DNA of 64,000 nucleotides from Lama guanicoe (Eukaryota): the NCBI GenBank assembly GCA_013239625.1, contig MU053606.1, forward strand, positions 124,001-188,000, read 5' to 3'. Shown here in pieces: positions 1-64,000 of this stretch. The position numbers were made by a program, and so were the translations under genes. The notes under the pieces are model-generated. The model saw only the letters and a program-made list of their open reading frames with translations. It was not told the origin of the DNA and ran no database searches. Each line of letters begins with the position of its first letter. The stretch's first letter is position 1.

Positions 1-139
1 CTCTGTAACCCAGGGCCTAGCAAAGCGCCAGCCCATGTGTGGGCCATGTAGGGGCTCGGATACTTACCAAACTAACTCAAAGCAGTGAATACAGAGCTGG
101 AGGAAGTGACCACTGAGCTCACAGGGTTCACTGCCCACA

Positions 140-460
140 CCCCCATTCTACAGATAAGGAAACAGAGACCAAGTGGTGAAGCAGACTTGGCCAAGGTCAT
201 GCTGCTCTTAAATGCTGGCCTGTGTCAGGCATGCGAAGTGATGAGCTGCAGTGAAGGGGCTGAGAGGGGGCTCTGGGGCCAGACAGCTTGGGTTCAAGTA
301 CCAGCTCTGCCATTTCTTAGCTGTGTGATTAATGAATATCCTTACCTTTAAAGTGGAACTCATAATGGTGCCACCTCATTGGGTTGTCATGAACACAGCA
401 TTCCTGGAACAGCAGGACAGAGTTCTGTAAGGGTTTGCTATTGCTTTGGTTACTATTATT
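140..460. mobile_element. Two MIR SINE fragments (minus ~140-210, plus ~250-460)
   Basis: MIR core motifs: ctacagataaggaaacagag...cttggccaaggtca, and ctctggggccagacagcttgggttcaagtaccagctctgccatttcttagctgtgtga. Confidence 0.7.
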
Positions 461-1478
461 ATCACCAAGTGAACCCTGAAATGAAGAACAAAGACAGTAA
501 GAATTTTTATTTTAAAGAATTTTAAAATCCTCTGATAAATGTTTCATTTCATCTATTCAAGTTTGCATTTGACCCTTATTAACAACTACACAATGGATGA
601 CTTTTGAGGCAATCTTGCTTCATGTCTTTAATTCTCACTAATGACACAGGCTACTTAACAGGCAGCAGTTTCTTTTCCAGGAAGAGGGACAAAAAGTTAA
701 AAATGACTCAGTGCCTCTCAGTCCCCAGTGAGTTGGTTGAGACCTGTCAAACCAGCTTTGGGGAAGTGCCCGCTCCCCCTGGGCTCTCTGAACTGCTCCG
801 CAGCCTCCAGGGGGCACTGTACCCCCACACGAATCCAGTCTCTTGGTTCCTATCTTTGCTTCAGATCCCTCAAGGACTGCCCATGCCCCAGGGCCCCATC
901 TGCCCTACCAGCCTTGGCTGCTGGACTCCAGGGCACCATCCTGGGTCTCAAGCATCCTCTGTTCCTATGACCGCCCCACTACTCTACAATTTGTCCTTCA
1001 AGTGTGAGCTCCTGTGGCTCTCCACACAGCAGGGGTCTCCCAGTCCTCCACCTCGGGTAACTGCATTGTCCTGCATGGTGCCTAGCGAACCCATGTGGAG
1101 GCAGGAAGAATACAGAACTACAGGTGCTCAGAGGGGCTGCCTTTCCCACTGCAGGGGCCCTAGAGCGCTTTCTCCCAGCTGGTTATTCACAGGCGCTGAA
1201 GCTGTGGAATCTCGATCTCATCAAATTAAAGGGCATCATCACTAATAACAAAAGCAATCATTTCTTCAGTAGCAAAAGGAGAAAAGACTTTGTGTTCCCC
1301 ACCTCCAACTTTTTTCCTCCACCTTCAGATGTTTCTCATCTCTGGGCAAGGGTAGAAAGTAACTCACACAATATTATTTTTTCAATGTCTTTTCCCACTC
1401 TGAAGATTGTTTTCCCAGAACTGATGAAGGCTAGAATGGTTTAGCTTTCCTGGACTGAGTATTCAGAAGCCTGGGGGG

Positions 1479-1780
1479 NNNNNNNNNNNNNNNNNNNNNN
1501 NNNNNNNNNNNNNNNNNNNNNNNNNNNNNNNNNNNNNNNNNNNNNNNNNNNNNNNNNNNNNNNNNNNNNNNNNNNNNNNNNNNNNNNNNNNNNNNNNNNN
1601 NNNNNNNNNNNNNNNNNNNNNNNNNNNNNNNNNNNNNNNNNNNNNNNNNNNNNNNNNNNNNNNNNNNNNNNNNNNNNNNNNNNNNNNNNNNNNNNNNNNN
1701 NNNNNNNNNNNNNNNNNNNNNNNNNNNNNNNNNNNNNNNNNNNNNNNNNNNNNNNNNNNNNNNNNNNNNNNNNNNNNNNN
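1479..1780. other. Assembly gap (302 N)
   Basis: Run of N. Confidence 1.
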
Positions 1781-3177
1781 GTTATTCTTAGGATGTGTTG
1801 GAGCCTACGTGATTATCAGTCTAAAGGAAATAGATATAGTAATGGGTTGACATATTTGAAGAATAAGGTAACCACAAATCAAAAGCATACAATAGAGTCA
1901 CAAAAAAACCAAAAAGAAACAAATAAAATGGCTTAAAGCCTTAAATATTAGACAAGACACTATAAACTTCTCTCAAGAAAACATAGGCAAAACATTTGAC
2001 ATACATCTCAGCAATGTTTTCCTAGGGCAATCTAAGCAACCCAAGCAACAGAAATAAAAGCCAAAATAAATAAATGAGACCTAATTAAACTTATAAACCT
2101 TTGCACAGCAATAGAAACCATAAGTAAAACCAAAAAACAAACTATGGAATGGGAGAAAATATTTGCAAAAGATGAGACTGACCATGGCTTAATTTCTAGA
2201 CTATATAAATAGTTCATACAACTGAATAAGAAAAAAATAAACAACCAAATCCAAAAATGGGCAGAACAACTAAACAAGCAATTCTCCAATGAAGACACAC
2301 AAATGGCCAATAGGCATATAAAAAAATGCTCAATATTGCTCAATTATCAGAGAAATGCAGCTCAAAACTACAATGTTATCATCTCACACCAGTCAGAATG
2401 GCCCTCATTCAAAAGTCCACAAACCATAAATGTCGGAGAGGCTGTGGAGAAAAGGAAACACTCCTACATTGTTGGTGGGAATGTAGTTTGGTGCAGCCAC
2501 TGTGGAAAACAGTATGGAGATTCCTCAAAAGACAAAAAAAATAAAAAGACTTATCACCTAATCCAGCAATACCACTCCTAGGCATATATCCAGAGGGAAC
2601 CTTCATTCCAAAAGATACCTGCACCCCAATTTTCATAGGAGTACTGTTTACAATGGCCAAGACATAGAAGCAACCTAAACGTCCACTGACAGATGACTGG
2701 ATAAAGATGTGGTATTTAGATATAACAGAATATTACTCAGTCATAACAAAGAAGGAAATAAGGCCATTTACAGCAACATGGATGGAACTGGAGATCATCT
2801 CACTAAGTGAAATAAGTCAGACAAAGACAAGTATCATATGATATCATTTATATGTGGAATTTTAAAAAAATGATACAAATGAACTTATTTATAAAACAAA
2901 AACATACTCACAGACTTATAAAACAAACTTAGGAGTTTGGGATTAACAGATACAAATTACTATATGTAAAATAGACAAACGACAAGGATTCGCTGTAGAA
3001 CACAGGGAACAATTTTCTGTATCTTGCAACCTATAATGGAAAAGAACCTGAAAAAGAATAGACTATGTATATGTACAACTGAATCACTATGCTGTATACC
3101 TGAAACTAACAAAACAGCTGTATAACTGAAACTACCAAAACATTGTAAATCAACCACATTTCAATTTAAAAAAAAAT
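1781..3177 (+). mobile_element. LINE-1 remnant: inter-ORF-like piece joined to ORF2 3' end, 3' UTR and poly(A)
   Basis: ORF2 C-terminal peptides in the ORF track ([40 protein letters not shown]). A-rich plus strand with A-tail at ~3168-3177. Confidence 0.9.
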
Positions 3178-3644
3178 TGGTAAGCTCTAAATACCTTTAT
3201 TCAAAGAAAATCTTGAACTCTTCCCTCTTACAAAACTTAAAATGGGTAGCTTGAGCAGGACCAAATTATACTGGATGGGTAGTTACATATCTTCTCCAGC
3301 ACGTGGCCCATGCTACACACACATTGTGTTTTCCTACAGGTAAGAACAGCCCTGACTGCACAGGGAGCGAGTCCTTCTGGGACAAGGCCTCTGTGGCAGT
3401 GGCCTCCTTGTCACCGCTCCATCTCACCAGGAGGCCAGGGTTTTCAGAGGTGAGGGGACATAGAGCTCATACACTTCAAATTGATTTCCCGAAAAAACTA
3501 TGGAAAAACCAAATTCACCTGCAGTGTGGGAAACATGAGCAGGGCCCCAAAGCAGACCGACAAGCCCAAAGTAAGATGGCCCGATGTTCAGATCAGAACC
3601 AGAACAACGACCATCTGGCCCCATTTAAATGACCACCACCTCAC

Positions 3645-3895
3645 ATGCAATGAACTGCTCATACTCAATGTCAGGGATGTTTCTGTTGAGACTTGGGAGG
3701 TCAAAGGAGTCGGACCAGGGAATCCAGACCTGGTTGATGTCGGGGCTCTGCCAGTGGTAGAGGTGGCCCCAAGGGGATAGCACCAGTACCGGCTCCTCCA
3801 TCTTCAGCAGGGTCTTCAGGAGGAAGGCAATGTGGATGCAGACGCCCCTATGGAGGCTGAAGCCCTCTGGAGGGTTGACGTCACACAGAAGGTAC
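3645..3895 (-). pseudogene. POFUT2: POFUT2-like duplicated exon 2 (protein O-fucosyltransferase 2), decayed
   Basis: Translates [83 protein letters not shown], versus recalled human [83 protein letters not shown]. 251 nt, with an upstream pyrimidine tract and donor GTGAG at 3644. Many R>H, R>W and T>M changes typical of CpG decay. Confidence 0.93.
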
Positions 3896-4164
3896 TTGGC
3901 AGGGAGCAAAGGAGAGCGGGTTTTCAGGGCCAGGCCTCTGCACAGGAATCCCAGCTTAGATAGAACAGATACAACAGGAATCCCTGCACAGCCCATGGCC
4001 TAGACACCAGACACATTCAGCAGCTTCTGGTTTGTAAAGTGGAGGCACTGCCCACCCATCTCCATGTGGCCAATTACTTCAAATCCAGGAGCAGTTGCGG
4101 AAGACATCTTGGCATCCGTCTGACACCTCTAAGCACCTGACTATCACCTGAGCACCCGTTTTCC

Positions 4165-4632
4165 GGGGGCTCTCAAGCTTCTTGTTCTACACAACCCTGT
4201 AACTCTTAACAATTGCTGAGAACTCCAAAAGGCTGCTATTTATGTGAGTTAAATCTATCAATATTTCCTGTGTTAGAAGTTAAATAAGAAGTTAGAAAAA
4301 GTGTATGAATTCACTTGAAAATATTAACAATCTACTGTATGTTACCATTAATACTCAAACAAAATATAATTCTATTTTTCAAAACAAAAACCATTAGTGA
4401 GAAGAATAGCAGTGATTTTAATTTCTACAAATCTCTTTTGGACTGGTGAGAGCTGAATTCTCCTATCTGTCTCTGCATTCCCTGTTTTGTGATATCACAG
4501 GCCAGGTTTTCCCTGGAAAACCCCACAGGAACTCGGGAGAGCAAGAGTGTGCAAAAGGCAGATGACATCCCGGCGTTTCTATGAAAATGGTCTTGCACCT
4601 CAGGGGTCTTGGATACACTTTGATAACTGCTG
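4165..4632. mobile_element. hAT-Charlie DNA transposon fossil (Charlie1a/1b-like) inside the POFUT2-copy intron 1
   Basis: Matches recalled Charlie1 motifs: ttagtgagaagaatagcagtg...aaatctcttt, tctgcattc, and terminal cacactttgataactgctg. Confidence 0.7.
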
Positions 4633-5287
4633 CCCTATCCTAGGCGAGACTTTTCTACACAAGAGCCAGCCAAGGGTCCTGGATTCTGTAATGAGTTACC
4701 GCCACCAGACTCCTCCTTTCTCTGTGTGTTTCTCACAACCTCCATTACTGCAGATGAGGATGTAATCCTCAGCTGGGGCCTCTAATCCCAGAAGACTGCT
4801 AACTTCAAGAGAGAGGGTCCCATCTACCATCCCTACACCCCGCATAGTTTATTTTGAGTCAAGCCCTAGATAACTGCTTATCAGCACTGACCCTTTTATC
4901 TTATTCCTGAGGTTGACTGAAGGAACCAACATCTGGATGGAACTGAAATTTCCCTGCAGATAAACAAGGCTGATAAAGCACTCCATTCCAACATCTGATT
5001 CTGGGGCTTTTCAAAGCCCGGATAAGGCCCCGCTTCATCTAAGATGGGTCCTCTGCCTGCCCTTCCTGGGGGGTTCTGGGAGGCCGCGGCCACCAAAGGC
5101 GACCCAGACTCGCAGCCCCAGCCCCAGGGCCTGAGGGGGAGGAAAGCTTGAGGCTGTGCCAAAGCCCTGCCCCTCCCCGCCCCAATACGCTCCCCGGCAC
5201 CACAGCCCTCCCCGGCCACAACCCCAACCCTGATCCCACCCCGGTTCATGTCCACCGGCCCCGCCGACGGCGCGGACGTACGTTTAC

Positions 5288-5392
5288 TGTTTGTGGGACG
5301 CCGCCCCAGACAGGATGTCGGCCGCCGACTGACCTGCCAGAACTAGTCGCCCGGCCGAGCAAGCCGCCATCGCCAGCAGCAAGCACCGCCAT
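5288..5392 (-). pseudogene. POFUT2: POFUT2-like duplicated exon 1, with indels in the signal-peptide region
   Basis: Minus strand encodes GQSAADILSGAAS, matching the recalled POFUT2 N-terminus. ATG in good Kozak context (gccATGg) at 5392-5390; donor GT at 5287-5286. Confidence 0.88.
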
Positions 5393-5471
5393 GGTCCCTG
5401 GCAGCTACACACTTCCGGAGCCCGCTCCCAGCTCCAGAAAAGCAGGCCGGTCCGCGCGGAGCGCGGCGCCT

Positions 5472-5485
5472 GTAACCATGGCAAC
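5472..5485. promoter_or_regulatory. RFX X-box motif
   Basis: GTAACCATGGCAAC fits the X-box consensus GTNRCCATGGYAAC. Confidence 0.7.
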
Positions 5486-7492
5486 GCTGCGGGGCCCTCC
5501 CCTAGCGCTTGCGTCGTGCGTCCTCCCCAGTCTAGATGTGCGAGGGCAGAACTTGCGGAGCCAATGGGAGCCAGGGCGCGGCCAGGACGGGGGTGAGGGA
5601 AGGCTTATGGGACAGCTGGGCGAGGCCGGGGCGGGCTGGGCCGCGCGGAAGTTCTGACCGCAGGTGGGGCCGGCCGGAGGCTGGGGCGGTGGGCGGGGCA
5701 GCGGGGCGGGGGCACCCTCACCTGTCCGTGTGTGGGGATCAGCCTGGTCTCTGCAGCCTCCACTTGCACCGGACGTGGACCCAGGCTACCGGTGGGCAAG
5801 ATAGAGGACTGAGCCCAGGCACGCATGGCTGGCCAGGTAGGGCAGCTGAAGTGCACATCCGCCAGGCCCGCTGCCGGCCTTGAATACGCGCTGCTAGGCA
5901 GTTTCCAAGAAGACGGGATCTGTCATAAGAGGGGAGGTAGGGCTGGGGTGCCAGATGCCGTGTTGGGTGCAGTCTCACAGGAGAGCCACAGTGAGAGGGC
6001 GCAGAGCGGCCCCTGTGTTGGTGGGGCTAAGGGTTTGGGGTATAGGGTGGGGGTGGTGTGTGTCTTGCTCTGTGGTCTCCCCAAGAACCCTCACTCCAGA
6101 GCAAGGGGCTCTGCTCCCCCAACCCCTCACTGCACTCCCTGCCTTCCCCAGCACCACCTGGGGTGTGGTCATGTCGGGGCAGGGAAGGCCCAGGGAAGGG
6201 GCTCATTCAGAGGCAGGGGCCACTCTGCAGGGATGCTGGACCTGACAGTGATGCAGTGCTTTGGAACTCCCCTGGGCTGGGTTTCTAACCAGTGGGATGG
6301 AAGGGCCTTTCTTTCCTGGAGTGCAGTTGGGGGAACTAGATCCATCATGAATGTCAGCCCTGAAAATGGAGGCTGTGCTACATCCATTCTTGGAAAGAAA
6401 AATAAGGCCCCTTCAGCCCAGGTGACTCAGAAAGTCATTCAGCAATGTTCGGGGTCCCCAGTTTAGGCTTTCAATTAGAACTGAGCGGCTCAGGAGGCCA
6501 GATCCCTGTCCGTCGCTCTAGGAGCAGGCTTTCTGCTGGGGGACAGGATCCTTACAAACACCTGTGTCTTTGTGGGTCACTCCCCTCTGACAAGCTGGGA
6601 GGCAGGGTGCAGTTGCGGGAAATCATGTTTCCATGAGGAGAGGGCCACCAAGTGGTGGGGGCACAGGAGACAGTGAGAAAGAGTCCCGCAGCCTTTCTGG
6701 AATCAAAAAACTGGCAAATGTCAAAAAGTGCATAATTTGTTTTATTGAACAGACTGCTTATGTTCGTTTGGAGGGCCAGGTTCAAGGACTCTGCATCCCT
6801 CCAGGACAATAGCCTCAAGAGAAGAACAGACAGAGCAGGAGGAGATGTGGGGTTTCTCCCAGAAATGAGGCAGAACAGGGATTTCTGCAGATTTGCAAGG
6901 AGACCCCGACCACTGAGCATGGTGTTACAACCCCACGTGGCCCCTGTCATATTTGGCTTGGGCTCTGGGTCTGGCCTGATCATGTATTCTTCCAGCTGAG
7001 TTCCAGAAACTCAGAGGGTAGACTTAGAGAGGCTGTGTTTGGAACCCGGTGTGGAGACGGAGGGTCCTTTATCCTGAGTCCCCTCAGCCTAATCACTGTA
7101 GCTGAATTCCAACACCACCCAGGCCCCCAGGGTGGCTGTGGAGGGAGAGCAAGCCTGGCAGGTGACCCAGGGGTCCCACTGCTGTGCCCCTCTATTATCT
7201 TTGTTCCCTTTCACCCCGGAAGGTGTGATTGTCTCATGTCATGGTGACAAGCTATCTCTTTTCTCTCTCAGGTGGTGTCCCCACCCCCGCTCATCCTTCT
7301 CTCTGCATGGATGCTGAAGGACCAGGCTCACTTGAAGTTCTGAGCTTGAGCAGTAAGGTGGAAACAAAGAAACAAGTCATTGTGGCAAAGCTCCCCACCA
7401 CAGAGAAGCTGCCCTGAGTGGAAGGGAGGGTGTGGGCATGCCCATTTGTTTCCTGTCTCCCAGTGCTCTTCACTTTCTTATTGCAGACCTGC

Positions 7493-7571
7493 ATGGTTAC
7501 AACAAAATGATCTGCAAAACTGAAAATATTTACTCTCTGGCTTTTACAGAAAAGGCTGACCAGCCTCTGGT
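7493..7571. mobile_element. MER58-like hAT terminal fragment
   Basis: ctgcaaaactgaaaatatttactctctggcttttacagaaaagg...cctctggt. Confidence 0.55.
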
Positions 7572-9807
7572 TCCCTTACCAGTCAAGTGATGGGAGTACT
7601 TTTCCAGTATGGAAACATTTGGGCAGGCCCAGGTTTGCAAAATTCTTTAAGAGTAGTTACAGAGTTTTGCTTCTAAACATTTTTATGGCTGTATACTTCT
7701 GAGCTGAGGTTGTGCTGTGTAATTCTGAGCCAGGATTTTCTCAAAATGCTTCTCATTTCTTCTACTGGACACCTCTAAATTCCAAGGGGAATGGGATGTT
7801 AAGGAAGCCATGGAGTTTAGGAAAAAGATACAGATTTCATTTCCATTTAAGCATCGATGTATCTCCATCCTAGGCAGTATCGGTTCTGCGGTATTGATAG
7901 GGGAACTAATAGCAACCAAATTTATAGAAAATAGTGGGTCATTGGGTACACAAGTTCTTCTTTTCAACATTTTTGTAGTGTTTGCAGTTTAAGATGACCA
8001 TTCCTGAGAAACAGGCAGCCTCTTAGAATGAAATAGCATTTTCCCTGAACCATACTCAATTTTTATTTCATAGACAGCAGGAAGGGCAATCACACACCCA
8101 ATGTTTGGGGACCTCAAAGGTAAAGTGTAACCTTCTGAGAGCACACTCTCCCCATCTCCCTCTGCTCTTTTCACTGTCCCATTGTCTCTGAAGGCTCTTT
8201 TGTATCTTCTGCTCATGACTCCAGTAACTCTTCCTCCTCTTTCCTCAGCTGGTAAGTTTACTTGTCTACTTTGACCAAACAAACTGAAGCCAACAGAAGA
8301 GAACTTTCACCAGCAACTCCCAGGACATCCGCTCGCCTTCTGATGTCTGTGACCTCACTCTCGCTGCCCCACCTCTTATTACAGGTGACATCAAAAGCCA
8401 GATCATCCAAAAGTCACCAGGGGGCCCATCCATCCAATCTTCTCCGGGCTGTCACTCCCACATCCATACTCTCTGTCACTATCTCATCTATCTTGTTCTC
8501 CTGCTAGTTGGCTCCTATTAGTATATGAAAGTCCATCCACTTAAAAGAAACAAACAGCACTCCTTGACCCTAATTCGCCCCCACCAATTGCCACCCCATG
8601 TCTTTCCAGCAAATCTTTAATGAGTAGTTTAAACTCACTGTCTGCATATTCTCTTGAGCCATCCCCTTTTGCACCCACTCTGGCTTTTCCCCTGATCCCT
8701 CGCTGTATGGAAACTGCTCTGTCAAGACCATCAGTGACCCCACATTGCTAAATATGGTGGTCAGTTTTTAGTCTTCATCATGTGTGGCCCTTTGGCAGCA
8801 TTTGACCCAGCTCTTCCATCCCACCTCCCCTGTGTTCCTGCTTTACTTGGCCTCCAGCCCATCGCTCTGCTTTCGATCCACTGGCTGGTCTTTTGCCAAT
8901 ATCTCCTCTTTTTTCCAAACATTTACACAAATGTGCCCCAGAGTTGGGTCCTGGGTCTCTCCACTATCTATCTGCTATACCTTTAGTGGAAGCAACCAGA
9001 CTTGGAAATTGACATGCCATCAATTTCTCGATTTGTCCAAAACTCCCTGATTGGCCCTTTCCATTTGGAACTCTCTCCCTGATGCTCATATTCTTTTTCT
9101 TTCATTCTTCTTGCTTTCACATTCATACATATGTTCTACTGTGTAAATTACTTTTCCAAATTTTGAATCAGTCCATACATATCATGTAAAATGCTCAGAT
9201 CTCTGTTATTTCCACTAAGATGCTTATTCTACCTTAGAACCTTTCTGCATTTCTGTATTTATGTCAATAAAGTGAATAGTATTTCTACAAGCCTCATAGT
9301 TAAACAGTGTGTTTGTTTGGGGCTATTATGTAAAATGAAATAATGATACATCAACATAGTCCTTTTTCATTTAATTTTACGTAACACCAAGATGAGGTTT
9401 TTGCACTGAAGACTGGTTTTATTGAAATTTTACCTACATTATGGACAGTCAGTTTATGTGAAAGCCCTCATTTCTCCCCTTTTCTGATATATTTTCCATT
9501 TGGCTATTATAACATACCTTGGCATGAAATAAAATTCCAAATTCATTCACATAATAAAATTAATACATTTAAATTATATTTTTTAATGTTAAAAAGAAAG
9601 AAAAAAAACAACCCCAGACTCCTCTACCTATTAGGCATTTCTGTGGCAATATCTAATAGATTCCTTAACCATGATATTGAAGAACTGAGCTGATTCCAGC
9701 CTCTTTCCACCTGCTCAGCCCCATCTTGTCCCATCCCCTGTGGATGGAGAGGACATCCATCCCATTTTCCAGATCCAGATGTTGGAACCATGTTCTTTCT
9801 CTCTCTT

Positions 9808-9813
<6 letters not shown>

Positions 9814-9862
<49 letters not shown>
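9814..9862. repeat. (CA)n microsatellite, about 24 units
   Basis: Direct observation. Confidence 0.98.
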
Positions 9863-9863
<1 letters not shown>

Positions 9864-10048
9864 CAAATCCAGCTTGTTAGAAAATTCTGGCTAGTCTGAA
9901 TTCATCAACCACCTACTCCCTGTTCCCCACCCTCCTAGGAGCCACCTTCAGCCCCTCTTGGACACCAAATAGCCTCCTTCTTCCATCTTTCCTTTTCTAC
10001 AATCTCATCCACACAGAGTCAGAGGGAACCTATGAAAGCATACGTTGA

Positions 10049-10169
10049 GGGGGTGGGTGTAGCTCAGTGATAGTGTGTATGCTTAGCATGCATGAGATCC
10101 TGGGTTCGAACCACAGCACCTTCACTAAAATAAATAAATTACCCTCCCCCCCAAAAAAACAAAACAAAA
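10049..10169 (+). mobile_element. tRNA-derived SINE, vic-1-like (camelid)
   Basis: A-box tagctcagtgat, B-box gggttcgaacc, A-rich tail, imperfect target-site duplication aaagcatacgttg / aaagcataaattg. Confidence 0.85.
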
Positions 10170-13100
10170 GCATAAATTGGACATCACCCATCCCATCAAA
10201 ACTCACTAAAAGGGTCACCATTCCATTAGGAGCCAAAGTCGTCCCAAAGTCTTCCAGGACCCGGCATGCATTGCCTCTCCGCCCACACTCTCCCCATCAC
10301 TCTGGGGGCCTCTGGCTCTGGCTCTTCCTTCTCCCTCCAGATCTATTCTGCTTCAAGTTCATTACTCCATGAGATCTGCCAGGATTGCCTTATTCTCTCC
10401 TGCCTGTCTCCCACCCCACCACCATCATCTGAGTTTGCTCATATCACTCTTATTTTTCCCCAAGCTCTTGCTACCCCCATGTTGCCTGTTTTCTCTGCTA
10501 AAACTCTGAGCCCCCAGTGATGGGGAGTCATGTCTATTTTGTTGACTAATAAAGCCCAAGAGCCTTGGGAATGGGTATAGTTACTAGATTCCCATATGTA
10601 GCAGGAGCTTATACAGATTTGCTGAATGAATGCAGAGGTCCTGGTCCAATCCGATGGAGCACTTCTGTGTCCTGCTCAAAGAATAACTCTCCTTTCCTCC
10701 TGAGAGGATGACCACTTCTTGGTGATCAAAGGCAAGATCTATTTTCTTTATGCTGTTAACCTTAGGTGGGGAGACTGGGGAATCTTCATTTATATTTTAA
10801 AATTTGATTCACTCTGCAGTTTGTCTTCTATGTATCCTTTTGAGAAACCTTTTACGAGTGATCATTCTTCCATCAGATTGAACAGGATCCAGGGGGAAGT
10901 ACCAAGCCTGAAGTGTGGAGGCGAGAGGTCAGGTCCTCTGTATTCTTCCTGAGTGCCCTGGCCTTATCCATTCCCCCAGCCGCCTCTGGGCAGCCAAGCC
11001 CAGGAGCTGGGCCACTGGCAATTGTGCTAATCAATAATCCACCTCACCCAAAGTCCAGGGGTAGGAGCAGCCAGCACAACTGGTTGTAGACTCTGGAGTC
11101 AGGTCCTTGGAGGAATTCCTCACTGAACAATGTTTTGGACCTTTTATTTTTCTCTATAGCCTCCAGCTGAAGAAACAAATTGCCTTAGATACATGAAAGG
11201 TGAGAACACCTTCTATCCCCATGGAGCCCAGGTGGGGCTGGGAGTCTGCTGTTTGTACAGCCGGTGGGCTCGTGTTGCTTTGGGCATCCCTGTGCCTGAA
11301 TTCCTGCAGTACACTCGGTGGTAAGAACGGGGGTGCCTGGCAGGGAGGGAAGCGGGTCGGGAGACTGCACAGCTGGGGAGATGTTAACCTGGGGTGAGTG
11401 GGAGCCGACTGATGCATGGAATCTCAGTGCAGGGAACTCTCCACACTCAGAGAGGTTCCCACTCCTGCAGGGTCCCTTTGATCAGGGTGCTGGGCTATCA
11501 GCACAGCAGGGTCCCTGTGAGGATCATGGTGCCTTCAGGCAGTGGGAAGTAAGGGGTCCAGTGGCAGTTAAATTAACTGTGCACCCAAAGCCAACCCCCG
11601 TCTCTTTCAGCCTGTTTCCTAATCTGCAAAACTGGAATGATGTTAACCATCCTGCAGGTTTGTTGATGGGCTGGGACACACTAGACAGCCAGGAGCTGGA
11701 ATTCCTCTGTGCCCTGATTGTTATCCTTCCTTCCCACTATTTACTCTCACAAGCTCAGTCTCTCTGTCTCTCTCTCATTCACTTGTAACTTTCTCTCCTG
11801 CTGTGGTTTCATTTGATTCCCACCGTCCTCCCAATCCCCAGATGAGTGAAGTTAATTTTTGTGTGTCAGTTCCAAATTCCCAGGAAAGATGCTCTGTCCC
11901 CTCTGGATTGGTTGTCCAACCCATCAGTTGCAGCCAGAGGAGTGAGTCCCTCTGTGACCAGTGGAGGGGATCTGCCCAGCCCCCCAGCCACCACTGTGGG
12001 AGCACATAGCTCTCCCAGGAGGAGGTACTGGCTGTGACTTGGTGTCACTAAGTGTGAATTTGTGTCTCCTCTTGCCCCACCTACATCCTCCTAAACAAAG
12101 ATGAAAATTAAACACTCCCGAGATTTGTGACATAGAACACTCAGGGTGGGGGCTAAGAGGGCTGGATTCCCTGCTGAGTGTAAGGGGCTACAGTGACTCC
12201 CCAACGAGAGCCTGTAAAGGGAACAGCACCGGCCCCACTGGACACTTAGGGCACTGAGCCTGCGTGACATTGAGCCAGGCTTCTGACCACAGCTCAGGGG
12301 TCTGGTCCGATCGGTTAGTCTTTGAAACCAACCAGCTTTGGATTCCTCAATCCCTCCCTGAGGTTTTACCTGAACCACCAGCTTCTGTATCTTTGAAGAC
12401 AGATGATGAGGACCCTTCACATAAGGCATTTGCTCAGCCCTGTGCGGGAATTTGTGCTGCACGGTCTGCCCGGCGAGCTGACCAAAGTTGGTATTTTACT
12501 GATCTTAGAAATAGTCTGGTTTCCTGATGCACTGTTTCACTGAACAAGCAACAGAAGCCATCTCTGGCTGATAAAAGCAAAAATGGAACTTAATGAAAAG
12601 ATACTGGAAGGGTGCATGTAGTGGCCTGGATCAGAGCTGACCCGGGGGCCATAGGAGATGTTGGGGAGCCCCAGGCACCAGGCTGGGCAGGGTGCTACCA
12701 GGCCCCCTGCTGCCCCAGCAGGGACCCCCCTCCTCCTGACACTCCACCTCACTGCAGGTTCATGTCCTGGCAGGGCCAGGTCACACTGAAGCCACCAGCA
12801 CACACCTCAATGGGGGAGTTGGCCCCATCTCAGCTGAGGGCACGCCTGGTGTGGGGAGAGGCCCAGTTAGAGGAAGACAGTTCTCCTACTGTTCTGAGTT
12901 AATGTGCAAGTCAGTACCCATCACTCAGGAGAGCCAGGCTGGTCGGACCTCATTGTGGTGACTAGGCTGTCTGAGTTCACTTATTACTTTTTAGGTTGGA
13001 AGGCCCAAGAGGGAGAAAAAGTGGAGGTTCTAGTACTTATTTTATATTTCCCATGTACCAGGTATAGTAAGCAAGCCACTTCAGACAAGGCCCAGAACAA

Positions 13101-13299
13101 CCATATAAATAGTCCATGGAGCAAGTCGTGCAGTCAGGCCTCTGCAGCCCCGAAACCCGTGTCCTCATCAGCTCCGTATTTACCAGTGGAAGTTGTAGGG
13201 ATTTATGGGACTGTGTGCTCCTGTGGGGGCTGAGATGTGTGTGTTTAAATCCACATCTTCAGAAACTCAGCTAGAACCACAGCCACTGATTGTCTGCAT

Positions 13300-14215
13300 G
13301 GAGGCAGAGGAGGGGAGGCTTCCAGCCTCTGGTCCAGCTTGTGAGGAGCTCAGAAGTTGCTCCTTCTGTCCTGAAAACAATACCAGAGCTGAGGGAGCTG
13401 AAAACCCACTGCTCTTCTTAGATCCACAAGAAAACTGAGGGGGAAAGCTGCTCCCAACCCAGAGAGGCAGCCAGGTAGACTTGGAGAGTCACAGCTCCCA
13501 GGGCAGAACTCTCTTTTGTAAGAACCCCGGGAGCAGGCCTCAGGTCCCTGAAGCCAGCTGGAGGCTCAACGTGGGGAAGTCTGAGTGTGGCAACTCCAGG
13601 GGGCCAGTCAGAGGGGCCCCCTGCTCTTTTTCATGCATTTTACCTCTAGGGCCGTACCCTGTTCTCAGAGTGAAGATCATAGGAAAACTCCTTATGCTTC
13701 CTGCCAGGAAAGGAAAAAATAGCTCTATTGAAATACACCCAGAACATTCTCTTCCTTTGTGGGGTGGGGGAGAGTGTGTGTGTTTTGTTTTGTTTTGTTT
13801 TTTAATGAGAAATTATTTTACCAGAGACTAACCTACCTGGGGAAAGGGAAATACCTTCTGTGCCACCCAAATTGGGGTGGGGGGAAAGAGACACACTTGT
13901 GGAGGTCACAGCTCAGGGCACAGGCTCAATGAAAACTAATCACAGGACTACAGATGCCCTGCTCTATTCCGCTCCCCCAACACCTTACCTCCATATCAGT
14001 AGGGCCCCTGTGTAATAACAGGAATAAAATTAAAAGAAGTAAATGTCTCAGGAGTGTCTAGGGAAAACCCAAAGACAGTGGGGAGATGAAAACAAGGACA
14101 CACAGGCGGCTTTAGCCTCTCACACGAATAGCTGTAGCAAACTACACACAGCCCAGCCCCAGTAGATAAACAGAAAACCTCACAGAAGAAACTATTTATT
14201 TTGGTTCTCTTACCC
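13300..14215 (+). mobile_element. Ancient L1 5'-end (L1MC/L1M4-type) fragment
   Basis: Resembles recalled old L1 5' ends: tgtgaggagctcagaagttgc...gctgaaaacccactgctcttcttagatcc. Confidence 0.55.
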
Positions 14216-14884
14216 AGTGCATTCCATGGTGCATCCTTGCCTAGAATTGAGTGGAAGCAAGTCCCTCTCAGAAAGGACATAACTGAAGAGGAATGGCTTT
14301 CCAGACTCTGAAGGGCAGAGAAAGCATCAGCCTGGGTTAGAGAAAAGTGAAGGGTTGGGTAGGGGGTGGGCTGCCTTCTTCCCCAACTAAGGAACCTTCC
14401 TGAATCCAGCACAGTGGGAGGGAGGGCCATGGGGTGGAAGCAGCCAGACTTCTTCGTGAGAACTGATGGGATGCCTCCAAGGGACCATTCAGGTGCCCAA
14501 ACTGAGCCCTGAGGGTGGGAGCCAGTCGGTCTGCCTCAGAGCCCAGGACTGAGGTGGGCACACAGCAGGCCGGTCTTACTTGGCTGGATCCATTTCAGTT
14601 CTCCGAAGCCCTGTGTAAAACATGAAGAGTGGATGGGCTGGTGAGCACAGCTCTGCCCTCAAGACCGGTTTCAACTCCTCTCTTCCCAGAGAACAGCATC
14701 TCTGTGCCCATCCTGGGTGACCTCATAGAGATCACTCTAGTGGCCCAGGCTAGTGACCAGGAACATGTACCTTCCTGCAGCCAACCCCAGACGTCCACTG
14801 ATGATGCATCATATACTGGCAAAGATGTGAGTCCCTGTGCATTGGTCTAACAGCAGAAACTCTGCCACAGGCCCAAGAGGTGGT

Positions 14885-15062
14885 GTGTGGGACATGCAGG
14901 GGTGCAGGAGTGTAGGCAGTGCAAAGGTGTAAGTGGTGGCAGGGGTACAGGGGCTGTGGAGGGCGCAGGCATTTCAGGGGATGCGGGGGTGCAGGCAGTG
15001 CAGAAGTGCAGAGAGTGGCAGGGGTGCAGAGGTGCAGGGAGTGTAGGGATGCAGGGAGGTGC
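14885..15062. repeat. Degenerate purine-rich ~9-bp minisatellite (RGTGCAGRG-like)
   Basis: Repeated gggtgcagg, agtgcagaa and ggtgcagag units. Confidence 0.75.
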
Positions 15063-15099
15063 TCAGGCACGTGGCCAGGATTAGAAGGCAAGTGCACAT

Positions 15100-16945
15100 C
15101 CTCGCAGTGAGCCTGACCCCGGGAGGCTAGTGCAATGGTTTGGGGCGGCGGAGGCCGCGGTGGCCGCGGCGGTGGGTGGGAGGATGCCCGGGCAAGCCGG
15201 TCGAATTCTTGTCTTCCCTGCAACCTGGCCTGGAGGGGCTTTGGCCGCCGGAGATTCGCCAGATGTTGGATTCCAAGTAAGCTTGCTCCTGGTAGGTGGG
15301 GCGGTTAGGTCAGCGGGCGGCGGCAGCCGCAGAGGGGCAGAGCGGGGCTGCCCCTGGCGAACTGGTGGAATAGCTGCCTTGTCCAGGCTGCTGGGCCTGG
15401 GAGCGGCCTCTGCTGCCCAGGTTTCCGGACACACCTGTCCCACTCAGCTTGCTGAGTGGGGAGTGGGGACAGTGCCATTAAGGTGCGGGGCCCATGGGGG
15501 TAGTGGGGCTGCAGTGCAGAAGCCGGTCAATTCGCTCCTTTCTCCCCCGCGGCGGAGCGGGGGGCAGCTTCTGCTGCCCTAGAGGCGGGATGCCGGTCTC
15601 CAGGTGAGCTTGCTCCTGGGAGGCGGGTGCAGCGGCGCTAGGGGGAGGGGGGAAGTTCCAGGGAGCTGCTCCATTTCTTCTCTTCCTCGCAGCTTGGCCT
15701 GGGGGCGACCTCTGCCGCTGGAAATTTGCCTGAGGTCCGACTCCAGGTGAGCTTGCTCCTGGGAGATGGGTGCGGTGTGGTCAGGGAGCTGGTAAGGTGG
15801 TGGCTGTGGGGATTAGCTCCATGTCTGCACCGTGAGGCCTTAGGGCAGCCTCTGCTGCCCCAGGTTCTGGGGCACCCCTGTCCCACTTAGCCAACTGGGG
15901 GTGGGAGGCAGGGTAGTCAGGGTGCAGGGGTGGCGGGGGTCGGGGGCCTGCAGCTGGAAAGCGGGCTCATTTGCTCCCATCTTCCCCGCGGCTTGTCCTG
16001 GGGCGATCTCTGTTGCCCTGGGTTATGGGACACGTGTATCCTAGTCAGCCTGACCCCTGGAGGCGGGCGTGGTACGTTGGGGGTGGTGGCAGCAGCGGTG
16101 GGTTTTCCCATGAAGCAGGTCCATTTGCTCCCATTTCCCCACATGGTTTGCCCTGGGGGCGGTCCCTGTTGCCCCAAGTTCACCGGACATCCGGGGTAGA
16201 GGACCTGCAGCGCGGAGCTTGTCTATTTGCTCCCCTCTTCCCCGCTTCCAATCCTGGGGGCGTCATCTGCTGCCCAAGAAGCTGGATGCCCGTCTCCAGG
16301 TCAGCTTTCTCCTGGGAGGTGGAAGCGATGAAGTCAAGGGGCAGGGGCAGCCGGCCGTCGCAGCTGCCTAATGGGGCCACTTCTTTTCCCTGACCTGGCC
16401 TGGGGACAGCCTCTCCCGCCCAAGATTCCCCTGACACACCACACCAGGTCAGGTTGCTCCTGGGAGGTGGGCGCGGTGAGATCAGGAGGTGGAGAGGAGA
16501 GGGGTGCTGCCTGTTGCGAGCTGGAGGATAACCTCCCATCTCTCTGGAGGCCTGACGTGGGGGCGGCCTCTGCTGCCCCTCGTTCCCAGGTCACACTTCT
16601 CAGGGTCATATTGCCCCGGGGGTACATTAAGGTGTGGGGATGGCGGGGTGATGGCGAGGGTATGGAGCCTGCCATTTGGGAGCTAGTGGTTTAGCTCCCA
16701 TCTCCCCCGCAGCTTGGCCTGGGGGCAGCCTGTTGCCCCAGGTCACAAAGCACAGTTTCCCTGACAGCTTAGCCACCGGAGGTGGGCAGGATGTACTGAG
16801 GGGGTGGAGGCAGCTGCCAAGGCAGTGAAGGAGGGGGCTGTCCCAGGCCAGCTGGTCTATTTGTTCCCATCTCTACCTTTGCTGCCCTAGTTTTGCAGGA
16901 CGTCCTTCTCCAGTTTATCCTTCTCCTGGGAGGTGGGTGCAGTGC
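15100..16945. repeat. GC/CpG-rich degenerate tandem array, about 12-13 units of roughly 140-165 bp
   Basis: Core CAGGTGAGCTTGCTCCTGGGAGGTGGG-like motif near 15110, 15275, 15445, 15601, 15745, 15886, 16043, 16298, 16445, 16605, 16765 and 16911. It alternates with a TTTGCTCCCATCTTCCCC...CCTGGGGGCGGCCTCTGCTGCCC-like motif. Confidence 0.88.
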
Positions 16946-17019
16946 ATGCAGCCCAAGGTCTTGGCTCTCCCCTGGGGAGGGGAAGAACTCTCTTGTTCTC
17001 CTTTGTCTTTATTCTTCAG

Positions 17020-17103
17020 CGAAGGGGTTACTTGACCCAATTCTTAATCCTGAGAAAGTATAGCCTGTGTTACGGAAGAGCTGCTGGACAGTGTGGTTTC
17101 TAG
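17020..17103 (+). other. Candidate non-coding internal exon (84 nt)
   Basis: Long pyrimidine tract ctcttgttctcctttgtctttattcttcag before, and tag|gtgggt donor after. Confidence 0.45.
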
Positions 17104-17239
17104 GTGGGTTTTCACATCAGCTGATGCCCAAGGCAGGCAGGAAAGCTATTACTCAGAGCTTCTTAGTGTGGAGTTGTAGGATGGCCCCGCTGTCCTCACC
17201 ATACTTTTTAAAAATGTGTTACTCCCCTCTTTTTCCTAG

Positions 17240-17352
17240 GTGACATTTTAGGTTATTGGGTCACAGATTGCTGGCACACTCATCCCTGATCTCAAACATC
17301 TTTTATACTTGGGTGAAGTGATAAGTAGGGGAAGAAGATGATTTACTGAAAG
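17240..17352 (+). other. Candidate non-coding internal exon (113 nt)
   Basis: Acceptor ctcccctctttttcctag| and strong donor aag|gtaaga. Confidence 0.55.
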
Positions 17353-18339
17353 GTAAGAATACTTAAATTTGCATTAAAGCTACATTCTGTCAATCTTTCT
17401 CAAATGATTTTTCTCAGATTCAAAATCCACGACCTAGTGAATATTGTACTCCTGTGTAAATCATTGATCTTCACATCACATTTGTTAAATGGTCAATGAG
17501 ATTTGTTAAGTAGATTATTCCTGAAAGGAAAAGCTCAGGCTTTTGAGAATTCCTTGTCTGATGTCACCCAGGCTGTCACAGTAGAAGACAGAGCTGATAT
17601 AAAAATCCCTCAGCTTCCTGAACTGCAAATCTTCTGGGATTACTGATCCCTGAAACGCAGGTGAATCTTGATGATATTCTGGGGGATTGTTTACATGATC
17701 AGATTCTTCCAGTCCTATAAATGGGTTCTGTGGCCCCAGTCCCGGGAGAACTGGTCATAAGGGCCATATTGTGAGGGGTGGGATAGGAAGGCAAGGTGTA
17801 AGAGCTGGAATCACTGAGATTCCACACTTGCTAAACACAGACTCCAGAGCCTAATTGTTGTCAGGTTCTGTTCTGGATTTGAGAGTGTGTTCAGGCATGA
17901 TTCTTGCCCATCAGGAGTCACTGCCTGGGTGGAAGTAACCTTTACACAAATCTGGGAAGGATGGCAATTAAGTAGATGAGCTGTTACGGTACTCAGTGTG
18001 CCCAGGCTCGCTCTTCCAGGCACTCGTGGGACTAACGAGAGTCATGTAATTCACTCATTCACTGATTTATTACCCTTGAATTGATCATTTGTCCCATAGT
18101 AGGTGAAACAAGGGATCAGGAACCTGAGTTTTGTCCCCTCTCCAATCACTGATTGTATCTGTCAGCTGGGCGCCCTGCATATGCATTGTGAAATGGTGGT
18201 ATTTCTTGCCCAATGGGGCAGCACTGTCAGTTCTGAGAATCAGGGGAGTCTCATGGGTAGGACAGCACCCTGACACACATGACACCCCCCCACCCCGTGA
18301 GACAGCATTGTCGATGCTCAGGTGACCTGATGTAGACAG

Positions 18340-18508
18340 CGGTGTTAAACCCCGTGTTTAGTGATCTTGGCGGCTCTGAAAATACAGACTACCGGTCCCT
18401 ACCTCTGGAGATGCTGAGTGTCTGTACCCCAGAATTCTGCATTTTAAGAAGCACTTTAACTAATTCTGATGAGGATGATCTGAGTGTCCCATTGAGAAAC
18501 AGTGTTGT
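18340..18508. mobile_element. MER5-like hAT fossil
   Basis: ccagaattctgcattttaagaagcac...aattctgatg...ttgagaaacagtg. Confidence 0.55.
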
Positions 18509-18748
18509 GCAATACAGCAATATTGAGGATTCTCAGGGAATGATGTCTTTTCATGATGGTCCAAGGGCCCTCACTTGAGACTTTTGCCTTGGGTTTAATT
18601 GTATGTGTTCAGAAGTGATGTCTCTCACTTCCAGTGCTTGTAAGCGTGCTCTGTGCAGGAACTTGCACTAAGTAGATGGCAAAAACTATGATTCTTCAGG
18701 TCACCGAGCTAGAGTGTGAGCGACCTTTTAATTTGGTTTTCTTTATAG

Positions 18749-19138
18749 CAATGCAAAGTCTCCCGAGAACAGACTCAGACTGAACAGCTTTGTGTCAGAA
18801 TTTGGAAGACCGCTGGTGCCCAAGGTGTTCTCTGGCAGCACAATGACGAATCTAGGTCCCTCTTTCACTGCTACATCAATGAAGTGGACCACTTGGACAA
18901 GGCCAAAGCTGGTGTCTCAACCATTGCCCTTGACAGTGATATTCAGCTCCGGGAAGCCATCAGAAGCAGCAGGTGGCCAGAGGAGGAGCCGAACAGGCTT
19001 ATGAAATGTGACATCCCCAACTTCATCAACACAGACCAGAACTCTTCCTTTGGGGAAGATGATCTCCTGATTTTGGAACCACCAATTGTTCTAGAAGATA
19101 AGCCAGTTGCTCAGACCTCACACAAAGAATTGAATTGA
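18749..19138 (+). pseudogene. MRAP2: MRAP2-like terminal coding exon (melanocortin-2 receptor accessory protein 2), frameshifted; N-terminal and transmembrane exons not found
   Basis: After acceptor ttggttttctttatag| it reads NAKSPENRLRLNSFVSEFGRPLVPKVFS, then a -1 shift at ~18834 gives QHNDESRSLFHCYINEVDHLDKAKA...LMKCDIPNFINTDQNSSFGEDDLLILEPPIVLEDKPVAQTSHKELN*. Recalled human: NAESSEKRFRMNSFVSDFGRPLEPDKVFSRQGNEESRSLFHCYINEVERLDRAKA...FDIPNFVNTDQNYFGEDDLLISEPPIVLETKPLSQTSHKDLD. Confidence 0.92.
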
Positions 19139-20662
19139 GAAACGTGCTTTGTCAAGTGTCTTTGTGAAGATGTGAAGTCTGTCTTTGTATGGCAGGAATT
19201 CCCCTTTCACAAAATTGTATGTGTTTGTGTCTGAGAGAGAGAAATGGAGACAGACAGAAAGACAGAGACAGAAGAGAGCCCCCTCAGAAGAGAGCTAGTT
19301 AAGGTGAGTTTTTGTACCTTTAAAATTGCATTTGGGGTTTTTGGGGGAACAAAGTATTTACACTGTCTCATTCTCCTAGTTGGAAACCTTGGCTCCATAC
19401 TCAGTGTTAGCAGCCTTGAACGGGGGTTGGCACAGTGCATTTCATCTGGTGCTGCCACTTCCATGCTCTGCCTTTAGCAAGTTGCTTTGCCTGTCAGGGC
19501 TGCCACCCTTTTAACTGTAAGGAGAGGAGTCTGGAGTAGGTGATCCATCCCAGCTCTGCTGTTTTGCAAATTTCTGATTTCATATTCAGATGAGGCTTGG
19601 TTACACCCAGAGCAGTATAAACCAGGCCCTACCTCCTGTCACTTGCTGGGGCATCCCTCAGGTCTGTGCCTTCTACTCAACCCTTTACTGAGCCCAGCTT
19701 TTGTCAGGAGCCCAAGTGTCTACCGGGATGGCAGGAGACTTGTCTCTCGTGGTCACAGTGGCCGACATTTCTATTGGTTGTGCTGAAACAGCTCTTCTGT
19801 GATCCTCCGGCCACCCTTGCTCAAACCTGAGGACAGCACTACCGTTCCTTTCCTAGGAGGAGGATCAATCCATGTTGCATTTTATGACAATCCTGTCCCC
19901 AGGAATGCATGGAAGGTTATCAGCTGAGTGAGGGGAGGTGCCTCTGTGTCCCTCTGTCCCTGTATCTCTGTCTGCTCACAGTGCCCTGCCACCGGCTACT
20001 GAGCAAGAAAAGTGCTATTCACCATCATGTGTGTTTTGCAGACGTGTAGGTGATGGTCGTGTGGCTCGTTTGTGGGCTTTGAACTGGGATGTTGAAGGGC
20101 TTATAAATATCTCATCAACATGTATTTGAAGTGGCCTGGTGCCACACAGACTTGATTCATGAAGGCATCAAGCCTGCACACTGGTTTGGAAACAACTTGA
20201 TTTTGATCAGTCATACTGCATGCATGACTCGCTGCTAATCTCTGGGTGGTTTTTTTCATTTTAGATTTATTCACCCAGTGTCTTGCTTAAGCTGAAAAAA
20301 CTTTTATTTGAATATTCTCTGATTCTTTGTTTTCACACATCCAGTTTTTTAATTCCTTTAAAAATTGTTCTGTGTTTATAATGCCTCCTTATTTCTATCA
20401 TCTCTAGGTTCCCAGTGGCCTGAGCCATGCACCAGATTTCATGAAGGAACTGTACCACCAAAAGAAATCCCCTCACCATAATATCTTTTGAGGAAAATAT
20501 TATTCTTTAAGACTCTAACACTAAATTGTAGAACAAAGCATGGAACATTTCTTGTAGTTAATACATGTTCTTGCAAAAAGAAACTTGATATTTTCATTGA
20601 AGAATTTTGATTTTAATAACTTTTACTAATGTGAATATTATTATTCATAATTTAAGTAACCA

Positions 20663-20687
20663 AATAAAACCAGTTATTTATATTAAA
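20663..20687 (+). terminator. Candidate polyadenylation signals ending the MRAP2-like 3' UTR
   Basis: AATAAA at 20663-20668 and ATTAAA at 20682-20687, closing an AT-rich UTR-like stretch ~1.5 kb after the stop. Confidence 0.5.
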
Positions 20688-20764
20688 GATTGAAAACTAA
20701 ACTGAAGTGTATTTAAAAGGTTGAAAAATACCCATGATGACACCATCTTTTTTATTAACTAAAT

Positions 20765-20925
20765 ATCAAGAACTGTGCAGGGTTAAGATTTGACCACCTG
20801 CAAGCTGCCAGGTTAGCATGAGGTAGTTTGTGGATGCTGCCAGAAGACAGGACACTCCCCTAGGATTAGAGACAAAGGACTTCCTGCCAGCACAGCAGGC
20901 AGCCTGTGGTTCATGTTCATGTTTG
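20765..20925 (-). mobile_element. ERVL-class LTR fragment (MER73/MER74-like)
   Basis: ggatgctgccagaagacagga...agagacaaaggactt...cagcacagcaggcagc. Confidence 0.5.
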
Positions 20926-20929
20926 TTCC

Positions 20930-21580
20930 TGAGTTCCTTTCCTATTGCTGTTGTAACAAAGGACCACAGACTCAGTGGCTTAAAGCAATACACATTCATC
21001 TTCTCACTGTTCTAGGGTGCAGAAGTGTAAAGTCAATGTCAGTGGGCTAAAACCAATGTGTGGCCAAGGCTACATTCCACACCAAGGCTCTTGGGAGGGA
21101 TTCATCTTCGTACCTTTCCCAGCTTGCAGAGGTGCTCACACTCCTTGGCCCAGGGCCCTGTGTCACTGTGACTTCTGCTGCCACTTCACATCTCTGTCTC
21201 TGACCAATCTGCCTCTCTCCTCTAAGGACCTCCGTGATAATGTTTGCTTTCCTACAGTGATCTGCCATCCCAAGGTCCTTGACAGTCACACTTGCAGAGT
21301 CCCTTTTGCCATGAACAGTGACATATTCCCAGGTTCTAGGGATCAGACCGTGGACATATTGGGGGCCATTATTCTACCAAGTTCTTCCCTTTGGCCCCAC
21401 TGGTTCTTGTCCATCCCACATGGAAAATGCATCCACCTCATCCCAACACCCTCCAGAATCTCATTCACTACACCATCAACTCAAAGTCCAACATGTAGTC
21501 TAACTATTATCAGCTCAAAAGCCTAAATATTTTCATCCTCATCGCCTAAGTCAGGCATGAGTGAGAACCTGGGTGTGATC
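20930..21580 (-). mobile_element. MLT1 (MaLR) LTR plus adjacent internal fragment
   Basis: tcctattgctgttgtaacaaa...cagtggcttaaagcaatac...gggggccattattc, followed by MLT1-int-like sequence. Confidence 0.8.
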
Positions 21581-21794
21581 TTCTCTGCTCAAAATCCTGC
21601 AATGGCTTCTCATTTCACTCAGTGAAGAAGCAAGTGTCCTTATGGTGACCTTACAGCTTTCCTCCTTGTCCCCAAGCTGAGCTCATCTCTGGTTTTCTCC
21701 CTGGCTCACTCTGCTCCAGCCACACTGGCCTCCCTTCTGGCCCTTGGGGACATCAGACATGCACCCACAGGCCTGTTGCCCTGGCCATTCTCTG

Positions 21795-22180
21795 TCCAAC
21801 TCATATGCTGAAGTCCTAACCCCCAGGACTACAGAACATGACCCTATTTGGGTTGTTGCAGATGTAATTGGTTAAGAAGAGGGAAGAGGTCATTAGGGTG
21901 GGCCCTAATCCAGTATGACTTGTGTCCTGATAAAAAGGGGCAATGTGGACACAGAGACACGTGTACATGGGAGATGACGTGATGAGATGTGGAGAGAAGA
22001 CGGTCGTCTCCAAGCCAAGGAGAGAGGCCTGGACCAGCCTCTCCCTCCCAGCCCTCAGGAGGAAACAGCCATGCTGACACCCTGCCTGCAGACTCCCCGC
22101 CCCCAGGGCTGTGAGACAGTGAGCCTCTGTGGTTCACGTCACCCTGTGTGCAGTGCTGTGTTAGAGGAAGCTCAGCAACT
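21795..22180 (+). mobile_element. MLT1A/B LTR inserted in an L2 fragment (L2 ~21590-22470)
   Basis: gggtgggccctaatccagtatgacttgtgtcctgataaaaagggg...caagccaaggagagaggcc. Confidence 0.82.
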
Positions 22181-22874
22181 TGCACCCCCTTCTCAAGGTC
22201 CTTAGTGAGGACAGCTCTGGCCATCTCATTTTAAACTGGAAATTGCCTTCCCCTTGTCTCTGCCCCAGAAATCCCCTCTCCCTGATTATATTATTTCTAT
22301 CACCTTCTAGAATACCATATATTTCACATGACTGTCACGACTGTAGTTTATGTTTTGCTCCTCCTCAGTCCTACAGGGACAAGTATCCTTATTTGTTCAC
22401 TGATGGACCTCAGGTGGCTTGACCAGTACCCGTGGCACAGCAGTCAATACAAATTGGCTGGATGGAAGGAGGGATCATTCCTTACATTCACAGGTGAGTG
22501 AACGAAGTTTCTGTGGGATTGAATGTTTCACTCAGGCACAGAGCTTGTAAGTGTCAGGCCAAGGTGGGTTTCAGGTACCTATGAACCTGAGGGAGGCTTG
22601 AGTGATTCTCTTTCCATTGGTTAGTATTTCTCAGGTGTCTCTTTTTCTGGCTGTAACTTTTGACCTCTTTCTGTTATTCTTTTACACTTTCAACCAGTTT
22701 TGTTTTAATTTTGCTTTGTCTCAGGTAAACAAATGAAATCTGTAAATCTTTTAACTCATTATTTATTTCATCTAAATACATCGTGATTAGTTATGAAGTT
22801 TTATTTCTGGCATCTTGTTTTGTGATTTCTATTTGCTTTGCTCTGCTTTTCTCCTGCCTGTTATATACCTTGCA

Positions 22875-23070
22875 GTCATGGTTAAGGGCATGGCGTCTAG
22901 AGACAGCCTATCCGGGCGTGGTTCCCTCCCTTTCTAACCATGTAACCAGGATATGTAATCCCTTTCAGACTCACTTTCTTCATATACAAAAAGTGGTACT
23001 ATCCATCTCAAAGACTGTGAGCAGTAAGTGATAAAATAGATGAAGAACTTAGAATAGTGACCGGCCTATT
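22875..23070 (+). mobile_element. MIR
   Basis: atggttaagggcatggcgtctagagacag...cttagaatagtgaccggc. Confidence 0.6.
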
Positions 23071-24529
23071 TTGCATTCTTCATTTTGACTTCTTTATTTC
23101 TATTCTCTTTTTAAACAATTACTTTAGAGATTACTGTTGAATTTTAATGAACACCCTAGATATTGAAGATGAAAATGTTGCTTAACCCATACATTGAATT
23201 TTATATACCAAATGATATCTGTATTTTGCTTCCATAAGTTCTGTTTAGTTCTTTAAAAAATTGATCTGTTTTCTTTTTCATGATGTCCTGATTGTTCATT
23301 ATGTTATATAAGATTCATTTTATCTTTTAATGATTCAGCCATACTTATTTTATGCTCTCTCTTAGATTGTTTCATAATTTTAGGCTCTGAAATATTAATC
23401 AGCCTGTGTTTTACAGTTAGCTCTTTCTTCCCTGTGGCACTTATTTCCTTCTGTTTTTAGTTGTGTGTCTGTGTGTGTGTAGAGTTGTGGGAATTTCTCT
23501 ATAGTGAGTACAATTTTTTCCTATGATTGTCCCTTACATTCTGGTTTTTAAAGTTTCCCTAGAGAACAATTTTGTGTTGCTTATCCTAAGGCTCCAGGTG
23601 ATATGATCAACCTTGAATTATTATATTTTTTGGTTTGGGAATTCCGGAATCTAAAGTGGAGTATCAATTTGGATTCCACATTCATATAAAGCAGGAGCGT
23701 GGAGATTAGATTTTTTTTAAGGGAGACTTTGTTTTTCCCTAGAGAACCGGTTGTTTCACCCCTTTCCTGTGTGCACATGTGGAGAACTTTGAGTCTCCCT
23801 TTCAGTGAAGAGGCAAGTCATCCAATACATCTTATGCAGAGGTTTCTATAAAGGAAGACTCTTGTACATCTGGTATGGACCTTTTTTCCTAAATGGACAT
23901 TGTATCCCTATTTATGTGCAGATGAAAACCCCTTCCCTCCAGGGTGTGGTGACATCAGCTCACAAGATTACTATTTTGGCATTAAGTGTCCTCTTTGTAT
24001 TGTCACCTGGGAACTTCTCTCCCCATAGTTAGCTCTGTGTTACTTTTGTTGTTGTGTTTTATCTGGCATTACTGAAAGATTTACTTAAAAGGGATCCTAA
24101 TTAGCTCTGTTTACCTGTTTCCAGAGCTGAAAGCTTCAGTTCCAGAGTATCTGTTTGATTTTTCTTAAAAATACATTCCAGTATATTTCTCTGGTGAAAG
24201 TCTTGACCCTGTTATATATTCTCCCATCATTTTCTTATTTTCTTGAATATATTAAAAGTATTTTATAGCCTTTATTATTAACTCTGATGCCTACATCACC
24301 TGGGGGTTTGCATCCATTTTCTAATGTTTCTTATTCTCATTTTATCCATCATATAGTCTTGACATGTTGCATGTCTAGAAATTCTTTATTACATGGCAGA
24401 CATTGCAAATGAAAAATCCATATCTTATCTTCCATGAGAGGTTTTCTACCTTCCCGTTAGGCAGACAGGGTGAGGGACTGATCATCTCACTCCAATCAGG
24501 CCCTGAGTTGTGTCAGGACAGAAGTGCCT

Positions 24530-26115
24530 TTTTTCTTAAGACAGCTTTGAGGTATACTTGGCAAAATAATTTTCACACATTTAAAGTGTAAAACTTAATA
24601 CATTTTGACATAAGTATATCCTCAAGAAAACATGACCACATTCAAAACAGTGAACATACCCATCACCCACAAAACTCTTCTCCTGCATTTTGTTGTCCCT
24701 CCCTCCCTCCCCGTCTGTTCCCCTGGAAACCATTGATCTGCTTTCTATCACAACATACTGGTTTGCATTTTCAAGATCATTGTATGAATGGATTCATGCG
24801 GTATCTACTGTATGTTGTCTGACTTCTTTCATTCAGTGTAATTATTTTGAGAGTCATCTGTGTTCCTGTATTAATAGCTTATTTTTCTTATAGCAGAGTA
24901 TTGCTTAGTGCTGATTTTTTCCTGAATAGTTTATTGTGAGCAGTGTTTTGTTAGACCACCCTTTTTTCTCCATTTACTTCTTGATGGCTGCATGGGTTAT
25001 TTACAACTTGAGCTATTATAAATAATATTGCAGTGAATATTTGGTTACAAGTCTTTGTATGGACATATGCTTTTCTTTTCTAAAACAAAAGATGAGGAAT
25101 GTCTGGGTTATATGGTAGATAGGTGTTTACCTTTTTTAAAGAAACTGTTAAATAGTTTTCCAAAATGGTTGTGCTATTGTAAATTCCTAGTGGTATGCAT
25201 CAGTTCTGGTTGCCCTACTTCCTTGCCAGCACTTTGTAAGGTCAGTCTTTCTAATCATATGCATTCTAGTATGCATGTGTACTAGTATCTCACTGTGGTT
25301 TTTAAAAGCATTTCTCTAATGACTAATGGCATTTTTAATCAGCATCTTTTCATATGCTTATTATCCACCTGGATATCTTTACTGAACTGTGTTTTCTAGC
25401 CTCATTCATTCATTCAGGTGTTTGCATTATTATTGAGTTTTGAAACCTTTTTATTCTGGATCAGACACAAAGAGAGACCTTTACCAGATATATGATCTGC
25501 AAATAGCTTCTGTCTATGGCTTGTCTTTTCATTTGCTTCACAGTGTTTAGAAGAGCTTTGAAGTCTTCATTTTTGTAAAGTTCACTCTATCAGTTACTTT
25601 TTAAAATAGATTATACTTTTGGTGTCATAGCAAAGAAATATTTGCCAAACCCAAGGTCATAAAGCTTAAGCCTATGCTTTTTCTCCTAGCTGTTTTATAG
25701 TTTTAGATTTCCTATTAAGACCTATGATGCACTTTGACTTAAGTTTTGTATATTTTGTGAGGTGTGGATCAAAGTTCATTTTTTTGCATATCATTATCTA
25801 ACAATTCCAGCACTACTTGTTGAAAAGATTCTTTTCTCCACTGCATCCTTTTTGAGAATCAATTGTCTATATAAGTGTTGGTTTAGTTCTGAACTTTCTA
25901 TTCTGTTGCATTATTCTATTTTCCTGTTTTACACCAACACCATACTTTCTGATTACTGTAGCTTTATAAAAAACGTCTGAAAATCAGATAGTGTAAGTCT
26001 ACCAACTTTGTTTTTCTTGTTCAAAGTTGTTTTGGATATTTGAGATCCTTTGCATTTTTATATGAATTTTAGAATCAGTTTTTAAATTCCTTACATCCTG
26101 TTCTGCCAAAATTCC
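24530..26115 (-). mobile_element. Old L1 (L1MD/L1ME-type) 3' portion
   Basis: Antisense L1 3' end (acagctttgaggtatac...catttaaagtgtaaaac) and ORF2-derived T-rich tract (ttttccaaaatggttgt, ttctctaatgactaatg). Confidence 0.85.
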
Positions 26116-27759
26116 AGCTATGTCTTTGCCCATCTCCAAAGCCACATTTTCTGAAGAAGTCTCTCTAGATCCCAGGTGAAAGGAATTTCTCTTTTGTCTG
26201 TGCTCCATTCACATTTCCTAATATTTGATTACATTTATTCATATTTGTCTGTATGTACTTGTCTGATCTTTCCTGCCATATAGTAAACCTCTCAAGATTA
26301 GGAATCTTGACTTGGTTCCCTCTGTCTGCTGAGAAAACTAGTTCTATGCTTTGCAGGAATGAGCCTTGTAGTAAGAGGTATCTTCAGCACACATCTAGCT
26401 CATTGCTTGCATATTGTCAAGGAATCCTGCAGATTTAGAATTGTTTATTGATTCTGGTCTCCAAGACAGCTCAGTCTTTTTTATTTCTATTACTACTGCT
26501 GCAGTTTCAAAGAACAATGGGCTAATTATTTTCCAAATATCAAAACATACTGTAATTGAGTTGTGATGCAAATTATGTGCTGCTGTGTCTTAAAAACCTG
26601 TTTAGTGTTCACAGGCTCCTTCACTCATGGAACTTTTGGGAGAACGATATATCCTTAGAGATAGCACTGCTGACTTTAGCGACCTGAGCAGCAGTATCTG
26701 AACTCACTCCTCCTGCATTTCCAGTGTCCCCTCTAGCCCTCCTCCAGCCCTCCATGGGGGGCCCTGCAGTTCTGCCCTCAAAAAGCCTATTGCTTCTCAG
26801 GAAGACTTCCCTATGAAAAATAATCATATCCTTCTTGTGGTGACATTCAGTCCAGTGATCTGACAGCAGGGGAAAATGTTTATTCTGCTTTTGGTAGAGC
26901 CTAAACTCTTCCATACTTGTTAGAAGCAAATCCAATGAGGAAATTGTGTTGGCATCTAACAAATCAGCATAAATGTCTGATGAGGAAGACCAGCTTCCCC
27001 ATCCCACTCAGGCATCATGTTGATGTGACACTCACCTTGGCTGACATTTTCTCCTGTGAGCAATGTAAAGTTCAAGATGTTATGAATGGCTTTTTGTTTT
27101 TCTTCCTTAGTCTTTCCACATTCACTGTGTCTGGTGAGATTATATGAATCCCTCTAATTTTCAACCCAGCACTAAGCTTTTTAAAAGGATCACGTGTTTA
27201 AAAGACTAGTGGACAATTTGTTAGAAGATCGAAATCCTTAGACTTTGGTCCTAGAGTTGAATCTTGGTTAGTGGTGAATGAAAATTCCTGTTAAAAGTTT
27301 AAATTCAGTGATATAAAGTTTTAAAAATAGTTAAGTATTGGTCAATTTCATTAAACACTATAGCAGTTATTTACTTTTAAGCCTGTTTCTGGGGCAATTT
27401 TGCAATGATTCCCTCCCTTTATTGATTCCCTCTTTATCAGAATCCTTGAGAGGCCCCTGTCATCACTGTCAGTATCATCATCATCATGGAACTGATTCCT
27501 CTGGAAGATTCTAGGAAAATAAAGAGATGGGTGGGGTTATGTGTAGCTCAGTGTGTGCATATACAATAAGAACAGTTGTCAGACATTAGATACAAGATAC
27601 CCATTTCATTTAGAGAAGAAAGTGGTCATGAAATCCTGATGTGGTGAATGAAGGAAGCGGTGGGAACAGGATAGTCAATGGAAAGGAGGAGGAATGGAGC
27701 AAAGCGGGGAGCATAGATACTTGATTATGTGATGGGCACATTGGTGAGAATGAGGGGAG

Positions 27760-28518
27760 TGTGGTGGCAGAATCATGTTCCTCCCCTGCCACAGGTTAGC
27801 CAACTGTGACATGTTACTGTACATGGCAAAAGGGATGACAGATATATTAGGAGAAAAATCTTAGAGGATTTCTGTCTTCTAAATTGTCTATTAGATTTTT
27901 AAACCCATGATACATTATTAAAGATTAATGGAGGGCCACAAATAAAAAGGATTCATATAATCTCACCACACATACTGAATGTAGAAAGACTAAGGAAGAA
28001 AAACAAAAAGTCATTCATAAGTGCCTTGAACCTTAGATTGCTCATGAGAGGAAGTGTCACACAAGTGAGTGTCACAGCCACATACATAATGCCTGAATGG
28101 GAGGGGAGAAGGAGATCCTGAGATGAGACAATAGTGTGAGTAACCTGGATTGTCCAGGTGGGCCGAATGTAACCACAGGGGTCCTTAAAATGGAGGACAT
28201 AGCCCAGCTGATTTTAAAATCAGAGGGAGGTGTAGCCATGGAGCAGTGTTCAGAAAGGCTGCTGACCATGAAAATGGAGGAAGTCGTGGGGCACAAGCTA
28301 AGGAAGGTGGGTGACCTCTGGAAACTGGAAAAAAAAAAACAAGGAATCATTCTCTTCTAGATCCTCTAGAAGGAAGGAACCCTGCTGGTAACTTGAACTT
28401 ATCTCAATGAGAACTGTGTTGGATCTCTGACCTCCACAGCCATAGGTGATAAATCTGTGCTGGTTTAAGCTGTTAAGCTTATGGAAGTTTGTTACAGTGG
28501 TAATAGAAAAATAACATA
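27760..28518 (+). mobile_element. MLT1D-like LTR, split by an insertion at ~27850-28110
   Basis: tgtggtggcagaat...tacatggcaaaaggga; cctggattgtccaggtgggccgaatgtaaccacaggggtcctta; tttgttacagtggtaatagaaaaataacata. Confidence 0.75.
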
Positions 28519-28838
28519 GTGAGCAGTAGTGTAAGGAATTGAAGTTCTAGGCTGGGGTGTGGAGAGGATTCTGACATTTACACCTGAAAAACAACCAGGT
28601 GCAGTGGGAAAGTGTTTTAAGGAAGACCTACCTGGCAGGGCTGTTAAGAGGACTGTTTGGTGTTAGGAGATCATTGGAGTAGAGGAATCATTTAAATCTT
28701 TACCAGAAAAATAAGGAATAAAATATAACAGGGCTTCAGTATTAGTGGATGCAGGAATGGAAATGGGCAGAGAGATATAAACATTACTTTGAAATTAGCT
28801 ACAGGTTTGATGATTGCATGTTGGGGAGAGTTAGCCAA

Positions 28839-29190
28839 TGTGTGGACTGAATGTTTGCATCCCCTCAAAACCCATATGTCAAAACCCCATCTCCCAGGGT
28901 GATGGTATTGGGAGGCGGGGCCCTTGGGAAGTGATTACTAGGATAAAATGAGGTCATGAGAGTAGAGCCCTCATGAATGGGATTAGTGCCCTTATAAAGG
29001 GCCCCAGATTGCTTGCTTCTCTCTGCTCTCTGGCCCATGAAGATAGTGGGAAGACAGCCATCTTCGAGCCATGAAGGCTATCCTCTCCCAGATACATTGA
29101 CCTCAGCCTCCAAAACTTAAGGAACATGGTGGTTGTTTAAGCCACCCGACCCATGGTAATTTGTTACAGCATCCCAGACTGACGAAGACA
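28839..29190 (+). mobile_element. MLT1A-like LTR
   Basis: tgtggactgaatgtttgcatcccctcaaaa...ccctcatgaatgggattagtgcccttataaa...tttgttacagcatcccagactgacgaagaca. Confidence 0.82.
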
Positions 29191-29356
29191 GTGGAGAATG
29201 CCTCTGAGTTTGGCACTGATTGCCTGGAGAATGCTGAAACCCAAGGAAGTGGGCAGCACAGACGTTTACTCATTTAATCCTGTCAACACGGTACAAGATA
29301 GAGTCTACATATTCCTCGCTATTTAAAAGGGAAGGAAAAAGAGGCACAAATAACAG

Positions 29357-29383
29357 CAACAACAACAACAACAACAACAACAA
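29357..29383. repeat. (CAA)n microsatellite within an antisense MIR (~29265-29480)
   Basis: Direct observation. Confidence 0.9.
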
Positions 29384-30188
29384 TAATTTTTCCAAGATTC
29401 ACACAGAACCCCCTGGAGGCAGAGTGAGAATTTATACTCAGGTAGGCTGACCCCAGAGCCCCTGCTCATAACTACTAAGTCAGATCACCTTGCTTATGTG
29501 GATCAATTTTTTTCAAGTGTGATATGAGGGTACTGTGTCTAGTAACTTATAATTTCAAAATACCTCACTGTAAGGGAATCATTAGTCGCAGGCATTGTAA
29601 ACCACAGAAAGCTAGACATACAAAACTAACTTGTTAGGGCAAGAAAACCAATAATGTTTTTAAATATTATACTTGCTGAATAAAATGTATATTTATAATT
29701 CTGTCTGGCTACAGAATAACTTCATAATCCTGAATGTGGCTGATGGCTCCCATGATGGACAGCACAGGCCTAGAGAATTTAAGTGACTTGTCCAGCCTCG
29801 CCCAGGAAGCTCGTGGTGGGATCAGAGCTATAGGCTGGGACTTTTCCTTCCTATCCAATAAGTCCCTCATGGAGGCTTAGAAGCTTCTCCTTTGGTGCCC
29901 AGCTGTCTATCCATACTTATGACATCTTGTCAGGTGTCCCAGCCTGCTCCTGAACATCAGCCAGTAACCACTTCTGCTCTTTTCTGGCCAGGTAATACAT
30001 TCTAGCAACTTCCATTGACTTCTTGGCATCAGTTCTTACCTGAAAGGGTAGTGGCTAGAGATGCAAATGTGTCCACATGACAGGGTTTTCATAAACATAG
30101 CAGGAATTGTCAAGAGAAGAAAACGTCAGGAAGATGAGTGGAAGCAGGTCATTTAATATACCAAATGGGTACTTTCAATTTATGTTTG

Positions 30189-30622
30189 TGTTTTCAAGTC
30201 CAGACTTGTTCTGCTCGTGAATTACAGGCCAATAAATTGGGAGACCAGGTTTTGGGGCAAGAAATAGCGACTTTAATTTGGAAAACCAGCTGAGAAGATG
30301 AAAGTCTACTGTCCTGGAAAATCATCTCCCAAAGTCAGAATTCAGGCTCTTTTTATATTAAAAAGGGGAAGCAGGAATGCTTGGTTGTTGCAAAGTTGGT
30401 TTATGAATTCTTTGTTGTTAGAATCTTTTGTTCTTGCAGCTCTTCACCTGGGTCAGATCCGTGTAAACCTCCAACAAACAAATGTTATTTTCTCTTCTGT
30501 AACTTGTTATCTTTATATGAATGGAAAAGTGTTAATATCCTTCAAAGTCAGAGGCTTGAGAATAGGGTCTCCTGTATATTTCAGGCTCTAGGCAACATTG
30601 TTTTACAAAAGGTGCAGAACCA
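30189..30622 (-). mobile_element. ERV1-class LTR (MER41-like), 5'-truncated
   Basis: Reverse complement aligns by eye with the LTR at 30953-31435. Confidence 0.75.
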
Positions 30623-30952
30623 ACACTCTCCTATGTGCCCAGTGCTGCTTTAAGACTTCTTTTATTATTTTTATTATTATTATTATTTTTATTTTTATCT
30701 TATAAAATAATAACATGCTATCCCTCACCCCTGCCCAGGGCTGGTGGAAAACCAACTTAGTTTTTCTTGAGTTGTTTTCCAAGTAGAGATGAGTTATAAA
30801 CAGAACACATCTTCTGGGCAAAACAGTCAGAGTGGTTTTCCAGCAGGGCAGACAGCTATGAAGGGTTTACAATAGAGGCACCCAGAGGCTGAGAGAGAAA
30901 GCCTCCAGGACCCTACAAAAAGCTGCCCAAAGTGCCTTCTCCATGGCACTAC

Positions 30953-31435
30953 TGAAATAGGAAAGAACAAATCTGACTCCATATTAGATCTGTTCTTTTG
31001 ACTTTAACCCTGTGCCCTGTTTCCTAGGTTTAATCTTGCTTGTGAAACAATGTTGCCTAGAGCCTGAAATATACAGGAGAGCCTATTCTAAAGGCTCTGA
31101 CCTTTAAGGATATTTAACACTTTTTCATTCATAAAAAGATAACAAGTTGCAGAATAGAAAATAACGTTTGTTTTGCTGGAGGTTTACGAAGTTTTGACTC
31201 AGGCAGATAGCTACAAGAACAAAGGATTCTAACAAAAAAGAATTCCTACATCAAGAAGTTTGCTACAACCAAGCACGTAGGAAAGGAGCCTGAATTCTGA
31301 CTTGGGGAGATGGATTTCCAGGACATTAGTTTGCCATCAAGGTCTACAGAAACTTGCTATTCCATGCCCCAACACCTGGTCTCCCAAACTATTGGTCTTT
31401 CCTGCACTGAGGGAATGAATTTGGACTCGGTAATA
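30953..31435 (+). mobile_element. ERV1-class solo LTR (MER41-like)
   Basis: Starts TG (tgaaataggaaagaacaaatctgactccatatt) and ends ttggactcggtaata. The family name is from recall only. Confidence 0.75.
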
Positions 31436-32089
31436 CTCCTATCTACCTAGCAAGCTGGGCACTGGAACTGAGGACAGCTCTCCCACACCCAGGGACCTAC
31501 TGTGAGCCCTTGATGGTTCCCCTAGGGTGGGGTGTGGTTTACTCAGGAGGGACGGGGATTATGCACCAACACAAAGGCAGTCTGCTCCCTCTGGGGCTCT
31601 GATTTTGTATCTCCCGCTCCCTGCCAGCCCAACACCTGGGACAGTGGAGCTAAGGAAGAGATCATGCCTGTCTGTTTCCCAGCTTGTAAAAGGGGAATAT
31701 GTACTCTTCCCAAGGTAGTTCTGAGTGACAACACCCGCGGGTGCTTGGTTCCCAGAGCAAAAGGAAACCCAGCTCCGCGTGGGGGCAATGGGTGTGATCT
31801 CTGTAGGGGTTCTGCAGAGGCCTCGGCTGGAGGGCTGGACCAGGGAGGTAAAATTTGAGCTGCGGGCCTTGAAGTGTTAGAGAAGGGTACAGAGGAAGGA
31901 CTGCAGCCTCCTTCAGGGTGCCCCCAGAGGTAAAGCTTTTAATCTCCATCTCTGCTACTCCTCTCCCCCCTCCAGATCACTCCCTTCTCTCTGCACCTCC
32001 TGTCCATCTGTCTCCCTCCACTTTTCCCCTCCTCTCCACCTCCTCCCATCTTCTCCCTCCCTCACTTCCCCAGCTTCTCTCACAGAACC

Positions 32090-32859
32090 CAGAGGATCGC
32101 TGGCCCTCCTGCGCATGCGCAGTCAGTGCCAGCTGGACCGCGGGTTGAAAGCTCCAGCTCCGAGCCTGGGATCGGCCCCAAAGGCTTCTCAGCTCTGTCG
32201 CCCAGTAGACCTTTGGCTCCTGCCCCGGTCCGGGGCCTATGGCTGTGGAAGTGCAAGGTGGGGGGCTCACGGGAAAGGTTCAGGCGGCTGCGGGAGGGCG
32301 GTCCGCGTGTCACAGCCCGCGAGAGCTCAAGTCAGCGTCTGTTCAGCTGAATTGCTCAGGCCAGACCCCTCTGCCCTCGCCACCTGCCCCGGTTCCCCGA
32401 CCACAGCTGTCCAGAGCCAGGTGTGCAACTGCCACCTCTCGCCTCAGCCGGGCTCCCCTCAGTCCGCGGCTGGCGTCCCCTTCCCCTCTCCAGCCCGCGA
32501 GTCCTCTCCTCCCCGGCTTCCTCCCCTCGGCCGCCTACCCATACCCGTCCCTGGGCGGGTTGCGCCCCGGGACGGCGGGATCGGCGGACCCGGACGGGAG
32601 CGAGCGGCAGGGGCTGGGGCTGGCCTCGAAGCGAGGCTGCAGCCCGCGTCCTCAACCTACCCGCTTTCCCTGCCCCGTGACCACGGGGCTGCCCTCCTCT
32701 CCCTTTCCTGATCCCTGAGGACCAGCTCAGTGGCGTGGTCGCTGCTCCCCGGTCTGAGAGCTTCAGGCTGTAAATACCAGCTTCTCCTGGTGGAGTTGGC
32801 AAAAGGGAGCGTCAGTGCTGAGGGAGCTTCTGTCTCCTCCCTCAGTGTTTCTGCCCCAG
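32090..32859 (+). promoter_or_regulatory. CpG-island promoter with candidate first exon
   Basis: Dense CpG; perfect NRF1 palindrome TGCGCATGCGCA at 32110-32121; consensus donor CAG|GTAAGT at 32859/32860 and a weaker CAG|GTGTGC at 32420/32421. Confidence 0.75.
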
Positions 32860-33829
32860 GTAAGTTCCTTGAACGTTTTCAGGTGTTATGATGGCGGTGC
32901 TTGTTGATGTCACGTGTTTTTATAGTGAGAGGGATTACAGTGTTGAAAGCAGGGCTTGGTCCAGTTAAAAATGAGCTAAAGGCATTAATCTGTGTCATCC
33001 TTCAGGCTTCCCTCTCCCAGGGTGAAACGTGTGACCATCGATTTTAGAAAGATAGTTACAGTCCCTAACTAGTCCAGCCCAGCTAGTGTGTGTTAACAGG
33101 AACAGCACCACCAGAGGCGTTGGAGACCTAGGGACATTGCAGTCCTAAAGAGATCCTGGCACAGTTTGGTTTGTTTTGGTTTTTTGTTTTTCTTAAATTG
33201 TGTGGCAGACTAGTTGTATAGAGGGGAAAATAATTGTCAAGAAATATTTTTTTCATATAACAGCTTTATTGTGATATTGTTCACACACCATGAAGTCCAT
33301 CCATTTAAATGGTACAATTCAGCAGCTTATGGTGCAACCTATTCCAGAACGTTTTCATCACTTCAGAAAGAACAGTGGAAATGAATGACCTATCCACCCT
33401 TCCCCAGTGGTGGTTCTAAAGATGTTTCTTGGCTGTTCCTGACCGTAAATTAACTTGTTACATCCTATGAAAAATATGGTAGGAATTCTAATCAGAATTG
33501 CATTGAATCTGTCTATCAAAACAGGAAGAATTAATGTCTTTATGGCATAAACTTCTTCTACCCATGAATATATCTGAGACCCTATCTTTTCATCTGTCCA
33601 GATCCTGGCCCATGGGAAGTCCTCACTAATTGTTGGGCTTGTGAATGATGAGATTCTATACATTGTTAGTTGCAAATGTAGCATTTCACAGAAGAGAAAA
33701 GTAACTTCAGTGAAACCAAGTGACTGATGGTCAGAAAGGGTGACAGTCAGTGCTGGAGTGATCCAGTGTACTTGCTGCTTGCAGCAAGAATTCTCCACCA
33801 CCTACAGCTACGGGGATTACAGTGTTCTT

Positions 33830-34125
33830 TTATTTTTTTTAATTACTTGTTTTTATTTTTCCAATTATTTTTTATTGAAGTGTAGTTAACTTACAATGTT
33901 AGTTTCAGGTGTACAGCAGGGATTCAGTTATAAACATATGCATATGTATATACATACATTTAGATTGTTTTTAGTACAACTCATTACAAGAACTTGAATA
34001 TTGTTCCCTGTGCTATACAGCAGGTCTTTGTCATTTATTTTATATTTATTAATGTGTATCTGTTAATCCCCCTTTTCCTGCCTGCTAACCAGTTTGTTTC
34101 TATGTCCATGAGTCCATTTCTAGCA
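33830..34125 (-). mobile_element. L1 3' end (younger, lineage type); older L1 pieces at ~33245-33600
   Basis: ttttattgaagtgtagttaacttacaatgttagtttcaggtgtacagc...gttccctgtgctatacag. Confidence 0.8.
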
Positions 34126-36334
34126 GCACCATTTTTCCTAGTTAATATATGATGCTTGGCTGCTTTCAGTTTCAGTAATTCCATCTTATCTGTGGGCATT
34201 TTTCTTCTGGTGAGCCTGTATGTGGTTTGCACACGTGGTAATAGAGATCTGTATTTGGGAGAACTCCAGGCCTCATGTAGTGCCTGGTAAAAAGTGCCCA
34301 CTAAGCTGATGCTTGAACTGGGAAAAAAGCATAGTAAATGTTGGCATTTCCACTATGGTTGAGACTTCCATGTTTTTATAACCTCTTTAGCCCACCTTAA
34401 TGTTGGCTGCACCCATACTAGGTTATTTGGTGGAACCCCATGGTATGGTGATGTAGAGACAGGGCCTTGTATGCTTCTTCTCTTTCCTTTTTCTAACACT
34501 AATTCTCCTGGGCCTTCCAGATCCTCTCACAGCAGTGCCCAGGGCTGGCTTGGTGCTGCACTCAGGAAATATTTGTTTATATGGCCCTTTCCTCATCTCT
34601 TCTAAGCCTCCATTTCCTTCTCTGCACAATGAGACCATAGACTTGATAAGTCCTTTTCAGTTTCTTTTTAAGCCATGTTTCCTTTGAGAAACAGAAAATG
34701 CAAATCTCTCCTCCCATTCCAACTCTTTAGATTTTGATGCATCCTCCAAGGAGTGACATAGCTCTTTGTGGAAAACTGATGTGATTGTGATTCCAGGTGG
34801 CACAGAAAAGACTCTTCAGAGATTTATTGCAGGGAAAGGGCAGGAAAGGGGCAGTATGTCACACTTTCTAGTGTGAGCACTGGAGCAGGGGCTTGGGTTC
34901 AATACGGTGTCTGATGTGGCCTCTCTCTAATCTTGCACAATGTGATAAACTTCTATCCCTCAGTTTCTTCATGTGTCAAGTTGGGGTGATAGTATTTTAG
35001 GGTTTTTGTGAAACATTATACACGTAATCCATTTGTGTCTCGGTAGAAACAAAAGCTGCTAGGGAGTCAGTGATTTCTTTAAAAAAAAAAAGAAATCTTG
35101 TCCATAGCACTCTGTCGGTATGTATTTTGAAGTTCCTGGAGGGTGAGTGTTGAAACTAAAGTCCATAGTGGGACAGGTGGCCCATGGTTCTCTGTGCCCC
35201 AGGTTGCCCCCTCCTCCCTAGTCCTCTTCCCCTCAGTCCAGGAGGAAGTTCCCTAGTAGGTTTACACAGAGTTCTTGTGGAAATGGCTTTTCATTTTATT
35301 GTTTCACCAAGAAGGGCTGCCATCATGATCTCTGTGGTCAGGTTTTGGTGACCTGAAGTCTATGCAATTGGGTGTTTCTATTCAATAAAAAAGAAAAAAA
35401 ATTACAAATACAAAATTAGACCTAGGGTGGTGACAGGGGCTCTTGGAAGTGGGGACCATTAGCTTTGTTAGCTTCAGGTGCAGTGGCCTCTGGCCACGAG
35501 GACACATCCTCATGCTCTGAAGTTGGAGGGAACAGTGGGTTCAGTGGGAAATTTGAGTGTATCTCTTGTTCTAGGGATTGTCCTATTTATGCTGTGTGTT
35601 CCTTATTTGAGACAGTGAGTTCATTTAACCTCAATAGCCTCTTTAAAAAATTAGACTTTTAATTTTGTGATGTAATGTAAATTCCCATGTAGTTGTAAGA
35701 GATAATATGGAGAGGGCCTATGGACTCTTGGCCCAATTTTCCTTAATGGTTCAACCTTGAAAAATTCGGGTACAATTCATTACTGACTCACTAACCCTTT
35801 GAGGTTTGTGTTTTTGCCCTCATTTCTATTCATGATTAAACTGGGGCTTAGAGAAGCACACAGGCCTGCCCAGGTCCCCCACATGGTTAGTGTAGAGTTG
35901 GGTGAATGTGGGCTTGGGATTTCCAGGCAGTACCAATATGATGGTCTGTGGCAGGGAGAAGCATTCACTTTGCTTGTTTATTCATTCATTCAACAAACAT
36001 TTATTGAGAAACCTCTGTGTGTCAGATGCTTTCATAGGGTTATCAGATTCTTCGCAGTACTGAGAATTAGGTAATGTTTTCTTTTTTTTAATCTGAGAAA
36101 ATTAGCTCTGAGTGGTTATAACCCCCCAAAGGTAATGTAGCTCATAAAGGAGTGATAGTAAATTTGTACAGTCCCCACTTTTTATGCAGGTGGTACCCTA
36201 GGCATTTTACATTTGCAAACTTCCGTAATCCAGATATATTCTTGTAAGGCAAGGATTTTTTTTTAATTGAAGTATAGTCAAGTTTACAATGTTGTGTCAA
36301 TTGCAAGGTGTTTTTTGAATTTTGAATTAAAAAA

Positions 36335-36453
36335 TATTTTTTGAGGAGGGTTATTAGATTTGTTTCATTTTTAAAATGAGGTACTGGGGATTAAACCCAG
36401 GACCTCGTACTTGCTAAGCACATGCTCTACCACTGAACTGTACCCTCCTCCCC
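36335..36453 (-). mobile_element. tRNA-derived SINE, vic-1-like
   Basis: gtactggggattaaacccaggacctcgtacttgctaagcacatgctctaccactgaactgtaccctcc. Confidence 0.85.
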
Positions 36454-36884
36454 AAGGCAAGTTTTCTTATCCATTATTCTACAGCTTAGGAGTTTAAATA
36501 AATTAGAGTTGAAATCCAGATGTTTTGATCCCACTGTGGTTCTTTTCTTTATATTCTGCTTAAAGGGGTGTGGAAAGCAGTTCCTTTGTTCATTTCTTTA
36601 TTCAGCAGTTTTGAGCACTGACTTTGCATCAGGGTCTGGCTAGGTGTTTGGAACAGAAAACAAGAAATGACCCTGCTCTGCAGGGGCTGGAAGCCTAGAC
36701 CAAAAGCTGGGTAATGTGATCCAAGCTATGGTAGCCATGTGCAGACACTGAGGACAAACTGTACCCCCGGCTTTGCTTGGGTTTCCCTTGCCTTCTGGCT
36801 GGTACACACCAGGTCACCGCAACCCAGTGAGGCCCGCAGCCTATAGCAGAGTATGTATCTCGATCTCCTCTCCCCTCTCAGCAG

Positions 36885-37457
36885 GGGCTGCAACATGAGC
36901 ATCCCTGACTACGTGCAGTGCGCTGAGAATGACCAGATTTTCCCTGTGGTGGTCCAAGCCATTGGGATCATCTCAGAGGAGAATTTCTTTTGCATCTATA
37001 AGCGAATCTCATTGGTGAGCCAGATCAGCCCGTGCGGCTCCCAGTGGGCACTCTGTATCCACTACAGGCACCACTATGTACCCGAGAATGGGTGGAGAAA
37101 CTTCCAGACCCACAGCAACGTAGTGGGCCTTGTCACCATTACCGACTGCCTCTCAGCCAAGGCCTTCGTGAAGCTCCACATGCAGAGGAGCTGTATGGCA
37201 CCTCGCTTAATGACTCTCAGCTATTTGTCTTTGTCCTGCATGGGGAGGTAGCCGAGCATATGCTCACCGACGTGGCCCTCAATCTATGAGGACTGCAGGG
37301 TGGTAGAGAAGAGGATCGAGGACTTCACTGAGTCACTCTTCAACATGCTCAAGTCCAAGTGGCTGGATAGGGCCCTCAACAAGTCTGGGAACAAGATGCT
37401 CCACCTCTGCACCTTGTTTGAGAAGAAGGACTTCATGGGACTGGACACTGACAGCAG
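36885..37457 (+). pseudogene. TRAPPC9: TRAPPC9-like first coding exon (exon 2), frameshifted with a premature stop
   Basis: Acceptor ctcccctctcagcag|, ATG at 36895. [38 protein letters not shown]... versus recalled human [38 protein letters not shown]. A -1 shift at ~37185 gives TAG at 37249-37251; homology resumes [19 protein letters not shown]...[14 protein letters not shown]; donor GTAAGT at 37458. Confidence 0.95.
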
Positions 37458-37691
37458 GTAAGTCTACCTGGGGGCCCGTCCACCCTGGCTGTGTGCCAGA
37501 TTGCTTCCCTACATCCAGGAAGGGATCAGCAAGGAAGAGGGCTGTCCTGTAGTGAACGGTGGAGGGAGGTGCAGCCCACTGGTTTACAGACATGTAAAAG
37601 TGAATCCGCCTTTGTTTCAGAGAGATCCTTTTAGGGTTACTGTGGACACTTACTCCCACTTTTCAGCCAGGACCATGGTGGGACCCCTGGA

Positions 37692-38016
37692 GTTGCTGTC
37701 CAATAGAGTAGCCATAGCCACTGATGCTAGGAGCACTGGGGAGGAGGCTGGTCTGAGCTGACATGTGCTGTAGGTCAAATGCACATCAGATGCTGAGACC
37801 TATCTAGTAACAGGAATGCAATCTATCTTGATACTTTCTATATTGATTACATGTCAAAATGATACTATTTTACATACAGTAGAATAAGTAAGATCTGTTC
37901 TTAAAATGGATTTCTAGTATTTGTTTTTTGTTTGTTTCTTTCTTTGTTTACTTTTTAAATGTGGTAACTGGGAAACTTTCTTTACATGGATCTCATTTCA
38001 TTTCTGTTGGGCAGCC
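37692..38016. mobile_element. MER33/MER3-like hAT fossil, followed by an antisense MIR (~38030-38140)
   Basis: gctgtccaataga...tatattgattacatgtcaaaatgatactattt...tttttaaatgtggtaact...tttctgttgggcagc. Confidence 0.7.
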
Positions 38017-41000
38017 TGTCCTGGGACAGTCTCATCACTTTGCTTATAGATGAGATTCTGAATCCCGAGACACAGAACGAGGCGCTGATTGAGCTGGGGC
38101 GGGAGCCAGTGTCTCCTGCTTCCCAGGCCCAGCACCTGCATGGCTCAGGCCGTCTCTTCATGCCCGACAGCCACCATGCCAGGTTAGGACATCAGAAACA
38201 CTGCCAGGGACTTCCGAATGAACTCCTTACATAAGGAAAGGCATGCCACGGAGTATGAGACAGAGCAGGGAAAGGTTCCTACTCACTTTGTCCCTGTGAT
38301 TAGGTCAAACTCCTCAGTTTGCCTCAGAAGTGCAGATGAGCTCTTCTGGGCTGCTTACCCCCCCACCTTCTGCTCTGTTTCCCCGTGTGTCTATCATGCT
38401 GTCCCTCGGGCAGAAGAGGGTGAGATGCCTTTGCTGAGAGGTGGTCCCCCTTTACTGGGGAGAGTGAGGGAACCTGTGTCCCCCCGGCCTATGGCCTTGG
38501 GCCTTGAGTCTGGAGAGCGCTCATGGAGGTCCCACAGGTGACTGTCGGAGGACCTGGCATGTGCAGCCGGGCCCGCTGTGGAGGCTGTGCTCTGTGATTC
38601 TTGAACTAACATAAGATCAGATCCTGCTTTCTGGTTGTTGGTCAGTTGGAGAAGAAGATGCCAGAGAATTGATAAAAAGAAAGTCCAGACCAGCCCTGAG
38701 AGTGAGAGGCACAGGGGACCTGAGTCCCACCTGCATGTGGTGCCTGGTGGGCTCTGGATGAATTTTCAGTTCCCCCCTGGACATTCCTCTATGGCTTAAG
38801 GAAGGGGCAAGGCATGTCGTGGCCATGATCTGTACTTGTCCACACAGGGCCCTGTGATCTACAAGTCCGCACTCCCCTTCTGCTACTTGGAGATGAGGTG
38901 GCAGGTTTAGGAGCCTGGGCACTGCTGAAGGCACAGCTGCCAGCACCAGGCTTCTCCCAGACTGGCTCCATTCACCTCACATGTCACCTTCTGCTGGGCC
39001 CCCACGCGTTAGTCAAGGTAGATGCATCGGTGCAACATAAGCAGGGAACAACTTCTCCCCCTGGACAGACAGGTGGGTGAGCAGTGGAAGCCTGGAGTCC
39101 TGCCCCAGCCCCCAGGCCAGTGCCTCCTCTTTTTTCATAGGAGGCACTGGTGACATTTTTGCTCAGCAACTGCTTGGCTCTGAGTCTGCAGACCCACCAG
39201 AGAATGGCATCTTGTTTTTGCCTTTTGAAGTCTGCTCTTGGGATTTGGCGGAGTAGCTGGATGTGTGATTAGCCCATAGTAGTTGACACTGTCACCATGC
39301 TTTACCCAGAACCTTGTGTACCAGGCATGGCTCTCAGCATCAAAATACAGCAGCGCATTAAACCTCCCTCCTGGTGCATTTGTCTGTTTTGGTACCATAA
39401 GAGCTCAGCCAGCATTTGAACGTCAGTGAGATAACACGGCCAGTGAGCTCGGGTCAAGCAAGTTCTCCTCCAGTCACTTTTACTCCATTGTTGCTTTTAG
39501 TATTCCACAGTCATTAATTTTTTAAACAATGCTTTGGTGCAGGAGCAGAGCCTAATACTCTCCTGTTACTCTTGGTGGGAGTGAGTAAAATTGTCCAGCT
39601 TGAAATGCGACCACATTTGGTAGCTCAAAAGCTGTCTACATGCATCTAGGTGAAGTTTAGGTTTGGGGCGCTGACCACATTGGGGTCCCCCGGCAGTGCC
39701 GCTCCCCTCCGGCCCTTGCCTTCCCTGGAACAGTAGGTGAGGGTGGGTCTCACTGTCACCTCGTCCCTGTCCTCATCACACTCACGTAAATTCTTGTAAA
39801 TGCTGTCAGTTATTTTTGTTCTCATGTGTTTCTAATTTTCGCTGTTCCTCTTTTCCTTTTTCTATTTCCCTTTTTCTCTTGTACCGCCCTGTGAGCATGT
39901 TGTTGGGTCTGAAAAGGTGGGCTGTGCACACCCTGAATTGGAAATAGCCAGATCGTCCTCCATGCTGTCCCCATCAGTTTAAAAAGCAAAAACTTAACAT
40001 TTGCCTTGATCCAGATATTACCATAGTCATCTTTTTATATTCTAGTTTTTTGGAATTTTTGCTTTGTTAGCACATCACCCACTGGTGTTTGACACCTGTT
40101 AAAATCCTTGCTTTGAGGAACCTGTTTTGTCCTCCTTATATTTGGTGACAAATGTGCCCTTATTAATTTTGTTTGATTGTTTTGAAGAAGTGAGATGTGA
40201 ATTGATTTAGGCGGCTGCTGAGGGATTTTTTTCATGGAGTATTTAAACTTGGAAAGTCAAAATCTGCAGCATCTTGCTTGATTCTGGCTTTTACACAAAC
40301 GTGCTCGGCATGCAGTTTCTGGCTGTCGCTGTGTGATGTGCATGACAGCGCTTCCTGGCCGGCAGTCACTGTTAAGGAAGTGGCCGGCTCAGGGGTGAGC
40401 AGCTGCAGGGGATGCTGTTGAAGGAAGCAGTCACCATTTTTTTGTTTCTGTTTTTGTTTTTTTTTTTACATTCACCTTCTCCATGCCATTTACTTTACTT
40501 TACCTTCATAGAGGGGCAGGAGCGGGTCTAAAATCCATGCCACTCTTTTGTTCCCTGTACGAGGCTGGTTTTTCTGAGTATCAGGACAATATGGCCTTCT
40601 CCGAAGTGGCTGGCTCACCTGGATCTGGTGGACAAATGGACCGCTAAAGGGGACCGTAGGTTCCACTCTGCTTCATCGAGTGGGCATTCAGAGCCGGATC
40701 TGTGGTTTGCCTCAGCAGCTGTGCTGCAGGCCTCCCTGTACCGGCCTTTACTTTTAACCCATGTTACCAGTAAGTAGCTGACTCCATGTCTGTTGCAGCT
40801 GACGTCCACCACTGACGGCCGTGTTGTTAGTTTTTGGTAGTGAGACACCAACACCCCAGTCAGCTGTGAAGGAAGATGCTTTGTCCGACCTAGGACCTTG
40901 CATTCTCACCCCTACCATGGTTCATCTCACCCGGCGAAGGGTTTGGCCACCACCATCATGCTGACCATGAGGCCCTGTTTCTCCTTTCATGCTCTGGTTC

Positions 41001-41479
41001 AAATGTCGAAACTGCATTTTTCACTGACTTGGTCTCGCTTGAGACAGGCCAGAATTTCTGAAAGAGTCCATCACATTCTGGGTGGGGAAAAGAACAGAAG
41101 TAAGTGTCGCAAATAGAAGGAGTCTAGGTTGTCCGGGTTGGCAAATGCAGGCTGGGATCTGTGATGGCTGGGCTGTTCCCTGGACACAGGCCTTTCCCGT
41201 GGCTCCCAAGAGCCCAGGGGTCAGAGTGAGAACAGCCTTGCCTGAGTTCGTCCATCCTCATCTGCTCACTGGCAGGTGTATCTGCTAATTAGGAGCTCCC
41301 CCAGACCTCGGGTCCTTCAAAGCTCAGACCACAGATGAACATTGAGTCCCTTCTCCTGGGCCTCCTGTGTGAGAATCCAGTGCCTTCTGAGGTGACCAGC
41401 AGCAGGAGATGCCTCCCCCTCCAGGGAGCACCCTTCGGAGGAGTGTGACTCATTGCACCATTCTGTGAGCTTGTGGGGT

Positions 41480-41900
41480 TACGGCCATGGTCTCTGCAGA
41501 ACCAGACTTGAGATGGGCTTAGCGAGAGAAATAACAGGACTGATTCCAGGGCAGAGCTGGGGGGAGGGAACAGGGGATATTGAATGTGACCTCAAACACC
41601 TAGGTGGGTGATGGTTCTGTTAGTTAAATGGGGAGCCTGGGAGGTATCTGCAAGGAATCGAATTCAAGAGTAAATGGTGGACATGAGGCATTTTTAAGAT
41701 GCCATTTGTCATCCAAGTTAGGACTTCAAAGAGGCACTCGGGTCTATGAGCCTGGGTCTCAAGTGAAGGTGCCGGACTAGAGATACACTTTGGGATTTAT
41801 CCTTCTTAGCTGGTGTTCACAGCCTTACATGTGGGTTAGCTCTTCTCAAGAGGTGCAGACTGAGGCTGAGGGAGGGCAGGGCTGTGCCTTGGTTGGAGGA
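41480..41900 (-). mobile_element. L2 fragment (further antisense L2 pieces at ~43770-44560)
   Basis: ggacatgaggcatttttaagatgcc...catccaagt...ggactagagatacactttggga. Confidence 0.6.
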
Positions 41901-44900
41901 AAAGGAGGAAAGCCAATGTAGCTTTGGTGTGTCAGGCAGCGGTGTTTGGGATTTTCAGAGCAATGCCATTTATCCTTAAGGGGCCAGGTGGTGGGCAGGG
42001 CCAGCCAGGATGAAATCTAAAGGGAGGGTCATGGCCACGTGTGCGTCTTGGGAAGATGCAGAGCCTGCAGGGTCTGGGAGGGGAGACTCCTCAGAAGCTG
42101 GAGTTGGAGTGGGGAGAAGTTAGTCACATTTCTGTGAGGGATGGAAGGAGGCCTAGGGAGTCCCAACCTTACCAGACTCACTTTCCCATGAACAGAAGGC
42201 AATCATACAGAGGGTCTGAGATGAAAAGGGATGGGTGCTGGGAGGGGAGCCAACCTGGAGAATGGTGCTTGGACAGTTCTGGAATAGTCTCCCTGCAACA
42301 TAGAGTTAGAAAAACCCAGACTCTAAAGAATATTGATAGTAACTGGGGAGGAGGCAGTTTTTCTGGCCTCCAAATGGTAAGTCATGTATCCGGGGATACA
42401 CAGAAGAATCGGGCAGTCTCTTGCGGGGGCTTGATCCTTACCAGAGGCAACAGTGCAAGTTTAAAGGGGGAGGAGGGCAGCAGAGGGAAACTAGCCAGGC
42501 CCCATGTCAGGTACCAGTCTGCCATCCTAATTGCGTGTTCCATTCACATCCATGCCTCCCAAGTGGGTGGTGGCAGCCCCCTTTTGCTGATTGGCAAGCC
42601 TTCTCAGAGGGGTTAAGGTATTGGTCCGTTTACCGGCTGGTAAATGCTGGAGCAGGATTCAATCAGGGCCTTGTCAGACTTCAAGGGCATGTTTTCTCTA
42701 CTAATTCCGGTACTTCGAATGTACGTCGAATGGTGAAGTGGGTCAGTTTTGGAGCCTTTCAGAAAAAGTACGATTTAAGTGCCTCAGGACTGTTTCACAA
42801 ATCTCAGTGTTCTTTGTTCGGAAGCAACGCAGTGCTTTACTCCCCACAGATGTCTTACTCCTTTGTCAATGACGTGGTTGTAAATGACGTACAGGTGCAA
42901 AACCAGACTTAGCAGCTTCTGAAGGGAAACTCTCAGTTCTCCCTTGATTGGCTGTCTTCCGCAGGATGTAACTCTGCTGCAGCGTAGGCCTGAGGTTTCC
43001 GTATGGATTGAGGGTTTGATAACCAATGTTAACACAAAACGATCAGATGGAGAAAATCGACATTGGCAATTTATTTTTGGGTTTCATTAGACAAGATGCA
43101 CTATTGGTTAATGGCCCATATAACGTATGAAATTGAGTACAGAACATTGCATTTCTTACTTTCTACTTAGAACTGTCTTCCATTGTATGGTTGTCTGCTT
43201 TGAAAATTCAGCTCAGCCACTAGGGCGCCTTTCAGTGTGTTGGTGTGATTGCATTTACACAGTGCATGTAATCTGGGCTTCCTCATCCCCAGACACTCCA
43301 GTGCAGAATCATGGGCTGTAGCAATCTCTTAGTTATACAAATACTTGTGAAACTATATGATTCTAAAAAAAAAAAAAAAAAGGAGAGAGAGAGATTGCCT
43401 TTATCAAATTTCCTTTGGAATTTAACTGCAAACTGTTGTTGAGCAGCTCTGGCTTGCTTTATACATGAATATATACATTTCTTTGCATGTAACTTGGTTT
43501 TTGGACTAGAACATCAACCTCTTGCTTTCCATGAGCCACAAAAATCATAGCCAAATGAAACATGTATGAAACATTTTATTCTTATTTTCTGAGAAAGAAT
43601 CCTTAAATTTGGGACTTGGGCTCTGATTTTGCTTTTTGCTCTTCCCACCCCTCTTGTCATCTCACTCCTTTTTCCCATGTGGCCTCCAAGATGTCATGGT
43701 CTCAAAGGAGTGGGTGGACAAACACCAGTTGGTTGCCATGGAGTGCTGCTGTAGAGGAAGCCCAGCCAAGAGCTAAAGGACATTATCAGAGAGGACTTCC
43801 TGGAAGAAATGGGCTCTACATTCAGTTCTGAGGACAGAGTAAGAGTCAGCCAGGAGAAGGAGTCAACAAGGTGGCTCAGGTGGCAGGTGCATCCCGGGTA
43901 AAGGCCTGGAGGCTTGTGGGTGGTGACTTGTGGAGAATGCCCTCTGTGGTCCAGGGTGGAGGGTGCCCCTGCTGGGGAGGACACTGGGGAGGGCCTGGGA
44001 GAAGGGCTTTGGAGGAGCTTGGGTTTTACTAAAACTGACACAGGAGACAGTGAAAGGTGTCAGCAGGAAGTGACCCTCAGGAAAGGTACTTCTGGTTTTG
44101 CTTCTGATATTCTACAGACAGAAGGGTCGGGACGGGCGACAGCAAGTATGTCTCTCCCTTTGAGACCCACCCCGTAATTCATTTATTCATAAAATATGCA
44201 CTTCTGAGTGTCTAGGGGAGAGAGGGTGGACCCACGTTAATAAGCAAAATGTATTAGCTTCTTGGGAGCTTAGCAGTGTCAGAAGTTGACTTAGCCTAGA
44301 ATGCTCTAGGAACAAAGGAAAAAAATGTGGAGGTTGGAGGGAGGGAAGGCTTCCTTGAGAAACAGTCAAAATGAGCCTGGAGGCAAGTGGGAAGTAGGAG
44401 CAAGTCAGGGGGCCCCTGAGGTCACTGGGGACCTGGGTACTGAGGTGAGGCTGGGTGAGCAGGTTCAGGGTCAGGGTCAGGGGTGGGGTTAGAACTCTAC
44501 CAGGGAGCCTCTGAAGGGTTTGAAGTGGGGGTTGATGTAATCAAATTTGTGCTTTGGGAAGGCTGCCCTGGCCCTGTGTGTGTGTATGTGTGTGTGTAGT
44601 GGGGAAGAGGGGGAGGTTGCCACCAACTGGCGGGGTCATTAGAAGACCATTCACAGGCTGGGAGGCGACCAGTGGAAGAGGGGCATCGGGGCTGCTTGGG
44701 GACGGCAGGGGAAGTGTGAATGCCGGATTTCCTTATGGGGAGGGCTTGTTAGCGGGGCTGCCCTAGCGGCACCTTGTGGCTGGAAGAAAATAGATGGAGG
44801 CCGCCAAGTGGACTTACCTCTTCTCCCCTTCCCTGCCTTGCCTGATGATCTTAGCTCAGCCAACATTTGGAACAGAAGAGCTAAGTTCCAGGGTAGCCCA

Positions 44901-45748
44901 GGATTTTCTTGCGCTCGTTCGAGTGAGATCTGATAGGACATAAGTTTGTGTCCAGATTTGCATGTTCACTTAGCTAGAAACGTCCCGTCTTTTGGATTTC
45001 CATAGGGGTTTTTATTCTTGATAAAGATTGCTATCTTGGTGAGAGAAAATTTAATACAGCTGTTGTTTTTCTCAAAAAGAAATCATATCTTTTAAGAAAT
45101 TTAGTATTCAAAAGAATCGGAATATTTAAAAACGATAAAGTAAGGTTTTGGTGTAGTTTCTTTGGTTTCTGAGTTAATGTGGAGTTAGAGCCTTTACATT
45201 AATTAATAGCACATCCTTGTCAGTATTTAAAGAGCTGTTAGTGAGAGCCCCAGGCCCCACATCTCAAAGCATCATTAAAGTTTGCTCTGAAATATTGAGG
45301 ACATAAAGGTCTTTTTTGCAGAAGACAAACAGTTGGTTTATAATATGCAGCATAGCTCCCTTTATAAAATAATAATAGGATCAACATTAAGAAAGTGGAA
45401 GAAAATTGATTTCTTTTAAAGCTGAAACTTAAACTTTCTTGTGCTAATGTTGCAACTGGAAACTTTGAAAAGAAAAATCGTACTGTAATATCATCTATGT
45501 GGAATATATATGTGTCTTTCACATTTCAAAAGTAACTGCACAGTGGTTTTTGAAGTCAGGAGCATTCCAGCTCAGATACTGGCAGTTATGGTTGCTGGTT
45601 TTCAATGGGAGAGCCTAAATTTGCCTTCTTAGATTTTTTTTTTTGTGGTGAGAGGGTTGAGTAGTGCTTTGCCAGCATGATTTTGGGGCAATTTGAGGGC
45701 AGATGTCGTGTACCAGCAGTGAGATATTTCCATGCATTTTATTTTCAG

Positions 45749-45870
45749 GACATCACCAGGGCACATGTGGGGTTTGTGCCTGAAGGCTGGAATGCTGCAG
45801 GACTCCCTGATCCATCACCGTTATGTCGTGGAGCTGCTCCAGTCAGTGAATGATTTTCTGTGGCTTGGAG
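45749..45870 (+). pseudogene. TRAPPC9: TRAPPC9-like exon 3, with a 5' internal deletion
   Basis: ttttattttcag| ... [32 protein letters not shown] |gtaagg, versus recalled human [32 protein letters not shown]. Confidence 0.9.
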
Positions 45871-46199
45871 GTAAGGTGGTCTGATGCAGATGATCAGATG
45901 TGTAGTTAAAGTGCAATTACTTGAAATAAGAGAAATGAAGAAACATGGCTCTAAAAATACAGGATGAGGGAGGAAAACTGGCTGAGCTGCTTGCAGTGGG
46001 GTGTCTTCTCAGGTGACTCCCTCACCGTGATTCCTGCCAATATCCGCCACAACCCTGCACGGTAGTCCTGCTGAAGCAAGCATGCACTTTGCTAAGAAAC
46101 GCACTGAATTTCCTTGTGCCTCTGTTGGTTGGCTTTTTTTTTAAAGCACATCTTGCCCTTTGCTTAAATGCCATCCATGCTAGTCACCTCTTACACTCA

Positions 46200-46750
46200 T
46201 TCTTCTGGACCTCGTCTATACATAGCTGCTGAATGGATGAACAGAATGTAGTATCTCCATGTAGTGGAACATTATTCAGACGTAAGAGTGAATAAAAAAG
46301 AAAAAAAAAATAAAGGGGAAGATGAAAAAGGCCACCTGTTCTGGGAACTCCTCCCTGACTGCTCAACCCACCCTTTTCCCTTTGAAACACAATCCCTTAT
46401 GCTCCACTCTACTCTTTTTGATAGTACTTACCACCTTCTAATAAACTTTAACATTTTCAAAAAAAAAAAAAGAGAGATGCTGATACCACTTCAACATGGA
46501 CGAGCCTTGATAACAGCATGTTAAGTGAAGGGAACCAGACACAATTGGCCACATATTGTTGATTTCAGTGATCTGAAATGCCCAGAATAGGCACATGCAG
46601 AGGCAGAGAGCAGGTGATGGTTGCAAGGGGCTGGGTGGAGGGGGGTTAAGGAGTGACTGCTAGTGACAGCGGATTTCTCCCGGGGTGATGAAGTGTTCTG
46701 GAAAAAGATGGTGGTGAGAGCTGCACAAAAGTGAGTGTGCAGAAGACTGC
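46200..46750 (+). mobile_element. Old L1 (L1MB/MC-type) 3' fragments, interrupted
   Basis: gaatggatgaacagaatgtagtatctccatgtagtggaacattattcag; caacatggacgagccttga...atgttaagtgaag; ggggtgatgaagtgttctgga. Confidence 0.7.
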
Positions 46751-47837
46751 TGAGCGCTGTCTCTGGGAGTGCCTGTTGTTGGGGTGGCTTTATTTTGTTC
46801 TCACCCTGCAATGTGAAGAGTCATCTTCTGCTATGGCTGTTCTACTCCTGTGAGTGTTGAGGCTCAGAGACTTTGCAGGGTCATGTTTCTTTTTTCCCTC
46901 TTGCTAAGTGTAGGCAAAAAAGGTTTAAGCCTGAGAAAGTGCTCCATCTGCAGGAGTTTCTTTCCATTTTGCATGGTGTAAAAATCTTGAGAGCTTTTTA
47001 ATTGTTGAGGACAGCCTGTGAGGGGAAATAGCCCGTGAAGCCTGGGTGAGAACTGGAAGAGCCGCGCTTCCCTCCTTGACACGGGGGGGGGGATTTCACC
47101 CCCATTCAGGCAGTGAAGGGCCCAGACCCATGAACGGAGTTGACAGTCATGAATATTTACGGGTATCCACTGCTTCATCTTGGATATTAATTACAAGCTG
47201 AGTCAGTTTGTGGCAGCAGCCTCATCCTACATCAGGAATTTATAGTATCTGCTCTTTGAGGTGAAGACCTGACAGACTTGATTATTTAACAGTCTCCCTT
47301 GAATTGATATCACAGATTCCTTTGTCAAAAGCAAAACAGCAGAAATACAGACGTCCTTTAATGCCAATATGACCTGGAGCAGGTTTAGTTTCTGTGTCTC
47401 AGTGGCCTTATCTGTGGGTGGGGAAGATGATAACAGTGCTTCCCTCAGAGGGGCTGGTGAGGGGAGAGTGAGAAGCACAAATGGAGGACTTACACGAGAT
47501 GCTCATAAATGACCGAATTTAGTGCTCTCAGCCTGGTGAGACCTCAGGGGCAGAGATGTCAGAACAGAGTAGTCCTAGCCGGAGCTCAATCCTTGTTGGC
47601 AGCTGTTATGATCAGTATCACCACTGTGGGTTATCAGGTAGTTTTAAGACTTGGTAATATGAATTCATGAACAATGTTAGAAGACTAGACATCTCAGATC
47701 CAGTTTACATAGTTCTCAAGATTTCCTCTGAGAAATGGATGTTTTATTCCCCATCTTAAATCTGAGTTTAGTCTCTAAGAAAATTCTGTATTCCTCTAAC
47801 TTTTTGCTTTAATTCTTCATTTCTTAAAAAATAGTTT

Positions 47838-47920
47838 TAAATGGAGTTACTGGGGAGTGAACTGAGGGCCTCATGCATGCTGAGCACATACTCTCCCAAA
47901 TGAGGTATAATCTGCCCCCT
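47838..47920 (-). mobile_element. tRNA-derived SINE, vic-1-like, diverged
   Basis: tactggggagtgaactgagggcctcatgcatgctgagcacatactctccc. Confidence 0.7.
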
Positions 47921-50900
47921 GATTTTTTTAAACATTACTTTCTTAGATTTCAGAGGTTAGAGGCCTCTAATTCTTTTTCTGCAGACTTGTCCGTGAACCT
48001 ATAAATCTATAATTAATGGACAATACTTGGTTTATTAAAAAAGTCAATAGAATTTTCTGCAGTACATCCAAAAGGAAATGATCATTGACTTAAAATGTCT
48101 CTCCTTTATGGTGATTTCTCCTTTTTGGTCTAGCTTAATTTATTAACAGCCATCCTCATCATCATAATGAGCAAACTCGCTCTGAGTGGACACCTACCTT
48201 AGGCTAAAATGCTTTCCTCATGTTTTATTTCATAGCAGGTGTTTGAGGGTAGGTATCAGTGTCTTCTTTTTACAGCTGAGGGATTGAGAGATGGGGCAGC
48301 TTGTCCCAAATCACAGGCAGCTGGTGGTGGCTAGCTCATTGCTGGAACCCAGTCTGCACAGGATGCATTCTTAATTGCTCCTCTAATCAGCTTCCCATTG
48401 AGTGGTTTCCCGAAATCCTGTGAGTCCATAAATGGCCCACTTTAGTGATCTCAGCCTGATGAGGCCTTCAAAGGAGAGACACCAGTGAGAATGTGAGACA
48501 GAGTGGCAAAAATTAAAATTGTACATTTTCAAAAATGTTGTATTATCAGGTAATGACTTAAAAGTTAATATGTTTTTTTATTTCACTGCTCTGCAAGCAC
48601 TAAAAACAAAACATTAAAAATAATTATAGTGCAAAAGAGAAGTGGGCTTTGAAAGTCCAACCATTGCTAATGATGCATCTTGTTTTTCTCTAGTGGCCCT
48701 TATTGACAGAAATACTTACAAAGACTGAATTTGATTTATGTAGTCTTAGCATGGAGAAAAGTTTGTCAGTGAATATTGTAAGTAAAATCTTTACTCTTTT
48801 CTTTCCTGATGATGAATATGTAAGTTGTTTTCATGGCTTAAGTACATTTCCTCATTTGTGACACTTGAGTAATATCGTTTACCCTGTCTGACTGTGAGAG
48901 TTAGATGCCTTATATACAAAGCACCCAAGAGGTGCTTAATAAAAATGTGCTGTCACAACGACAGATAGTTTAGAATAATCAACTCTGAATACTAAAGAGG
49001 TGGCTTATTTCTGATGCATATTCAATATGTATATATATGATATATATGAATATGGCTTAAAGTAACAAGGATTCATTTATTTTTAGTGCAGTATGAAGTT
49101 TTAATGAAATCTGTATCATTCTAGTGAGACAGGGACTAGTTAAATTGCCTTAAGCAGAAGATCTTGAAGATTATTTACACAGGATGTGTATTGTTACAAC
49201 TCAGAATTCATGTTGCCATGTAACCATACACTCAGACTTTTAAATTCGTGGGATTCTGGACAGATAAATCAAGTTTAGAAAAATCCACATTGATCATTTT
49301 CAGGGAATAAGCTTCTCTCTTTTGTGATTAAAGAAAATTTTGATTTATTTTTCTGCACTCTTAATAGGTTTTAAAATATCAAAACATTGATTTGAAATGT
49401 CACTTTTTTAATAGAGAGAATAAAGCTCATGCTGTTTTAATATGTAAATAAATGTTTTTGTATTTCATCATACTTGTATGAATTTCTGGCTCTTTAAGAA
49501 GTATTTGGCAAGATACTTAGATTTCCCACTGTTGGAAAAATACAGACGTGACTTTTATGAATATAGGCCTAGTACAGATCTGTTGGCTTTTGCTACAGAG
49601 CAAGACATGAGGCCTAGGAGAGCTTTGCTGCCAATTGCCAGAAGGACAGATCCCAGGTCTCACTCTCCCCTCCTGTGAAATGAAGTGGCTTGACTGGATT
49701 CTTTCCTCTTCTAAGATGAGTTTCCATGAGCCTATGTCTTTTGTTTACATTCAGGAGTATTAGTAATATCAGATTAAATACTGAATACCCCCCTTCCCCC
49801 GAAGCAAAGTGCAGTATGTGCTACAGAAGCTTTTAGTTATCTGATTCTTATTTCTGATCCAACGAGCAATTTTTGTGTTGCATGTTTCCCGGCAACCTGG
49901 AAAGTCTTTATACTCATAGGTGGCTCTGTTGCACCATCTTACAGTCTTAATTTTCCTGTTTGTAAAAGAAGGCTTAAACAACATTATTTTATTTTGATTT
50001 CTTTGCTTAATGCTTCAGAATAGCACAATGTCCATTATGTCTGTCTACCTGGAAAAATTATTCTGCATATTTTTCAGTTTTATTCTGTCATCTGGCTGTG
50101 AACACTTCAGACTTGCTGTGCAAACAATGGCAAAATCGGACCTTTCTTCCAGTGTTAGAAACCAGTGAGCCAGGATTTTATGAAACAGCTAGAAGGGGCC
50201 TCTGGAACCACTTAAAGCTGAAAAGTGTACTGAGTTCTCTGAGTATTGACCCTGCCGCTGTGTGTTAATTGGTGGTAGGAGATTTGGTACATAGACGAAG
50301 GGGTGTAGTTTTTTGACTTGGGTTTGCGTGCACGTGCTGCCACTGAGCCACGTGAGCTGAATCAGTTCGTTCTGAGTTTTTCCCTCATCTGTGAGATGGG
50401 GATGCTCGTATCTGCTTTGTAGAATTGTGAGAATTAGAAATTATGTAAGGTGTTTACCACAGTGGGTTTGTCAAGAGGGCTCTTAAACTTTAGCTGCTGT
50501 TTTGTGTGAAGCCATCATTTGAGAGTCTTTGGCAATTACTAAGAAACAGGTAAATAAGGAAAGCTGGTTTTATGATGAACGATATTTGAGGAGGTTCCAT
50601 AGTTCCTATATCCATAATTTAGCATCAGCAGTATCAAAACTGTTACACAGTCACCCTGAATCAATGTTAAGCCACAGAATTTTTTGTTACTTCATATAAG
50701 TTGGGGCTTAAGTGGATCCAATAATTACATACATGTTGTCTCCAGCAGCCAACTGAGAGATGACACAAAAGGGTAGGCTGGTGATAAATTTCTTCTTTGT
50801 TACTGATGAAGCCACATTCTCCATGAACTTCAGGGCTGTGGGAAAATGTGTGTCATGATACTGTGTCCCAGAAGTAGAGACTCACCCAGTCCCAAGTAGC

Positions 50901-51309
50901 TCTGGGCCACAGCGAGCCTTCCCCTTGAGAGGATCTGCCCCTTCATGCACAGGGCTGTCCTCCCATGGAGCTGAGCATCCCAGGTGCTTCCCAAGCGTGG
51001 CCAACACTGGAGAGAAAGGAAGGGTTTCACATGCCTTGCTTATCTCCCCAGACTCACACCTCACTCTGTTAGTGTGTGGAGGGCTAGCTGTGGGCCAGGG
51101 GTCAGGGGTGTGAATGGAGAAGCACTCTCCATGGCCCAGAGGAGTGAGGAGGAGGCATCCTCTCCTTCAGTTTAAACAGGTGGTGGGATGGAAGAGAAGG
51201 GTGCTCCCCAAGAGTTTATAAAAAGAGAAATAAGGATTTTCTTTGGGGCTTAGACTAGCCAGGAAACAAAGAAGATGATTGGAAGGGAGACTTGTAAATC
51301 ATTTTAATG

Positions 51310-51540
51310 CTAAGTTAACTTTTGTTGAGCACCAAAAATGTGCTACATTCTTTTCTGAGCATTTTACAGAAATGAATCCTTCAATCTTCACAAGTGAGTA
51401 TGGAAGGTTCGATTGTTATCCCAGGATTACAATGTGGAAATTGTGGCACACAGAGGGTAAGTAAGCTGGCCAAGGTCACAGAACTAGTAAGCAGCAGAGC
51501 TGGGATTTAAACCCTGGCTGTCTGGTTTCCAGGCTCCCAG
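51310..51540 (-). mobile_element. MIR (other MIRs near 34860-35040, 48140-48390, 50300-50490, 52700-52880, 57660-57845)
   Basis: ggaaattgtggcacacagagggtaagtaagctggccaaggtcacagaactagtaagcagcagagctgggatttaaaccc. Confidence 0.8.
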
Positions 51541-52954
51541 AGATGGGCTTTGGGTGTTTATAGGTATCTGCATCCCTGGATCTCTGTACCTCTGTGCATC
51601 AGTTAGCCCAGAAAGGACAGGGAAAGGAGAGTTACACAAGAGCTCACTGTCGTGTCTCGGTCACTGTCCACGAAGAGTGCACCGTGATTGGCCTTAATTG
51701 TTTTCCAGGCAGTAGATCTGTTCGTATAACAGAAATTTAGTCCATTGAGTTAATCTAGAAACACTTCCTGCTCTGCTTCTGTCCATGCTTGCCATGTGAC
51801 TGCCTGCCGGTGATTGAACCGTGGAGGAGAAAATGTACTCATGGTGGAACTCTGATATTTCAGTTTGGTTCATAGTTTCACGTCTTCTGTTACATTAATA
51901 AGTTAAGTTTCTGGTTTTCTTGCCTCAGTGTCTCATGAGTTTGGTTAATGTGAAACCAGTCCATGGGAGCCCAGGGGTGCTGATGGTAAATTTTGTGAGG
52001 ATGTTGTGGCAATTCTACCCATGCAGACCTGGCTGGAGGATGTCCGCCTTTGTCACTGATTTCCCCCAACAGCAGGGTCCTCTCCCATCCTCAGATGTGA
52101 GGCTGGGAGCTCTGTGAGTAAGCCAGTCTGAGGCCAAGTCCACCAATCAGAAAATGATGAAGTAACTGGAAGTGAGTTTAATAGAAGAAAAGGGCTTTCC
52201 GGTAGTCCATTGGGCTGTTCAAGTCCATTTGGTGAAAAGCTCTCCACTGTCTGTGATTGAGCTGCTTCTTTGCTGTTGAAAAGTCTGGATTAGATGAAGG
52301 GATTTTAAAAAGCAGAAAGGAGTGATTTCAGGTGGTACATCCACACTGGTGAGAAGTGATGGATGACCACCTGTGTGAGGCATAGACAGAGTCTTACAAA
52401 CTTCATAAAACAGCTTTAAAAGCTCTTCCATCTGGGTGCACTTCCTAAGGGGTCCAGTTCATCACTGGTCATGCTGAGAGGGCAAATAATTGATGATGGT
52501 AGAAAGGACACGGGGGCATCAAAAAGGTCTCAGTCATGTTCCCTGTTTAAAGGATGTGGCACAGTGTAATATATTTGAGCTGGTTTTTCACTGAACAATA
52601 TTTAGTGTTTTCTGGGACTCCCCAGTGCCCCAAGGTTACATGCAGCTGGGTGTCCCCTCAGTGCAGCTCTGTCAGCACTTGCCCTGGGCTGACATGGTAT
52701 CACGGGGAGCAGGACGGTCAGCGTCCCCGGCTCCTCCTCATCCGTAGTGCTGGGTTTCTCTTCCATGTCTACTTAGTAGGGTTGCTGAGAATCACATGTG
52801 ATGGTTGTCAGGTATGAATTGTGGTAGTCTCTGTGATTGGCATATAGTCAATATTTGATAGAAACACTTGTATTTTTATTATAATTATAGCACCTAGAAT
52901 GCAGTGGTTTTTAGTCTGCATTTTTTATAACTTTATTCTTATTTTTAAATATCC

Positions 52955-53052
52955 ACTTATTTTTATTTATTTTTTGGAAGTACTGGGGACTGAAGGCAGG
53001 ACATTGTGCATGCTAAGCAGGTGCTCTACAACTGAGTAATACACACCCTCCT
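52955..53052 (-). mobile_element. tRNA-derived SINE, vic-1-like
   Basis: ggaagtactggggactgaaggcaggacattgtgcatgctaagcaggtgctctacaactgag. Confidence 0.75.
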
Positions 53053-53913
53053 TGTCTGCACTTGAAAATAAATATTGCAATACACAAAATAGCTCTTAAA
53101 CACCATCATGGGACCTAGTCTCTGTATAGACAAATGAACATGTATGCTAATTCAATAAGAATAAATGTTGTTGGGACATACATTTCTGAATCTGTTAATG
53201 TGCTTAAAAACTATCATAGCTAGTGATAAACATGAGTCTTGGATCCAGTACGTCTTAAGGTCTGCTTTGCATCATGGGAAATTACATTCTACAAAGAAGG
53301 CTAATTGGGTCTCTTTGATATTTGGATGGTTTAGCAGATGACCAAGGCTTTCAAAAGCTGACAGTTTTGTATTTTAAACTAACTACAAATTATCTTCTAG
53401 TAGATGGAAGTCCTAAGCTTGTGAAGTGCCCAGTAATCCAGGGGGTATGTCTTTGTCTGTGTGAACATCTGTGTGTGTGATTTCAGGAAGGTAGAAATAA
53501 GTTCCATATAGACTTCTAATTCCTTTCTCCTCCAGCTCAATGTGTAGGCATATATTTACACAAATAAATTGATATTCTTTTATCATTTGGCATATTGGTG
53601 GGAATAAGAGGTTCTCATACTTGTTTCAGAAAGGTTGGGGAGCATGAGCTTAGAAAATGGGAAGAGAAAGAGGCAGGGAGGCACTTCACACTTTGTGCAT
53701 GATATGAGAAGCAGTAGCTTTTCTTTTCTCTTTTCTTCTAAAGCAAACTGGCACTGAATTGTAACCTACTATTACTCAGAATTGCTTTTCTGATCAGAAA
53801 CAAGTGCCTCAGATTTTTCAAGGCAACATGAATGATGAAATGTGTTTTAGCAGTTATCTTTAAAAGTAGTTTTATTTTTCAAGTAAAAGGCTATAGCCTG
53901 TTCTTTCTTCCAG

Positions 53914-53940
53914 CGGTACAAGAAATTCTCATTGATCTAT
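53914..53940 (+). pseudogene. TRAPPC9: TRAPPC9-like 27-nt microexon (exon 5)
   Basis: ttctttcttccag|CGGTACAAGAAATTCTCATTGATCTAT|gtacat encodes VQEILIDL, versus recalled human AQEVLIDP. Correct length and order between exons 3 and 6. Confidence 0.82.
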
Positions 53941-55139
53941 GTACATGATCTATGTGCTTAGTTTCTTTGGGTTTTTTTTGTTTTTTAAGTGCTTGCTTCA
54001 TTGTGGTGTGAATGAATGTTTAAAATTTCTGGATTTTGATCTTTAGAACATGCTGATTTATCAGAACTGTTAAAAACCTTATTGTGCTTTGGTCCTCGTT
54101 TGGTGGGGCACCCTATTGATTTCTGTTGTCTGTTAAAGAGGGAAATTCTTCCTCTAGCCTGCAGATAATTAAGTGAATGGTTTGCAGTGTGCCTTTAAAA
54201 TTCTTTGAATGCATTGAGCATGTTTGTCCAGTGAAATTTTAATTGACTCATAGTAATGACTTTGATTTGGTTCTGTGGCTTTTGCTCCTCTCCACAAGAA
54301 TTTGAATTCTCTGTTACATTTTGTACACGTGCTCCTAACAGGGGATGAAATTTTGCGTTTTTCACAAGGGTGGGTTTTCCTATCCCCTCTGAATACCTTC
54401 CATAATTGATACAATAAAAATCTGTTATTGCAGTGCTTAATTATTTCATAAACTATTTTTTGGCTAAATCAGAAACAATGACAAAGAGTGATAATAAAAA
54501 AATAAGAAAACCTTCCTTTGAAGAATAGGAATCAGGTGGTCAGGCTCACTTATGCTTTGTGCCTGACACACTTACTCTCATATCATTGTGTATCATGATT
54601 CGGGGATGGAGTTGCATCAGGTTTATAGATTTCTGTTTTAACATTTGTATTGAATTCTTTCTTCAGGCTGATGTTTCCTGTTGGGTTTGTGGAAAGTGTA
54701 GAAGAGAAACAAATGCTTTGTTTTGTATTCAGGAGGCCTGAGTTGCTGATGAGGAAAGAGCTCAGGGTGGGCTGAGGAACAGAGTGACACTCCCTCTCTT
54801 CCTGGCTGAAATTGATGAACAATGAAATCAGTTAAGTGCATCGGTATTTGACCAATTGAAGTTAGTGAGCCCAAACTGCATAGATATGCCCAAAGGAAAG
54901 TACTGAATTCACTTGCAGAATTAGATGCTTTACCAAGTAGAAGCAGCTTAGAGCAATCAGAAAAATCAGTCTTATGATGAGATATAAAAAGAATACAATA
55001 TCTTTTATTTCTGAAACTTTTCTACGTTAAGTTGTGTAGAGCTAAAATTAAGTTTCAAGCATCAGGAGTTAACAGTGTGGGTGGTTCTGTATGATCATTA
55101 TTCACGGATGTGCCTAGACCATTCTAGAGTGGCTGAAGC

Positions 55140-55805
55140 TGACAAGAAAAGACCCAGAGCCAGGATTTGTCATCCTAGGGTGTCCTCCATAATGGTTCCA
55201 TGTGGGAGCCCATGACTGGGTTAACAAATTATAACAGACCCCAACGGCCTGTGAACTTTAAGAAGAAAAATTATGCTTAGTAACTGCTTTGTAATCAGGT
55301 GCCTGTGCATCCTCACTCCTATCTCCTTGCCTTATATAGTAGAGACAGTGGTTTGCTTGCATAGTTGAGGTTTTAGATAGCACTCTGCTGTTTGCAAAGC
55401 AAGGACCCAGGCCCTCAGCTGTAAATGCTGGGCTTGTGTGCAGTTAGATAGTCTATTATCCCCAAAACAAGGACCTGGCTTGTCTGGTGGTCTGCCTTGT
55501 AATTCACATATCTAAAAATATATCTTGTTCCCCTCACCCCATGACTTTCCTAAAGATACACTAAGCCTTTGTAGTCATTGTGGGTTCTACAATCTCTGTC
55601 TCATCCCTTCTTTCCCCAAGCTCCTGCTTACTATCACAAAACTGTTAATGACTTTCTCCTTTGATTATACACAATAAATATGGGAGTATTTGAGAGGCTC
55701 ATGGAGTTGGCTCCCTACTCCCTCTCGATTTCTTGACTTTTTCCAAAGAGTCTTGAATAATCATTCCATGTCAGTAAGACTTCTGCCAGCCAGAACCCAC
55801 ATTAC
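55140..55805 (+). mobile_element. Possible solo LTR
   Basis: LTR-like composition with AATAAA at ~55673 and U5-like end gccagccagaacccaca; family not recognised. Confidence 0.35.
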
Positions 55806-56574
55806 CAGGTGCGAAGAATGCAGGCTTTATCTCTCCTACCCAAGGGAGAGAGAGAAGAGAATTGAGATCTGCTCCCCCATGGTCCCTTCCTGCCCCAGGG
55901 CCACACCAGTTCACCTGCAGCCTTCTGGCCTCTGCTCTCAGGGCCTCTGTCCCAGGACTGAACACAGCCTTTTCTTACCTTGTCAACATTTCCTGTGCCT
56001 TTCAGAAGTCGGTCTCTTCTCTGCAATACAGCCCTGGCAGATGTTATGGTGGTCAGAGTGCTGGTGAGCTGTCCCTTGTGGACACCCAGGATCCATGCTG
56101 ATTCTCCTGAGTCATTTGGGATTACAGAACTGTCAAGCACCAGAGGATGCCCATTCACGTGAGGTCAACACAGCATTGCATCACTTTCATTATATTTTTG
56201 AATTTTCAGTGGAGAAGTTATTTGCAGCAAACTGTTCCAGATATTCAGCCACATGCTTTCATCACCACCATTTCCTTGTTGGTTCTGGTGCTTGTTTTAA
56301 GAACCAGGTTTCTTCTCTGGTCATGTCTAGCAGCTGGGCTTGCCCAATCCTTGATCTGCATTTGAAGCAGAATGCTTCTTCTTGATGTCAAACTGATTTT
56401 CGTATTTCTGAATATTTCGTGTACACTCAGCAACAGTTTCAAGTGAAATGCTCTTTTCTAATTTTGGTGAACTCACATTTGCTGATCTCCTGCTTTCATG
56501 CTGTGGGCAGGTTCTTCTTCCTATAATAAAAGTTAGTAATTTTATTTACTATGGGAAGGTACTGGCCCGAGGTA

Positions 56575-57625
56575 CTTTTGTTCTTAACAGTTTTTATACA
56601 ATTCACCCATTAAAATGTACAGTGGATTTTACTCTATGCCCAGAATTGTGCATCCCATTCAATCTTAGAACATTTTCATCCCCCCAACAGGAAGCCCCGT
56701 ATGCATAAGCAGTCATTCTCATCTTCCCCATCCTCCCCCAGCCCCAAGGAGTGACTCTTCTCTCTCTGTGAGTTTGCCTGTGCTGGACATTTCATGTAAA
56801 TTGAGTCATTTCATGTAAATGGAACCGTCTATTGTGAATGACTTCTTTCACACTGAGTAATGTTTTCAATGTTTGTTCACGTTGTGGCCTAGGTCAGTAT
56901 TCTATGCTTTGCTTTTGCTGAATAATATTCCACTGTATGGCTGGGCCCCTCTGTTTACCATTCATCAGGTGATAGGCATTTGGGTTGTTCCTGCTTTTTG
57001 GCTGTGTTGAGTAGTGTCGCCGTGAACACTCTTATGGGATTTTTTTATGTGGATATTTGTTTTCTGTTCTCTTACTTGTGTGCCCAGAGAGCAGAATTGC
57101 TGGGTTACTTTCAAGCCAAATATTCAACTCTCTGAGTATCTTCCAGGCTGTTTTCCAAAGTGGTCATGCTGTGTTACATCCTCACCAGCAAGGGCTGTGA
57201 GCTCTGCTTCATCTGTGTCCTCATTAGTTCTTGTTACTCTTTCTTTGATTATAACCTATTGTAGTGAGTGTGAAGTGGTTTCTCCTAGTGGTTTTGACTT
57301 GATTTCCCTCACAGCTAATGATATTGAACATCGTTTCATTGTGCTTATTGGCCATTTGTATATTGTACTTGAAAAATACATTTTCAGATCCTTTACTCAC
57401 TTTTTAATTGAGTTGCCTTTTTATTGTTGAGTTGTAGGAGTTTTTTTTTTCATTTAGAGATACAAATTCCTAATCAGATAAATGATTTCAAAAACTTTCC
57501 TCCTGCGTGCTTTTTTTTTTCACTTTCTGGATGGTTCCATTTGAAGCATAGTTTTAAATTTTGATGAACTCCAATTTAACTCTGTTTTCTTTGTTCCTTG
57601 TGCTTTTGGGGTAATATTTAAATCT
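56575..57625 (-). mobile_element. L1MB-type 3' portion
   Basis: aattcacccattaaaatgtacag...ttagaacattttcatcccccc...ctggacatttcatgtaaat...ttattggccatttgtatat. Confidence 0.88.
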
Positions 57626-58498
57626 GAGGCATTTTATTTAAACTTTTATATATAAAATAACTTAATTTGTAGGACTGTTCTAGGAGATGGGTGCTGTTGT
57701 TTTCCCCAGGCTATGGATAGGAGATTGAGATGCAGAAAATTTCACTGACATATCAGTGTCACAGCTACCCAGTGCTGTTGGAGTTCAAACCCTCATGTCT
57801 TTCCCCAGAATCTGTGCTCTTCACAACCATGCTCCACTACTGCCTGAAATCGTTAATGAAAACGTCTTTCCTTTTTTAATTTCTTGTTAGTTTGTTTTCT
57901 CATTGTGGACCTCATTTCCTCATTTTCCTTGCAAAGATCAGTGTAGATTTATTTTAGGCCTTATGTAGGCAGAAGCATTGCTATCAGTTAACTTCTTTAT
58001 TACTCACTCTCCAGTGATGATTGTTGCTAGTTGACCTAATCAAGTCATGTCTTGATAAGTCTTTCCTGCTCATGACACTAAAAACAGTCATGACTTACAG
58101 AATGCTCAAAGAAGAAAGTACTTGATTGATTTTATTTTGCTAACCAATCAAACGTATCAAGTAAAAACCCCAGAGTTGACACAGATTATAAGCTCTCCAG
58201 AATAGGGTCACTGTCTTACTTGTGTTTCATTTGTTTAGTCACAGTGTCTGGATAGTGCCTTCCTGTCCAGAAGTTTTGTGAGGATACGGTGCTCATGAAT
58301 CATTGTAAGGACAGAATTTTGACAACAGACTGTGTTGTTCATTTCATGAGAGAAAAGATAATATAGAAATACTGCTCAGATCTATATTAAAATTTAGCTT
58401 GGAATTTTGAAAAGAGTTCAAGAAACCATACAAAGATCTTTTTCACTAATTTTAGATCTATCTTAGACACATTATTGTTACATAGCAGAGTAACTTAC

Positions 58499-58701
58499 CA
58501 AGTAGATTTGACAAGAGGAGTGTATTATTGATTATTTGTTTTAGTTGAAATATTCTACCTGGGATAAAGTAATCAGTGCTTATAAATGAACAAATATATT
58601 ATCAAGTAGATTTGACAAGAGGAGTGTATTATTGATTATTTGTTTTAGTTGAAATATTCTACCTGGGATAAAGTAATCAGTGCCTATAAATGAACAAATA
58701 T
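58499..58701. repeat. Near-perfect direct tandem duplication, period 104 bp
   Basis: caagtagatttgacaagaggag...tgaacaaatat at 58499-58597 and 58603-58701, with one mismatch (gctt/gcct). Confidence 0.95.
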
Positions 58702-59349
58702 GTTTGTATTTCTATGCAACATGGAAGTAGACTTCATATGTTTCTATATAATATATATGACCGTGTGTTTTAATCTGTTTTTCAGTGTTTTCATATTTTG
58801 CAGCAATGTTGTAACTTTAGAATTCTTCTAAGAAATTCACCCCCGATTCTAGTGCAGCTTGTACTGTGTATCCTGTCTTATGCATGGTATTCCACTGTCC
58901 ACTCAGTGAGGAATTTCCTTTCCTATTGATTTAGTAACAGAGTTAAAGGAACTGTGATTTCTAGGCCTTTGCTCTCCATGTGTTTGCAGTTGGCTGTCAA
59001 TCATGATTTTCCCTTTCTTGAGTTTCCATTGTTGAATTAGAATTTTTGAAAATAACTATTAATATGTTGCATTGGTCTCCCTAGAAACTTAATGTGTTTG
59101 TGCTTTTCAGTTTTCAATTTATGAAAAATGTTAATGCACTCTTGTTTTTAACTAGTCCTTTTCCACTAGATATTTATTTACCTCTTTAAAGTTAAAATAT
59201 TTTTTCTCAATGAATGAATCAGTTTGCATATTTTAAAAGTTACTTTAATTTTTATTTTTCTTACTGTAAGTTATATTCATTGTAGAGAATTTAGAAAATT
59301 AGGATAAACACAATAATAACAATAATGGCCTCTAATCTCACCTCGAGAT

Positions 59350-59680
59350 ACAGTTGTAAGGTTTGAAATTGAGAAATACAAGTCCTCTCATATTGTTCTT
59401 CTTTCTCAAGTACGTTTTGGTTACTAAGACCCTTGAATTCCCATATGAATTGTAGCAGCAGCTAGTCAGTTTCTGCAGAGGAGCCCGCTGGGATTGTGAT
59501 CGAGATCACGTTGAATATACGGATCGTTCTGGGTAGCGCTGCCATTCCAAGAGCGCTGTCATTCCAAGAGTGCTGTATTATGATCCAGTAATCTGTGTGG
59601 TATGTCTGTCCAGGTATTTAGGTCTTCTTTAATTTTTTTCAAAAATGCGTTCAGTTTACATTGTATTATTTTACCTTTTT
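59350..59680 (-). mobile_element. L1 ORF2 fragment
   Basis: ttgttcttctttctcaag...ccttgaattcccatatgaatt...gtcagtttctgcag...tatttaggtcttctttaattt. Confidence 0.7.
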
Positions 59681-62085
59681 TTTGCCTTTACACTGAAGAC
59701 AATTGTGCAAGGTACTGGGATCAGTAGTGTATTTCAGCCCCACCACTTGCTGCCACCATGGATGCTGCGCTCTTGCTTTGCCCTCTGTACAGTCTTGCAC
59801 AAAATAGGACATCAGTAACTCTCTTGAATGAATTATTATGTGATTGTTGGATAATGCTTGAGAGTCCTTGTGATGATGTCTTTTTCCCAGCCTTTCCCCT
59901 CTTCTTAACTATGCCCTTTCTCTTCCTTTCCTCCAGCCTGGGTTTCAGCCTGCCTGTGGCCTTGATTTTCCCTGTCTATAGACTCTTCCTTTCCCTAGTT
60001 CATGATAATGTTACATGTGGGCTGTGGAAACTTGCTAGATGTCAAGAAAGAGCCAATCAATTGCATGCTACTATTTTTAGACTGTGGTATTCTTTTATCG
60101 ATTGAAATTAAATCAGGCTGAACCCCTGAGCCCGCCCGTGAGCTCTTTTCACCTTCCTACAGTTGATACTGCTCTGGTTGCTGCATGTGCCCTTCCCCGA
60201 ATCTTGGTCTTGGGGTTAAGTCACTATCGGTTGAACACGAGTGTTAAAAGATGAAGAGAACATTTGCTCCTTCTCCCTGGTTGGGGACTTGGATAAGATG
60301 AGGTACCAGATAAAGAATGGAGCCCAACCTCATTCTGACCCCTGCTCTTTCTGTTCTTTCTCCAGGGGAAAAGAGTAGAATTCAACAGTATAAAGATCGA
60401 TTGTGAACTAATGAGATAGACAAGAAAACTGAACATTTATTAAATATCCTTTCATGCCAGAAACAAACGTATTATACACACAAAAAGCACATAAACTATG
60501 GTAGTACTGTGGTTACAAACGTGGGTCCGAGTTTGAGTCCTGCTCTGGAGTGACAAGTCCTGTGAGATGGAGAACTTGTAGGTTGGCTTAGCCTCTCCCG
60601 GACTTGTTTTCTGTCCTGCAGAGACGGGGCTCGCTAGGCATCCCTCCCCCGTAGAGGTGCTGTGGGGTGTAAATGATGCACGTGGGCAGCCCGTGCACAG
60701 CTGCTTGTTCCTGTAAGTGCAGGATAGCATAGCTTTTGCGGTGATGGCTTTATGACCGCCCCGTGTAGACTCTCAGTGCTCTGAAGGGATGCCTTGTGGC
60801 TTGGAGATGGGACTCTCACTTCTATAAATACCCAAGAATTGTGTTATTGGGCTCTGCTGATTTGAATCTATTCTTTAGAAAGTACATATTGTAGATATAT
60901 TTTTCAAGCATGCATGCTTTTTTCTTTTATTGTTTATAATTCTACACTATCATCTCTTGGTGTGACTTTTTATGGAATCCAGGAAACAGTCCTAAGCTAC
61001 CTGCCCCTTCACACTTCTTCGTGGTGGTTTTCTTCCCTTACTAGAAGAGGGTTTTGCATAGGAAATTTTCTTTGTTCCCCTTTTCTTGGAGTCTGTCTGT
61101 CTGCCCATCTATCACCTGTCCATTTGCCCATTTCTCTACCCACTCATTCTTCTTAATTGTTCCAAGAAGCATTTCAGGCAGCTTACAGAACAGATACCAA
61201 ATAAACAGGTGAGAAAATGGGGCCAAGTTCAGACAGTGAGGCTAGGAGGCAAGCCTGTGTGAGGGTTGCAGACATGAGACACACACCTCTGCCCTGTGAC
61301 TTATAAGGTCGAGAGCAAGTGTGTGCCTGATGCTCCCAGCAGAGACAGGGAAACAGGGTTTGTGGGAGATGCTCACTGGCTGTGAAATAAATAAGTGGCT
61401 TAGGAGAAGCCCAACCTTTCCAGCTACTAAGACTTAGGAGAATATTTTGAGTGTCTTCCAAAATCAGAGTATTGCATCTTTTCTTTTGTGAGAGTTCTAC
61501 GAATAGTTGGTTACATTCTAAACCTGGAAATTTCTCCAAAACTGCTTCCCACGTGAGTCCCATGGCTCAGGAATGGGATGGCTCTGCTCATTGATGGGTG
61601 TTGGCCAGAAACAGAAAATGATGGCCTCAAAGGTGCCTGGGATTTTTCAGTTATATTTTGTCAGTGCTGTAGATTTCAGAAAATGCTTTCACAGTTTCTC
61701 TCCATCTGAGGCGGCAGCGTACTCTGTTACCAGCATCAGGAGCTCAGGGCCACGGGATGGTGGGGGCTGACTGCACTGCCGTCAAGACAGATAAGGTAGT
61801 CACTTCAGGCGTAGTGCTTTTATGTAGTGCATTTCATGTTCTTTAATAGAAGTTTTCAACAGGGAGTTAATTAACTGAGTTAATTAACATTTAATAAATA
61901 TGATGCTTTTTTGAAAAGACAGTTATAGGCAGAATATAAGCCATGAAAACTTTAAAAATGGTTTCATTACTGAAATTTCAGTAGGGAAGATACGCAGTTT
62001 ATCTTATTTATGCCTATCTTTTAAAGTAACAAAGAAACAAGAGAAAAAGCAGAGGATGATTTCTGTTCTTCCTCTCGGCTTGCAG

Positions 62086-62273
62086 GTGCCCTCACCTCCA
62101 GTGGCATCCATGCAGACATCAGCACTGAAACTGGCCGTGCTCAGAAATGCCTCAGCCCTGAAGACACAACTGACAAATAAGGACATCAGCACTGAAACTG
62201 GCCATGCTCAGAACTGCCTCAGCCCTGAAGACACAACTGACAAATAGAAGGGGGCCACGCCCTGTTACAGCAG
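62086..62273 (+). pseudogene. TRAPPC9: TRAPPC9-like exon 6, with an internal 67-bp duplication, stop codons and a lost donor
   Basis: ttcttcctctcggcttgcag| (G)ALTSSGIHADISTETGRAQKCLSPEDTTDK*, versus recalled human [41 protein letters not shown]. 62115-62179 is repeated at 62182-62246. Ends tgttacagcag|atgct, with no GT. Confidence 0.88.
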
Positions 62274-62419
62274 ATGCTCTCACTTTGTGGGTCCTTATGT
62301 AACTGCATGGTGTTATTCAGGATCACCCATTCTACATTGTGTGAAGCTGCTGCGGTGTCTCCTAGTTATTTGCTTCTGTAAGTACTCGTGTATTTTCTCC
62401 AATGCATGGTACTAGACAT

Positions 62420-64000
62420 CTAAAAATGCTTTTTTCAGATGAAAAATTATGTGTATTTAATATAATAAGTCTGAAAAAAGGGGCAAAAGGGGCTATCCTG
62501 GTCCCACTACTCACAGATAATAATTAACACTTTAACATCTATTTTCTGTTCTTTTCGTCAGTGTGTATCAGCTCTGTCATAAAAACCAGTGAGCACTCTG
62601 TGCGTGTTTACTGTGTGGAGACCTCCACTTTCCATTCGGCTTATTACAAGTTTTTCTACAATATTCTATCTCCCCTGGCATGATTTTTAATGACCAGTAT
62701 AGCATTCTGTCTTGTGGAGGCATCGTCCATTTTACTTTGGACTTAAATAAACTTTTAAATTCCAAGTATACTTAACTGAAGTGCTGAAAAGAGAACAGCG
62801 GTGGTACCTAAAGGCCCCGACATCCCTTCCCCTTATTTCCTGAGAGTAAAAGCTGTTGAAAATGTAGTGTATATATTTCATGACCTTTATGCCTATGACA
62901 TATATATATATATATACACCCATGCATACATACCTACATGCATACACGTATATCACAAATCTATGTATATGTGTGTGCATATATGCTTTATTAAAAATAA
63001 GGCCATACTGTATGTTTTCAGCAGCTCACTTTATTCACTTAGGGGTATATCGAAGACGTCCTCCCACTACAGACTCACCTAGTCCTTTCAGATAGAGTGG
63101 AGGGGTCTCCGGATGTGCAGGTGTGGTCTCTTGTGCAAGGACACCTTTGGTGGGAGAGTGCTGTGGACAAGATGCTGGACCATGCCGAAACGCTGGCCCC
63201 CTCAGAGCCCACAGCTCACCGTGATTTACTGCATCATTGTCTTGATGGTGGACACTTAAGTTTTCTCCATTTTCCACTGTCAGAAAGGATATTTGACTGG
63301 CATCCTTCTTGTACAGACATTCCTGTGATCTTTTATGAGTATTACTTTAGTTAAGGCTTCTGGAAATTTAGTCCCTGGATGTGACATTTACATTCATCAC
63401 AGGCTCCTTTCTAGTGACATTAGAAATTCTTTCTCCAGTGGGGAATTAAAAGATGTAAAATAACTTATGTAACCAATTCTCTATCGCTGGATATGATTTC
63501 ACTTCAGCTTTTCTTCCCACCATTGTAAACAGTGCTGTGTAAATGCCCTGATGAATACATCTTTTGGAACTGATTTTTTTTTCTAAATGAAATGATTCCT
63601 GGAAGTGGAGTTCAGTTTGTGTGTATGCACGTTTCTTAGAGTTTACATATCCATTAAAATGTCATCCTCTGAAAAAGTCGCTCATGGTTTGTTCTCCCAC
63701 AGATGGACACTAGCTAGTATACCTTTTAAAAATATTTGCCAATATGATGAGCAAAAGTGTTTTTTCATTGTTTTAGTTTGCATTTGATGACCAGTAAGGT
63801 ATTGAGAATTTTTCTCTCATTAGCCATCTGACTTTTAAATAGTGAATGATCCCTTTTGTTCTTTGCACACATTTAATTGAGGGAGCTTCTGGTTGCTTTG
63901 TGATAGCTTTGTATGTTATGAACATTAACCCCTTGTCTTCATCAACATGTATCACAGAGCTTTTTCTTGTCATTACTTGCCTTTCATTTTGTTCAGTAGG
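62420..64000 (-). mobile_element. Old L1 (L1ME-type) fragments with a (TA)n/(CA)-rich tract at ~62897-62985
   Basis: ttgatggtggacacttaagttttctcc; aaacagtgctgtgtaaatgcc; ttttagtttgcatttgatgacca. Confidence 0.7.

What the first reader, a model, noticed from the sequence alone, without database searches (positions are those of the whole stretch)
3645..62273. Duplication hub: intron-containing fragments of three unlinked genes (POFUT2, MRAP2, TRAPPC9) within 60 kb
Seen in sequence: exon copies with introns, splice sites and old intronic repeats, so these are DNA-level duplications rather than retrocopies, and all are disabled. Established: in human the parents lie on 21q22 (POFUT2), 6q14 (MRAP2) and 8q24 (TRAPPC9). 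Inference: this site repeatedly accepted segmental duplications. Each piece sits beside promoter-like or poly(A) modules, which is raw material for chimeric transcription units.
Basis: partly seen in the sequence, partly recalled or inferred. Interest (0 to 1): 0.8.

Follow-up and report, generated by a model that had tools for sequence, protein, structure and literature searches.

The report
Amplified camelid three-gene pseudogene mosaic
This window is one decayed copy of a large patchwork of intron-containing pieces of POFUT2, MRAP2 and TRAPPC9 that occurs dozens of times in this camel-family genome; it is a known kind of structure at an unusual scale, is transcribed and spliced at least in part, and likely misleads camel gene-mapping studies.

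Summary
The window carries DNA-level, intron-containing, disabled pieces of three genes:
- POFUT2: promoter to intron 2, window 2044-7438, minus strand.
- MRAP2: last intron, last exon and about 10 kb downstream, 16953-29257.
- TRAPPC9: promoter onwards, 31635 to the window end and at least 30 kb beyond.

Intact parents lie on three other contigs, at K2P 0.17-0.20 from the window.

The interpretation needs correcting. This is not a single site that kept accepting duplications. The whole mosaic, junctions included, is one unit of a high-copy block:
- At least 84 TRAPPC9 first-coding-exon copies on 69 contigs, about 56 POFUT2 loci and about 37 MRAP2 loci.
- More than 100 kb collinear with another contig at 86-92% identity.
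- TRAPPC9 tracts often repeat head to tail about every 60 kb.

All 50 sampled TRAPPC9 copies share four founder deletions. The exon diverges as fast as its introns, so it looks neutral. RNA-library contigs from 4 runs (3 studies) show a GT..AG exon 1 to exon 2 splice. Named truncated relatives are all camelid.

A fourth segment (13260-16953) and an isolated partial copy with the same junction were also found. The scan found this mosaic before, in another genome and on another piece of this genome. It is a new member of a known kind, of moderate interest.

The parts
1479..1781 (.). Assembly gap (run of N) inside the amplified block
   Evidence: X runs in the ORF list. The C3610 alignment breaks at 1478/1782.
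2044..7438 (-). POFUT2-derived segment: part of intron 2 (with an old L1 fragment also present in the parent), exon 2, intron 1, exon 1, promoter CpG island and upstream DNA
   Evidence: blastn to the parent C1971 in three collinear pieces: 2044-5552, 5704-6158 and 6159-7438. K2P 0.196 over 4568 sites.
3646..3897 (-). POFUT2 exon 2 (aa 44-127 of camel POFUT2). The frame is open, but the acceptor is AG>AA in this copy only (1 of 7 copies compared).
5269..5407 (-). POFUT2 exon 1 remnant. The ATG is kept. There are deletions of 14 and 11 nt and an in-frame TAG. The two deletions are in 6 of 6 copies that cover it; the TAG is in 5 of those 6 (TAT in L010).
4901..6000 (.). CpG-island-like stretch, the former POFUT2 promoter (GC 0.66, o/e 0.63)
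7438..13260 (.). Amplified tract of unknown origin. No Pfam domain and no single-copy parent were found. It contains a tRNA-derived SINE at 10053-10124.
   Evidence: 77 six-frame matches to the ORF at 11300-11785, of 100 candidates scored, all on contigs that carry other pieces of the block or 38 or on short contigs. 0 of 90 ORFs reached a Pfam cut-off. Rfam tRNA hit.
13260..16953 (+). Fourth segment: GC-rich, internally repetitive DNA homologous to C2563:11.7009-11.7054 Mb. Its CpG content has decayed (o/e 0.39).
16953..29257 (+). MRAP2-derived segment: 1.8 kb of the last intron, the last exon with 3' UTR, and about 10 kb downstream. It is interrupted by a 2.3-kb insertion at 24329-26635.
   Evidence: blastn to the parent C4240. 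K2P 0.167 over 9762 sites.
18747..19138 (+). MRAP2 last coding exon (aa 77-206). Acceptor and stop codon are kept. There is a 3-nt deletion and a frameshifting 1-nt deletion.
29257..31635 (.). Linker of unknown origin, with an inverted repeat (30378-30608 / 31040-31275)
31635..64000 (+). TRAPPC9-derived segment, from the promoter onwards. It runs off the window and continues to at least C1266:217,998. In all it is at least 62 kb, matching 55 kb of the parent.
   Evidence: K2P 0.195 over 27734 sites.
32101..33000 (+). CpG-island-like stretch, the former TRAPPC9 promoter and first exon(s). Splice donors used in RNA contigs lie at 32203 and 32855/32856.
   Evidence: Camelid gene models also use 31.6-32.8 kb exons.
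36882..37458 (+). TRAPPC9 first coding exon (aa 1-195). Acceptor, ATG (36895) and donor are kept. Deletions of 3, 12, 1 and 5 nt are shared by 50 of 50 copies. A TAG lies at 37249.
   Evidence: RNA joint 32856>36882.
45762..45872 (+). TRAPPC9 second coding exon remnant (aa 208-244), with 26 nt of deletions
46753..46761 (+). Site of a 3.07-kb deletion relative to the parent that removed the third coding exon. C3610 shares it.
62085..62274 (+). TRAPPC9 fourth coding exon remnant (aa 291-336), with a 67-bp tandem duplication at 62115-62246

Best explanation
The window is one decayed unit of a high-copy mosaic segmental duplication found only in camelids. It was likely built once, early in the camel family, by juxtaposing genomic pieces of POFUT2, MRAP2, TRAPPC9 and at least one more locus, and was then likely multiplied as a block.

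Shown:
- The pieces are collinear with intact parents through introns.
- The entire mosaic, with identical junctions, recurs on many contigs.
- Founder lesions are shared by all sampled copies.
- The TRAPPC9 tract is the most abundant part and often repeats head to tail about every 60 kb.
- On the three multi-megabase scaffolds that hold arrays, the arrays sit at the scaffold end.
- The TRAPPC9 exon diverges as fast as its introns.
- RNA contigs at 95% likeness or more join a first exon in the TRAPPC9-derived CpG island to the first coding exon at GT..AG sites.

Inferred:
- The founder mosaic arose by duplicative transposition into one acceptor region on the camelid stem.
- Amplification ran by unequal crossing-over between tandem units, plus dispersal to several chromosomes, largely before camels and alpacas split.
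- The copies are non-coding relics whose inherited promoters still fire.
For: Parents and intron collinearity.

Distances from parent to window: 0.196 for POFUT2, 0.167 for MRAP2, 0.195 for TRAPPC9.

Copy number:
- A 28-mer of the TRAPPC9 exon, allowing up to 3 mismatches, gives 84 matches against 0 for the reversed control. By my hand count they lie on 69 contigs.
- The six-frame search had 533 candidates, of which 100 were scored. One is the parent and the rest are copies.
- POFUT2 exon 2: 56 loci including the window, with 119 of 120 candidates scored.
- MRAP2 last exon: about 37 loci, with 73 of 73 candidates scored.

Mosaic repeated as a unit:
- 10 contigs carry the POFUT2 and TRAPPC9 pieces 34-40 kb apart in the window's orientation.
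- Window 6-62837 aligns to C3610 in collinear pieces of 86-92% identity across all six junctions.
- The flanks extend the block to about 105 kb.

Tandem period: 8 of 12 same-strand neighbouring pairs are 60-68 kb apart (positions).

Founder lesions:
- Four deletions are present in 50 of 50 TRAPPC9 copies.
- Two POFUT2 exon 1 deletions are present in 6 of 6 copies.

Neutrality:
- Among copies, the exon has K2P 0.139 against 0.128 and 0.132 for the flanking introns.
- 31 of 50 copies have a stop or frameshift within the first 97 codons.
- 1 of 50 copies has an ORF of 236 aa or more.

Scaffold ends: C6476 in its last 440 kb of 43.36 Mb, C2129 in its last 250 kb of 7.87 Mb, C5183 in its last 155 kb of 3.76 Mb.

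Camelid-only and on several chromosomes:
- 14 of 14 'longer' hits are Camelus or Vicugna.
- 9 of 10 further representatives are Camelus or Vicugna. The tenth sits in a fish TRAPPC9 cluster.
- These proteins lie on sequences of many different chromosome-scale lengths.

Transcription: the joint 32856>36882 (GT..AG) is seen in 4 of 4 RNA runs from 3 studies.
Against: - The contigs are unnamed, so dispersal between chromosomes in this genome is only inferred from other camelids' annotation.
- Copy counts depend on a fragmented assembly (55,231 contigs) and could be inflated by uncollapsed haplotypes or deflated by collapse. Copies do differ by 8-19%.
- The order and number of founding events is not resolved. 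The MRAP2 distance is somewhat lower than the other two.
- The parents of 7438-13260 and 29257-31635 were not found.
- A crude dN/dS of 0.49 between the copies and their consensus is below 1. Taken alone it could hint at weak constraint.
- RNA contigs also cover the introns in all 30 bins. DNA carry-over in those libraries cannot be excluded, and the spliced contigs could come from sister copies 95-99% alike rather than from this one.
Confidence: 0.88

Rival explanations
1. One reading: a unique acceptor site that repeatedly took in independent segmental duplications of POFUT2, MRAP2 and TRAPPC9.
For: Three, in fact at least four, unlinked sources are juxtaposed, with distinct breakpoints. Some founder locus must once have done this.
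Against: This locus is not unique. All junctions recur in C3610 at 86-92% identity, and the pieces co-occur on 10 further contigs. Lesions are shared by 50 of 50 copies. The window's nearest sampled relative is at K2P 0.086, against about 0.2 to the parents, so this copy arose by copying the finished mosaic.
Confidence: 0.04
2. Assembly artefact: chimeric joins or haplotig over-duplication in a fragmented draft create an apparent mosaic and inflate its copy number.
For: The assembly has 55,231 contigs. Many copies sit on short contigs or at scaffold ends. There are N gaps inside the blocks.
Against: Copies differ by K2P 0.087-0.19, far above allelic divergence. Identical junctions occur in diverged copies. 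Independent annotations of four other camelid assemblies contain POFUT2-like, MRAP2-like and TRAPPC9-like truncated models. Spliced RNA contigs match at 95% or more.
Confidence: 0.03
3. A functional camelid-specific gene family: the TRAPPC9-derived promoter and first coding exon encode a new short protein kept by selection, as in primate core-duplicon genes.
For: - RefSeq-type models of 236-410 aa exist in Camelus and Vicugna.
- One copy here has a 249-aa ORF (L069).
- Transcripts are spliced.
- The promoter stays CpG-island-like.
- Crude dN/dS is 0.49.
Against: - The exon is not more conserved than its introns (0.139 against 0.128 and 0.132).
- 31 of 50 copies are broken within the first 97 codons.
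- Only 1 of 50 copies keeps a long ORF.
- All copies carry a founder double frameshift that replaces about 38 residues.
- The window's own copy has a stop at 37249.
Confidence: 0.07
4. Transposon-mediated gene capture (Helitron-like or Pack-type) carried the gene fragments around.
For: Multi-copy gene fragments from unlinked genes are what capture by rolling-circle elements produces. This is recalled from bat Helitron work and was not checked here.
Against: The units are collinear for more than 100 kb, with 12-kb to 60-kb-plus pieces of single genes. That is far larger than captured fragments. The arrays are tandem with a period of about 60 kb. No transposase or Rep/helicase ORF was seen in the ORFs scanned.
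Confidence: 0.01

Closest known systems
Primate mosaic segmental duplications and core duplicons (for example LCR16a/NPIP; Bailey and Eichler 2006, recalled and seen only as a reference inside PMC13751797)
   Same: - Juxtaposed genomic, intron-containing pieces from unlinked ancestral loci.
- Secondary amplification of the mosaic.
- One over-represented 'core', here the TRAPPC9 tract: at least 84 copies against 56 and 37.
- Dispersal to several chromosomes.
- Inherited promoters drive transcripts.
   Different: - A different lineage and different source genes.
- Copies are old: 8-19% apart, and parent to copy about 80% identity, below the usual 90% operational cut-off.
- Much of the family sits in head-to-tail arrays with a period of about 60 kb.
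- No sign of positive or purifying selection on the core ORF.
Pseudogene-rich repetitive blocks of alpaca chromosomes 11, 17 and 36 (PMC13751797; passages read)
   Same: - Multi-megabase camelid regions of repeated gene fragments, interpreted as segmental duplication followed by decay.
- A problem for assembly.
   Different: - That paper lists NEK10-like, ATF5, FMN2-like, uS3m-like, actin and ABHD17A-like fragments. The listing shows 0 occurrences of TRAPPC9 in it.
- It reports its blocks as absent from camel assemblies. This family has annotated members in Camelus as well as Vicugna.
Processed pseudogenes (retrocopies)
   Same: Disabled extra copies of POFUT2, MRAP2 and TRAPPC9 coding sequence.
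   Different: Introns, promoters and kilobases of flanking DNA are copied, so the route was DNA, not mRNA.
Ampliconic gene arrays of mammalian sex chromosomes (recalled)
   Same: Large units of tens of kb in tandem arrays. RNA was found in libraries labelled reproductive system.
   Different: Annotated relatives lie on many chromosome-scale sequences of different length. Open reading frames are not maintained.

Membership tests
DNA-level segmental duplication (as opposed to retrocopy) | Introns and non-coding flanks of the parent are copied collinearly | tested here: met
   The window aligns to the three parents through introns and flanks: 5.4 kb, 12.3 kb and more than 31.7 kb. The TRAPPC9 tract continues for 30 kb beyond the window.
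DNA-level segmental duplication (as opposed to retrocopy) | Operational threshold of at least 1 kb at 90% identity or more (recalled definition) | tested here: inconclusive
   Parent to copy is about 75-82% blastn identity, which is not met. Copy to copy is 86-92% over 66 kb with C3610 and up to 96% for the POFUT2 piece, so it is met for some pairs.
Mosaic / core-duplicon architecture | Segments from different ancestral loci are joined, and the join is propagated | tested here: met
   There are four source loci on four contigs. All junctions are shared with C3610. The seg4|MRAP2 junction is also present at C2563.
Mosaic / core-duplicon architecture | A core segment present in more copies than the flanking segments | tested here: met
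   TRAPPC9 at 84 or more, against 56 for POFUT2 and about 37 for MRAP2. The second unit in C3610 has the TRAPPC9 tract without the POFUT2 and MRAP2 parts.
Mosaic / core-duplicon architecture | Copies on several chromosomes | tested here: inconclusive
   G000 contigs are unnamed. Annotated relatives lie on sequences of at least 7 different chromosome-scale lengths in Vicugna and 4 in C. bactrianus. This is indirect.
Mosaic / core-duplicon architecture | The core encodes an expressed gene family under selection | tested here: not met
   The family is expressed and spliced. But the exon diverges like its introns, and 31 of 50 copies are broken early.
Tandem macro-repeat array | Head-to-tail copies at a regular period | tested here: met
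   8 of 12 same-strand neighbouring pairs are 60-68 kb apart. In C3610 the second TRAPPC9 tract starts within about 1 kb of the end of the first.
Transposon gene capture | Element-encoded protein or termini bounding each unit | tested here: not met
   Pfam scans of 90 window ORFs and 123 ORFs at C2563 found no transposase or Rep ORF, only an L1 reverse-transcriptase fragment and ankyrin repeats. Termini were not searched.

The most novel reading that the evidence does not exclude
The arrays are not inert. Dozens of inherited TRAPPC9 and POFUT2 CpG-island promoters stay unmethylated in the germline and drive broad, spliced transcription of the whole array in reproductive tissue. That would make the family a camelid-specific source of regulatory RNA (a piRNA-cluster-like or lncRNA array), or, from the few intact copies, of a truncated TRAPPC9 N-terminal protein able to interfere with the TRAPPII complex.
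Probability: 0.1. Interest if true: 0.65.

Novelty: new member of a known kind. Interest (0 to 1): 0.4.

Why it matters
The window is a clean non-primate example of two-step duplication, first mosaic assembly and then block amplification. Its scale is several megabases: at least 84 units of a tract about 60 kb long.

It has a practical cost. Two dromedary association studies list 'TRAPPC9' or 'TRAPPC9, POFUT2' as candidate genes at chr14:31.08-31.37 Mb (PMC10357240, passages read; PMC8027435, passages read). Two genes with unlinked parents named side by side is the signature of this mosaic. Those candidates are therefore likely pseudogene copies, and markers there are likely to map to many places. 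This is my inference; I could not inspect that annotation.

The arrays also coincide with scaffold ends, so they mark where camelid assemblies break.

Tried and rejected
- Pfam on the TRAPPC9 and MRAP2 ORFs gave nothing, because the families' models cover other parts of the proteins. PDB sequence search with the TRAPPC9 ORF also gave nothing.
ORF references were used instead. 0 of 90 window ORFs in 7.3-14.5 kb reached a curated cut-off, so the 'FN3-like' piece noted by another reader elsewhere was not seen here.
- The parent of 7438-13260 was not found. The six-frame search with ORF 11300-11785 hit only contigs that carry other pieces of the block or short contigs.
- The ~248-aa 'open_frame_aa' values first suggested conserved ORFs. 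Direct ORF calling showed most copies stop at 132 aa or earlier, so I rejected that idea.
- Window self-comparison found no large internal repeat, so the window holds less than one full period.
The exons after 37800, the POFUT2 and MRAP2 parts and a silent control stretch therefore remain unexamined in RNA. Intron cover in RNA libraries is not interpreted.
- Literature: no paper holds TRAPPC9 together with alpaca. TRAPPC9 with camels gave 5 papers and POFUT2 with camel gave 2. None of them describes the duplication, judging from listings, abstracts and the passages read. The two-of-three gene-name search gave only the GWAS paper for camelids. Supplements were not opened.
- Helitron-type capture was considered early, because of the high copy number and about 10% divergence. 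I dropped it once collinear blocks of more than 100 kb were seen.

Full report
**Where the window lies.** The window is G000:C1266:124001-188000, in a 2.05-Gb assembly of 55,231 contigs. The nearest proteins are from Camelus and Vicugna. One sister copy translates identically over 97 residues to a Vicugna pacos RefSeq model.

**The observation.**
- POFUT2. The ORF 3625-3999(-) matches Pfam O-FucT positions 1-78 and human POFUT2 (4ap5) residues 22-106 at E 1.8e-38. tblastn with camel POFUT2 places exon 2 at 3646-3897 and a degraded exon 1 near 5.3-5.4 kb.
- MRAP2. Only the last coding exon (aa 77-206) is present, at 18747-19135.
- TRAPPC9. A full-length TRAPPC9 representative (P0218, 1148 aa) places coding exons as follows:
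  - aa 1-195 at 36895-37458;
  - aa 208-244 at 45762-45872;
  - aa 291-336 at 62085-62274.

**DNA-level copies with intact parents elsewhere.** Six-frame searches of the own genome found one intact locus for each gene:
- TRAPPC9 first coding exon at C55226:31088503-31089090, 92% identical to P0218. Its only flagged 'stop' is the first intron codon.
- POFUT2 exons at C1971:2.697-2.7096 Mb, 89-98% identical for all but one weak match (46%), which with the aa 176-220 match is the only row with stops flagged.
- MRAP2's three coding exons at C4240:1.289-1.311 Mb.

blastn of the window against 110 kb fetched from these loci is collinear through introns and flanks:
- 2044-5552, 5704-6158 and 6159-7438 with POFUT2. 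This covers intron 2, exon 2, the 1.4-kb intron 1, exon 1, the promoter and upstream DNA.
- 16953-24329 and 26635-29257 with MRAP2. This covers the last intron, the last exon and about 10 kb downstream.
- Twelve pieces from 31635 to 63332 with TRAPPC9.

The TRAPPC9 homology continues beyond the window to at least C1266:217,998. There it still matches the parent, including the next two coding exons. The tract is at least 62 kb.

Kimura distances from window to parent are 0.196 (POFUT2), 0.167 (MRAP2) and 0.195 (TRAPPC9). Without CpG sites they are 0.167, 0.149 and 0.171.

**All three pieces are disabled.**
- POFUT2 exon 1 keeps its ATG but has deletions of 14 and 11 nt and an in-frame TAG. The two deletions are in 6 of 6 copies that cover the exon; the TAG is in 5 of those 6 (TAT in L010). 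The exon 2 acceptor is AG>AA only in this copy, 1 of 7. Exons 3 onward are absent from every copy.
- MRAP2 has a 1-nt deletion.
- TRAPPC9:
  - The first coding exon has deletions of 3, 12, 1 and 5 nt and a TAG at 37249.
  - The second coding exon has 26 nt of deletions.
  - The third was lost in a 3.07-kb deletion at 46753-46761.
  - The fourth carries a 67-bp tandem duplication.

**The central correction: the mosaic is itself a repeat.**
- A 451-bp TRAPPC9 piece found 40 scored matches, of 116 candidates, at 88-93% identity.
- A 451-bp POFUT2 piece found 40 scored matches, of 62 candidates, at 89-96% identity.
- On 10 contigs the two pieces lie 34-40 kb apart in the window's relative orientation. 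In the window they are 33 kb apart.
- A 28-mer from the TRAPPC9 exon, allowing up to 3 mismatches, matches 84 places against 0 for the reversed control. By my count these lie on 69 contigs.
- Six-frame searches in which nearly all candidates were scored give 56 POFUT2 exon 2 loci, about 37 MRAP2 last-exon loci, and some fifty-odd loci for two ORFs from the tracts between them.

Fetching 140 kb of C3610 and 60 kb of C1266 flanks showed the following:
- Window 6-62837 aligns collinearly to C3610:54.2-120.6 kb at 86-92% identity, across every junction.
- The homology extends on both sides. C1266:109.8-214.5 kb corresponds to C3610:40.1-147.8 kb.
- In C3610 a second TRAPPC9 tract, without the POFUT2 and MRAP2 parts, follows directly.
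- 8 of 12 same-strand neighbouring TRAPPC9 exons on one contig are 60-68 kb apart.

On the three multi-megabase scaffolds that hold arrays, the arrays lie at the scaffold end.

**One founder, then neutral decay.** I fetched 40 further copies of the TRAPPC9 exon with flanks. With those already held, 50 copies and the parent were aligned.
- The four deletions are present in 50 of 50 copies. The amplified founder was therefore already broken.
- Among copies the exon is no better conserved than its introns: median K2P 0.139 against 0.128 and 0.132.
- 31 of 50 copies have a stop or frameshift within the first 97 codons.
- Only 1 of 50 copies keeps an ORF of 236 aa or more.
- A crude Nei-Gojobori count gives dN/dS 0.49 against the family consensus. 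I do not read this as constraint, given the points above and the method's known bias with CpG-rich codons.

**A fourth segment and an early junction.** Window 13260-16953 is GC-rich and internally repetitive. It is homologous to C2563:11.7009-11.7054 Mb. That site lies inside a 25-Mb contig, next to ankyrin-repeat exons.

The same site continues into 1.8 kb of MRAP2 intron, starting at exactly the parental breakpoint used in the window. It stops just before the exon.

Distances in that part are:
- window to C3610: 0.090;
- window to C2563: 0.126;
- window to parent: 0.199;
- C2563 to parent: 0.182.

C2563 is thus either the ancestral acceptor site, later truncated, or an early dispersed fragment. 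The data do not decide between these.

**Distribution and age.** Truncated TRAPPC9-like, POFUT2-like and MRAP2-like models exist in C. ferus, C. bactrianus, C. dromedarius and V. pacos.
- 14 of 14 'longer' hits are from these species.
- 9 of 10 further representatives are from these species. The tenth sits in a fish TRAPPC9 cluster.
- The models lie on sequences of many chromosome-scale lengths.
- In a 97-column protein tree, two Camelus clades sit among different subfamilies of this genome, but support is weak.

With a generic mammalian neutral rate (recalled, about 2.2e-9 per site per year), the distances suggest founding roughly 40 million years ago or earlier, and amplification around 20-45 million years ago. 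That places both on the camelid stem and before the camel-alpaca split. This dating is inference.

**Transcription.** RNA-library contigs of 4 runs from 3 studies were laid on 31500-37800 at 95% likeness or more. The runs were found.
- A GT..AG joint 32856>36882 appears in 4 of 4 runs.
- Further joints run from 32203 and 32855 to 36879-36884, and within 32.8-33.6 kb.
- The acceptor is the native one of the TRAPPC9 first coding exon. The donors lie in the CpG-island-like stretch 32101-33000 (o/e 0.62).
- Introns are also covered, and no silent control could be laid, so only the splices count as evidence.
- The contigs may stem from sister copies 95-99% alike.

**Literature.**
- A 2026 paper describes 'pseudogene-rich repetitive blocks' on alpaca chromosomes 11, 17 and 36, made of other gene fragments, and reports them as absent from camel assemblies (PMC13751797, passages read).
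- No paper in the library couples TRAPPC9 with alpaca.
- Two dromedary GWAS papers name TRAPPC9, once together with POFUT2, at chr14:31.1-31.4 Mb. I infer that these are copies of this mosaic.

**Earlier notes of this scan.** Earlier notes describe the same mosaic in another camelid genome and on another piece of this genome. They also describe an amplified RALGDS-derived gene 14 kb left of the window. My own calls reproduce the first two. I did not test the third.

**Verdict.** The window is one unit of an old, high-copy, camelid-specific mosaic segmental duplication. It is a new member of a known kind.

Noticed in passing
window 36142-36563 and 10053-10124: Two tRNA-like matches (Rfam RF00005, 41 and 39 bits) lie at 36377-36447(-) and 10053-10124(+). 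They look like tRNA-derived SINEs. The first sits under a sharp peak of RNA-contig depth with many loose ends, as expected of a dispersed repeat.
   Followed up: partly
window 58495-58701 and 62115-62246: Two young local tandem duplications, of 104 bp x2 at 98% and 67 bp x2 at 96%. The second lies inside the TRAPPC9 fourth coding exon.
   Followed up: partly
window 16193-26467 versus C3610: The MRAP2 tract is 92.4% identical between the window and C3610, while the neighbouring tracts of the same two copies are 86-88%. This may reflect gene conversion or a lower local mutation rate in AT-rich DNA.
   Followed up: no
L086-L089 (G000:C2563:11.68-11.72 Mb): An isolated 5.5-kb partial copy (fourth segment plus MRAP2 intron, same junction) lies inside a 25-Mb contig. 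It sits beside minus-strand ankyrin-repeat exons and an L1 reverse-transcriptase fragment.
   Followed up: partly
G000:C7453:392.6-394.3 kb (L095) and C6476:42.92 Mb: These POFUT2 exon 1 plus exon 2 copies differ from the bulk of the family in still having a recognisable exon 1 (60-79% amino-acid identity). They may be older or separately derived duplicates.
   Followed up: no
window 4901-6000 and 32101-33000: Both inherited promoters still pass a CpG-island test (o/e 0.63 and 0.62, against 0.72 and 0.74 in the parents) despite about 20% divergence. The fourth segment has decayed to 0.39. This hints that the two promoters stay unmethylated in the germline.
   Followed up: partly
G000:C6074:25007-25573 (L069): This is the only one of 50 sampled TRAPPC9-exon copies with a long ATG-to-stop ORF (249 aa).
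   Followed up: no
window 24329-26635 and 35276-36865: Insertions of 2.3 kb and 1.6 kb relative to the MRAP2 and TRAPPC9 parents. C3610 shares both, so they predate the split of these two copies. Their nature was not determined.
   Followed up: no
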